Position numbers and translations under genes: made by a program. A stretch of DNA of 63,799 nt, counting the filler, from Reclinomonas americana ATCC 50394 (Eukaryota), in NCBI GenBank assembly GCA_048213135.1. It is 6 parts of 5 records of this genome, joined end to end, with 100 filler letters (N's around TTAATTAATTAA, not from the genome) between each part and the next. Parts side by side here need not be neighbours in the genome. Positions count along the whole stretch, not along the records: positions 1 to 5,882 come from PS015319.1; positions 5,983 to 10,161 come from PS015319.1; positions 10,262 to 32,547 come from PS015320.1; positions 32,648 to 57,936 come from PS015321.1; positions 58,037 to 61,044 come from PS015322.1; 1 more part is not named here. One strand, given 5' to 3'. The notes under the pieces were generated by a model. It saw only the letters and a list, made by a program, of their open reading frames with translations. It ran no database searches and was not told the DNA's origin. Below, one piece after another: positions 1 to 63,799 of this stretch (its first letter is position 1; each line of letters begins with the position of its first letter).

Positions 1-3000
1 TGCGCCTCAAGCTCCACCACTCGCTCCCGCCACTGCTTGCGCTCCTTCAAAAAGTCGGACTCGCGCTGCCGATATACCTCCTCCATGCGGATCACCAAGT
101 GGCTCTCCTGCTCATGTCGCTCCTGCTCGTGTTGCTGATGCAGCAAAGCGGCCACGCGTTCGGCCAGGTTCTCGGACGACGTCACGAGATCCTCCATGGT
201 CTCACGGTGGTTCAGCAGGCGTTCGTTGGAGGCCAGGGCGTTGCTGCGGGAGGGGAAAGGGGAAGAGGTGAGGGAGAAGGTGAGGGAAGAGGTGAGGGAA
301 GAGGTGAGGGAAGAGGTGAGGGAAGAGGTGAGGAAGAGGTGANNNNNNNNNNNNNNNNNNNNNNNNNNNNNNNNNNNNNNNNNNNNNNNNNNNNNNNNNN
401 NNNNNNNNNNNNNNNNNNNNNNNNNNNNNNNNNNNNNNNNNNNNNNNNNNNNNNNNNNNNNNNNNNNNNNNNNNNNNNNNNNNNNNNNNNNNNNNNNNNN
501 NNNGGGAAGAGGTGCGGGAAGAGGTGAGAGAGAAGGTGAGGAAAAGGTGATGGAGAAGGTGAGGAAATGGTGATGAGAAGGTGATGGAGAAGGTGAGGGA
601 GAGGGTGAGTGACGATGTGAGGGAAAAGGTGAGGGAGAAGGTGAAGGAAGAGAAGATAGACAATGTGGGAGAAATGGTAACAGAGTATATGAGGGAAGTG
701 GTGAGGGAAGAGGTGAGGAAAAAGGGTAGCCAGAGGGTGAGGGAGAGATGATGGAGAAGGTGAAGGAGAGGGTGAGGGCAAAGACGAGAGAGACGGTCAG
801 GGCGAAGGTGAGGGAAACGGTGAACGACATTATGAGCGAAATAGTGAAGGAAAAGTTGAGTGAGAGATAGGGAGGGAGAAGGTGAGAGAGAAGGCGACAG
901 TAGTGTGAATTGAAGTCACTCATTGGAGTGGAATGAGGGACTGCAGGTGATGTTATCAGACGCGAGAAGAGAGAGAAATATAGAAAGAGAAAGAGAGAGA
1001 AAAATAGAAAGAGAGAAGCAGAGAAGAGAGAAAGAGAGAGNNNNNNNNNNNNNNNNNNNNAGAAAGAAAGAAAGAAAGAGAGAAAGAGAGAAAGGAAGAA
1101 AGGAAGAAAGAAAGAGAGAAAGAGAAAAAGAGAGAAAGAAAGGAGAGAGAGTGTGAGAGTGAGAGTGAGAGAGCCGAGAGACAGAATCGACTTCCTTGCC
1201 CTTCCGTCGCCGCCTTCTCCTCTTCCACTCTTCCCCTCCTCTTCCCTAATTGATGCCTGTCTGTGCGTACGCAACACCAGCTGCCGGCAAACATGTTGAT
1301 ACTCGTGGCGCAGCTCCTGAATATGCTGCCCGTACTCGCGCTCCATGATCTCGCGAACGCTGCGCACTGAGTTGTCCACACTGCAAATAGAGTGAAAGTG
1401 AGTATTACCAGTCACCTTTAACCTTCTCCACGTTTTCGCGCACTCACTTTTCCGTGACATCACGCGTGTACTTGATTAGGCAGCGGAACAAGTCGGCGGT
1501 CGTACACCTGACAATCTCCATCAGGTGGCCCCTTTGCACCGAGGTGGTCAGTGTCTGTCTGGTGAGCTCCGACAGCGGCACATCGACCAGTGCATCCCAC
1601 AGCTTGTAAAACGTGTCGGCTACGTCGTAGCCGTTCGCGCCTGAAGTCTCCGGGTGCTGAATGATCTGCAAGAGATCACCGTGCTCGGCTGCCAGCTGGT
1701 CCATGGCACGACCGAGCAGGAGGACTTCTAGTCTGCCAGATGGGTTGTCCGAGGGGAACAGTGGTGTCACCGATGTTGCGCGCTGCGAGAAGTGGTTGAG
1801 TGTAAACCATTGAGAATTCGACTGAGAAGGAATTTGTGCACACCTGCTTCCCCGTACTCGGAGCCAGCACCTCTGCGAGTGAGTTGCCAGTGGAAGCCGA
1901 CGACGAGACGTGATGGACGTGTAATCTGGTAACATCGCTCCAGGTGAGTATCCTGTGCTGATTTTCGCTGATTTCTCTTGTCTCACCTTTGTGGAATTCG
2001 ACTTGGTGGCAGCGTTGCAGCCTTCTCGCCACCCTCCGTGTTGAGAGCAAACGCTGGCCCGTTATCGATAAAGGCAATGAGGTTGCTGCATTCGCTGACT
2101 GGTGGCGATTGTGGTCGCTCCGACTCGGTCTGTTGTTTTCACCTGTGGTCAGCAGCAAGCGCAACACACCACACACACTCACTCGCTTTCCACGCACCTC
2201 TGCCTGTCGAGCAGAGCCGGCCGAGCTAATGGCATCCAATCGCGCTTGTATCGGTTCGGGTGTGCACAGCACTCCACGCACTCGCATGTCCTCCGCAATG
2301 TGCTGCGCGAGCATCTTGCTCTGCAGGAACGACATGCCAAGATCCATGCCCTGCTCGTGCGTGAGTACTCTGCGCACGTCTGAAGAGGCTATTATCATCG
2401 AGGCACACCTTCATCTTGATTTGCCGCTGCAGCGCCGTCAGCTGCTCGACTTCGTGCCACTGGTCGGTGGCGGCGGCAATCTTTTGCAGCTGCGACAGAG
2501 TCTCCGACACGTCCATCTGTGGGGTTACGACTCGTGAGCAAGCTAGTTCACGCAAGACCGATTGGCATTGTTCCTCGCACGCACCACAGCATGCACGGCA
2601 GCAATCTCATTGGCAGAGGCGGCGTCGCACGAGTCGCCCGCAAACTCGCCCTCGTCACCTTGCCATGGCGCGTCGCGCTCTTGTTGTGCAGATTGACCGG
2701 CGGCGGCTTCCTGCTTGCTGCGCTGCAGGTCCTTCAAGTGCCGTTGCAGGGAGGCGGCGGTGATCACGCCATTGGTGGTCTCACTGGCGGAGTCGAGACC
2801 GGCCAGTGCTCTGCACCACAGAAGGAGTAAGCACAAGTGATGGTGACAGGTACGCTATCAGTGTGGCAAACCGCGCAGAATCCAGTGGCCAGTCCGCGTC
2901 GCTCAGCAGACCGTCGTCGCTCGCCGCAGCAGTCTTCGACTTGTTTCCGTGCATCATTTGCAACACCCTGTGCAATCCCGTGTCAAAACAATGGACGTCG

Positions 3001-5573
3001 CGACGCATCGTGAATCGCCGATGCACTCAACTGCTGACTCGATGTGGCCTCCGGCTTCAGTCGGCACAGATACTCGGCAATGCTGCCGCACTCGAGGAAG
3101 GCCTTGGGGGCGGCTGGCCGTGGCACCTCTGCTTGCGACGTGGGCTCGGTGGAGGTGCGGCCGGTTTTCATGGCCTTGCGGACGATGGGTGGGGTTGGAG
3201 GGTGTACTTCCGTGAGCGAGGGGATGAGTTTCTCTCGTGGAGGTCTGCGGAAGGGGAAGGAGAAGGCAAAGGGGTAAGAAGGGGTAAGAAGGGGAAGGGG
3301 GAAAGGAGGAAGGGGGAGGGGGGTAAGAAGGGGAAGGGAAGTGGGGAGAGGAGGGGGAGGGGAGAGAGGAGGGAGAGAGACTGAGGGATGGAGAGGGAAA
3401 GATGGAGAGGGGGAAAGAGGGAAAGGGGAAAGGGGGAACGGGCGAAAGGGGGAAGGAGGAAGAGGGAAGGGAAAGAGAGGACGGGAAGGGAGAGAGAGGA
3501 GGGAGGGGGACTGAGGGATGGAGAGGAGAAAGGAATTGAATGGCGAAAGGGAACGAGTTGGGACGGATTAAGAGGAAGGGATGGCGAGGGAGACTTAGAG
3601 AGAGTATGAGAAGCTGGAATGGATAACGAAAAAGGGAAGGGAAGGGGAGTCAGGACCGGAGAGAGAGGAGGACAGACTGAGGGTGGTGAGGGAAGATGGG
3701 AGTGGAAGAATGGAGAGGGAGAGATGGAGAGGGCAGGAACGGGGAGGACGGCATGTAAAGGTACGAAAGAAGTGGGGAAAGAAAATCATTGGCGACAGGG
3801 AACGAAGAGGCACGGATTGAGAAGAAGGGAACGAATAAGCGCAGATTTGAGAGGGAGGGAAGACATAGATGGGAGAAAGAAGGGCGAGAATGGAAGCGAG
3901 GGATGGTGGAAGAGGAAGAAGGCTCTGTGAGGCGGATTAGGGTGGCGGTGGCCTGCAGAGAGGCGTGGAAGGGAGAAGAGTGTGTGAGGGGAAGGATGAG
4001 AGAAGGAAGAGGGAACAGGGAAGAGAGAAGAGGAAGAGGGAAGAGAGAAGAAAAAAGTCTGTGAACGGGAGGAAGTGAGAGGGAAGAAGAAGGAAGAGAG
4101 TGAGGAAGGAAGAGAAAAGAAGGAAGAGAGTGAACGAGTTGGCGAGGGAGGAAGGACCAGGTGGAGGTGAGTGGAGAAATAGTGGGAAATCAATATTGAC
4201 GGGCGATGATGAGGGATAGATGAGGAATGATGGTTGAAGAGAGAATAACAGACAGATACGAGGTGAAACAGACAGTGAAAATAGAGGCACGCTGACGCAT
4301 CCACAAGGTGATACTCTCGCTCCCCTGTCGCTCCCTTTCTACTCACTCTTGTCGCTCCTTCGGCTCCCATCGGAAGGAGAGAGAGCTCTCACTTCGTCCA
4401 CTGTGTCCACCACCACCACCACCACCAGTTGTGCCGCCAATGCCACTGCCCATCTTCTTCATGAGATTGTCGGTGGACGGCAGCAGTTTGATCGGTGATC
4501 GTCGCTGCTTCTGCGGTGTCTTCCACGCCGCACTGCCGCCCATTGGCGGACCAGGCGGAGCCATGAACGTCGGATCGACATTGGAGGCCATGGACTGCAT
4601 GAGCAAAGTGAGTGAGAGGCAGACTCCACTGAACAGAGTGGAATAAGTGAGAGATCGCACCTCCAATTCCGTGTAGACATCGCGATCTGGTGCGTCGAGC
4701 ATGGCATACAGACTGCGCCGATGCCCGGAATTGGGAGCCGCCGCAAACTGCGACATGTCCACCTGCGGCAACATCTCCAGCGACTTGGAGGCCAGTGGAG
4801 TGGTGCGAGCAGACGACGACTGTTCTTATCGAGTAAGACACACACTTGTGTGAAACGCAACAACGAAGAGCAGCGCAACTCCACTTGGCGGTCTCCGTCG
4901 GCTCTTACTGGGCGACACCGAAGCCTCTTGTCGCGCATGCTCTCGCACGCGTTGCATCTTGGACGCTGAACAATTTAACATAGAGAAACAAGAGCGGCAT
5001 CAATTTAGCTTGAACCGGGCATGATAACCAATTTACACACACACGCAGCATCTCTCGGCACCCGCCCTCTTGGTAACACACACGCACACACGCGCAAAAA
5101 AGATGCACACACATACAGACACACGCACATACTAACTCAAGCAGATACGACACGAGCGACAGAAGTCACAAGGCGTGACTATCCGTCACCTGCAGACGCC
5201 TTTTTCCTCTCAAACCCACTGCTCGCGCTCTCTTACATACACGTACACTCTGGCAGGCATACTACCGCACACAGGCACACTCATACATACACACACTCGA
5301 CGAAGAAGGACACCATGCGTGCCGGTTGACCATATTCGGGAACAGCATTGCCTCTCTCTCTTCCACTCTCTCCTCTCACCACTCACCTGGAAACAACGAC
5401 GCAGCAGCATCAGCAACCGCCGCAATCGCGCCCTCTCCTCGTCCTCGCGGAGTGTAGGACACCACACCTGTGCTGATCTCCAGTGACACCCCGCCACTTC
5501 CTGTCATTGCCATTGCTCTCTCATTGCCAGTGGCAGTGGTGGTAACGCTCACTGGCGTCGTCACTCCGGCCAT
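1..5573 (-). CDS. Axonemal dynein light chain domain-containing protein (AXDND1-like), multi-exon, 3' end runs off the window
   Basis: About 14 GT-AG exons splice in frame from MAGVTTPV (ATG 5573). The core LFPSDNPSGRLEVLLLGRAMDQL...LSELTRQTLTTSVQRGHLMEIVR resembles the Ax_dynein_light motif (ELIRQV...RGxLLxxVR) and the AXDND1 LFPS..P..R.EV segment. Coiled-coil exons follow (1276-1381, 1-244). Confidence 0.7.
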
Positions 5574-5815
5574 CTCTTTTTTGCGATGTTTGTTGACTTT
5601 TCTCGCGTTTTGATGCAAAGTGCAACGGCACATGTCCATCCGTCGGTTCGGGCGGTGGATTGCTCTCACTGAGAAATGGCGGACGTGGGCGAGGTGGGAG
5701 GAAGTGGGATAAGAGGTGTGTTAAAAGGGAAAGAGGAAGGGAAAGGGGGAAGGAGGGGAAGAAAGAGAGAAAAGGGGGAGAATTTGAAGAATAGTTGTGT
5801 TTTCTGAGGTTGAGA

Positions 5816-5853
<38 letters not shown>

Positions 5854-5882
5854 GAGGAAGAGAGAGGAGAGAGGAAGAGAGA

Positions 5883-5982
5883 NNNNNNNNNNNNNNNNNN
5901 NNNNNNNNNNNNNNNNNNNNNNNNNNTTAATTAATTAANNNNNNNNNNNNNNNNNNNNNNNNNNNNNNNNNNNNNNNNNNNN
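5883..5982. other. Artificial scaffold spacer (N-TTAATTAATTAA-N, stops in six frames)
   Basis: The same ~100-nt linker recurs at ~10162-10260, 32548-32647, 57937-58036 and 61045-61144. Confidence 0.97.
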
Positions 5983-5999
5983 CTTCTTCGTTCGTCGTC

Positions 6000-6048
<49 letters not shown>

Positions 6049-6254
6049 CTGTCTCTCCTTCTGCTCCTTCTCCTCTTCCCCCTCTTCTCACCTTCTCCTT
6101 CCCCTTCGCCTCCTTCCTCTCCTCTCCTCCCCTCCCACCATCCCTCCCTCCCTCCCTTACTCCATTCCTTCTCTCTCTCTCATCACCTTCTCCTTCCCCT
6201 TATCCTCCTTCCCCTCCTCCCCCTCTTCTCACACCTCCTTCCCTCGACCCCCAG

Positions 6255-9200
6255 TTGGGCGGAGAACGTACAATTCCCCATCAACCTATGCGACCTGCCG
6301 ATCGACACGGTGCTGGCGCTGACCGTGTGGGACACATTTGCGCCGCATCGCGCCGTGCCCGTCGGCGGCACGACGGTATCACTCTTTCGCAAAAAGAGGT
6401 TTGTTTATGTTGTCTTCCTCCTCCTCCCTTGCTGTCCCCCACCAACCTCATTTTTTTCCTCGTTGGCAGCTCGCTGCTGCGCAGTGGCGCACAGTGCCTG
6501 CGCATTCATCTCAACCGCACCGCCGATCCGCGACTGGAGAGCGACACGCCAGCCTCCATCAAGGAGAAGAGCGACAATCAGCGGTTAACCAAGGTGTGCT
6601 GGCGGCGCAGCACATATTGGGTGTGCCTCTCCTGTGTCCTCACTCGGTGCTGCAGTCCTTTCATCGCTTCCAAACCGGCTGTCTACCGCAAATGACGTGG
6701 CTCGACCTGCTTTTCTACAAGGAGATGAATCGGCGGCAAAAGGTACGCTTCCTCGTGCGCACATGTGCCCGGATTGTGTCAACGTGCTGATCAAATAAAC
6801 CCGCAGGCCGCCCTCTTGGACGGCGACACCGTGTTCCTCAACGTCACACTGCCGGCGTTCAACGGTCCGGTCATGTTTGCGGAGAAGAAGCAGGAGTATC
6901 CGCCGCTGACGGGCGTCGGTCGCCCGTTCTACGGCAAGTCGTTGAAGGATGCCGAGGCGCTGGTGCAGGCGGGCAGTGTGCTGACGCCCGGAGCGGTTCC
7001 TCGTTGCGTTGAAAAGGGGAAGGAGAAGGGGGAAGGAGAAGGGGGAAGGAAGAGGGGGAAGGAGAAGGGAGAAGGAGAAGGAGGGAAAGGAGAAGGGGGA
7101 AGGAGTAGGGAGAAGGAGAAGGAGGGAAAGAGAAGGGGAAAGGACAAGGGGAGCAGGAGAAGGTTGAAGGAAAAGGGTGAAGGAGAAGGGAGAAGGAGCA
7201 AGGGAAAGGTGAAGGTGGACGGAAAAGAGGTTGAGAATGGTGAAGCAGAAGGGGGAAGGAGAAGGGGGAATTTGCAAGGGGGAGGAGAGCATGATCACGA
7301 GGAGACCGCAGTGTTGTTTCTAACGACGCCATTACCTCTCGTAGGCACGGTCTCCACTGCAAGTGCGGCGGCTCCGGCAACTGCGGCGGCAGGTGGCAGC
7401 GGTGGCCCGGGTGGATTCGCGGGTCCTGGAGCACCTCGAAGGAAATTGATCGATCCTGCCATTGATCAAGACAGTGCGGTGGAGGCGCTGTATGTCCGTC
7501 TGGCGGTCTCCATGTCCACGCATCACGCGCAGGGAATGCGTGATTTGCGGCCGGACGCCTCGGAGAGGCAGCAGTTGGAGGTGCTTCCGTAAGTGCTCTT
7601 TTTATTCCTCTCCTTTTCTGTGCTGACCGTGACCGTGGGCACAGCGCATCATCAACGCCCCACCGATCGGCAGCATCCCGGCGCATGCGCGCGAGTTGCT
7701 GTGGCAGTATCGGTATTTCTTGTCCAGCAGATACCCAAAGGTGAGCGGGGAGAGAGAGATATAGGGAGAGGGGAGAGGGGAGAGGGGAGAGGGGAAAGGG
7801 GAGAGGGAGAGAGAAAAGGAGAGGGGAAGAGAGAGAGAGGAGGACGGAAGAGACATAAGAGGGCAAGAGACAAGAGGGCGGGAGAGAGAGGAGTGTGGAA
7901 GAGAGAGAATAAAGAGAGAGGAGGAGAGAGATAGAGGGAGAGAGGAGGGCGGGTGGGCGAGAGAGAAGGGAGGACGCGAGAGAGAAAACGAGGAAGGCGA
8001 GACGCAAAAAGGAATGAGCGAGAGAGTGCAGGGAAGAGAAGCAAGGGAGAGAGAGAGAGAGAAGTGCAGTTCAAGTTACTCATCATTTCCCCCGTCACAG
8101 GCACTCGTCAAATTCCTGCGCTCGGTGGACTGGAAGAAAGACGACGAGCGACGTGAAGCCGTCTCAATCACCAACGAGTGGATGGCCATTGAAATCGCCG
8201 ATGCTCTCGAGCTGCTGTCGCGTGAGTTTTCCGCGAATCAGTTTGTGCGCAAGTATGCCGTGAGCCAGCTGGGATCGACGTCGCCCGAGGTCATGTCGTG
8301 GTGTCTGCTGTTAGTGCGAGAAGCAGTGACTGACTTGCGCGCGACAACCAGAACTTGAGTCACTACTTGCTGCCGCTGGTGCAGGCGCTGCGCTACGAGT
8401 CCAGTGAGGAGGGCAGTGGGTTGGATGAGTTTTTGGTGTCGCACACCATTGGTCATCGGGATTTGCTGTCGCAGTTGTACTGGTGAGGGTGAAGGGGAAG
8501 GGCGGGTGGGGGAAGGGAGGAAGGAGGGAGGGGGGAAGGGAGGTATGGGAGGGAGGGAGTGAGGGTGGTAAAGAAGAGGAGAAGGAAGTGTGGAAGGGAG
8601 GAAGGGAGGAGGGAAGGGAGGTATGGGAAGGAGGGGAGGAAGAAGGGAGGTATGGGAAGGAGGGTGAGGTTGGTCAAGGAGAGGAAAAGGAAGGGAGGAA
8701 GGGAGGAAGGGTTGAGTAAGTCAAGGGGACCGAGGGAGGGAGGGAAGGCAGTGAGGGAAGAGATTTATTGAGGCAGAGTCAATTTGAGGAAAGAATAGAA
8801 TGTGAAAGGCAGTGAGGGAATGAGGAAGCGGGCAAGCAGGGAAGGTTGGGAAGGGAGCAGAGGAACAAAGAGAGAGAAGGAGTGGAAGGTTGGAAGGCAA
8901 GGGAGGAATGGAGAAGAAAAGAGGAGATAGTTGAGAGCGGGAAGTAGGGTGGAAGTGGGTCGAAAAGACGAAGAGAGCCAGGGTTAATTGGACGAGGAAG
9001 GCAGTAAGGGGAAAGGGGGAAGGAAGGATTTATCGATTCTCGCCTTTGCAGTCGATAGCCTGACTGCTTTGTTCACTCAGTGTGCTCGCGCATTCTGCTC
9101 TCTTGGTCTCTTCCTCGCTGTCTTTGCTTTCTGCTTGCGCTCTATATCTTTTCTGCTTCCCTCTTTATTGGTGTATTCTTCCCTTGTTCCTTCCTCCTTT

Positions 9201-9823
9201 CCTTGCTCATGATGCATTCCTGTACAGGTATCTGAAAGTGGAGGCGGAGGACGAATCATCTGCGGGTATATTCGAACGCGTGCGACTGCGATTGGAGGCC
9301 GAATTGCGTCAAGTTGCGTCTCCTGCCACTTGCGGTGACGCGTCACTGTGGTGCTTACTTTCCGTGCCCGTCGCAGACACCACAAGGCCAGCAGTCGCTC
9401 GACTTGCTGAAGCGACAAGATCGCCTCGTGCAGTTCTTGGACTCGTTGCCGACGTACATTAAGAACTTGAAGGGTGATCGCCCGCGCAAGATTCGCCAGT
9501 TGCAGGATGACATTCGTGGGGGGAGGCTGGCCATGGATGATTTGTTCAGTGAGTGTGGGGAAGGGGGCAGAGAGGAGTAGAGAAAAGGGCCACGGCTGAC
9601 GAGTTGTATTGCAGCGCATTCGGGTCGCACGTATGCTTGCACACTGCCGCTTGCTCCGCACATTCCGCTCGTGAGCATCATCCCTGGTGAGTGGTGACAT
9701 TTGTCTGCAAGGTGATCGTCTGTGTTGCTGATGCGTGGTGCCGCAGACGAGGTATTCATCTTCAAGAGCGCCAAGCACCCGGTGCGCATCACCTTCCGCA
9801 CGCTGGATCGGCAGTTGTACTCG
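6255..9823 (+). CDS. VPS34: Class III phosphatidylinositol 3-kinase Vps34, partial (C2 and helical domains, start of kinase domain)
   Basis: Spliced product contains DLPIDTVLALTVWD...VPVGGTTVSLF, WLDLLFYKE, ALVKFLRSVDW, IEIADALELLS, YLLPLVQALRYE, LYWYLKVE, LPLAPHI and FKSAKHP. Truncated at both scaffold ends. Confidence 0.95.
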
Positions 9824-10260
9824 GTGAGTGCAGCGAGAGACGTGAGGGTCAAGGGCGTGTTGAGCTTTGGGGAAGCTGCTGATAACATATGCAGTTTTGA
9901 AACCTCTCTGTCTCTCCTTTACTTCTTGTCTCTTTGTCTCTGAGTCTCTCTTCTTTTCTTCTCTTCCCCCCCCTCCTCTCTCTCTATTTGCCGCACTTAG
10001 TGTCTCACTTTGTCTGTCTGTGTGCGTCTCTGTGTCTCTGTGTTCCTGTGTATCTCTGTGCGTCTGCCACTTTGCTCTCTTTGTACCACTCTTTGTCCTA
10101 TCTTTCACGTTGTCTCTTTTTCACCCATGCCCCTACTCTCTCTCTCTCTCTCTCTCTCTCTNNNNNNNNNNNNNNNNNNNNNNNNNNNNNNNNNNNNNNN
10201 NNNNNTTAATTAATTAANNNNNNNNNNNNNNNNNNNNNNNNNNNNNNNNNNNNNNNNNNN

Positions 10261-13200
10261 NTGGAGAGTGGCCCGGTGCCACTATCCGTCGACCGCACAG
10301 TCACCACGAGTCCGTTGCCGACTGTGCCAGCCGCGGTGATGCGCAGTTGACTGCCAGCGATGTTGAACAGTGCCGCATTCGTGCCGCCAACAATGGAATA
10401 GGTGAATGTCTGGCTCGAGTTGGCATCCGTGGTCGACAGAGTTCCCACCACCATGTTGGCTGTGGACGGCGGCGTGTACGTGGTCGCCGTAAGGCTGATA
10501 TTGCTCGGCGCCACGTTGGCTGCGATTGCAATCCGACACCAGTGAGTAAGTAAGACACATTGGGCTTTTCTAAAACATGCATCCCCACAAGACCTTCATC
10601 GATTGTAAACGTCTTATCTAAGAACAATGGGCCGGCGCCACTATCCGTCGTCCGCACAGTCACCACGAGTCCATTGCCGACCGTACCAGCAGCGGTGATG
10701 CGCAGTTGACTGCCGATAATATTGAACAGGGCTGCATTCGCGCCGCCAACGATGGAATAGGCGAAAGACTGGCCCGAGTTCACGTCCAATGTCGACAGCG
10801 TTCCCACCACCATGTTGGCTGTGGACGGCGGCGTGTATCTGGTCGCCGTGAGGCTGATGTTGCTGGGCGCCATGTTGACTACGTGTGTAACGAGGCACAG
10901 TCAGCGAGGGAAAAAACGAATACGGATATTGCAGTGCCTGACGAGACCTTCGCTGAGGGAAAATGTCTTCTCGACGAATAGTGTAGAGAAGGCGCTGTCG
11001 GTGGCGCGAACCTGAACGCTGAGGTTGTTGCCAGTGAGGCCAGTGTTGGTCGCACGAAGCTGGTTGGTTGAGATGTTGAACGCGGCGGCATTGGTGCCCC
11101 CTACGATGGTGTATGTGAAACGCTGACTGGCGCCCGCTCCAGTGGCATTAATGGTGGCCACTACCTGGTTCGCGACCGTCGGGAACAGGTACGTGGTGGC
11201 CGACAGCGTGATGTCAGTCGGAGCAACATTATCTATCACACATTGTGTGCGCGGGAGTGAGTGAGCGTGCAGAGGGGAAAAAGCCTCACAGAGAAGCACT
11301 CACCGGCAGTAATCGTAAACGTCTGGTCGATGTAGTTGCCTGCCGAGTCGGTGGCTCTTACTGTCACTGTTAGACTTGTTGAAGCCACTCCGTTGGTGCT
11401 AATGATAAGCGTGCTGTTGCCACTGATCGAAAACGAGGCACCATTGCCGCCGGCGACAACAGAGAAAGTAATGGTGTCGCCGACGGTGGGATCGATGGCA
11501 GACAGAGTGCCGACGACCGTGGACGTACCCGTCGATGGGGCAGTGTACCGATTGGCGGAGAGACTGATTGATGTGGGAGGTACGTTCCCTGCATCAACAA
11601 GAGGGTGAGAGGAGAAGGAGAGAGAGAGAGATGACGAGGGACAGCTCTCTCTGCGCTGTCTTGATCCCGGTGCAACACACCTGTGGCGCAACACGTCATT
11701 CCATTCGGAATGTAGGCGCCGGGTGCGCCGGTTGCCGAGTTTGTCGCATAGTCGATGCGTCCCCACCCCACGCCAGCACACGAGTCCACCCCGCTCTGCT
11801 TGAGCATGCAGTCGCTGCCGATGCCTGCAATGTCATTGGCGCTCGCACTGGCAAAGTTCAGCGGCTGACACACATTGGCGTCCTGGGCGGCTGGGACGGC
11901 GTAGCACCCCGGAATGGTTGTCGACGCCGTCGCATAGGGGACGGCGCGCAACACTGTGGAGCTTGCAGAGGAGCAAGGCGTGTATCGAATGCTGCGCCAA
12001 GGTGAGACGACGCGAAACCTCAGTGCCACATGCACGTGCACAACGAGCTTACCCGTTGCACAAGGCGGTGGCGGTGGCGTCCGTGACCGTTGTCCACGTG
12101 CCCGTGCACAAAGCCACAGAGCCAGCGTTGTTGGAGAACGAGTATGTAGGGACTGCCTGCGCACCGCATGCTGGGAGGAGGGGAAAGGGGAGGAGAGGGG
12201 GTCAATTGTCGAAGCTGTGCGCAGAACGATTTCAGCAGATGCTCACCAGTGGTGGGAGCCGATCCATTGGCGTCGCACTGCATCCGTGCGAGAGTGTGAG
12301 AGTCGCAGAGGAGCGGGGAAAAGGCGATACACCGACGCAACAGTGGCGTAAATGAGCTCAATGTAATCGACGATGGTGTCGTCGTTGACAACCACATCCA
12401 CCTGCCGTAGCGGTAACCGTGCACGTGAGGGACGGATGCAAGGAGCGGACTCACTTAGCTACCCTCTCCTCTCCCTCCACGCAACTCTCTGATTAGCATT
12501 GATCAGCGCCAGCAATCCGGTGGTGGTACTGACGTCCACCGTGAAGAGCACTCCTGTGGGGTACGTTGTGGTGGAGTAACCCGGCGCCTGTGTCGAGATC
12601 GCCTGCTTGTAGTTTGGTGTCTTCCACGTGGTGCCCGAATTATGCACGCCCACTTGCACGGTATCGTTGTCGGGAATGGAGGCGACGTTGTAGCCGGTGA
12701 CCAGGAGGCGAACAATAACCGACGACATGTTGCTGGGCAGGCCGGCAAACGTGGCCAACACGTTGGTGTCGACTCCGGTCGAGTCAAAGTCTTTGGCCGG
12801 CTTGATGCCGGCCGCCAGTGACGCCGACGGTGATGCGGGGTCTGCATGGAGAGAGAGTGATGAGCTGGAAGGAAGGAGGGGAGAGAATATCTCTGATGTG
12901 GAGGTGTCACAGGCGCATAAACAGGAATCGGGCGCGAAAAATCAATGTCGTTGAAAAGCGACCCCAATGCTGCCAGAAAACGCGCCCAGCACTGCCACTC
13001 ATTGTCTCCCACTCAGCAGAGTACTCACATGCTCACGCAAACGCACACAGACGCGCAAGAGAGAGAGAGAGAGTGATTGACGAGTGCGCAATCGAGATCT
13101 CTCTCGCTCATCACACTCATCACATTCATCTTCCCACAGTCACACACACTCACCTGTTGGTAGTGCAAAGTTGTCCTTGATGCCCTGCAACACGGTGGTT

Positions 13201-13343
13201 CCATAGCACGCCGACTGCACCGCGAGAGGCAAGCTGAAGGCGATCAAAGACAAGAGCAGCAGCAACAACAGTGGCAGTGGCGCAGATATCGGCGGTGTCA
13301 CGCGATGTGGTGGTGGTGGCCGTCTCCTTGCAGCACAGGCCAT
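10261..13343 (-). CDS. Secreted/surface protein: signal peptide, unknown N-terminal domain, Cys-rich module, at least 4 cadherin-like repeats; 3' truncated
   Basis: Hydrophobic leader LPLLLLLLLSLIAFSLPLAVQSA. Repeats follow N.AP..I.LS...GTLST.D...F.Y.IVGG.NAA.FNI.G.QLR...V.VR.TDSG, one repeat per exon with phase-1 introns. Confidence 0.85.
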
Positions 13344-15215
13344 GTTCTTTTTCTTTTTCTCTCTTTTTGCTCTTCTTTCTCTCACTCACTCGACACACTT
13401 TTTTGTTCAGTGTGTGAGAAAAGTGTATTTTCGAAAACAGTTCAGTTTTCCCCAGCAGTGGTGTTCCTCAGTCAAGGCCGTGTGAGCAGACACAGACGCG
13501 GTGTGATAAGTGAGGATGCGAAACGGATTGCAATTCTACGTGTTCTCTCTCCTCTCTCGATAGCGGTTGTGTCGAATCGGGAAGGTAACGGCCGCACCAA
13601 TTGTTCGGATTGCTTTCGATTATGAAAACTGGGGAATGAAGTTCGCATGGTGGGGCGGACTCATTGCAGCGGGCGAATGAGGTGACAGCTGTGGTTCTTG
13701 GTCACCTTCGCTGATGTTTGGGCTTGCGCTGAAGGGGAGCATGTCGAAGTAGAATCGATATCGATCGAATTCGATAAATTGCATATTGTGCAGGCACATG
13801 TGGCCCAATCGTTCTGTGCGTCAAGTTTAAGCTGCACCGGGTCACGGGCGGGTGGAAGATGTCGCAGTGGTTGGAATAGAGGAGAGTAGCGAACAATAAG
13901 TCGAGCACCCTGACTTCAGAGAGCAAGCCAACTGGTCGGTACTTTACTGTGGTGATCGCCGGGTCTCTCTGAAGTCGTAGGCAAAGAGTAGCTACGTGGA
14001 GCGACTCGCAGGGCACTATTCGAACTCGACATTCAGAACCCGATTACCAGATTTGCGGGCAAAGCTTTGCGTGTACACAAATAATTCCACTGCATTGCTT
14101 GCTTCACGGATCCGAACCCGGTTCTGTTTTGCTTGCCTGGCTCTGGCCTTTTCCAGAATTCGATCTGCGACCGCAGAAAACGCTTTGCGTCTATGCCAGT
14201 CAAACCCACTGTTCAACCACGTGCACGCTTCCTACGGTGAAAATCGAAGTTCTCAACTTGTTCGAAGCTCCGAGAGCTCTCCTGACTACGTTTGGAGAGA
14301 GTTCCGTATTTGAGCTTGCTCCACACTTATCAGTCTCGACAACCAATTGTAGTGTCCTCTACTGCCACCACCAGTCCACCACTGGACAGCACCGTCACTA
14401 ACGTGGCACTCTCTACTCGACTCAACACCGACAGCGATGCACCCCAACCACAACCGACTTATCGGAAGTGCCAACCAGGTGGCTTGCTCTCGTAAGAGAG
14501 GAAGCCTACAGAAGCAAGGAACTGAAGGAGAGGACACTACAGTTATGGATTGTCCTCGACTTCGTGTTCCGCAGCTCAACACTTCCATCATGAACACCTA
14601 CAAGAAACCCTTCCGCTGCCGTCGAGACTTTGCGACCATGCTATAAATCTGGTTGGACCCGGCCGTCAAGACAGCTGTCGCGATCGGCAATTGTTGTCGC
14701 GTTCAGTTCGAACGCACTGCGGACACCGTAAAATCTGCAGCAGCCGAAACAGACAGATATCTTGGATGGCTGGCCTTGCGCCAAGGAGACTATCACTTGT
14801 AGCCGGCCATGGTCGATGCTGGCGCTGAGCATCCGGATCCACGTGCACATACGCAGATCCGGATTCGAAATTCGAACACAATCATGAATTGACCCGACAT
14901 TGGCGCTGCACTTTGCTTCCCGTGCACATACGAGGTGCTCACTGGAGATAATGTAGTTACAGAACCTTCCCGATAAACGCACACCAAAAACCAAAGCGAA
15001 ATTGCGTTCAATGACTCACACGTGCACTTCATCGTCCGCGCGCGTGCGAGTCGTGCACACCTCCGAGGGGCCCTCCGTGAGACACCTATATAATGTCCAC
15101 TGGTGCAGCCATGACGAATGCCAGCAGCTCCTCGTTATCTCCACGTCGTGTCAAGGCACCTCCACTCACNNNNNNNNNNNNNNNNNNNNGATTATATGTT
15201 CTCTATGAGCAGAGT

Positions 15216-18200
15216 ATGGCAACTGCCGCCAAGAGTGGACGGTCGAGTCCACTGGCGCCGTCGGTGAGTCATGCGCGGGGTCGTATTGCTGCTGTGCAGG
15301 CGCCCACCGTGTATTGTGCTGTGCAGAGTCGCGGCACTTCTCGATCGCCGACGCACGTGCGTGCTTTTACAAATCTCTCACACACACGCATACACACATA
15401 CGCACTCGACTGTAGTAGAGGGTAGGCGAGTTGGTACACCTTGTGTATTGTGCTCTCTCTCTCTCACTCACGCGAACACATGCGACTGCAGTAGAGGGCA
15501 GGCGTGTTGTTACGCCGTGTGAATCGCACACGGTGTGCAAGCACGTTTTTGTCACCCTCTCTCTCTCTGTGTGTCTTTTAAACGACTATAGTTGACGGCA
15601 GGCGTGTAAGTTTGCCTTGTGTATCACGCACAGTTTCTGTACTCTCTTTCTCTCTCGCACACGACTTTAGTGGAGCGCAGGCGACTAGGCACGCCCCTGT
15701 ATGTTCTGCACGATGAATGGGCATACACTTTCTTGTGTTCACACGCACTCAAAACTTTCTCGACCGACCTGGGCATCACACTGACTCCTCATTTCTGCAC
15801 AGTCGTCCGCGGTTGTGCCACCGAAATTGATTTGGCCAAAGGGCCAGCCGCCGACGTCGGACGATGGTGACACGGGTCGTCGAGTTGCGTGGTAGTGTGC
15901 TAAAAAGCGATGGTGAATACGCGTTATTGTTCACCCCGAGTTTCGTATCGCAGGCTCGCTCCGCGGAGCCAAGACCACGTGCTGTGGTTTCGGTGAGTGC
16001 TTGTTCATGTATCTCTTCTCTCCTGCCACTCGCACTCATCCTCCTTCTGTCTCTTCCCGCGCAGAAACGAACGGCCAGCAGATCCCCTGTTCCCAGCAAG
16101 GATAAGGTTCGCTCATCGTCTCTCTCCCCCTCGCCGCTCTCCCTCTCTCATCGCTTTCCCGGACGCAGAGGAAGCTCCCGCCTCCCATTATGCCTCGCGA
16201 TCATTCACCGCCACCACCAGTCGCCCCGCGCGCTGCCTCTGTGCCTCTCGTTCTCGACGACGGAGAGTCGCCGGTTGCCGTGCCGCATCTTCCCGCTCCA
16301 GTGGCGCACGCCATTGCTGCTGCATTTGCACCTCGAGAAGAGCTACCGTGCCCGCCGCCACCACCGCCACCACCGGCGGATTCTACTCCCGCTGTCGCTG
16401 CCGTCAGTGTGACCGAACCAGTCGCAAGTGAGCCGACTGCTGTAGTCGCTGCAAACGAGTCGGAAGCCGCCGCGCCGAGTGGACACGACGATGCCGCCGC
16501 TGCAAGCGAAGAGGTGTGCCGTCTCATGTGTGCCCGACTACCGGTTGCTGCTCACCCGCCACAGACCGTCGAAACCGCGATTGCCGTCTCCACGCCGACC
16601 AATGCTGACTCTGTTGAGGCGTCCAAATCGCCACCATCGCTGCTGCCGCCTCCGCCACCACTTGCACACATTGCCAGTTTGCCGGCGTTGCCGGCCAGCA
16701 CGCTCGGCGAGATTGCCTGGGGCATGAGCGAGCCGCCAAAGTCACTCCTCGGTGCTCTGCCGTTTGCTGTCAGTTTGAAGGTTCGCACGTCAGCGAGACT
16801 CCTTTTTTGTGTATGTGTGTTGCTCACGCCTCCATTGCCTGCCATTCAACTAGGTGGCACAACCGGTATCCAGACCAGTGTCTGCTGGAAAGCAGCGACC
16901 GAAACCGGATCCGAGTGCTGCTGCGGAGGTGAGGTCAATCTCACGTCTGCAATGACCGTGTGTCACTCACCGATGTGGCCCGTCTGCTACAGGCGACACC
17001 TCCTCTCATTCGTCATCTGTCTGCGAGTGCCAGTAGGCGTGCGAGTGTCGCCGATCCCAAGGTTTGTCGCTATTTTTTCGCCCCCGCTCCACCCCCGCTG
17101 GCCTGCTGAGTCTGTGAGCCCAATGTGCAGAGTTTCCGACTTGGAGGCTCAGCGGGATCCTCGACGAGTCACAGCCGACGGAGCAGCATCGCCCCTGCTG
17201 CTGAGGTATGCAGTTCGCAGTCGCTCACAAAGGAAGACTTTGCTGTGCATTTACTCAGCGCTCATGTTCGTCAGTTGGAGGGACGCTCCGGACAATCGTC
17301 GGGCAGTCACAGTAGGCAAGGCAGTGCCATTCCGGCCGCTCATCATCATCAGCAGCAGCAACAACAGGTGGAGCATCAGGAGGTGGGAGTGGCTGCAGTG
17401 GAGTCGGAGGTATTGCTGGGGAGAGGCTGTTTGTGTGAGGATGAATTTTTCGCCTCACATCGTCCTTCCCAAGGTAAAGCGGGTTCGTGTGGACGACGTG
17501 GTTCCGTCAGTCGGTGAAACGGTGTGTTGCCGTCTGTATACTCTTTTTACCCGCTATTCATGGCGACTTACGACTCCGAGTTGCAGGGAGAGGAAGTGGC
17601 AGCTGACGAGAAGGTCGGTCATGCAGCACTTGGTTATCTTGGTCATTATATCATTCACTCACCGCAAGTTGTTGCCAACCAGCCACTCGGCGCTGCTGAC
17701 ATTCAGGTTTGCCTTCATTTTTCCTGCCTTCTCTGTCTCATTTCTTCGGCGACTGACATGCAGCTCGTTTGTTCGTGCCACAGCCGTCGGCTGGCAATGA
17801 CGAGGTTTTTACTGTCTTCTTCTATGACCACTCCCCACGTTGTTACAGCTTGCACTCATGTTTGTGATCTTCTTGCAGCATGCTCCTCCTGCTGCCGGAG
17901 TGGAGAAGAAGAAGCGCGCAGAGCCGGCGCCATTGCATTCACCGCCGCCGCCCCCAGAGGTTTGCTACTCGAGAAAGTTGACCACCAGCCGTGTCGCTCA
18001 TCACTGCTTTTCCCCCGTTCATTGCAGGATGTGGGCGCGCTCATGGACACGCTTAACTCGGCACTCGTGGAGCGCAAACGATTCTTGCGCCATCGCTCGC
18101 TGTCGCCCAAGTCGCACGCTCGGAGCACGGTTTCTTCCGCCAATGCCGCTGCCGGCAACACCGAGAGACGGCGCAGCACTCAAAAGTCTCCGGGTCCGTC

Positions 18201-19387
18201 CACCGCTGTTGCAGCTGCAGACGAGGAGGAACGTCGCGGAAGGGCAGCCGTTGAGCGCCGTCGCAGCACTCAGAAAAGTCCAGCGGCGCCGGAGGCAATT
18301 CAACGACGCGCCTCGCAGAAATCACCGGGCCCCAGGCCGTCAACACGGCGAGTTGCCTCCCCGCCGCCGCCACCGCCGCCGCCAACAGCGGCGCGCGTTG
18401 AACAGGTTTGGTTATATGTGCGCGCGCGCCCCATCCCATGTGTGTGTATTTAAGGTGTGCTCATGCACTATCGTCTACTCAGCGTCGTCCGCTGGAAAAG
18501 TCCAAGTCAGCACCGCGCGACCTTGCCTCCCGTCCCGCTTCTGGTAAATCCACGACTTCGACCACAACGACACCGACTGCCGCAGCTGCTTCTCCGCCGC
18601 CGGCACCGACCTTGGTGTTTGTCGATGACCAGCCCAAGGCTGACATGAAGGGTCAGCCGCTGAATATGCTGCCGCTGCCTGTTCGCACACTTGTTGCGTC
18701 TATGAACCATTCTGTTGGTAGGATGCAGCAAGTTTGTGACTTTTTTTGTTCATGCAGATGGAGGACTTTGCAAACGACAAGACGTGGCGGCTGGCTGTGG
18801 CGCAAAAGGGCGCCAAGAGCCCATCGGCAGTCTCGCCGAGTCACTCACCGCGACCTGTGGGCGTCCTCTCGCGTTCGCCCACGCGCTCGGCGGTGCCGCG
18901 TTCGTCGCCAACCATGGCCAATGGAGCCGCCACTCCGCCACAGTCGGTCTCGCAGCGCAGTACGCCGTCGGTAGCCGATCCGCTCTCTCCTCGACGCGCC
19001 CCTCTGTCACCCGGACAGGCCAGAAGGCCCATGTCCCCCACCAATGTGCCGTCGGTGGTGGCCTCGAAGCGAAGTAGCACGAAGACTGCTGCGGATGCTT
19101 CGAGTCGTGTCACCAAGTGGAGTGTCGATGCAGTGGTGCGTGTGCGCGTGGCCAAAGTCTGCATGTCTCTTGTCTCTCTGTCTCACGCATTCGTGTGTCG
19201 CAGCGAGCACTAAAACCGACACAACCAAACGCTGCATCTGGAAGCGCGAAGTCGTTGCGTCGCGTGCTTGTTCCGTTGCAGCCCTCTGAAGCCCCCACCA
19301 CTTGATTGTGCAACTGACCTGCGTGTGTCTGTGGGTGGGTGTGGCAGTCCGGTGAAAATCATTTCAGAAAAGGACTCTGATCAGTGA
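15216..19387 (+). CDS. Pro/Ser/Ala-rich low-complexity protein of unknown function (~18 exons)
   Basis: MATAAKSGRSSPLAPS|SSAVVPPK...SPVKIISEKDSDQ* splices in frame through short GT-AG introns. Many SP/RxS motifs, no recognisable domain. Confidence 0.75.
15407..15700 (+). repeat. Degenerate ~75-100 bp intronic minisatellite, 4 units
   Basis: Core CGACTnnAGTnGAnnGnAGGCG at 15407, 15483, 15583 and 15662, with related downstream sequence. Confidence 0.7.
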
Positions 19388-19431
19388 ACAATCAATGATT
19401 ATGTTGCACTCTTCTGTGCGCTCAATCTTTA

Positions 19432-22400
19432 CTATGCGGGTTCTGCGGGGGCTAGCCGGCACGTCCTGGCTGCTGTGGTGGCGTCGGGATCCACGTAGCG
19501 CAGCCCCGGCCACGAGTTGGCCTCCCATCTCGGCGTGTCCTTGATGTACCAGTCGGGATACTGCGCAACGTCGGCAGAGGTGGCCCCCGTGATGTCGACC
19601 AGCCGCTTGGCATCCTCCTGCAGCGGGAATGGATGGAGCGCCGCGTACTGCAGCACCATCTCGTGGAGGAACGCCAGGACGGCGTCTTCGGAGAGCATGT
19701 GTAGCACAAAATCACGTCCGGCCTTGGCGATGCGCTCGGCCACCTCCGGGTGCGCCTCCAAATAATGCAGCTTGTCGAAAAGATCGCGGCCGTCCCATCG
19801 AAACGGCACATAGTGCACCCACGGTTGCAAAAGCGGGCGATGGAAATCCTCGTGCAACGATTCTTGCATAAACACCACTGATCCGCAGGCGAACAGGTAC
19901 TTGTTGCTGGTGGGGAAGAGTGCTGAGGAAAAAGAGGGAAAGGGCGAGTGCGACTTCCCTCACAAACCGTGCGGTCCACGTGAAACCCTCCATGGTGACG
20001 AGATATCTGTGGCCGCCGGCTGAAGTCAGGAGCATGGTGAGCGGGGGAAAGGAAGAGTGGGGACGACGCAACTTGTACTTGCAGTGATCGAATACGGTGA
20101 CGTAGTTGGGCTCGCCCTTGACACTGCACAGGCGCGATAAATACACTGTTGCAAATACGCTGGCCAGTGACGACGCAACTCCTTCCCCTGATCGAAAGCC
20201 TTGCCGACGTTGGTCCACTCCATCGACACCTCGTGCTCCTTCAAATCGCCCCGCTCAATCATCTGTCGCACGTTGTCCATGACGACCTTGCGTCGCGTCG
20301 GTGGTCCCGTGCGACCCACATCCTTGCCGCGCCAAAAGAGAATCGGCTTGCGCTGCGCAAGGGGGATGGCGTCGCGTTCCATGCGCGGCAACACTCCCGT
20401 CCAGAAGGCCGGAATGAACGAGGTTTGCCAGTGAAAGAACGCAAAGTCTGGCATCAGCACGTCGTGCTGCGTGCAGCGAAAGGGTGAGACGGGTTTGGAG
20501 GAAGAGGGCGGCGGCACGGATGAGAGACCTCTTCCAGCGTCCGCGATTGCGAGAGTACAATAGGGATCTGCGAGAAGAAGTGAGCGACACGAGGATGAAG
20601 AAGAGGGAGGGGGAGAGTGGAGTGGAGCGTACCGGTGCCAGGTGAAACTCGTGCTTGAGAATGACAGCCGGGTCGTCAATGTTGATGGGCAAGTCAAAGT
20701 CGGGCGTGTCGCGGTACTTTTCCAGCATGCGCAGGAGGAGCCACAGCATGCCTTGTGGCCGACACTCAATGCCTGCGACCACGAGCACTCTGAAGATGTC
20801 ACTCAAAGTAGTGTGTGCACGAACACCCTCACCTCGTTGCACCGACCATCCCAATCGCCCGTCGCGTTTCTGCAGTCGCACTCCTCGTCCCCAGTACACT
20901 CCGCGATTCAGCGCAGTCTCGTGCACCTCCGCAGTCACCTCAACGCCCTGCGTGCATGAGGTGAGGGAGGAGAAGGAGTGGGAGGAAGGGAGAAGGAGTG
21001 GGAGAAAAGGAGAAGGAGTAGAGAAAGACATAACAGGGCAAAGGAGGAGAAGGAGCGGTGGGAGACAAGCAGAGAAGGGAGCAGGGCAATGAGAGACAGG
21101 GGCGAGAGGAGTGAGAGACTTGAAGAAGGAGAGGAGAGACAGAAGAAAGGGGACAGGGAAAGGATAGGAGGCGAGGGATAGGGGCGAGAGGTGAGAGAGT
21201 CTAAGAGACGAAAACAGGGCAAGGGATGAGAAAGACGAGAGAGACAGGAAGAAAGGCGAACAGGGCAAGGGAGGAGACAGCAAGGAGCAAGAGGTGAGAC
21301 AGGGAGAAGGAGTGGAGAGAAACAGCGAAGGGCCAGTGTAAGAGTGGAGAAGGAGTGGAGGGAGACAAGAAGAGGGGCAACAAGACAAGCGAGGAGACAG
21401 NNNNNNNNNNNNNNNNNNNNNNNNNNNNNNNNNNNNNNNNNNNNNNNNNNNNNNNNNNNNNNNNNNNNNNNNNNNNNNNNNNNNNNNNNNNNNNNNNNNN
21501 NNNNNNNNNNNNNNNNNNNNNNNNNNNNNNNNNNNNNNNNNNNNNNNNNNNNNNNNNNNNNNNNNNNNNNNNNNNNNNNNNNNNNNNNNNNNNNNNNNNN
21601 NNNNNNNNNNNNNNNNNNNNNNNNNNNNNNNNNNNNNNNNNNNNNNNNNNNNNNNNNNNNNNNNNNNNNNNNNNNNNNNNNNNNNNNNNNNNNNNNNNNN
21701 NNNNNNNNNNNNNNNNNNNNNNNNNNNNNNNNNNNNNNNNNNNNNNNNNNNNNNNNNNNNNNNNNNNNNNNNNNNNNNNNNNNNNNNNNNNNNNNNNNNN
21801 NNNNNNNNNNNNNNNNNNNNNNNNNNNNNNNNNNNNNNNNNNNNNNNNNNNNNNNNNNNNNNNNNNNNNNNNNNNNNNNNNNNNNNNNNNNNNNNNNNNN
21901 NNNNNNNNNNNNNNNNNNNNNNNNNNNNNNNNNNNNNNNNNNNNNNNNNNNNNNNNNNNNNNNNNNNNNNNNNNNNNNNNNNNNNNNNNNNNNNNNNNNN
22001 NNNNNNNNNNNNNNNNNNNNNNNNNNNNNNNNNNNNNNNNNNNNNNNNNNNNNNNNNNNNNNNNNNNNNNNNNNNNNNNNNNNNNNNNNNNNNNNNNNNN
22101 NNNNNNNNNNNNNNNNNNNNNNNNNNNNNNNNNNNNNNNNNNNNNNNNNNNNNNNNNNNNNNNNNNNNNNNNNNNNNNNNNNNNNNNNNNNNNNNNNNNN
22201 NNNNNNNNNNNNNNNNNNNNNNNNNNNNNNNNNNNNNNNNNNNNNNNNNNNNNNNNNNNNNNNNNNNNNNNNNNNNNNNNNNNNNNNNNNNNNNNNNNNN
22301 NNNNNNNNNNNNNNNNNNNNNNNNNNNNNNNNNNNNNNNNNNNNNNNNNNATAGGAGCGAGAGGTGAGAGACAGGGAGAAGGAGTGGAGAGAAACAGTGA

Positions 22401-23387
22401 AGGGCCAGTGTAAGAGTGGAGAAGGAGTGGAGGGAGACAGGAAGAGAGGAAACAAGACAAGCGAGGAGACAGATAGGGGCGAGAGGTGAGAGAGTCTGAG
22501 AGACGAGAACAGGGCAAGAGAGGAGAAGGAGCGGAGAGAGACAAGAAGAAAGGCGAACAGGGCAAGGGAGGAGGCAGACAGGGGCTGACGGGTGAGAACC
22601 AGGGTGAGAGGGAAGAAAGGCACGGAGAAGAGAGTCACGGAAGCCTCCACTCCTTCGCCCATGCATCTCTCTATGCCTCTCGCACCCTTCCTCTCCTTCA
22701 TTCTCTCTCAGTCTCAGTCAAGCTGCCTCGTTTCTATGTTGCTCTCTCTCTCTCTCCCCTTGCATCTCTCTCTCTCTCTCTCTCCCCATACCTTGCATCT
22801 CTCCCTTGCATCTCTCTCTCCTTCCCCCTCCCTCTCTCCCCCACTCACCCTCTCTCTCCACGGAGCAAAGTAATACCTCGCCAACTGCCTCGCCAGTCTC
22901 TCATACGTCTCACTGTTGCCACTCTCAAAGCTCCACAGAGAGGCACANNNNNNNNNNNNNNNNNNNNNNNNNNNNNNNNNNNNNNNNNNNNNNNNNNNNN
23001 NNNNNNNNNNNNNNNNNNNNNNNNNNNNNNNNNNNNNNNNNNNNNNNNNNNNNNNNNNNNNNNNNNNNNNNNNNNNNNNNNNNNNNNNNNNNNNNNNNNN
23101 NNNNNNNNNNNNNNNNNNNNNNNNNNNNNNNNNNNNNNNNNNNNNNNNNNNNNNNNNNNNNNNNNNNNNNNNNNNNNNNNNNNNNNNNNNNNNNNNNNNN
23201 NNNNNNNNNNNNNNNNNNNNNNNNNNNNNNNNNNNNNNNNNNNCGTCGACGAAGTTGTTGTCTTGCTGATGAAACCGAGTGGATTGTGACTCAGTGAGGA
23301 GGATGAAGGCTGCACAGTCCACATCCAGGCGGTGAAGGCGACACAGAGGAGCACAGCACCGAGGAGAACTCGTCTCAGAGAGACCAT
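19432..23387 (-). CDS. Glycosyltransferase family 90 (CAP10/POGLUT-KDELC-like), type II membrane protein
   Basis: N-terminal anchor VLLGAVLLCVAFTAWMW. Motifs PDFDLPINIDD, DVLMPDFAFFHW, LFWRG, DHCKYKYLVTMEGFTWTARNKYLFACGSVV, LQPWVHYVP and AERIAKAGRDF. Confidence 0.92.
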
Positions 23388-24166
23388 TTTTTCGATATCG
23401 ATGTCGAGACTTGTCCTGTGCGCGCTTGCAAGGTGCAGTTCTTCGCTGCTTGTGCTGTTTGCCTTGTACTACACGCACCCTCTGCAGTCTCTCCGGCAGC
23501 TAGCGCTGTCACGTGCAGTGACCAATATTAATTGCAATTACAAGAAGTCTTTCCATGCGCAGGACATGGTTTAGGATGACCAGACAGCAGGTCGAAGATG
23601 CGTAGAATGGGGGAAATGAGTTGTGTTACATGCTTCTCTGAGATGTGAGCTTCGGAATTGATATCTGGCGAGGAACTTCGCCATCGACGTCGACAACTGC
23701 ATTCGAAGTCCAGTTTCTGCACAATCGATTTTATGCTGGTCACTACAGTAGAGTATCGACCTGATGGCTTGCTCTCCGAGTAAAGGAAGCCAACAGAAAC
23801 GAAACGATAAGGAGAGGACAGAAGATCTCGCTGCAATTTTGCAAGTCACCTTGAGTTTTCCTCTCGATGCTAATTCGCTGTCCTCTTTCAAAGCAGGGTG
23901 GCAGGTGGACGAGTGGCATATCTAGGTTGTACTCCGGAAGCAGCTGGCCATGCCGATGCACTTCTGCCTGCAAACGTCGATCGCGAATTCGCGATAGAAT
24001 TCGAACGCATTGGCAATCTGTAAGTTAGGGAATTCAACGTGGCCTCCCAGCGATCCCTGCTGTTTCTATACTGCCCCCCGAGCTACTCATGATACGCATC
24101 ACAGCGACGAGAGTGGCAGTGCGTTCGGTCGTAGTTTTTGTAACGGATAGTTATTTTTTCGTGTTG

Positions 24167-24552
24167 ATGGAGAAAAGGCGAGTGGATGTCGAGGCAAACG
24201 GCGACAGTGATGACTTCTGTGGCGTGACCTCTTCAGCTTCGTGCAATGAATGGGACGCGCTGTGGCGGCTGCCTCAGAGGCGATCACACGAGGGAGGATT
24301 GTGTTTTGCGCTTGCGGTGTTGTTGATGGTGGTGTTTGTGGCATTGTTTATTGGTTTGGCGTGTGTGGGAGGTGAGTGTGGGGGAGGGGGAAGGGAGGGT
24401 GGTAGAGAGAGGGAGGGAGAGGGGAGAGGGGAGAGGGGAGAGGGAGAGGGAGAGGGAGAGGGAGAGGGAGGGTGTGAGAGAGAGTGGAGAGAGGAGAGAG
24501 AGAGAGGTGAATAGGAGATTGAGATGGAGGACGAGAAGCCACAGGCAGGTAG

Positions 24553-24605
<53 letters not shown>

Positions 24606-27213
24606 ACATGCTGTAAGTGCAGAATGTGCCGGACAGTCAGCAGACAGACAGACAGAGAGAGTGAGAGAAAGAGAAAGAAAGAGAGAGAGATAGAGAGAGG
24701 CTGATAGGCAAGAGAAGACGTAAGATGCAGATTGCGCTTGAGTAAGAGGGCGCAGCCATGCAGACAGACAGACAGAGAGAGATAGAAGAGATGAAGAGAG
24801 AGAAAGGAGATATATGTGCTGGAGGAAGTGAGTAACAAGCAGAAAGTGAGAGACTGCAGCGGGGAGATGACACTCACTTCAAGGCCTTGCTTCTTCGCTT
24901 CTCTCTTTCTCTCTCCCTCTCTCATTCCCTTCCTCCTCCTCTTTCTCACTCCCCCTTCTCCTTTTCCAACTTCTTCTTCACCTCCTCCTCCTCCTCACTT
25001 CTCACCCCCCTTCTCCTCACTCCCCCTTCTCCTTTTCCCGCAGACCTCGTGGCACACCAAGTCCGCGCAGTGAGCGGCCGTGTACGCGGCACAGTTCCAC
25101 TGCAGCTGCAGTGCCCCGCCAATGTGGAGAACAGTGGCGAACCGCTGATCGCCGGCTGCGTGTTGCAGCAGCGCGGAGGCGGTTCGTGCGGCCAGCAGCA
25201 GTCGGTCACAGTGGCGCCGGGTGCGTGGCTCTCCATCGACTACTGTTGGGACGCGCAGAGCGGCACCTCGCAGCCGGCCGAGATGACGATTGTGCGACCG
25301 CTGCCGCCGAGTGACGTCGGTTGCGATGTGAGTGTGTCGAGCTGCGAGGCACCGCTGGTCACGCTGGGCGTGCGCGACCAGTCCACTGTGCGTCGGCGAT
25401 GCCAGTTGTCCGTGTCGGGGCCGTGCGCAGTGCGTGACGAGTTCCGCGCCGGCTCCTCGTTCATCTCGTGGCGTGCGTTCGACAATTACCTGTTCGACAC
25501 GACGGACCTGTGTGCCAGCACGACGCCAGTCGGCACCAAGCAGAGCATCATGGATCAGAAGAATGGTGAGTGCGGCTGACAGGATCGATTAGTTGTTGAT
25601 CATGGAGAGCTCAATGGAGTGCTCACCACCACAGAGCTCGCCGCCGCTGTTTTGTATCGCTGGCGAAAGCCATCGGACTCGCGATACAACCGTCTGGCGG
25701 TGCGCTACGACCAGAACTCTGCACAGGCCAAGATGGATGTGTTGGACTATGCCGTGCCGTTCTACGAAAATGTGGGCGCCGCGCGTGTGTACGGACCCGT
25801 GCTCAACATGGCGCTCCAGTGCGTGCGCTCGGGATCTGGGTCGGCGCGCATCTTTATCGGTCAGACGCGCAGTGACCGGTGAGCGGGCGTGAGTCGTGTG
25901 GTGTTTCTGGATCACTTGTTGCTGACTTTTGACCACAGATCCAATCCCTCAGTGGATGCCTCTGCGGGACCGTACACGACCGTCACCACCATCCAGCAAG
26001 CACTGTCGTGGTCGGTGGAGACGCGCACCACTGGATCGGATTCGTTCACCATTGTGGATCAGTTGGTGAGGGAGATGGTGTGAAAGGATGGCAAAGACGA
26101 GTGAGTGACAGTGAGAGAATGTGTGTGCAGGGACCATCGGCATCGACTCCCACCCGCGTCAGTGCCGTCTTTTCCAGCATGGAGGCCATTCCCGGCACTC
26201 TGTTTACGCAGTGTCCAGCACAGCTGTTGGGCAAGGCGGAGATTGACTGCACGAACTACACGTATCGCACGCTGCGATTCCAGTTGTCGGATATCGGTTC
26301 GATTTGTCGCCCATGCTACGGCACCTACTTTTCGCCCAGTGCTGACGCTGCTGCTTGCAACAGGCACACAAAACTACACCACGGTCTTCGCGCCAGTAAA
26401 GCCGCTGACCGCTGCCGGCCTGTTGTGTGGAGCCGTGCTCTTTTGCCTCTTGCTTGGCTCCGGACTCAAGACGTGTTTTGTGCGAAATGTGTGGTTGCAC
26501 GGAGAGGTACGTGTGAGGGAANNNNNNNNNNNNNNNNNNNNNNNNNNNNNNNNNNNNNNNNNNNNNNNGCAGAGATGAAATCACGCGCGCCCTCCTCGAC
26601 TGACCTGTTGGTTCGTCACGCAGGATGGCATTCCAGTGCAGCCATTCCACGTCCAAGGCACAGCCTACCACGACTTGCAAGAGCCCATCAAACCACCGTT
26701 GCGTGTGTTTGCACTCGACTCTCACAATCCTGCATACATAAGCAAACAAACATCGCCCTCGCTGCGCAGGTATCCAACCACTTCTCGATTCCGATTCTGG
26801 TGGCGACTGTTGGTCGAGGGACCGTGTCGACGATTGGCGCTCTGTTGCCGTGCATGCTGTCGACGGTTGCGGCGCTCAAAGGTATGCGCATCGCCTCTTC
26901 ACAATTGAATGGAAGAGGGAAGTGAGGAAATTGTCTGTCGCGTCTCTCTCACTCTGCTCCTTGCCAACTCCCTTTCCCTTCCCCTCACCCCTGTTTCCCC
27001 TTTCGCACTCACGATGTTCTCTTTTGTTGCAGTCACCACTCGTTATCAACTTTACACCTCCACAATCGCCAAAGCACGACGACCCCGCCAAATCGCCTCT
27101 GCGCGACGACAGCCCACCCTCCACCATTTGCATGTCATCGGGGTCATCGGCGTCGTCGCACAGCTCATCGAGTGGCGATGCGCACGGCCGCCGACCGCAC
27201 ACCATGTCGGGCA
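24167..27213 (+). CDS. Two-transmembrane protein with a large Cys-containing extracellular loop; unknown family; 3' end enters a gap
   Basis: TM1 LCFALAVLLMVVFVALFIGLACVG and TM2 LTAAGLLCGAVLFCLLLGSGL, then a Cys/Arg-rich tail. Exons splice in frame. Confidence 0.75.
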
Positions 27214-27234
27214 ANNNNNNNNNNNNNNNNNNNN

Positions 27235-28108
27235 TTCCAGTGCAGTACGTCGACGACGGCGACTTGTGGCCCTGCGGCCGGTGATCCTCGTCCTCAATCT
27301 CGGTCTGCGCTCGGGAACCGCCAAGCTGCCAGTGCACTACGGCGACGATCCGCACGAGGTGGCGCAGCAGTTTGTGCAAGAGCGCGGTCTCGACGAGCAC
27401 CTCGTGCCGCGCATCCGTGACCAGATTGAGGAGAACTTGCCGCGTGGCGAGGAACTGGACCAGCTGCTGCGCGAGTACGACGTACCGCAGTCGCCGCCGC
27501 CGCCTCCCGCCCTTGTCAGCTCGTCACCGCAACCGCGTCGGCAGGCGACGCCGCGATCACCGCTGTCACCGTTGTTCACTGCGGCGGCTCTGGGCGCCGC
27601 TCGTGCACACTCTGCGCAGACCACACCGCGCCGACGCGGCAGTCGGCCAGCCACCAATCCACTCGTCTCACCGCGGTCGGACATGGCCACCGAGTCGTTC
27701 CTCACGCTGACACCGACACAACACGATCGAGCCTCACAGAGCGACGCCACATCACTCGTGGCGACGCCCATGTCGGGCATTGGCCGCGGCCCCGCTCATC
27801 ACCACGAATTCGACGACTCGGTCGACGACGGCACGCCGCGCAATCTGTCGTCGTCGTTTGATGCCTCCCTGTCGCCGCGATCACCACCACCACCAATTGC
27901 TCGCCCTGTGGTGCTGCTGGCGCACTTTGCGCTGGGTGCGGGGAGGACGGAGACCGTGGCGGTGCGCGACGGCGACAATCCCGAACAGCTGGCGCATGAC
28001 TTTGTGCGGCAGCACAACCTCGGTCCGCATGTGGTGCAGCGTGTGCTGCAAACACTGCGCGACAATCTCGCTCACGGCGCTCAACAACAACAACAGCCAC
28101 CACCATGA
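27235..28108 (+). CDS. C-terminal exon with two PFU-like (PLAA/Doa1 ubiquitin-binding-like) repeats; may continue the upstream gene
   Basis: KLPVHYGDDPHEVAQQFVQERGL...IRDQIEENL and VAVRDGDNPEQLAHDFVRQHNL...LRDNL resemble the PFU pattern LKLPYN..DDP..A..FL...L. Ends in TGA. Confidence 0.65.
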
Positions 28109-28267
28109 GACAGACGGGAAAAACGGGAGGCAAGATGTAATCATAATGATAAAAAAAGCAAGAGAAATGTTTGTAAACACACCAAAAACGAAAAGAGAAA
28201 CATGAAACGAGAAACGACGCGCGCGCGCACACCCAAACAACTAACGCAGAGGTAATTCTTTTTTGCC

Positions 28268-28874
28268 TTACAAGCCGTCAAGTGGTGATCTTGGCTGCGG
28301 AGGCGATGCGCTCGAGGCGGTGGATCCGTACGAGGGTGGTGCCGCGATACCAATTCGATTGAGGTACGACTTTCGCACGGCCATGGCACTGCGAGTCGGT
28401 AGCAGTGTGGCGGCCTTGGGTGGAGCCACGGGCACGAATTCCATCATGGCGCCGGGTCCCACCAGCGAGATCGAGTGCAGCTCCTGTAAAAGGGGAAAGG
28501 GTGAGGAAGGGGAAGGGGAAGGGGGAGATGGGGAAGGAGAGAGGGGGGAAGGAGAAGGGGAAAGGTGAAGGGAGATAGACAAAGGGGGAAAGGAATGGAG
28601 AAACGTGAAGGGGGAGGAGAAGGGGGAAGGAGAAGGGGCCGGAGAAGGGGAAGGAGAAGGGGGATGAAGGAGAAGGGGAAAGGTGAAAGGAGATAGGCGA
28701 AGTGGGAAGGGAAGGGAGAAAGGCGAAGGGAAAGGAGGAGGGGGGAACGAGAAGGGGGAAGGAGAAAGAGGAAGAAAGAGTTGCGCGTATGGGTGAGCGA
28801 GTGAGTGAGGTGCAGTCAGCGAGTGAATGAGTAAGTGACTGTAAGAGTGAGTGTGAGTGAGTGTGTGTGTGTGT

Positions 28875-28950
<76 letters not shown>

Positions 28951-31900
28951 GTACCNNNNNNNNNNNNNNNNNNNNTCGACAACATAAGAGAGGAAGGGAC
29001 ACAAATACACACACATACAGAGCGTGTAGCACACAAAGTTTGGCAAGCGATCAACGAAACATGTCACGCGGAATGTCCTTGATGCTGGTGCCTTGCACTG
29101 GTGCCGACGGAATGGCGAAGACCAGACCGACGAGGAATTGGAAAATGGCCTGTGTGGAGGCGGAGGGAACGAACGGTGAGTATGACTGGAACAGGAGCTG
29201 AAGGATAAGGGTTGTCGGAAGACGCTGAGATAAGAGACAAAGACGCAGAAGAGGGACAGAAGCGCACTGCCAGCCCAGAGTAGGAAAACAGACATAGAAG
29301 AGGAGACAGGCAAGTTGAATCGATCGCATCCAACCCCGATCAACTCACCACCCAGAGATTGAGGTAGAACACGTCAATGTCCGCTCCCTTGAAGGCCTTC
29401 TCCTTGTAGACGGACGACAGCGCAGTCGGCACGTTGCTGAGGAAGAAGACCATGGCCCACAGTGGGCTGTTGCCACTGCCGCCTTGCAGGAGCGACGGGA
29501 TGAGCACCGTGATAATGCCGCCCATGATGATGGAGGAGCCGATGATTTGCAGCAGCTTGTATCTGGCGAGCGTGACGCGATGAGAAAACAATCACTCCAG
29601 AACACGGAACGTGTGCACGAACCGGGCCTTCAGGAAGATGAACGAGGCCAACATGGTCACGGGAATGGCGCCTTGTGAGAGCAGCACCGACATGGGGCCG
29701 TTGATGCCAGTGACACCGAACACGGTGAGAATCTGGGCGTCGATGTGCGGGAGAAGGATGAGAGGGGTAGGCGATAAGAAGGAGTGAAGAAAACATGCGG
29801 TTACGTACACCAGCGACGGCGTCGAGCGTGCCCATGACGAAGAAGCGGAACTTGGGGAACGATTCCATCTCCTTGGTGATGCTGCGGGAGAAGGAGGGGA
29901 GAGAGAAAAGAAAGTGAGAGATTTGAAACAGATCAAAGAGAAGGCATTCGCAGAAGGCGGGGCGAAGCAGGACAGAGTTGGAGAGGGAGAGAAGCAGACA
30001 GTGCGAGATGTGGGAGAAACAGATCAAAGAAAGGAGGCACAGAACGGACACAAAGAGAAGGAGCGCACTCAACGACGCTCACTCTGGCGAGAGGAAAGCG
30101 GAGATCCGACGAGAGGAAAGTGGAGAGGGAGTGTGTGTGAGAGAGAGAGAGAGAACCAGAAAAAGATAAGCAAATGAGAAACAGATCAAAGAGAAGGCAT
30201 TCGCAGAAGGCGGGGCGAAGCACACGACTTACTCCAAAAAGGAGGACGGAGGTAGAGAGTGAGAGAACCAGACAGTGGGAGATGTGCAAGAAACACATCA
30301 TAGAAAGGAGGCATAGAACGGACACAAAGAAAAGGAGTGCGCTCAACGACGCTCACTCCGACGAGAGGAAAATGGAGAGAGACAGCAAGAGATAAGAAAA
30401 ACCAGAGACTTGAGAAACAGGCAAAAGAAAATAGGAATTTACAGAGGGGCACATCATGGAGAAGCACAAAGATAAAGTAGGAAAACAGCGGAAGAGGGAG
30501 AGAAAGAGAAACCAGTCATGGAAACAGGCGCAGGAATATCACACGGTCGAACGAAGCACACTCGACCATGCTCACAAAAAGACACACAACTGTGCCCACA
30601 AGCAAGTGCTCTGTCGAGACGCAACAGATTGGTCTTCCACTTGAGGATGATGCAAATGATCCAGAACACGGGAATGTAGACGACCGTGGTCAGCTGACTC
30701 AAAAAGTACGGGTAGTTGCGCTGCGTGTGGCATGTGCCAGGTGAGCGAACAACATCGTTCAACTTCAAACTATACACCACAAACGCACCATGGGAATCGT
30801 CATCTTCTTCAGCGTGATCTTGTTGCCGAGACCGAAGATGATGAGGAACACCAGGAAGATGAGAAGGCGCCAGTCGACGGTCTTCAGTCGCTCCCTCCAC
30901 TCCTTCGGGTGCGTGATTACGTACAGGAATGATTTCTGCACACGACAGAGTGTGAGCATGAAGGGCATGAGCACGCACGACAATTCTCCTTCACAAATCG
31001 CACCTTCGGTAGTGGCTCATCCAACGGCGCCTCCAAATCCTCTTGCGTGGCATTAATAAGCGAGTCATCGGTGGCCGGTCGTGGGCTCTTCTTGCCGTCA
31101 CGCGGGTCGTGAATCACCACCCGTCGTGGCGCGCCCACACGCGAGGTGCCTGGTGAGGTGCCGAGCGCCGGTCCCATCACTGAGCTCGAATCCAGCGGCG
31201 ACTCCACACCCTCGTAGGCGTCTGAGCCGGAGCGCATCAGCGGCTTGCGATCGTCGTCCTCGCCCTCGCGGTTTCCACCAAACACGGCTTGCTCGCGCGG
31301 CGGCACCACCTTTGGTGCGGACGGTGCGCTCTTGCTCGCGGCGCCACCAGAACGCTTGGGAGCGGCGGCGGCAGGGGCGGGGGCGGCANNNNNNNNNNNN
31401 NNNNNNNNNNNNNNNNNNNNNNNNNNNNNNNNNNNNNNNNNNNNNNNNNNNNNNNNNNNNNNNNNNNNNNNNNNNNNNNNNNNNNNNNNNNNNNNNNNNN
31501 NNNNNNNNCCCCTCCCTTCTCCTCACCTACCTTCCCCTCCCGCAGCCCCATCGCCCGCAACCTGCTCGAGGAAGCCGCGAACCGCGCAGAGCACACACAG
31601 ACAACTATGGACTCCATGTCTCGCTACTTTGGAAACATGCTGGACGGAGTGCGTCGCTCGCCGCTCCTCCACTTTACACCCGCGCGCACTCTTTCTCCTC
31701 ACCCTCGTTATCTGACAGCAGTCCCCTCTCGCCCCCACCGGACCTCTGTCCGCATCGCCTCCTGCTGCNNNNNNNNNNNNNNNNNNNNNNNNNNNNNNNN
31801 NNNNNNNNNNNNNNNNNNNNNNNNNNNNNNNNNNNNNNNNNNNAAGGGGAAGGGGAAGGGAGAGAAGGGGGACGAGAGGGAGAGGGACAGGGAGAGGGAG

Positions 31901-32399
31901 GAGGGAGGGAAAAGGGAGGGAGAAGGGAGAGAGAAGGGAGGGAGGAGAGGGAGGAGAGGGAGGAGAGGGAGGACACGGAGGAGACGGAGGAGAGGGAGGA
32001 GAGAGGGAGAGAGAAGGGAGGGAGGAGAAGGGAGAGAGAAGGGAGGGAGTGGAGAAGAAAAGGAGGGGAGAAGAAGAATAAGGGAAAACAAAGTAAGCAG
32101 AAAAGGGAGAGAGGATGAAGGCAGATGGCAGAAGAAACCAAGGACTGGAAACGAGCACCCTGAGAAACACAGAGTCTACGCAACGTGAATTCGTGCAGCT
32201 CAATTGTTCCGCTGCGATCCGCATCGGCAGACTGGAAGGCTGCACTCGCAAAGCAGACAGTCAGTTATGGAGAGAGAGAGAGAGAGAGAGAGTGAAAAGT
32301 ACACTGAACTCTGCTGTGATCATCTCGTGTATGCGTGTCTACGCATTCTCATTCAGTGCAGCGACTCAGTCACCAGAGCTCCTCTATCTGAGTGTTTGA
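28268..32399 (-). CDS. CRT-family (chloroquine resistance transporter-like, DMT superfamily) transporter with an N-terminal EF-hand; 5' end and some C-terminal TM exons missing in gaps
   Basis: Motifs GNKITLKKMTIPMRNYPYFLSQLTTVVYIPVF, FPKFRFFVMGTLDAVAG, LLSQGAIPVTMLASFIFLKARY and SNVPTALSSVYKEKAFK...DVFYLNLWVAIFQ. Upstream exons 32374-32399 and 32185-32244 encode QIEELCAAFQSADADRSGTIELHEF. Confidence 0.88.
31509..31768 (+). other. Gap-flanked contig placed in inverted orientation; carries exon sequence of the minus-strand CRT-like gene
   Basis: Exon 31546-31648 continues the EF-hand exit helix in phase (HEFT-PIARNLLEEAANR). The contig's end CCTGCTGC overlaps the TGCCGCC that starts the next minus-strand piece. 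Confidence 0.85.
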
Positions 32400-32482
32400 C
32401 TGGTGGGAAAAGAAAGATAATCCGCATCTCAGTCTCTAGTGATCAACTGATCTCTGTCAATGTCTGTCTTTCTGCCGGCCTG

Positions 32483-32538
<56 letters not shown>

Positions 32539-32697
32539 TGTGTTGTTNNNNNNNNNNNNNNNNNNNNNNNNNNNNNNNNNNNNNNNNNNNNTTAATTAAT
32601 TAANNNNNNNNNNNNNNNNNNNNNNNNNNNNNNNNNNNNNNNNNNNNCCTTCGGTCGACGTACTCTACGTCTCTCTACCCTCCTACTCCTCCTCCTC

Positions 32698-32736
<39 letters not shown>

Positions 32737-33668
32737 TCCCTCTCTCACACACACACTCTTTCACACTCGGAATTGAGAATGCCTCTTTGCGTGTCTGACA
32801 TCGGAATCAAGCGCGCTCTCTCTCTCACACACACACTCACTTTCACTCACTGCATCAGTGTGATGAGAGAGAAAGTAAGAGTGCTTTTCAGAGAAGGATG
32901 CGCCCAAATGCAAAGTCAAGCAAGAGTGAGAGCCAGTGAGTGTGTTCGCGCGCTCACATACACACACGCGTGCCCCGCGCAAATGCATGCTGTATGTGCG
33001 CGTGCACGTGTGTCTGAGAGAAAGAGAGAAAGAAAGTGCACAAAAACTCCACCTGTGTGTCTTCTCGCGACATTTGAGGGAAAAGTGGAGAGAAGAACAC
33101 GCGTTTTTGTGCCATCTCTCACCACACTCACGCGGAGAAAATGTCTCACGCAAACACACGCACTCTTCTCTCTCTCTTCGCGCACGCGCACAGACAAAGA
33201 GAGATGGAGAGAGAGAGGTGCAGTGCGGTGAACGGCGCGTGTGTGTGCGTGTCGAGTGCGCTCACCTTTGTGTCAGAGAGAGTGAGTGATTGGCTTCCCG
33301 CGCGAATGTGTGGGGTTGCCCTCTACGGTACGGAAACGCAGCCTACATAACCGAAATTGGAGCGGCGTAAAGGCGTGATGCGCTTGTGAGTCGCCTCGTT
33401 GCGCGATCAGCCTCAAACCTAAGTGCATGGAGGGGACCGAGAAGCCAGGAAGGCGAAGGAGAATATCTGGCAAAATTAAAATTTGCAGCTGCAAGCAAAG
33501 GAATGCTCGGCAGCTCCCCACACCTGAAGAATGAGAGAACGGCGCATCTGACTTGGTCCAGAACGAGGAGAAGGCAGCAGAAATAGCAGCAAAAGTGCGC
33601 GGTGCGCGCAGCGTATCAATCGATCGCGAATTTGACTGTGAAAGCAAAAGAACGGAATTACAGACCTA

Positions 33669-34230
33669 GCGCTTCAGGGCCTGCAGCAGCCAGCAGATAA
33701 TTTGAGGAGGCCCGTCATGCAGCAGCACGAGCTTGTTTGCTCAACTCCTAAAAGTTCTTCCGCAATTTTGAATTCGATTTCGAACTCAATTGTAACTGCA
33801 TAAAGCCTCGAGAAGCAGCAGCGCACGTGCGCATACCTCATACTGCAAAGATTTCTATACGTACGCTTGCCGAAAAAAGAAACAGGCCCACACAGAAAGC
33901 GGAAAATACAAACAATTGCCGAAAAATGCCATTGTCTCTTCTTTTCTTCACCGGCATGCGCTTACAAGAGGCCTCGCGCTTCAGGGCCAGCAGCCAGCAC
34001 ATCCTATGATCACGCATTCGCAGCAGCGCGGTCGCAAGCTTGGCTCCGGATATCGATCATGATCATGAATTCGATTTCGAACTCAATCGTAACTGCAAAA
34101 ACCCTCGAGAAGCATCGCACATGCGCATACCTCTGCAGCAAAGATTTGCTTTCGTACGCTCACCAAAAAAAGAAACAGGCCCACACAGAAAGCGGAAAAT
34201 ACAATCAATTGCCAAAAATAACATTGCATT
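33669..34230 (+). repeat. Tandem ~300-bp duplication immediately upstream of the LRR gene
   Basis: GCGCTTCAGGGCC...GAATTCGATTTCGAACTCAAT...AAAGAAACAGGCCCACACAGAAAGCGGAAAATACAA occurs at ~33669-33935 and ~33976-34230. Confidence 0.9.
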
Positions 34231-34310
34231 GCTTTTCACGCACACACACGCGGAGAGTGCTGCCTCTCTCTCTCTCTCTGCTGTGTACCAACAACAACAA
34301 CAACCAGCAA

Positions 34311-37300
34311 ATGTTCAGTGATCTCTTTGACGATCTGGACGCGGAGGCGAACGTGGCGGCGAATGCGGTGGGGTGCATGGCGGAGAAGCTGCATCCGGTG
34401 TGCTTGTATCCGCTCTTCCTCGCCACGTGTGGATTCGCCTGTGCGTGCTGCGGGCAGGTCGATGTCGTCGCTGCGCAGGTCTCCAGGCAGGTGCGTGTGT
34501 GTGTGGGAGGAGGGAGGAGAGAGGGAAGGGAGGGGGAGAGGAGGGAGTGAGTGAGAAGAGAGAGAGAGAGAGAGTGTGTGTGTGTGTGTGTGAGAGAGAG
34601 TGAGTGAGAGAAGCAGATGATCGTCTTGCTTCATTCTCTCACTTACACTCACTTGCTCTCCCTCTCTCTCGTGTGTGCAAGAGAGATCTTTTGATGCTTG
34701 AGTCTTCCTTCTCTCTCATGCACAAGCATGTGCACTCTCTCGGAAAGAAACTTTCGAGTTTTCCTTCTTGTTCTTCTTCTTCTTCTTGTTTGTTCTTGTT
34801 CTTCTTTTTGTTCTTGTTCATCGTCATCATCATCATCTTCTCCTCCTCCTCCTTCTCGTTCTTGTTCTTCATCTTCTTCTTTATCTTCTTCTTCTTTTCT
34901 TCTTTTTCTTCTTCTTCTTCTTCTCTTCTCCTTCTCCTTCTTCTTGTTGTTTTCTTCTTCTTCGTCTACTTTATCTCCTCCTTCTCCTTCCTCTCCTTGT
35001 CCTCCTCCTCGTCCTCATCATCTTCTTCTTCTTCCTCTACTTCTGCTTTTCCTTCCTCTGCTTCTTCTTCTTCTTCTTGTTCGTCTCTCTCTCTCTCTCG
35101 CTCTCTCTCTCTCTCTCCCACTATTCTTCTCCCTCCTGGTGTTGTGCATCCTCGTCGCGTACAAGTTCACACGGTGATGCACTCTATCTTTTCATTGTTT
35201 CTTCTCCCTTCTCCTCGCTTCTCCTCACCAACTCCCCCCTCACAGCTGCAAGTCAAGGTCAAAGAGATGACCAACATCACAAACCGCGCGCTGCAGACAT
35301 TGCGCGATCGACGATCTCTGCGACCTCGCGCTGCTGCTTCCACGTCGCCTTCCGTGTCGCCGATGTCCTCCTCCTCTGCTGCTGCTGCTGCTGCCAGTGA
35401 GCGTCCTGCACTGTGCTTGCCGGATGGGCGGCCGCTGCGAGTGACATCGACGAGGTGGACGATGGAGGAGTTTTTGCCGCTGATGGAGGCGGTGGAGGAT
35501 GGACGCTTGCAGCCGTATGTGTTGCATTTGAAGGCGACTGGAGAGCATGTGGGGTGCGTGTGTGGGAAGTGGGAAAAGAGGGGAGAGAGAAGGAATGGGG
35601 GCTTTGATTTTTCTGGATACTAGCTGTGAGACACGCAGGTGGAGCACGCATTTGTAGTGACGAGAAGAAAATGTGCAGGGACGCGTGTGGCTTCTTGTGA
35701 TACACGCAGGTTGAGCATGATTCGAAGAAAAGAGAAGACCCACGTGCTGCGTTTGTGGTTTCTTGTGAGATGGCCATCTTGAGCATCACGTGTGAGAGAG
35801 CGGGGAAGATTATGCTTGTGCTGTGAGACGAACACGCGAATCACGACTCAGGCGAGAGAGAAAAGGGACTTGCTTGCAGCAATATGTGTTTCTCGAGAGA
35901 AACAAGGAAGTTGAGCACATCTTAGACATAAAGAGCAGAAGAGTCAGGCGTGTGTAAGGCAATAGGCGATATCCTGACTACCAATCTGGCCTGTGGCGTG
36001 TTAGAGATTAGGAGATAAGAATGGGGATCTGCACTTGGGCCAGAGGCGTGTGAGTTCAGCAGGCTGATATTGTATTTGAACAGAAAATGCAGAGAGCTGC
36101 AGTGCCATTCCCTGAATTCAGACAGCACTCTCACCACTCCTCATTCTTTTTGTTCTTCTTCTTCAATGACTTCAACTTCCTGCTGTCATTTCAAAGTCTC
36201 CTACCTCAACCACCCGATTCTCTTTCTCCTCCTCCTTCTCCTCCTCCTCCTCTNNNNNNNNNNNNNNNNNNNNNNNNNNNNNNNNNNNNNNNNNNNNNNN
36301 NNNNNNNNNNNNNNNNNNNNNNNNNNNNNNNNNNNNNNNNNNNNNNNNNNNNNNNNNNNNNNNNNNNNNNNNNNNNNNNNNNNNNNNNNNNNNNNNNNNN
36401 NNNNNNNNNNNNNNNNNNNNNNNNNNNNNNNNNNNNNNNNNNNNNNNNNNNNNNNNNNNNNNNNNNNNNNNNNNNNNNNNNNNNNNNNNNNNNNNNNNNN
36501 NNNNNNNNNNNNNNNNNNNNNNNNNNNNNNNNNNNNNNNNNNNNNNNNNNNNNNNNNNNNNNNNNNNNNNNNNNNNNNNNNNNNNNNNNNNNNNNNNNNN
36601 NNNNNNNNNNNNNNNNNNNNNNNNNNNNNNNNNNNNNNNNNNNNNNNNNNNNNNNNNNNNNNNNNNNNNNNNNNNNNNNNNNNNNNNNNNNNNNNNNNNN
36701 NNNNNNNNNNNNNCTTCCTCCTCTTCCTCCTCTTCTTCTTCTTCTTCTTCGTCAAGTTGTCCTTCTTCAGTTCCCCTCTCTTCCTCCTACCCACCTCTCT
36801 CTGCCCCATTTCTCCTTCCCCTCCTCCCTTCCCCCTTTTCCTCACTTTCCCCCCGTCCCCCTCGCTTCCCCCTGTCTCACCTTTCCCCTTCCCCCTTTTC
36901 CTCTCATCTCACTTCCCCTTTCCCCCACTCGCGCGCAGCCCGGTGTGGAACGGCAACATGACCGTGGCCGCCAACTCGATGAACTCACGCTCCCAATTCA
37001 TTGTGGCCGCCGATGTGTTCTCTCGCTACACCGAACTGCGGAGTCTGGCCGTCACTCGTTGCGTGCTCTCTCCGTGTGTCGCTCTCATTGCTCTCGTCAT
37101 CTCATTCCTGCGCAGACATGTTGAACCGGAGGAGCGATTGGGAGCATTTGCTGACGATTGTGCGCAACAATCGAGGCATTTCGCGTCTGGCGCTGCGTGG
37201 TGCGTTGCGTGTGAGACAGTTGATTCTCCCGTCGCACCCTCACATGTCTTCTTGTGTCCTCTAGGCGGCTACATCTTTGTGGAGCAGTGGAACGAACTCG

Positions 37301-50524: not shown

Positions 50525-51344
50525 GTCCCTTTTTGTTTCTGCGTTCTCTTCGTCATTTTCACCCGCTATGCATTTTTGTTTTCCATCTTGCCAGCGTTTC
50601 CGCGTTCTGCTTCATCGCTCACGTCTCCTCTCTTCATTGGTCCTTCCCTCCTCCCTCCCACGGCTTTCTCTCTCTTCGTCTTTTCGCACTTTCTCTGTCG
50701 TTTGTTTCTCTCCTTCTCGACAACCATACGTTTCCGATCTCTTCATCCTCTCTCTGTTTTCTCGCCATCTCTGTTTCCCTCTATTTACCTCATCGTTAAC
50801 TCTCTTTCTCTCTTCGTCTTATCGCATTGTCACTCTCCTTGTCTCTCGGCTGTCACTCACTTCTTTTTCTTCATCGTGCTCTCCCTCATCGCCCGTGCTC
50901 CATTATCACCCATTGCCTTTTTCTCCCTCCTCTCTCTGTCTCTCTCTCTTTTCCCCTCTCTTCTATGTTTGTTGTCACCGCTCCTCTCGCTCGCCACGCG
51001 ACGGTCTCTCTGTGTTATCCCACCATCCTCCCACTCTCTCTCTCTCCCACTTGTCTTTCTTTTCTTTTTCTGTGGCCCTGCAATTCCCCTCTGTAGTTCC
51101 CACTCTCTCTCAATCTCTCACCTCACTTCAACTATCTTTCCCTCCCCCTCTTACCCTTTTCACCTTTTCCCCCTCCCAGGAATCCTCGGAGACCCGCTAC
51201 CAGGTGCGACAGCAGAGACCAGAAGTGGATTATGTAACGCGCATACCGTGCGGCACGTGTCCAGTGTTTGAGCGCTGCGAGGTCGACGGCGACGACATTT
51301 CACCAGCACGCTGCATCTACCTCACCAAGTGGCTAGACTGGTAG
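46960..51344 (+). CDS. POLR3F: RNA polymerase III subunit RPC6/C34 with C-terminal Fe-S Cys motif
   Basis: [64 protein letters not shown] and [12 protein letters not shown]...[15 protein letters not shown]. Nine exons in frame. Confidence 0.96.
47130..47990 (+). repeat. (ACTC)n/(CT)n/(CA)n microsatellite filling intron 1 of POLR3F
   Basis: Long imperfect TCAC array seen directly. Confidence 0.95.
48160..49040 (+). repeat. ~70-85 bp minisatellite in intron 2 of POLR3F
   Basis: Unit GCAGCATCCAYGCCCTTACACCTGTGCCTCTTCTCGTTGCAC...TGCTCTCTGCC repeated about 11 times. Confidence 0.92.
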
Positions 51345-51488
51345 GGAGGAGACACAGGCAATGTATGTGCGCGTCCCGAACGCTATCGCTTTCCTGCACA
51401 CTGCCATTTCATTCGACCGCGAGGTATCACCCGTTCTGCACAATGATAAAAAGAAAACAGAGAGATCGTGTTCCACCCTCCATCTGTC

Positions 51489-52235
51489 TCAAATCACCAG
51501 GCGATCCACGCCACCAATCGACGCGCCAATATCGGGATCCTCGTGCACCAAGTACGAACCGGCCTGTCCTTGCGAGTACAGCTGCAGCTTGCAGTCGAGC
51601 AGGCGGTTGAGGTTGCCAAACATGAGCATCTGTCGCATGTTGGGGACCTTGTTGGTCTGCGACAGGGGCAGGCACCAGTGGTCAGCCACAAGAGACCAAA
51701 AAAGAGAACAATGCCGACCGCGACGCACCTCAATCTTGCCCTTGTCCTCCTTGAGTTGCACCGCGCGCTTCTCCAGTTCGCGAGCGTGTGCTTTGAACAT
51801 GTCTTCGCGAGTGGCGTATCGGCTGGAGAACTGTCGCTGGCCCATGCGGAAGTCGAGCTCCTCCTCCACTGCACGACGAGAGAGAATGAGGAAAAATGCG
51901 GCGATAAAGGTGCTGAGTGGGCGGGACACACCTCTGCCCAACGACGCCTGCACCACACGCTTCTGGCAGTGGATCAGGTGATAGAGGCTCTCCTGGGCGT
52001 GGCAGTCCTCCACCAGCAGTTGCACCTCGCGTTGAAGGCGATCGGACTCGCTGTGGGGAGAGGGCAAAGAAGAGTTAAAGCGAGGCGTGAATAAGGGGGT
52101 GGGATGAGAGAGAGACAAAGGCAAAGACACACAAAGTTGCAAAAAGAGGCTGAGAAAGGGAGGGAAAGAGAGAGAGAGACTGAGCCAAAGACACACCAAA
52201 CATTAGGAGACAGAGATAAAAGGAAAGCAAGATGG

Positions 52236-52285
<50 letters not shown>

Positions 52286-52350
52286 CGAGTGTAGAAACAA
52301 ACACGCAGATTGACAGACAGTCACAGAGACAGAAGGGCCATTAGACATCG

Positions 52351-52401
<51 letters not shown>

Positions 52402-52828
52402 NNNNNNNNNNNNNNNNNNNNNNNNNNNNNNNNNNNNNNNNNNNNNNNNNNNNNNNNNNNNNNNNNNNNNNNNNNNNNNNNNNNNNNNNNNNNNNNNNNN
52501 NNNNNNNNNNNNNNNNNNNNNNNNNNNNNNNNNNNNNNNNNNNNNNNNNNNNNNNNNNNNNNNNNNNNNNNNNNNNNNNNNNNNNNNNNNNNNNNNNNNN
52601 NNNNNNNNNNNNNNNNNNNNNNNNNNNNNNNNNNNNNNNNNNNNNNNNNNNNNNNNNNNNNNNNNNNNNNNNNNNNNNNNNNNNNNNNNNNNNNNNNNNN
52701 NNNNNNNNNNNNNNNNNNNNNNNNNNNNNNNNNNNNNNNNNNNNNNNNNNNNNNNNNNNNNNNNNNNNNNNNNNNNNNNNNNNNNNNNNNNNNNNNNNNN
52801 NNNNNNNNNNNNNNNNNNNNNNNNNNNN

Positions 52829-52859
<31 letters not shown>

Positions 52860-54545
52860 TAGAGACGTACGACGACGACGACGACGACGACGACGACGTA
52901 CGACGTACGTACGAGACAGACCGAGACAGAGAGAGAGAGAGACTGAGCCAAAGACACACCAAACAATAGGAGACAGAGATAATAAGAAAGCAAGACAGAA
53001 ACACACACAGAGTGAGAGTGAAACAAACACGCAGATTGACAGACAGTCACAGAGACAGACGGGCAAACAGACATCGAGAGGAGAGAGTGACAATGAGAGG
53101 CATGAGAGACGATAACAGATAGAACTAAAAAACAGCGCACGCACCAGAACATAGCTCGCACACACACACAACACACACATACACACACTCTCTCTTTCAA
53201 AGTCTCACATACATGCATGCAGGACGAGATTAACACGGTAGACAAACAGACAGACACGACAGAGGCGACGAAACATAACAACTGCAAGACGCAAGCCGCA
53301 ATCGGAACAACTAATTCTACACACAGTTCACCGCACGCACTTCTCGTCCTCTCTCTCTCTCTCTCTCTCCTCCTCCTCTTCCCTTTCTTTCCCTTCAATC
53401 CCCTTCCCCGCCCCTCCGCCTTTCCCCATCAATTACCTCTCGAGACCAACTCGGGTGTGCTCATACGTCGATTTTCTCTCCTCATACACCACCTCGACCT
53501 CGTGCACGCGCGCCTTCAGCTTTTGCAGCTCTGTTATGTGCGGCTGCAGGTACACACGTTTTTGCTGCGCCACATCATTCATCAGCAACCGACACTCGAC
53601 TCTTAACAGATCTCTCTCTCTTCCCCCCACAAACCTCGAGCTTGGCATTGAACTCCTCCACTCGGTGCGAGTACTCCTGCAGCAATCGCTCATTCATCTC
53701 GTCCATATCGCCCTTCATCTCCGACACGCGTTCCATCTTGGAGTGCGCGTCGCGGAAGCCAGACACGCCGTGCTTGGCTTCGGCTGTGCACGCGAAAAAA
53801 GTGAGTCCACGTCACTCAATCTTTTCCCCCCGCGCCTCGACGCAACTCTCGGCAATCTGGCCCTGCAGCTTCTCGCTCTTGCGCGCCAGCAGTTGCTCTG
53901 TGCGCGCCAACACGGCCTCCTCGGCGTGCAGCGCATCCAAATCCTTCATGAGCTTCTTGGCGCGGCCCGACTTGTCGCGCAGGTCGGCCACAAACTTTTT
54001 CATTTCCTCACCGCCCTTCGGAATGCGCTGAGGGACAGGAGTGGAAGTGTGAGTAGGCAGGCAGTTGGAGGGAGAGAGGGGGACCGCAGTTGGAGGGAGA
54101 TAGGGGGAGAAGGGGAGGAAAGGAACGGGGGAAACAGCGCTGTCTGACACAGTGCACCCGTCGCTCGGCGCAAATTGTGGCAAGTAGAATGCCACGCGTT
54201 GAGCGCGCGCAAAGGGTGCACCAGGCCAACATCCCAACAAGGGTGTCGCTTTTGCCCAGAACTAGAGTCAACGAGCCTTGGCATAGGTGTCATCGTTGAC
54301 AGGGAAATTTCGTGGGCGATGCCAAAAAGGGGAAGGAGAGCAAGAGACGGGAATGAAGCAGACAGGAAAGAACCCACGGTATCACGCAACTGCACCAAGC
54401 AGCACTCCAGAGGGATCCTTCTCGCGCAGCTTGCTCTCGTATGCAGCCTGCTCCTCACGCAGCCTCTGCAGACGCTCCAAGATGTCTTGTTTCTTCTTGG
54501 CGACAATGTTGGCTGTCGACAAGCGACGGTGAGTGCGTCAGGGGC

Positions 54546-54585
<40 letters not shown>

Positions 54586-54646
54586 AGAGAGAGAAGAGTG
54601 ACTCGTACTGCGTCNNNNNNNNNNNNNNNNNNNNAGAGAGACAGAC

Positions 54647-54683
<37 letters not shown>

Positions 54684-57600
54684 CACATATACATACAAAA
54701 GAACACACGAAGACACATTCAGACATCGGGTCACTTCACGCCCTCGTCAGCCGTCTCGCAAAACACCCACAACGCAACTGCTTCTGCACCTCCGGCTGGC
54801 GAACCTGCAGCTCCTGCACCTCTGTGCGCAGCTGCGACAATTGTCTCTCCAGATCCTTCGGATCCACATTGTCGTACACAATGCGGGTGAGACGATCGAC
54901 CTGCTCACCAACATCATCAGAAATTGCCACACTTCCCCCAGCGAGTCACAAAAAGAAGACCGCACGCAACATCCTGTCGCATGTGGTCAATGTCGCGCGG
55001 CAACTGCTCGCGGCAAATGTGGCGCTTCTCGGCCACGTCGCGCTCCAGTCGCTGCTTCATGCCCTCAATGCCCACGGAGCGCGTCTCCGCCTGCCGAAGG
55101 AGAGAGAAGACGTGAGAAGCGCGAAGGAAGGAAGTGACAATCGAATGCATTGACAAACCTCGACTTCCTTTTGCTTGCGCTCGGCTGCCTTCAGCTCCTT
55201 CTTTCGTTGTGCCAACTGCTTCAACTGGTCCTCCAGCTTATCCTTCAACGTGGACTCCTCCTGCTTCTCCTTGCGCAGCGCACCGACGGTTTGCACGAGA
55301 CGGTCGACGTGGGCCTGCACAGGAGTGAGTGAGTGAGTGAGTGAGCAGTGGAAGACAGAGCGTGCCTTCATCATCTCATCTCACCGTGTCGTCCAACTTG
55401 CGCTTCGCCAGCGCAATCTTTTGTGTCAGCTGCTCCTTCTGCTCCTCCAGCTTGGAGATCTCCTCACGCGTCTGCGCCGGGTACTGCTGCAGATTGCGCA
55501 TGCTGTCGACAGTCTTGTGAATCTGCTTGAACTGATCGGTGGCCGATTGGTAGGCTTGGAAGGTCTCCATGAGTTCTGCCAGACAACACCATGAGTGAGG
55601 GAAGAAAAGGATAAGAACCGTGATATCGTTCTAATTTGCTATCTCTCCACACAGACGCCAACAGTCGCACTCCCAAACTCTCTTATTCGCCCCGCACTCA
55701 CTCGCTCCAACACACCCAAGCCTACACTCTCTCACTTGCACACTCGCGCTCTCTCATGCATAAGTGTCACATTGAAATGCAGTCGTTCTCTAAAACTGTG
55801 GTGTTGGTACGTACAGAGCGCACATCTCGGTCCCTTGTTCTCTCTCTCTCTCTCTCTTTCCTTCCCTCTATCGTATTCCCCCACACTCGACGTTCACACT
55901 GCCTTCTACCCGTTCTCTCGTGCTCCTCTGATCGCTTCTCAGTCATCTTGTGTCAGCGCGAGTGGAAAAAGAAGTCTTTCGGTTCCCTCTCTCTCTCTCA
56001 CTCTCTCCCTCGCCCTCTCTTCCCCCGACAATCACCATCATCCGTGTGCAACAACTCATCCGGCACCGTAATGGCGAGCAGGAAGCGTGACAGATACACG
56101 CGCTTCTTGAGATCGGCGGTCTTCTTGAAGATCCACGACATGAGCGGATAGATGGTCATGCGGTCGCCGTACAGCAGGCCCTCGCGGAATTCCCCACTGT
56201 GGAGAGAGGTGGAGTGAGAAGGCGACGAAGATAGACAGAGTGAGATGCATGGCACTTGCACGCAACATCTCACGCGGCGGCTTGTAGTTCAGGACTCGCA
56301 CGACGAATTGCACGATGCGGCCGAGTTGCTGCTCCGGGGTGAGGCCTGCGGGCGTCGAGGGAGGAGAGTGATGATGATGAGGGAATGGGGNNNNNNNNNN
56401 NNNNNNNNNNNNNNNNNNNNNNNNNNNNNNNNNNNNNNNNNNNNNNNNNNNNNNNNNNNNNNNNNNNNNNNNNNNNNNNNNNNNNNNNNNNNNNNNNNNN
56501 NNNNNNNNNNNNNNNNNNNNNNNNNNNNNNNNNNNNNNNNNNNNNNNNNNNNNNNNNNNNNNNNNNNNNNNNNNNNNNNNNNNNNNNNNNNNNNNNNNNN
56601 NNNNNNNNNNNNNNNNNNNNNNNNNNNNNNNNNNNNNNNNNNNNNNNNNNNNNNNNNNNNNNNNNNNNNNNNNNNNNNNNNNNNNNNNNNNNNNNNNNNN
56701 NNNNNNNNNNNNNNNNNNNNNNNNNNNNNNNNNNNNNNNNNNNNNNNNNNNNNNNNNNNNNNNNNNNNNNNNNNNNNNNNNNNNNNNNNNNNNNNNNNNN
56801 NNNNNNNNNNNNNNNNNNNNNNNNNNNNNNNNNNNNNNNNNNNNNNNNNNNNNNNNNNNNNNNNNNNNNNNNNNNNNNNNNNNNNNNNNNNNNNNNNNNN
56901 NNNNNNNNNNNNNNNNNNNNNNNNNNNNNNNNNNNNNNNNNNNNNNNNNNNNNNNNNNNNNNNNNNNNNNNNNNNNNNNNNNNNNNNNNNNNNNNNNNNN
57001 NNNNNNNNNNNNNNNNNNNNNNNNNNNNNNNNNNNNNNNNNNNNNNNNNNNNNNNNNNNNNNNNNNNNNNNNNNNNNNNNNNNNNNNNNNNNNNNNNNNN
57101 NNNNNNNNNNNNNNNNNNNNNNNNNNNNNNNNNNNNNNNNNNNNNNNNNNNNNNNNNNNNNNNNNNNNNNNNNNNNNNNNNNNNNNNNNNNNNNNNNNNN
57201 NNNNNNNNNNNNNNNNNNNNNNNNNNNNNNNNNNNNNNNNNNNAGTTCTGTAAACCTCAGAAGCGATAGATCGCACGACGCCCGTGCAGCACACAGTCTG
57301 GGCACTGAGCAGTAGCGACAGTCCTCCCTTCTCCATTCGTTCTCTCTCTCTCATTTCTGAAAACAGACTGCTTCATCTTGCCTTTGACCCTCGACTCCCT
57401 TGACCCTTGACCACAAGGACAAGAGGCACAAACAGCTCCTCTCTTCTGGATCTCTTCTCTCTCTCTCTCTCTCTCATTCATATCACAGTCGGTCTTGACA
57501 AACAGACTACAGTAGCGACAGCCTTCCCTTCTCCTCTCTCTCTCTCATTCTTATCGCAGTCGGTATCGTCTCGACAAACAGACTGTCTGGGTGCTGAATA

Positions 57601-57888
57601 GCGTTGACTCCCTTGTGCTCTCTCTCCAATTCTGTGCACAGACTGCTTCATCTTGCGACAAGCACAAGGACAAGAGGCACAAACAGCTCCTCTCTTCTGG
57701 ATCTCCTCTCTCTCTCTCATTGTAATCACAGACGGTATCGTCTCGACAAACAGACTGTCTGGGAGCTGAATAGCAACGAGGACTCCTTGTGCTCTGTCTC
57801 CAATTCTGCTTGAACATGCAACCAGCACAACGTCAACAAGCACAAACACGAAGTGAATAGCAGCGATAACTCCCATGTGCCTCCCCTT

Positions 57889-57936
<48 letters not shown>

Positions 57937-58055
57937 NNNNNNNNNNNNNNNNNNNNNNNNNNNNNNNNNNNNNNNNNNNNTTAATTAATTAANNNNNNNN
58001 NNNNNNNNNNNNNNNNNNNNNNNNNNNNNNNNNNNNACACACACACACTCACACA

Positions 58056-58148
<93 letters not shown>

Positions 58149-58295
58149 TCTCTCTCTCTTCTCCCTCTCACTGTCACGCAACGTCAGCTCGAGGCCAAGG
58201 TGCTCATTGAGTCCAGAGACAATGATTGACAACTCATGTGGCAAGTGGCCTTCGCCAGACACGCCACTGGGAGAGCCGAGACCAGAGTCTGTCAT
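51489..58295 (-). CDS. IFT81: Intraflagellar transport protein 81
   Basis: VLNYKPP...FREGLLYGDRMTIYPLMSWIF...LKKRVYLSRFL..I.VP, KKFVADLRDKS, GVSGF...MERVSEMKGDMDEM, ESLYHLIHC, PNMRQMLMFGNLNRLLDCK and terminal DRLVI*. The likely first exon (ELSIIVSGLNEHLGLELT) lies beyond the spacer at 57937-58036. Confidence 0.93.
57290..57810. repeat. Degenerate tandem duplication inside the 5' part of IFT81
   Basis: CACAAGGACAAGAGGCACAAACAGCTCCTCTCTTCTGGATCTC at ~57412 and ~57664. CGGTATCGTCTCGACAAACAGACTGTCTGGG at ~57561 and ~57733. Confidence 0.85.
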
Positions 58296-58664
58296 TGCTA
58301 ACTCGTGTGTGTGTGAGAGAGAGAGAAGAGAAAGAGTACGCAAGCCCACTCTCTTCGGCGGTTGAAAGGGTGTCGGACTGTAGACCATCGTCCGTTATGT
58401 AAACTGCAATTCAGTTTTCGTAGTAATCGCCAGCCTCGAGCTCCAGAGACTGGTACTCACCAAGAAGCAGCACGATAAGATAATGCTTCAACGACTGCCA
58501 CTGGCATGCGACGTCGCATCTCACAAGATGCATCATTCACGAGCTACATATCCACAAATCCCTTGCCGACATTGACCTTGGCACACCACCAATACTACAG
58601 AGGTACAGTTGCTGCTCTTTATCTGCCATCTTCCCTTTCAGCAGGCTACGCCATCGCCAATTAA

Positions 58665-58918
58665 AGGGACAGTTACCACTATAAAAGGCGAAATTTCAGA
58701 TTTCGCGCTCAGATGAAGATTTTATAGTGGGTGAGGAGAGGAGACAACTTGCTTCACGAGAGACAAGAGAGACAGGTGTTCTTGACTAGACGTGTGTGGG
58801 AGTGTCTGGCGTCTCTGCTGGTGTGAAGATGAGTGGTCAGAGATGTCAGAGAGATGAGAAAAGAGAAGTGGAAAGTATTTTTACGGGTGGACACAGAAAA
58901 TTTGGTGCCACTGTCCCT
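58665..58918. mobile_element. Non-autonomous DNA transposon (MITE), Kolobok-type
   Basis: TTAA (58661-58664) + AGGGACAGT ... ACTGTCCCT + TTAA (58919-58922): a 9-bp perfect TIR with AGG..CCT ends and a TTAA target-site duplication. 254 bp, no transposase. Confidence 0.7.
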
Positions 58919-59271
58919 TTAATCGCGCTTTCCCCCAGTGTCTGTCTAACGCTGCAAGGGCGTGGGTGGTGCACAGGGTCAGCCAGTGTGCAATCTGCAG
59001 TCTGGGTCTTTTCCCCGGCGACTGCAAGCCACCTGTATGCATGGTCTGAGGTCGACGTTCGTGCATATGCAATTGTTGCCCGCAGCGTCCATATTTTGGG
59101 TTTTCGAATTCTCACTATCGACAATTCCTCCTGAGAAGAAGAGCAGACGACTGGGTTGGTTTTGAGGCTCATGTCCTGTGTACGGATCTGCAGCGACAAA
59201 TGAAATCGCGGGACGGCGGCGGAAACGCATTTTATTTTGTTGAGTTTTGATTTGTTCTCTGAGCCATCGTC

Positions 59272-60314
59272 ATGACGTCCACATACCTCCTCGCTTGCCT
59301 CTTGCTTGTGATCTTGCTGGCCGTGGCTGTGATCACCACTGTGGTGCGTGTCAGCCTCGCGGTTTCATGATCAAACGTTAACCACCTAAATTTATCCGCG
59401 CATGCCGTGCATTGATTGCTCGTGACACGCAGGTTGCTTCTGATCCTGTCGTGGTCGACAACAACTATCGCGATGAGGCGCACGCATCAGCGGATTCGCT
59501 GTCGGGTCGACTCTTCAACGCAACTCTTGATGTCGCCAACTCGGCATTCCAAACGAAGTTTATCCAGGGCATCAAGGCCGGCACGCTGAACCCCGATCAG
59601 TATGGCGCTTACATGGTGCAGGATGTTGTCTACTGTGCGAGAGGTAAGTGACGATCATTCATTGTGTGCCGAAATGAGCTTTTATTGAATCATTTCCGGC
59701 TGACAGCAACCAAGACCTGGCAGCTGCTGGCGGACAAGTACCCGAATGACCCGTACCACTCGTTTTTCATGCAGCGTGTACAGAGCTATACCTCCTACAC
59801 GAACAGCATGATGCAGCAGTGGGGAATCGGAGACGTGTCCGGCATTGTGCCTAATACGGCCGTGACAGATTACAGCAAGTTTGAGCAAGATGTTGCCACT
59901 GGCATGCAGCCAGTTTACTCGCTGGTGAGACACTCTGCTAATACGGGTGTTGCACTTGTCGCTGCGGTACAGTTTGCACTGTTTCTAATGTCTGTGAGGC
60001 GCTGTGTGCATGTGCATGCGCAGGTGTCGCAGCTGGCTTGTGAAATGCTGTGGCCGTGGCTGGCCAACCAGCTCGTGCCGAGTGCCGGCAATGCTTACTC
60101 GGTGTGGATCACCGAGAATCAAGGCACCATGTTCGGTCACTTGGCTGTGTTCCTCGACCAGCAGGCACAGGAGTTGCGTGGCCTTTTCTCAGGCATGCCA
60201 TTTTGCTTATCGTCTCACACCACGGATATCAGCGCCGACTTCAACACCGCGCTACAAGTATTCCGGCAGGCGATGAACCACGAGTTGGCGTTCTTCAACT
60301 CGGCCAACCAGTAG
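59272..60314 (+). CDS. TenA/THI-4 family (thiaminase-like, haem-oxygenase-like fold) protein with signal peptide, 5 exons
   Basis: Leader MTSTYLLACLLLVILLAVAVITT. Motifs FIQGIKAGTLNPDQYGAYMVQD, LACEMLWPWLA (catalytic-type Cys), YSVWITEN and FRQAMNHELAFF. Confidence 0.85.
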
Positions 60315-60584
60315 CCGCTGTGCATCGGTGTTGAATTCGAAGCCACCGGAGCGAGTTGCACGTGTGTGCTAGGTTTTCTCCTTTTCTGATGTGATGTCAT
60401 CGACATAATTGCGCCTTTGTTCGCCACTGCTATTGTACATACCTCCAATGAAACCAGGCGGAAGTCTCGGCGCCAAGCGCGTGCGATTTCCACGAAACCG
60501 CGCGGCCGCCTTTGCCTCTCTCCCTCTCCTCCAAACAAAAAGCCATTCATTAATCCATTGCTCCCCACCCATCCTCCCCCCGCG

Positions 60585-61044
60585 TCACACTTGCGGCAAT
60601 CCCACCGCCGACCCACCCACCGAGATCGGCGTCTTCAGCGCCGACTGCTTGGCCATCTGCCGCAACTCGGCAATCACCTGCCGATCCTCGCGCGCCAGCT
60701 TGGTCTGCACCGAGCGCAGCTCCTGAATGCGCTCATTCAGAATCTCACGCTCCGTGTTGCGGCGGCCGCTGACCCTAAAGTTCTCGCGCATCGTCTTGCA
60801 GCGCTCCTGCCCCAAGGCGGCAATCTCCAGCGACAGCTCCTTCGACACCTCCTCAATTACGTGTTTGCGGGCGCGCAGAATCACCTCGGCGGTGCGTGGC
60901 GTCGCGCCAGCCTCCACCATGCGCTGCTCGATGCGATGCGGATCCTCCGGCTGCACCATGTGCTCCATCGGTCGCAGCTGCAGATTGGCGATCAAATTGT
61001 GCGGCAACATCGACGGTGCTTCCGTGCTCGCAATTGCTGGTCGT
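60585..61044 (-). CDS. 3' exon of an unknown helical/coiled-coil protein (5' truncated at spacer)
   Basis: Open GC-rich frame ...EREILNERIQELRSVQTKLAREDRQVIAELRQ...PQV* with codon style like the other genes. Confidence 0.6.
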
Positions 61045-62701
61045 NNNNNNNNNNNNNNNNNNNNNNNNNNNNNNNNNNNNNNNNNNNNTTAATTAATTAA
61101 NNNNNNNNNNNNNNNNNNNNNNNNNNNNNNNNNNNNNNNNNNNNAACCGCTGGGTCACAGCGGTGGTGGTTAATGAGTCTCCTGGAGACCTATATTCAGT
61201 CTTCAGATCTTCATCTTCACCAACAAACAAGCGAACACAGATACCAGTCTGAAGATAAAGACAACAGCCAGTTTCAACAGTGAACGATCAGAGTCAACAC
61301 AATGACGGGAGTTCACTTGGTTTCTTTTCGAGCCTCGGTTAAAGCAAGACCCGAGCGAGAGAGACAAAAACTTCCAATAGTGAAGATAATGCAAAAGCAG
61401 ATAACGTAGAAGCCAAAACGACCGTAGTCGCCGTGACCTGTATTGCCAATGGCCGCACGTAGCACACCACCATCGAGGAAAACGCAGGGAGGAGAGAGGA
61501 GAGAGAATGGAGATTCACGATCCAGCGCTTAATTCCGGAAGCAATGCTCTCATGCAGGTGAACATGCTCCAGATAATGACGGTGCCACCACGGGTGCCGC
61601 GCCACCCTCCGTCGTCTCAAGCAATCGACAAGAGACAGGTCATGGCCTTGCGCGCCTGCACACGCTTGCCCCTGCCATAGTCATCTTGCTGATCCAGCGG
61701 CGCTGAAAGGCCGTCGTAAAGCCTCTTGGACATGGATGATGTGGTTGACTGTTGTCTCTCTCAACAGGAAAGAAAGTGAAAAACAAGAGGAGTGTGTAAG
61801 ACTCCGATCGTATTTTCACTTTATGAAACCATGATATTCCAACAGTGGAAATCTGGAATGTAGTGGTCGAGGCGCGACGCAGCTGCACAGTCTCGACAGC
61901 GCTAGCAAGCGATCCGTATCATCACTGCTTCACCAGTCTTGATGTTGATCATGAGAGCAGCGGCAGGTATTCTTGTTATTATATTAGCACTATAATCTTC
62001 ACCAAATAAGCATGGTAGTAGTGACATCCTACTCGGGAGAAGACCATAGCCAGGCAAACATAAACAAAGCCGGGTCCGGATCTGAGAAGCAAGCGAAGCA
62101 TTGGAGACTTCGTAATCGAGAAGCAGCTGCAGGCAAAGCAAAAGCAGTGGAGGTGTGGCGTGGTTGAAAAACAGAAGATATCTTGTCAAGTTGTTGGTGA
62201 GGCTCATATCGGTGGTGGCTGGTGGTGGGCGCAGTTGTTGTTGCTGTTGTTGTTGTTGTTGTCGCATCAGTGATTTCAACACTGTGACAGCCACTGACCG
62301 GTGGCCGCACAGTGAGAAACAAGAGGACTGAGGGTTGAAGACGACGTTGACCACAGACACGGTGTTGTCGTCATTATGTACAGTGATGGCGGTGGAGGGG
62401 AAGAACGTGCAAGACATGCTGGTTGCGTGAAAGCAAGGCCAGTGTCAGCAGTTACTGCCGTGCAGAGATGACGCGAATACTGGCAGCCACGTGTGCCGCC
62501 CAAATGACATGATCGTGTCGGGCGACAGACACACAGCACCTCTAAATATATATTCAAAATCTCCAGATCTCCATTTACACTGGAGGAAACTTGCTGGTGA
62601 TTGATTGAGTGCTAACACGAACTGCCACAGCCAGAACGACAAATCGCCAACAGAATTACAGATATCGATCTCCAGCTAACTTCGAAACATCAATCTCAAT
62701 A

Positions 62702-63799
62702 CTAACTACAACACCTGCACCAAGCGCTATCGTGGTGGTCCCAAAATCTCGCTTCGCAGCAGTTGTAAATGCAAACACAGCAGCTATCACAGCAGCACCT
62801 CTTGGAACCCTGGCAACAACTACGAGTACACGCAGCGCAGCCTCTCCCACACCGTCGAGAGCGAACCGCACAGCCGCGCCCACACGGATAGCAACAACCC
62901 TCACAGCAGCAGTCTCCACACGACTTGGAACACCCGTTGCAGTCGCAACAATCGCGGCACGGGTTGCCACAGTCGCAGAAGAGCACGCAGCGGCACGTCA
63001 TTTCGCAGCAGTACCCGCAAGAGTCAAAACAACTGCGCTTGCTGGGCAGGTTGTAGTAGAGATTGACATCCCAGCGGGGGCACGGAACCGTGCTGGTGTA
63101 GTTGACAGCACCGACATCCATGTCGATACTGATTTCGATATCCGTCTCCTGCACGATCGCGACTGGAGGTCTGCGCGCCGGCGGCACCAGTCCGCGGTCA
63201 ACCGATCTTGAATCGACAACGTACAGCTGCCACTGCTGAAGTCGCCCCGAGTCAATCAGCTGGCTGTCGCGCACTTCGGCGATTCTGCAAGATATATGCA
63301 ACGCGTCAGATGAGCTCTTGCCATCATCTGCACCTTACGAGTACTCACCTTTCGTGTGGCATGTGAAACAGGCGAATGTGAGACAGCGGCTGTTCAAGCT
63401 CCTGTCGCAACCGTGCACGATCGTCATCAGTCCAGCTGGCCACTGTGGTGGCGAACGAGATGTTCGCACGCGCGCTGCACGCGAAACGAGCAAGCTAAGT
63501 TAGTCAGATCTAGAGCGCTTCATCTCTCCAATCACTCGCCGCTCACCAGCCCCAGCGAACAACTGCGTCCCACAGTTGCTCCTCTTGCACCGACATGACA
63601 TCGTGCGACAAGACGCGGCACACGGCTGCCGTACTCGCGTGCAAAAAGGCGTCGCTCTGCATCACCTCGGCAGTCCGCCACTCCACCACTTCCATACACG
63701 CGCGCATCAGTCGCGGAAAGTACACGTCACCGACATCTTCCACGCATAAGCCGTCCTGAGAGCTTGCAGTGAGACGGGTGGAGATGCACATAAATCTAC
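62702..63799 (-). CDS. BACK-domain (probably BTB-BACK) protein with a very Cys-rich C-terminal segment; 5' end outside the window
   Basis: AEVMQSDAFLHAS...VLSHDVMSVQEEQLWDAVVRWG...LSHIRLFHM is BACK-like. Two GT-AG introns (one with a TGACTAAC branch point) join it in frame to the Cys-rich exon. Confidence 0.75.

Follow-up and report, generated by a model that had tools for sequence, protein, structure and literature searches.

The way in which U1 recognises the 5' splice site is regarded as near-universal in both sequence and register, and to our knowledge donors of the GTTGCGT type, which look off-register, are rare in the organisms studied so far. The window considered here, the whole 63,799-nt stretch of DNA that we analysed, consists of six pieces joined by an artificial N44-TTAATTAATTAA-N44 linker and comes from a flagellated, very intron-rich eukaryote. 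A preliminary description placed the donor GTTGCG at 23 introns within it, which raises the question of whether these are genuine donors and, if so, how they are read. Direct inspection found GTTGCG at all 23 positions on the strand given, across five scaffolds as described (five of the six joined pieces carry listed sites). The base at −1 is A in 13, C in 5, T in 5 and G in none, and T occupies +7 in 19 of the 23, both as originally counted.

The motif is more frequent in the window than chance predicts. GTTGCG has 56 matches against 34.8 ± 5.6 in shuffles, a count that none of 100 shuffles reached, and GTTGCGT has 31 against 7.76 ± 3.07 (maximum shuffle 16), an approximately 4-fold excess. 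A gene finder given bare GT as its sole donor signal, with no motif prior, returned GTTGCG as its top donor hexamer (10/111 introns) and recovered 8 of the 23 listed sites. With a learned donor table for positions +3 to +6, the finder assigned GTTGCG to 18 of 116 introns (~16%), which fits the earlier estimate of one in five or six, and recovered 13 listed sites, missing 1275, 4879, 7003, 19254, 20072, 26698, 32184, 45357, 50146 and 60173. We also ranked 6499 GT sites by a motif-blind intron-likeness score with an intron limit of 400 nt. Within the top 5% (95th percentile, 13.99), GTTGCG was the most enriched hexamer (14/55, p=3.1e-7) and GTGCGT the second (9/62), whereas the siblings GTTGAG (1/36) and GTTGTG (2/27) were nearly absent.

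Homology allowed individual donors to be compared with their alternatives in IFT81. Using a profile built from 16 IFT81 proteins, we compared frame-compatible GT..AG pairs at each junction, and a GTTGCG donor ranked first at all four junctions tested. At 56197..56266 (minus strand; donor gat/GTTGCGTG, the slash marking the exon-intron boundary; acceptor CCACAG; 70 nt, phase 2), the GTTGCG donor was the best of 6 pairs (94.2 vs 85.0 bits) and had an intron-likeness of 20.4, in the top 5%. The intron at 54901..54970 (minus strand; gat/GTTGCGTG, acceptor GAGCAG, 70 nt, phase 0; intron-likeness 19.8) was the best of 7 pairs, scoring 25.4 vs 21.1 for the same donor with another acceptor and 18.5 for another donor. 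That at 53784..53846 (minus strand; aga/GTTGCGTC, acceptor GCACAG, 63 nt, phase 1; intron-likeness 21.0) was the best of 3, at 82.5 vs 74.5 and 73.6. The fourth, absent from the first list, lies at 54028..54390 (minus strand; gca/GTTGCGTG, acceptor CCTCAG, 363 nt, phase 0) and was the best of 8, scoring 61.4, compared with 57.9 for another pair with this donor and 57.8 for a different donor. A probable fifth donor of this kind, at 54772..54778 (minus strand; gca/GTTGCGTT), sits at the expected end of an exon mapped to profile positions ~289-333; its intron enters an N gap (54615-54634), and its intron-likeness is 3.5. The spliced IFT81 pieces, of 268 and 193 aa, are free of stops and align with relatives over their full length. 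Four ordinary donors in the same gene, at the intron 55315..55384 (minus strand; acg/GTGAGATG) and at 56035 (atg/GTGATT), 55158 (gag/GTTTGT) and 53634 (gag/GTTTGT), were likewise each the best choice against the profile, and all four follow G, compared with none of the four GTTGCG donors (p=0.029).

Evidence of other kinds bears on further members. In a CRT-like transporter, the finder chose a 744-nt, phase 2 intron at 29882..30625 (minus strand; donor tct/GTTGCGTC), whose low intron-likeness is due solely to its exceeding the score's 400-nt limit; Pfam coordinates run continuously across it, from ~55-58 before the donor to ~59-60 after the acceptor (interpolated, ±2). Two introns lie in a GT90 glycosyltransferase: 20124..20179 (minus strand; gga/GTTGCGTC, acceptor TGTGCAG, 56 nt, phase 2), which has an intron-likeness of 19.1, in the top 5%, and was recovered by the motif-free finder, and 20007..20072 (minus strand; caa/GTTGCGTC, acceptor CCACAG, 66 nt, phase 2, HCKYK/YLVTMEG), also in the top 5% at 14.1. 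Here homology was consistent with both donors but not decisive: against P0001, the 20072 donor was the best in-frame choice (77 vs 71) but tied with an out-of-frame alternative at 78, and a further comparison with the one GT90 relative gave 77 vs 87.

The highest intron-likeness of any GTTGCG site, 22.6, belongs to 12402..12485 (minus strand; aga/GTTGCGTG, 84 nt, phase 0), also recovered by the motif-free finder. Nearby, the finder chose an intron missing from the first list, 12278..12341 (minus strand; act/GTTGCGTC, 64 nt, phase 0), with a score of 18.6, in the top 5%. The intron at 60173..60232 (plus strand; gga/GTTGCGTG, CTCAC branch, ATCAG acceptor, 60 nt, phase 2) scored 20.0, and 21.0 in a local analysis; because it is in frame and stop-free, with the ORF at 59652-60311 open across it, read-through may occur. 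The motif-free finder also recovered 37058..37115 (plus strand; ctc/GTTGCGTG, 58 nt, phase 1; 17.8). Scores of 15.6 were obtained both for the finder-chosen 39399..39455 (minus strand; aga/GTTGCGTG, 57 nt, phase 1) and for 9313..9391 (plus strand; caa/GTTGCGTC), which also rests on local analysis and may use an acceptor at 9391 or 9394. A probable intron that the first list lacked, 18693..18763 (plus strand; ctt/GTTGCGTC), was chosen by the finder and scored 13.5, just below the 95th percentile.

The 23 listed donors consequently differ in standing. Ten are in the top 5% of intron-likeness (12485, 53846, 56266, 60173, 54970, 20179, 37058, 39455, 9313 and 20072), and 30625 is added by its Pfam coordinates. 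Four are intermediate (38794, 49364, 26698 and 43226); among these, the donor at 38794..38800 (plus strand) reads GTTGCGA and has an ordinary rival, GTAAGC, 7 nt downstream at 38801, with scores of 12.1 vs 13.2. For the remaining eight, use was not confirmed: 7003, 4879, 45357, 15884, 32184, 19254 and 1275 have weak intron-likeness, and 50146 runs into a gap ahead of any acceptor.

Beyond the donor, the introns of this class resemble their neighbours. CTCAC is the commonest branch motif in both groups (9/15 in the class, 16/51 among ordinary introns), the branch lies a median of 18 nt from the acceptor in each group, each group has a median intron length of 70 nt, the phases are the same, and the acceptor is CAG in 14/15 vs 43/51, although the likeness of the 3' ends is partly built in, since the 3' model of the finder is biased towards CTNAC and CAG. 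All four IFT81 junctions are best explained by a GTTGCG donor with CAG, and a YTNAY branch lies upstream of YAG, as in GT-AG introns of the U2 type. On the DNA evidence, GTTGCGT(G/C) appears to be an abundant and discrete donor class, and it very probably consists of real donors. We take it to be the true 5' splice site of otherwise ordinary GT-AG, U2-type introns, about 15-20% of those present, with the intron predicted to start at the GT of GTTGCGT.

How such a site is recognised can be approached by aligning it with the ordinary donors, which in this window are degenerate at +3, +4 and +6, include GTGCGT and GTGCGC, and most commonly read GTGAG. From +4 to +8 the class mirrors ordinary positions +3 to +7: T is found at +7 in 19/23, compared with 31/62 at ordinary +6, and G at +8 in 12/23, compared with 29/62 at ordinary +7. 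Most ordinary donors follow G, as had been stated (41/62 of the predicted +5G donors), and the class differs sharply from them at −1 (0/23, p=6.4e-9). Its −1 composition is nearer that of ordinary −2 than of ordinary −1, with A more frequent still (13/23 vs 18/62, p=0.024); before all GTTGCGT matches, −1A reaches 12/31 against a 21% background (p=0.019). The assertion that G never precedes the motif is correct for the listed sites, but depletion relative to background was overstated, as GTT is preceded by G in only 17% of cases and one of the 31 GTTGCGT matches has G there (p=0.023). Upstream of −1 the correspondence fails. A one-base shift predicts enrichment of C at −2, where it would pair with U1 G11, yet C is found there in 3/23 compared with 24/62 at ordinary −3. 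The proposal that the motif is GTGCGT with one extra T agrees with the bases downstream of the junction and not with that at −2. As an account invoking normal machinery, moreover, it leaves unexplained both the scarcity of GTTGAG and GTTGTG, despite GTGAG being the commonest ordinary donor, and the fact that standard U1 pairs with the class less well than with decoy GT sites.

That last result comes from duplexfold, which gave standard U1 energies of −1.35 kcal/mol for the class, −5.98 for ordinary donors and −3.09 for decoy GT sites. By hydrogen-bond score the class fits U1 better in a shifted than in the canonical register (13.9 vs 7.9), the reverse of decoys (8.8 shifted, 11.6 canonical). 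Among single substitutions at U1 positions 1-7, U to G at position 5 was the best for the class, raising the score to 16.9. With the resulting 5' end, ACGUAC, duplexfold energies became −5.69 kcal/mol for the class, −7.15 for ordinary donors and −3.98 for decoys, and +1G paired with C9 in 7/14. Ordinary donors alone had no preference for G at this position (margin over decoys 3.43 vs 3.34), and the compensation that might be expected, whereby donors with +4C would have −1G less often than those with +4A, was not significant (p=0.12 for all, 1.0 for the supported set). No snRNA was found within the window, and all our statements about U1 are inferred from donors in 58 kb.

We propose that U1 recognises the GTTGCGT class in a register displaced by one base. 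In this arrangement, U+3 to G+8 (UGCGUG) would pair with U1 nucleotides 7 to 2, G+1 with C9 and, where present, A-1 with U10; U+2 would remain unpaired, and cleavage would still occur at GU. We put the probability of this whole chain, a real donor class together with shifted-register recognition by U1, at about one half. More tentatively, the U1 involved may carry G for U at position 5, and ACGUAC may be either the organism's sole U1 or a second variant. With ACGUAC, C at +5 would form a Watson-Crick pair, the near-absence of GTTGAG and GTTGTG siblings would be explained, and pairing with the common GTGCG donors would be strengthened as well. This one-base change appears to account for the data best, although it is doubtful enough that we would not assume it. 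The exon base is a separate matter: −1G pairs about equally well with ACGUAC through a bulged U+2 (−8.2 vs −8.4 kcal/mol), so energy does not explain its absence. A fuller formulation, which we offer only as a possibility, is that the major spliceosome here uses two 5' splice-site codes, G/GTGNGT in the canonical register and A/GTTGCGTG off register in ~1/6 of introns, the latter read by an ACGUAC U1 or by a second, dedicated U1, and that the U1 5' end has co-evolved with them.

The mirroring of ordinary +3 onward by class +4 onward is predicted just as well by a bulged or asymmetric-loop register, in which +1G and +2U would lie on C8 and A7, U+3 (with G+4 and C+5) would be looped out, G+6, U+7 and G+8 would pair with C4, A3 and U2, and U6 would fit the extra base. 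Pairing of this kind corresponds to the human 'bulge +2/+3' or 'asymmetric loop' type, which PMC4856993 describes as proven in human cells, and duplexfold chose it for G/GUUGCGUG. We nonetheless regard it as unlikely, because G at −1 should then add the strongest pair, with C9, yet it is the base that the class lacks; the duplex with standard U1 is weak even with −1G (−3.1 kcal/mol), and the preference for C at +5 is left unexplained.

We give a slightly smaller chance to a dedicated recogniser, either an RNA-binding protein or a second U1-like snRNA with a 5' end of broad complementarity to GUUGCGUG, that reads the intronic 8-mer and ignores the exon, much as U11 does. A near-invariant intronic motif of 7-8 nt without −1G, set against a degenerate ordinary class, would suit it, as would the near-absence of siblings and a standard U1 that pairs better with decoys than with the class, and humans are known from the accounts in PMC3561869 and PMC10870369 to have variant U1 snRNAs. 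Against it, one U-to-G substitution in U1 suffices to explain the pairing and makes a separate RNA unneeded, the signals at the 3' side match ordinary introns, and the enrichment of −1A suggests that an exon base is read.

There would be no special class if GTTGCG were merely one hexamer of a degenerate GTNNNN consensus or if the gene models were wrong. The degeneracy of ordinary donors and the eight weakly supported sites lend this some plausibility, but it is largely refuted, and very improbable, given the ~4-fold excess of GTTGCGT over shuffles, its rank as top donor without a motif prior, the four IFT81 junctions, the −1 difference and an enrichment in intron-likeness in which siblings stay at background. 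It is at least as improbable that the introns are GC-AG introns beginning 3 nt downstream (GTT/GCGTG), or that the GT at +6 is used, although either reading would give the donor a more ordinary appearance. The former keeps the frame, GCGTG corresponds to the local GTGTG donor with GC in place of GT, and the margins are small at two junctions (1.1 and 0.7 bits), but the IFT81 profile preferred GT to GC at all four (94.2 vs 93.1 at 56266, 25.4 vs 20.3 at 54970, 61.4 vs 60.7 at 54390 and 82.5 vs 77.1 at 53846; 12.3 bits summed), and an invariant GTT exon end in all three phases is implausible; GT at +6 scored lower at 53846 (73.6 vs 82.5), and +10 has no excess of G (4/23). Introns left behind by an introner or transposon burst with terminal GTTGCGT, or a diverged U12-type class, would fit a discrete motif without exon consensus and a possible recent gain, but are highly improbable, as intron bodies are dissimilar (0/136 class pairs reach 24 bits, maximum 22.3, vs 0.6% of ordinary pairs), the RTATCCTT donor and TCCTTAAC branch site are absent, and the branches are CTCAC and CTTAC-like as in ordinary introns.

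The only off-register pairing documented concerns about 1.5-2% of human donors (PMC4856993), and very few lineages are reported to have an altered U1 5' end (bioRxiv 10.1101/2022.06.08.495308). If recognition one base out of register is true here, it would be a mainstream mode rather than a rare exception. With ~16% of introns sharing one fixed off-register donor, the organism would offer a natural system for studying how the cleavage site is chosen when U1 sits one base away, how U6 accepts GTTGCGT sites, and how U1 and donors co-evolve. Gene finders that use a single donor matrix would mis-annotate ~1/6 of its introns.

Several known systems invite comparison. U12-type introns have an RTATCCTT donor and a TCCTTAAC branch site 10-15 nt from the acceptor; they share with the present class a long, near-invariant intronic donor motif, the lack of an exon consensus and coexistence with ordinary introns, but neither the donor nor the branch motif is the same, and at the 3' end the present class matches ordinary introns. 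Roca and Krainer reportedly described, in 2009, human shifted-register 5' splice sites in which the whole pairing slides by one base, +1G faces C9 and the cut is still made at GU. This human type comprises a handful of sites. Both they and the class have GU followed by U and a poor canonical but good shifted fit to U1; the class, however, is one fixed GUUGCGU, not GUUAAGU-like, and its pairing with standard U1 is poor. It also makes up 18/116 introns, whereas all noncanonical human U1 registers together amount to 1.5-2.1% of 201,541 donors as given in PMC4856993. The bulge and asymmetric-loop registers treated in the same source resemble the class in having one extra nucleotide between GU and a +5G-like G and in the importance of positions out to +8/+9; as described there, the exon consensus is retained at those sites, and canonical-capable sites were excluded, whereas the class lacks −1G.

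The closest parallels in U1 itself come from bioRxiv 10.1101/2022.06.08.495308, according to which the Mastigamoeba balamuthi U1 candidate reads ACGUAC and donors prefer GUGCGC, while Entamoeba U1 reads ACAAAC and donors are GUUUGU. The M. balamuthi genome is listed in PMC8136499 with 60.7% GC, 3.4 introns per gene, a mean intron of 137 bp and an N50 of 442 kb, figures with which the window disagrees. According to the preprint, U1 has stayed standard in Mamiellales (GYGCGY) and Thecamonas (+4C), so a C-rich donor does not call for an altered U1. In M. balamuthi, by the same account, donors rich in C at +4 are explained by G at U1 position 5, the very substitution that gives the best fit to the donors in our window. 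The Archamoebae described there nevertheless have one consensus, read in the canonical register, whereas the window appears to hold a second, shifted class besides.

The motif that defines the introns considered here, a GTTGCG(T) 5' splice site, is more abundant in the window than chance explains. GTTGCG occurs 56 times, against 34.8 ± 5.6 in dinucleotide shuffles (0 of 100 reach 56), and GTTGCGT 31 times, against 7.76 ± 3.07 in shuffles (largest shuffle, 16) and 9.9 expected under an order-3 Markov model; among the GT 7-mers with a ratio above that of GTTGCGT are GTGAGTG, GTGTGTG and GTACGTA, which are microsatellite units. All 23 donors listed in the preliminary description carry GTTGCG on the strand assigned to them, and its base counts are correct: the last exonic base is A in 13, C in 5, T in 5 and G in none, and T stands at +7 in 19 of 23. 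Below, sites are numbered by the window position of the donor's +1 G, and ordinary donors are the remaining predicted ones, with G|GTGNGT as the usual form, of which 62 have G at +5.

The window consists of six small scaffolds from the draft assembly of a nuclear genome (1-5882, 5983-10161, 10262-32547, 32648-57936, 58037-61044 and 61145-63799), separated at 5883-5982, 10162-10261, 32548-32647, 57937-58036 and 61045-61144 by an artificial linker, N44-TTAATTAATTAA-N44, with stops in all six frames. It contains 28 N runs, and (CT)n or (GA)n microsatellites lie at several scaffold ends. Third codon positions are GC-rich in coding frames, and microsatellite-like repeats fill the intergenic DNA. 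A Pfam search of single ORFs (sets of 150, 150, 41 and 62) named few genes: a GT90 glycosyltransferase (19435-20802, minus strand), a PFU/PLAA protein (27236-28105, plus), a CRT-like transporter (29343-30990, minus), an EF-hand exon (about 32185-32264, minus), TPR repeats (44421-45764, minus), the RNA polymerase III subunit Rpc34 (49552-49942, plus), IFT81 (53439-56337, minus) and a BACK domain (63546-63797, minus). Well-supported multi-exon genes at 59652-60311 (plus), 36715-39300 (plus) and 10300-13000 (minus) either match no Pfam family at E ≤ 0.01 or give weak hits (Big_9, LRR), and may encode lineage-specific proteins. A 210-codon ORF at 62705-63334 (minus), also without a Pfam match, is extremely cysteine-rich, with CC and CxC runs. 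No Rfam family reached its gathering score in the window, and at E ≤ 5 there was no snRNA, only sub-threshold miRNA- or snoRNA-like matches on low-complexity hairpins. Those to plant and animal miRNA precursors, at 47010-47290 and 34510-34700 on both strands (best 36.5 bits, where the gathering score is 96), most likely do not mark genes, since they lie on low-complexity, hairpin-forming repeats.

Three lines of evidence, none relying on the motif, bear on the use of these sites as donors: a gene-structure finder, an intron-likeness score and homology. The finder combined a codon-position Markov model, trained on 21 long GC3-rich ORFs and then kept fixed, with a simple score for branch and acceptor and a prior on intron length. 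Given a bare GT donor model, it predicted 111 introns, with GTTGCG the top donor hexamer (10) and GTGAGT next (8); after learning a table for positions +3 to +6 only, it predicted 116, comprising 18 GTTGCG, 10 GTGAGT, 7 GTGCGT and others. Because the finder is noisy and at times calls genes on opposite strands at the same place, these counts are estimates. With the learned table it recovered 13 of the 23 donors proposed earlier and missed ten. The intron-likeness score used no donor information; for each of 6499 GT sites outside simple repeats it summed how strongly both flanks score as coding in a compatible frame, how far that score drops between them, the 3' signal and length. GTTGCG was by far the most enriched hexamer in the top 5% (14/55; Fisher p = 3.1e-7), followed by GTGCGT (9/62; p = 0.0034). 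Of the proposed sites, ten were in the top 5%, four intermediate and eight weak or lacking a scorable intron; 30625 scored low solely because its intron exceeds the score's 400-nt limit.

Ordinary-looking donors lie within a few bases of some GTTGCG sites: GTAAGC at 38801 (38794-38808, plus), GTGTGAG at 37209 (37204-37215, plus) and GTCGTCG at 15876 (15876-15890, plus). These neighbors score equal to or above the GTTGCG sites, and the pairs around 38794, 37204 and 15876 are possible tandem or alternative donors. The GTTGCG intron of 60 nt proposed at 60173-60232 (plus) is in frame and stop-free, so the 220-codon ORF at 59652-60311 reads through it; retention would add 20 residues without truncation.

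An exhaustive HMMER search with a conserved IFT81 exon returned 258 relatives, and a profile was built from 16 full-length ones, to which the exons of the locus map in order (positions 58-538). At each junction, all GT...AG pairs within 45 nt that kept a compatible frame and left no stop were spliced in turn, and the resulting peptides were scored with this profile. The preliminary description had held that several junctions are pinned by conserved motifs, and in IFT81 the GTTGCG donor joined to a CAG acceptor ranked first at all four tested: 56266 (94.2, next 85.0; six candidates), 54970 (25.4; a different acceptor with this donor gave 21.1 and a different donor 18.5; seven candidates), 53846 (82.5, against 74.5 and 73.6; three candidates) and 54390, a site absent from the original list (61.4, against 57.9 and 57.8; eight candidates). 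A fifth GTTGCG site, 54778, lies at the expected exon end, with its intron entering a gap. The same method confirmed four ordinary IFT81 introns (atg|GTGATT, acg|GTGAGA and gag|GTTTGT twice), and the spliced pieces, of 268 and 193 amino acids, contain no stop codons. The IFT81 intron at 55576-56035 (minus) has the donor atg|GTGATTGT, which lacks G at +5, and measures 460 nt against a median of 70 nt (profile score 132.9 against 120.7). The window's IFT81 is about 30% identical to jakobid, animal, stramenopile, choanoflagellate, cryptophyte and apicomplexan relatives alike.

Elsewhere, Pfam coordinates for the CRT-like gene reach about 55-58 ahead of donor 30625 and restart at about 59-60 past the 744-nt intron, and the EF-hand match stops within the motif, at donor 32184. 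For GT90, the sole relative found by a word-based protein search was a fungal protein (P0001) that, at 33% identity, is too distant; against it, the model with both GTTGCG donors scored 77, compared with 87 for combinations gaining from spurious upstream matches, and intron 20072 alone scored 77, compared with 78 for an alternative whose frame has no coding potential and 71 for the next-best candidate in the coding frame. The GT90 junctions are consistent with GTTGCG donors without proving them. Word-based protein searches with the IFT81 ORF and the CRT exon yielded no match, and metagenome scans with GT90 and IFT81 exons found no relatives. We have high confidence that the GTTGCG donor class is real; it is notable for its abundance and its single fixed sequence.

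Several other placements or origins of these introns were considered and rejected. U12-type donor and branch motifs are absent from them. Nor do they form an introner or other repeat family, since the intron bodies share no similarity (0 of 136 pairs reaching 24 bits). The GT at +6 as a hidden ordinary donor was outscored at 53846, and G is not enriched at +10 (4/23). A GC-AG reading that starts the intron 3 nt later (GTT|GCGTG) would keep the frame but scored lower at all four IFT81 junctions, with 93.1, 20.3, 60.7 and 77.1 against 94.2, 25.4, 61.4 and 82.5 for GT; it would also need an invariant GTT ending exons in all three phases. On the 3' side the class is indistinguishable from other introns, although the finder's 3' model itself favors branch and CAG features: CTCAC is the commonest branch motif in both (9/15 in the class, 16/51 in others), the branch A lies a median of 18 nt from the acceptor in both, and introns end in CAG in 14/15 and 43/51. 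Both groups have a median length of 70 nt, and class introns occur in all phases.

What sets the class apart on the exon side is the base at -1. G is found there in 0 of 23 class donors but in 41 of 62 predicted ordinary +5G donors (p = 6.4e-9), and within IFT81, where one method validated both, in none of four against four of four (p = 0.029). The depletion behind the claim that G never precedes the motif is milder when set against genomic background: G precedes 17% of GTT and 1 of 31 GTTGCGT (p = 0.023), and A precedes 12 of 31 GTTGCGT against 21% of GTT (p = 0.019). Together, these comparisons describe a class without the usual -1G preference that mildly avoids G and prefers A.

From +4 onward, as had been proposed, the class matches the ordinary consensus moved by one base, with T at +7 in 19/23 (ordinary +6, 31/62) and G at +8 in 12/23 (ordinary +7, 29/62). 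A U1 register in which all pairs move by one base, setting +1G opposite C9, could produce this pattern, as could a bulged or asymmetric-loop register that keeps the canonical pairs and loops out an extra base. Among 201,541 human donors, shifted and bulged or asymmetric-loop registers together account for 1.5-2.1% (PMC4856993). With a bulge, however, the strongest pair would come from -1G, whose frequency should then match that in ordinary donors, yet no class donor has it. A shift would place -1 opposite U10, matching the excess of A. Hydrogen-bond scores against the U1 5' end average 7.9 for the class in the canonical register (decoy GT sites, 11.6) and 13.9 in the shifted one (decoys, 8.8); in the canonical register, ordinary donors reach 15.7. 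The enrichment of C at -2 that a shift predicts was not found (3/23, against 24/62 at ordinary -3). We regard recognition displaced by one base as the best-supported reading, with moderate confidence.

That the class is no more than an ordinary donor displaced by one base is not supported. Because GTGAG is the commonest ordinary donor, GTTGAG and GTTGTG should then be as common as GTTGCG; only 1 of 36 GTTGAG and 2 of 27 GTTGTG sites reached the intron-likeness top 5%, against 14 of 55 GTTGCG. GTTACG, which had been assigned to the same pattern from a site at 50008, reached it in 0 of 6 cases. By nearest-neighbor energies, duplexes with standard U1 (ACUUAC) average -1.35 kcal/mol for the 14 best-supported class donors, -3.09 for 600 decoy GT sites and -5.98 for ordinary donors; with this U1, a shifted GUUGAGUG would give -6.9 kcal/mol against -2.5 for GUUGCGUG. 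Scanning all single substitutions at U1 positions 1-7, we found U to G at position 5 to be the best for the class (hydrogen-bond score 16.9), and it also slightly improves ordinary donors. With the resulting ACGUAC, mean energies are -5.69 kcal/mol for the class, -7.15 for ordinary donors and -3.98 for decoys, and +1G pairs with C9 in 7 of 14 class duplexes. A changed or second U1 may be what reads the class, a possibility with published precedent. Against it, the expected compensation, a rarer -1G with +4C than with +4A, was not significant (p = 0.12 and 1.0), which weakens the case for such a U1. A second weakness is that ACGUAC does not explain the avoidance of -1G, since -1G would pair about equally well (-8.2 against -8.4 kcal/mol). 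Among the predicted ordinary donors window-wide, T is common at +3 (14/62; GTTTGT, GTTCGT and GTTTGC, for example at 6399, 53634, 55158, 19967 and 29622) and G almost absent at +4 (1/62), each of these being unusual for a U1 with two U or pseudouridine residues at positions 5 and 6.

Full-text searches on the motif with splicing and on shifted registers in protists, which covered main texts and few subscription journals, returned no description of this donor class; in the full-text splicing literature, GTTGCG or GUUGCG appeared among the matches listed only in primers, miRNAs and aptamers. In one preprint (bioRxiv 10.1101/2022.06.08.495308), Entamoeba pairs a U1 of ACAAAC with GUUUGU donors, and Mamiellales and Thecamonas prefer C at +4 yet keep a standard U1; richness in C is thus not proof by itself that U1 has changed. 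For Mastigamoeba balamuthi, where GUGCGC donors are preferred, the preprint gives a U1 candidate reading ACGUAC; our substitution scan preceded our finding of this report. The best-fitting U1 for the window is the same variant as that candidate, whereas the window itself is unlike the genome figures published for M. balamuthi (60.7% GC, 3.4 introns per gene, mean intron 137 bp, N50 442 kb; PMC8136499).

What the first reader, a model, noticed from the sequence alone, without database searches (positions are those of the whole stretch)
28268..32399. EF-hand fused to a CRT-family transporter, hidden by an inverted contig
Seen: minus exons 32374-32399 and 32185-32244 give SNTQIEELCAAFQSADADRSGTIELHEFT, a canonical 12-residue loop (DADRSGTIELHE) with calmodulin-like spacing. 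Flipping contig 31509-31768 supplies the in-phase exit helix PIARNLLEEAANRAEH...MLDG and then QSPLAPTGPLSASPPAA. That overlaps into AAPAPAAAAPKRS..., the exon that splices on to the CRT transmembrane region. Established: CRT-family members (Plasmodium PfCRT, plant CLTs, Dictyostelium CRT-like proteins) are organellar peptide/thiol transporters, and I do not recall EF-hands in them. Inference: a directly Ca2+-regulated CRT-like transporter; further EF-hands may lie beyond the scaffold end.
Basis: partly seen in the sequence, partly recalled or inferred. Interest (0 to 1): 0.75.

Follow-up and report, generated by a model that had tools for sequence, protein, structure and literature searches.

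The report
Possible calcium-sensing CRT-like transporter gene
A membrane transporter gene of the chloroquine-resistance-transporter family in an unidentified protist probably starts with a calcium-binding EF-hand, a combination not seen in its relatives, but assembly gaps and a wrongly turned small contig leave the link unproven.

Summary
On the minus strand, a 26-nt and a 60-nt exon (32374-32399, 32185-32244) splice into a canonical EF-hand. It is the only PROSITE-type EF-loop match in the six-frame translation of the window.

Downstream on the same strand lies a real CRT-like (PF08627) gene. Its spliced product is 57% identical to Andalucia godoyi Crt homolog 1.

The 260-nt contig between two N gaps (31509-31768) is very probably mis-oriented, on four grounds:
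- It codes on the opposite strand.
- Its intron-like parts have the opposite purine skew to every neighbouring intron.
- Its first exon has a strong acceptor in phase with the EF-hand exon's donor.
- That exon supplies the exit-helix hydrophobic pattern.

The CRT reading frame stays coding-like upstream of its first Met and runs into the gap.

The join from contig to CRT exon remains unproven. The "overlap" is 3 nt, exon Y scores poorly, and only one EF-hand is visible. The 5' end lies beyond the scaffold end, and the exons for about 130 residues of the transporter's C-terminal half (P0002 271-399) are lost in another gap. No transcripts, reads or orthologues could be found.

0 of 162 CRT-like relatives carry an EF-hand. 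The scan index holds no look-alike on other DNA. I put one fused gene at about 0.55.

The parts
32374..32399 (-). EF1 micro-exon (SNTQIEEL + 2 nt), the start of the EF-hand entering helix. It is phase 0 at its 5' end, so more exons lie upstream beyond the scaffold end at 32547.
   Evidence: Acceptor ctttcttttcccaccag| and donor |gtgactgag. It supplies motif positions 1-2 (E, L) of the EF-hand.
32185..32244 (-). EF2 exon: the rest of the entering helix, the 12-residue Ca2+ loop DADRSGTIELHE (32190-32225) and the first exit-helix residue.
   Evidence: It is the only EF-loop pattern match in the window. Pfam EF-hand_5 at E 6.7e-5 and PDB EF-hand hits. The donor |gttgcg is the same hexamer as the homology-forced donor of CRT exon C.
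31844..32184 (-). Intron-like CT-rich (sense strand) low-complexity DNA downstream of EF2.
   Evidence: Purine fraction of 0.91 on the + strand, like the CRT introns at 0.51-0.84. No AT-rich intergenic-like stretch is present.
31769..31843 (.). Assembly gap (75 N).
31509..31768 (+). Small contig, very probably mis-oriented in the scaffold. It is transcribed from what is assembled as the + strand.
   Evidence: Its non-exon parts have purine fractions of 0.14, 0.29 and 0.26 against 0.51-0.91 for all flanking introns. The minus strand has stops in all three frames (1, 3 and 3), while the plus strand has 1, 0 and 0. The contig is unique in the window.
31546..31648 (+). Exon X (1 nt + 34 codons: PIARNLLEEAANRAEHTQTTMDSMSRYFGNMLDG). 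It is the proposed exit helix of the EF-hand plus a linker.
   Evidence: Codon log-odds of +0.33 per codon, the best of six frames, with all others at or below -0.46. Acceptor with a 0.85 pyrimidine tract, in phase with the EF2 donor. It gives I, A, L at EF-hand positions 25, 26 and 29, against R, R, V for read-through. Strong donor |gtgcgt.
31719..31768 (+). It is doubtful and may instead be intron running into the gap.
   Evidence: Acceptor ttatctgacag|. Codon score of -0.78 in this frame and +0.21 in frame +1, over only 16 codons. Purine fraction 0.26, which is intron-like.
31389..31508 (.). Assembly gap (120 N) between the small contig and CRT exon A.
   Evidence: The frame is kept both with a 3-nt overlap and with a 120-nt gap.
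31004..31388 (-). Exon A: Ala/Pro/Ser-rich N-terminal region of the CRT-like protein, open at its 5' end into the gap. The first Met is at codon 51.
   Evidence: Codons 1-50, upstream of the first Met, score +0.32, the best of six frames. No stop in any frame. Donor AAG|gtgcga.
30789..30935 (-). CRT exon B (TM1 region).
   Evidence: tblastn to P0002 residues 51-76; splice sites.
30626..30720 (-). CRT exon C.
   Evidence: Pfam CRT-like profile positions 26-56 and tblastn. The donor CT|gttgcg is forced by phase and homology.
29809..29881 (-). CRT exon D.
   Evidence: tblastn; splice sites.
29623..29732 (-). CRT exon E.
   Evidence: Pfam CRT-like profile positions 82-121, E 8.9e-10. The donor CG|gttcgt is forced by the frame.
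29349..29562 (-). CRT exon F.
   Evidence: Pfam CRT-like profile positions 111-191, E 5.1e-21, 75.4 bits.
29063..29149 (-). CRT exon G (3' end uncertain).
   Evidence: tblastn to P0002 residues 242-270.
28956..28975 (.). 20-N gap that presumably hides the exons for the transporter's C-terminal half (P0002 residues 271-399).
   Evidence: No part of the window matches that stretch of any of the 7 homologues tried.
28268..28483 (-). CRT exon H: the C-terminal tail with the conserved VRKSYLNRIGIAAPP motif and the TAA stop (28268-28270).
   Evidence: Weak tblastn matches to the C-terminal tails of P0015 (E 0.065) and P0002 (E 0.2). The same motif is seen in P0002, P0153 and P0003.

Best explanation
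One minus-strand gene encodes a CRT-like (DMT-superfamily) transporter. Its long N-terminal extension, cytosolic by analogy with PfCRT, begins with at least one canonical Ca2+-binding EF-hand.

Proposed exon order: [missing 5' exons beyond the scaffold end] - EF1 - EF2 - X (on the 260-nt contig, which the scaffolder placed in the wrong orientation) - (Y or intron, then gap) - A - B - C - D - E - F - G - [exons lost in the 20-N gap] - H.

Shown here:
- The EF-hand is real and correctly spliced.
- The small contig is transcribed in the opposite sense to the way it is assembled.
- X fits EF2 in phase and in helix pattern.
- The CRT reading frame is coding-like upstream of its first Met and open into the gap.
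- The CRT-like half-transporter keeps all family-invariant residues.

Inferred:
- X is spliced, directly or through Y, to exon A, making one protein.
- The EF-hand binds Ca2+.
- Ca2+ binding on the cytosolic side changes transport, for instance by docking or releasing the N-terminal domain on the transporter's cytosolic face. EF-hand domains regulate mitochondrial ATP-Mg/Pi carriers in this way.
For: EF-hand: it is the unique pattern match in the window against 0.055 expected. Pfam and PDB hits agree. Motif positions 1, 2, 5, 6, 9 read E, L, A, F, A, and positions 22, 25, 26, 29 read F, I, A, L in the spliced form, against F, R, R, V for read-through.

Inversion: X scores +0.33 per codon on the + strand, the best of six frames. 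The method picks the true frame in 12 of 13 leave-one-out tests. The contig's non-exon parts have purine fractions of 0.14-0.29, against 0.51-0.91 for the 8 CRT introns and the flank at 31844-32184. The minus strand of the contig has stops in all frames.

EF2 to X: the phase matches, giving 189 nt with no stop. Of 125 in-phase AG sites, 12 pass a loose exit-helix filter, and only 31546 has a strong pyrimidine tract, at 0.85. The unusual donor GTTGCG is also used by CRT exon C, and GTTCGT by exon E. EF2 read-through has no stop for more than 110 codons of low complexity, so EF2 must splice onward.

X to CRT: exon A codons 1-50 contain no Met, score +0.32 (best of six) and are open into the gap. 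Both gap edges are Ala/Pro-type GC-rich sequence and are in frame. Nothing between EF2 and exon A resembles the AT-richer intergenic stretch at 28109-28267 (GC 0.42).

Topology: PfCRT's N and C termini are cytosolic (PMC10950298, passages read).
Against: - No transcript, read or orthologue evidence exists: no genome is held, no runs were listed, and protein and metagenome searches were blank.
- The Y-A junction is a 120-N gap. The 3-nt overlap is trivial and the frame match has a 1-in-3 chance.
- Y scores -0.78 per codon in the proposed frame.
- All three frames are open around the gap, so ORF continuity carries little weight.
- Only one EF-hand is visible, whereas EF-hands normally come in pairs. 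X matches no family and the Atlas gave nothing above 0.81.
- 0 of 162 CRT-like relatives carry an EF-hand family, so the architecture has no precedent among them.
- The codon model was trained on about 770 codons, 306 of them from this gene.
Confidence: 0.55

Rival explanations
1. There are two tandem genes on the minus strand. An upstream EF-hand protein gene (EF1, EF2, X, perhaps Y) has its stop and 3' end hidden in the 31389-31508 gap. A separate CRT-like gene has its start codon in the same gap.
For: The gap hides the junction and scaffold gap sizes are only estimates. No relative has the fusion, at 0 of 162. Y scores poorly as coding. Intergenic spacers in this genome can be short, for example 159 nt between convergent genes at 28109-28267. 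All frames are open near the gap, so continuity is weak evidence.
Against: A 120-nt gap would have to hold the end of one coding region, a stop, a 3' UTR, a promoter, a 5' UTR and a start codon. Both gap edges look like the same Ala/Pro-rich coding tract, and exon A is coding-like right up to the gap with no Met. X has a strong donor, so at least one more exon follows it.
Confidence: 0.3
2. The 260-nt contig is misplaced as well as inverted, and belongs to another locus. The EF-hand exons either join CRT exon A through sequence hidden in the gaps or belong to something else.
For: The assembly is very fragmented, with 28 N runs in 63.8 kb, and part of the CRT gene itself is missing. The support for X as the partner of EF2 is circumstantial: a phase match at 1-in-3 odds and a helix pattern that passes at about 10%.
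Against: Both contig ends match their flipped neighbours in composition. The CT-rich intron end faces the CT-rich (sense) flank, and the Ala/Pro-type end faces the Ala/Pro-type start of exon A. X is the only candidate that combines phase, helix pattern, a pyrimidine tract, coding score and a strong donor.
Confidence: 0.1
3. The EF-hand is a chance match in non-coding DNA, and the CRT-like gene simply starts in the gap.
For: The single-exon fragment is below the Pfam gathering scores, at 22.6 against 25.9 bits. EF1 and EF2 codon scores are only +0.16 and +0.08.
Against: The pattern is expected 0.055 times per window. The entering helix is completed by a separate micro-exon with proper splice sites and in the right register. 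PDB EF-hand hits reach E 4.6e-8.
Confidence: 0.03

Closest known systems
Andalucia godoyi 'Crt homolog 1' (eukprot ANDGO_06385, P0002) and an unnamed Logan protein, P0153
   Same: The spliced exons B-G align to P0002 residues 51-270 at 57% identity (125 of 218) and to P0153 at 58%. All 9 invariant and 15 near-invariant family columns in that stretch are kept. The same C-terminal ...R-x-x-Y-x-x-R-L/I-G... tail motif is present.
   Different: Those proteins have short Ser/Ala-rich N-termini of about 50-55 residues and no EF-hand. Here the N-terminal extension is at least 151 residues before the aligned core, and it may carry an EF-hand.
PfCRT (Plasmodium falciparum chloroquine resistance transporter), plant CLT1-3 and Dictyostelium CRT-like proteins (Pfam PF08627, DMT superfamily)
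   Same: Same Pfam family. PfCRT has a 10-TM core and cytosolic termini (PMC10950298, passages read). The peptide and thiol substrates of PfCRT and the CLTs are recalled knowledge plus search listings only.
   Different: No EF-hand or other Ca2+ sensor is described in them, and a full-text search for CRT-like plus EF-hand found no paper on such a fusion. The substrate and the organelle of the present protein are unknown.
Ca2+-regulated mitochondrial ATP-Mg/Pi carriers (SCaMC/APC, SLC25A24) and aspartate/glutamate carriers (Aralar)
   Same: The design principle is the same: an N-terminal EF-hand regulatory domain is fused through a linker to a secondary transporter, so that Ca2+ on one side of the membrane gates transport (PMC5369052 and PMC6283063, abstracts seen in the listing).
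   Different: The transporter fold is unrelated (SLC25 against DMT/CRT-like). Those carriers have four EF-hands, while only one is visible here. Regulation is not shown here.

Membership tests
CRT-like transporter (Pfam PF08627, DMT superfamily) | Significant match to the PF08627 profile | tested here: met
   Exon F scores 75.4 bits (E 5.1e-21) and exon E 38.5 bits, both above the 26.9 cut-off. Exon C scores 22.7 bits.
CRT-like transporter (Pfam PF08627, DMT superfamily) | Family-invariant residues (columns invariant or at least 90% conserved in a 23-protein alignment, A1) | tested here: met
   9 of 9 invariant and 15 of 15 near-invariant columns that fall in the assembled part (P0002 51-270) are kept. 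The other 9 invariant columns lie in the missing part.
CRT-like transporter (Pfam PF08627, DMT superfamily) | Complete 10-TM core (profile positions 1-335) | tested here: inconclusive
   Only the equivalent of P0002 51-270 and the C-terminal tail are in the window. Residues 271-399 match nothing, probably because they are lost in the 20-N gap at 28956-28975.
CRT-like transporter (Pfam PF08627, DMT superfamily) | Transport of peptides, thiols or drugs across an organellar membrane | not testable with these tools
EF-hand (Pfam PF00036/PF13202/PF13499; PROSITE-type loop) | 12-residue loop with ligands at positions 1, 3, 5, 9 and 12, Gly at 6 and a hydrophobic residue at 8 | tested here: met
   DADRSGTIELHE gives D1, D3, S5, G6, I8, E9 and E12. 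It is the only match in the window. The pattern was written from memory.
EF-hand (Pfam PF00036/PF13202/PF13499; PROSITE-type loop) | Flanking helices with hydrophobic residues at motif positions 2, 5, 6, 9 and 22, 25, 26, 29 | tested here: met
   L, A, F, A and F, I, A, L appear in the EF1+EF2+X spliced form. This feature is met only if X is the next exon, because read-through gives F, R, R, V. The position list is recalled.
EF-hand (Pfam PF00036/PF13202/PF13499; PROSITE-type loop) | Score above the Pfam gathering threshold | tested here: inconclusive
   The single-exon fragment reaches 22.6 bits (cut-off 25.9) for EF-hand_5 and 21.4 bits (cut-off 25.4) for EF-hand_1. The spliced form could not be submitted to the tools.
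EF-hand (Pfam PF00036/PF13202/PF13499; PROSITE-type loop) | Occurs as a pair of EF-hands | tested here: not met
   No second loop is present in the window and X matches no family. A partner could lie upstream of EF1, beyond the scaffold end at 32547.
EF-hand-regulated SLC25 carriers (APC/SCaMC, AGC) | Mitochondrial-carrier (SLC25) transport domain | tested here: not met
   The transport domain is CRT-like/DMT, not SLC25. The resemblance is one of design only.

The most novel reading that the evidence does not exclude
A CRT-like (DMT-superfamily) organellar transporter carries its own N-terminal EF-hand Ca2+ sensor. Cytosolic Ca2+ would then directly gate peptide, thiol or metabolite flux across an organelle membrane. 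This would be the first Ca2+-sensor fusion in this transporter family, and an independent reinvention of the design used by the mitochondrial ATP-Mg/Pi and aspartate/glutamate carriers.
Probability: 0.5. Interest if true: 0.65.

Novelty: new variant of a known kind. Interest (0 to 1): 0.45.

Why it matters
How CRT-family transporters are regulated is unknown, to my knowledge. No member is known to sense a second messenger directly. A natural EF-hand-CRT fusion would point to Ca2+ as a physiological regulator of this family. It would also give a tractable construct for testing how a cytosolic domain gates a DMT-fold transporter.

There is a practical lesson too. In this assembly, small contigs between gaps can be inverted. 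The strong purine/pyrimidine strand bias of this gene's introns may offer a simple way to detect such inversions.

Tried and rejected
- Whole genome: none is held.
- Sequencing runs: none was listed for window 28976-31388, and no RNA holder was listed. Read laying therefore could not be used.
- The search for homologous proteins with exon F, 'longer': nothing.
- The search for homologous proteins with exon A, 'longer': nothing.
I dropped this query.
- The search of protein representatives: no protein of this organism was found, and the best match was a 111-aa fragment at 67% identity.
- Cluster look-up: gave no organism names.
- Scan index: no notes near the locus and no look-alikes of exon F, the small contig or exon A.
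- ESM Atlas with X: scores at or below 0.81, uninformative. With exon F: generic DMT/NST clusters with no EF-hand.
- Metagenome scans: a 24-mer of X gave no match. The A1 profile was rejected as too diverse. Exon F gave 423 pattern matches, none confirmed.
- mafft --add of the spliced product to A1 gave a poor alignment. My first exon E boundary was also off by one base, which put exon F out of frame without creating a stop. This was corrected.
- Long ORFs as a coding training set: rejected. CT-rich introns lack stops, so long ORFs here are mostly not coding.
- A possible upstream loop-like string before EF1 (about 32430-32470, minus strand): rejected. It ends in a stop, follows a (CT)n repeat and is out of phase with EF1.
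- Structure or complex prediction of the spliced N-terminus: not run, because spliced (joined) sequences are not accepted by those tools.
Full report
**Setting**

The window is eukaryotic, intron-rich and badly fragmented, with 28 N runs. It is a concatenation of scaffolds joined by N44-TTAATTAATTAA-N44 linkers. The finding lies at the very end of the scaffold that spans 10262-32547. No whole genome is held, and no sequencing run could be listed. Everything below therefore rests on the sequence itself and on homologues.

**The transporter**

Pfam finds CRT-like (PF08627) on 3 of 10 exon-sized ORFs submitted:
- Exon F: 75.4 bits, E 5.1e-21, profile positions 111-191.
- Exon E: 38.5 bits.
- Exon C: 22.7 bits.

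A HMMER search of 1.84 billion representatives with exon F gave 414 proteins at E<=0.001. The best was a 111-aa fragment at 67% identity, and no protein from this organism appeared.

tblastn of seven full-length hits back onto the window, together with the splice sites, defines minus-strand exons:

| Exon | Coordinates |
|---|---|
| A | 31004-31388 |
| B | 30789-30935 |
| C | 30626-30720 |
| D | 29809-29881 |
| E | 29623-29732 |
| F | 29349-29562 |
| G | 29063-29149 |
| H | 28268-28483 (with stop) |

Spliced by coordinates, A-G is 1110 nt, or 370 codons, with no stop. It aligns to residues 51-270 of P0002 at 57% identity (125 of 218). P0002 is named 'Andalucia godoyi Crt homolog 1' by its source. 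All 9 invariant and 15 near-invariant columns of a 23-protein family alignment that fall in that stretch are kept.

Exon H carries the family's C-terminal tail motif. The statistics are weak (E 0.065-0.2), but the motif is recognisable in P0002, P0153, P0003 and P0015.

The equivalent of P0002 residues 271-399 matches nothing in the window. Those exons, which encode much of the transporter's C-terminal half, are presumably lost in the 20-N gap at 28956-28975. The gene is a genuine CRT-like family member, but it is incompletely assembled.

**The EF-hand**

- EF1 (32399-32374) has a pyrimidine-rich acceptor (ctttcttttcccaccag|) and the donor |gtgact.
- EF2 (32244-32185) uses the first AG after the intron (ttgcgag|) and the donor |gttgcg.
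- Together they read SNTQIEELCAAFQSADADRSGTIELHEF(T).
- The loop plus the following Phe is the only match to a PROSITE-type EF-hand pattern (written from memory) in six frames of the whole window. Shuffles give 0.055 per window.
- The EF2 ORF alone hits EF-hand_5, EF-hand_1 and EF-hand_6, just below their gathering scores.
- It also hits 186 distinct PDB EF-hand sequences at E<=10, the best being radial spoke protein 7 at 4.6e-8.
- The micro-exon supplies E and L at motif positions 1-2 in the right register.

I take the EF-hand as real and, by its ligand set (D1, D3, S5, E9, E12, G6, I8), competent to bind Ca2+. The binding itself is inference.

**The small contig**

Contig 31509-31768 lies between 120 N and 75 N. 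Five lines of evidence say it is transcribed from what is assembled as the + strand, opposite to both neighbours.

1. *Coding potential.* I built a codon log-odds model from about 770 homology-supported codons of the window: the CRT exons, a GT90 gene, a PI3Ka stretch, a TPR gene and the neighbouring gene's end. It picks the true frame as the best of six in 12 of 13 leave-one-out tests. Exon X (31547-31648, +) scores +0.33 per codon, the best of six, with every other frame at or below -0.46.
2. *Strand bias.* The 8 confirmed CRT introns have + strand purine fractions of 0.51-0.84, and the flank at 31844-32184 has 0.91. The contig's three non-exon parts have 0.14, 0.29 and 0.26.
3. *Stop codons.* The contig's minus strand has stops in all three frames. 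Its plus strand has two open frames.
4. *Splice sites.* X has an acceptor with a 0.85 pyrimidine tract (cccctcccgcag|) and a strong donor (|gtgcgt).
5. *End composition.* When the contig is flipped, both ends match their neighbours. The CT-rich end meets the CT-rich (sense) intron, and the Ala/Pro-type end meets the Ala/Pro-type start of exon A.

The contig is unique within the window.

**Linking EF2 to X**

EF2 ends with two bases of a codon and X starts with one. EF1+EF2+X is 189 nt, or 63 codons, with no stop. The join places I, A and L at EF-hand motif positions 25, 26 and 29. Read-through of the EF2 donor gives R, R and V instead (the position list is recalled).

I enumerated all 125 AG sites that could accept the EF2 donor in phase: 47 on the minus strand between 32184 and 31004, 9 on the contig's plus strand, and 69 in the rest of the gene. 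Twelve pass a loose exit-helix filter. Only 31546 also has a strong pyrimidine tract, and it is the one with the coding score and the good donor.

The donor GTTGCG looked weak at first. However, the same hexamer is the donor of CRT exon C, where it is forced by phase and homology. Exon E uses GTTCGT. GTT-type donors are therefore normal in this gene.

EF2 cannot be a last exon. Its frame runs on without a stop through more than 110 codons of CT-rich low complexity.

**Linking X to the transporter**

This is the weak link. Three points favour it:
- Exon A has no Met in its first 50 codons. Those codons score +0.32 (best of six), and the frame is open into the gap. The CRT coding region therefore starts upstream of 31388.
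- X has a strong donor, so another exon must follow it.
- Nothing between EF2 and exon A resembles the AT-richer intergenic DNA seen at 28109-28267.

Several points count against it or add nothing:
It is in frame, as is a 120-nt gap, but the chance of that is one in three.
- Y has an intron-like purine fraction of 0.26, so it may be intron that continues into the gap.
- All frames are open around the gap.

A two-gene reading needs a stop, a 3' UTR, a promoter, a 5' UTR and an ATG inside a gap estimated at 120 nt. That is unlikely unless the estimate is badly wrong.

**Architecture among relatives**

- 0 of 75 and 0 of 75 of the best 150 representatives carry any EF-hand family at E<=0.01. All 150 carry CRT-like.
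- A profile search of the 5.8-billion-protein collection returned 15 proteins at E<=1e-10. Twelve were new, and none had an EF-hand among its precomputed Pfam domains.
- In total, 0 of 162 relatives carry an EF-hand.
- A loose regular expression found no convincing loop in the 150.
- A full-text search for CRT-like or chloroquine resistance transporter together with EF-hand returned 11 papers, 9 of them listed. By their titles and abstracts, none is about such a fusion.

If real, the architecture is new for the family. The absence of precedent also lowers the prior.

**Mechanism (inferred)**

PfCRT's N and C termini face the cytosol (PMC10950298, passages read). An N-terminal EF-hand domain would therefore sense cytosolic Ca2+.

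[quoted passage not shown] It has an N-terminal four-EF-hand domain, an amphipathic linker helix and a carrier domain, and it is regulated by a 'locking pin' (PMC5369052 and PMC6283063, abstracts in the listing). The present protein works like these carriers only in design. It is not an SLC25 member.

Only one EF-hand is visible here. A partner could lie upstream of EF1, beyond the scaffold end.

**Context from the scan**

Earlier AI notes on this same genome describe other membrane proteins with EF-hand domains, including a channel with a calmodulin-like tail and claudin-like proteins with a calflagin domain. I did not test these notes, and they are not independent support.

**Verdict**

| Element | Assessment |
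|---|---|
| Observation | Confirmed |
| Contig inversion | Well supported |
| EF-hand to X join | Reasonably supported |
| X to CRT join (the fusion) | Plausible, about 0.55 |
| Ca2+ regulation | Inference |

This would be a new variant of a known kind, namely a CRT-like transporter with an added EF-hand. Its interest is moderate until a transcript or a closed assembly settles the join.

Noticed in passing
window 5883-5982, 10162-10261, 32548-32647, 57937-58036, 61045-61144: The window is a concatenation of separate scaffolds joined by N44-TTAATTAATTAA-N44 linkers (a six-frame stop spacer). Neighbouring scaffolds need not be adjacent in the genome.
   Followed up: partly
window 28956-28975: The CRT-like gene lacks the exons equivalent to residues 271-399 of the Andalucia homologue (much of the transporter's C-terminal half). 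They are probably lost in this 20-N gap of unknown true size.
   Followed up: partly
window 30620-30625, 29617-29622, 32179-32184 (minus strand): GTT-type splice donors are used in this gene: GTTGCG twice and GTTCGT once. Two of them are forced by phase and homology. This is unusual against the common GTRAGT-type consensus.
   Followed up: partly
window 28484-28955, 29882-30625, 31844-32184: The introns are long low-complexity tracts that are strongly CT-rich on the sense strand (purine fraction 0.74-0.91 on the opposite strand). They lack stop codons, so they create long spurious ORFs. The bias marks the direction of transcription in this gene and may help to spot mis-oriented contigs.
   Followed up: partly
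window 19435-19959 and about 20143-20466 (minus strand): A glycosyltransferase family 90 (CAP10-like) gene. Pfam PF05686 hits the first ORF at E 3.6e-22, and a likely upstream exon carries an FWRG-type stretch.
   Followed up: no
window 8095-8310 (+) and 44517-45479 (-): A PI3K accessory (PIK) domain exon (PF00613, E 9.6e-17) and a TPR-repeat gene (TPR_10, E 8.5e-11), both on other scaffolds of the window.
   Followed up: no
window 27914-28108 (+): A convergent neighbouring gene ends with a Gln/Pro-rich tail and a TGA stop at 28106-28108. That is only 159 nt from the CRT gene's stop, so 3' intergenic spacers in this genome can be very short.
   Followed up: no
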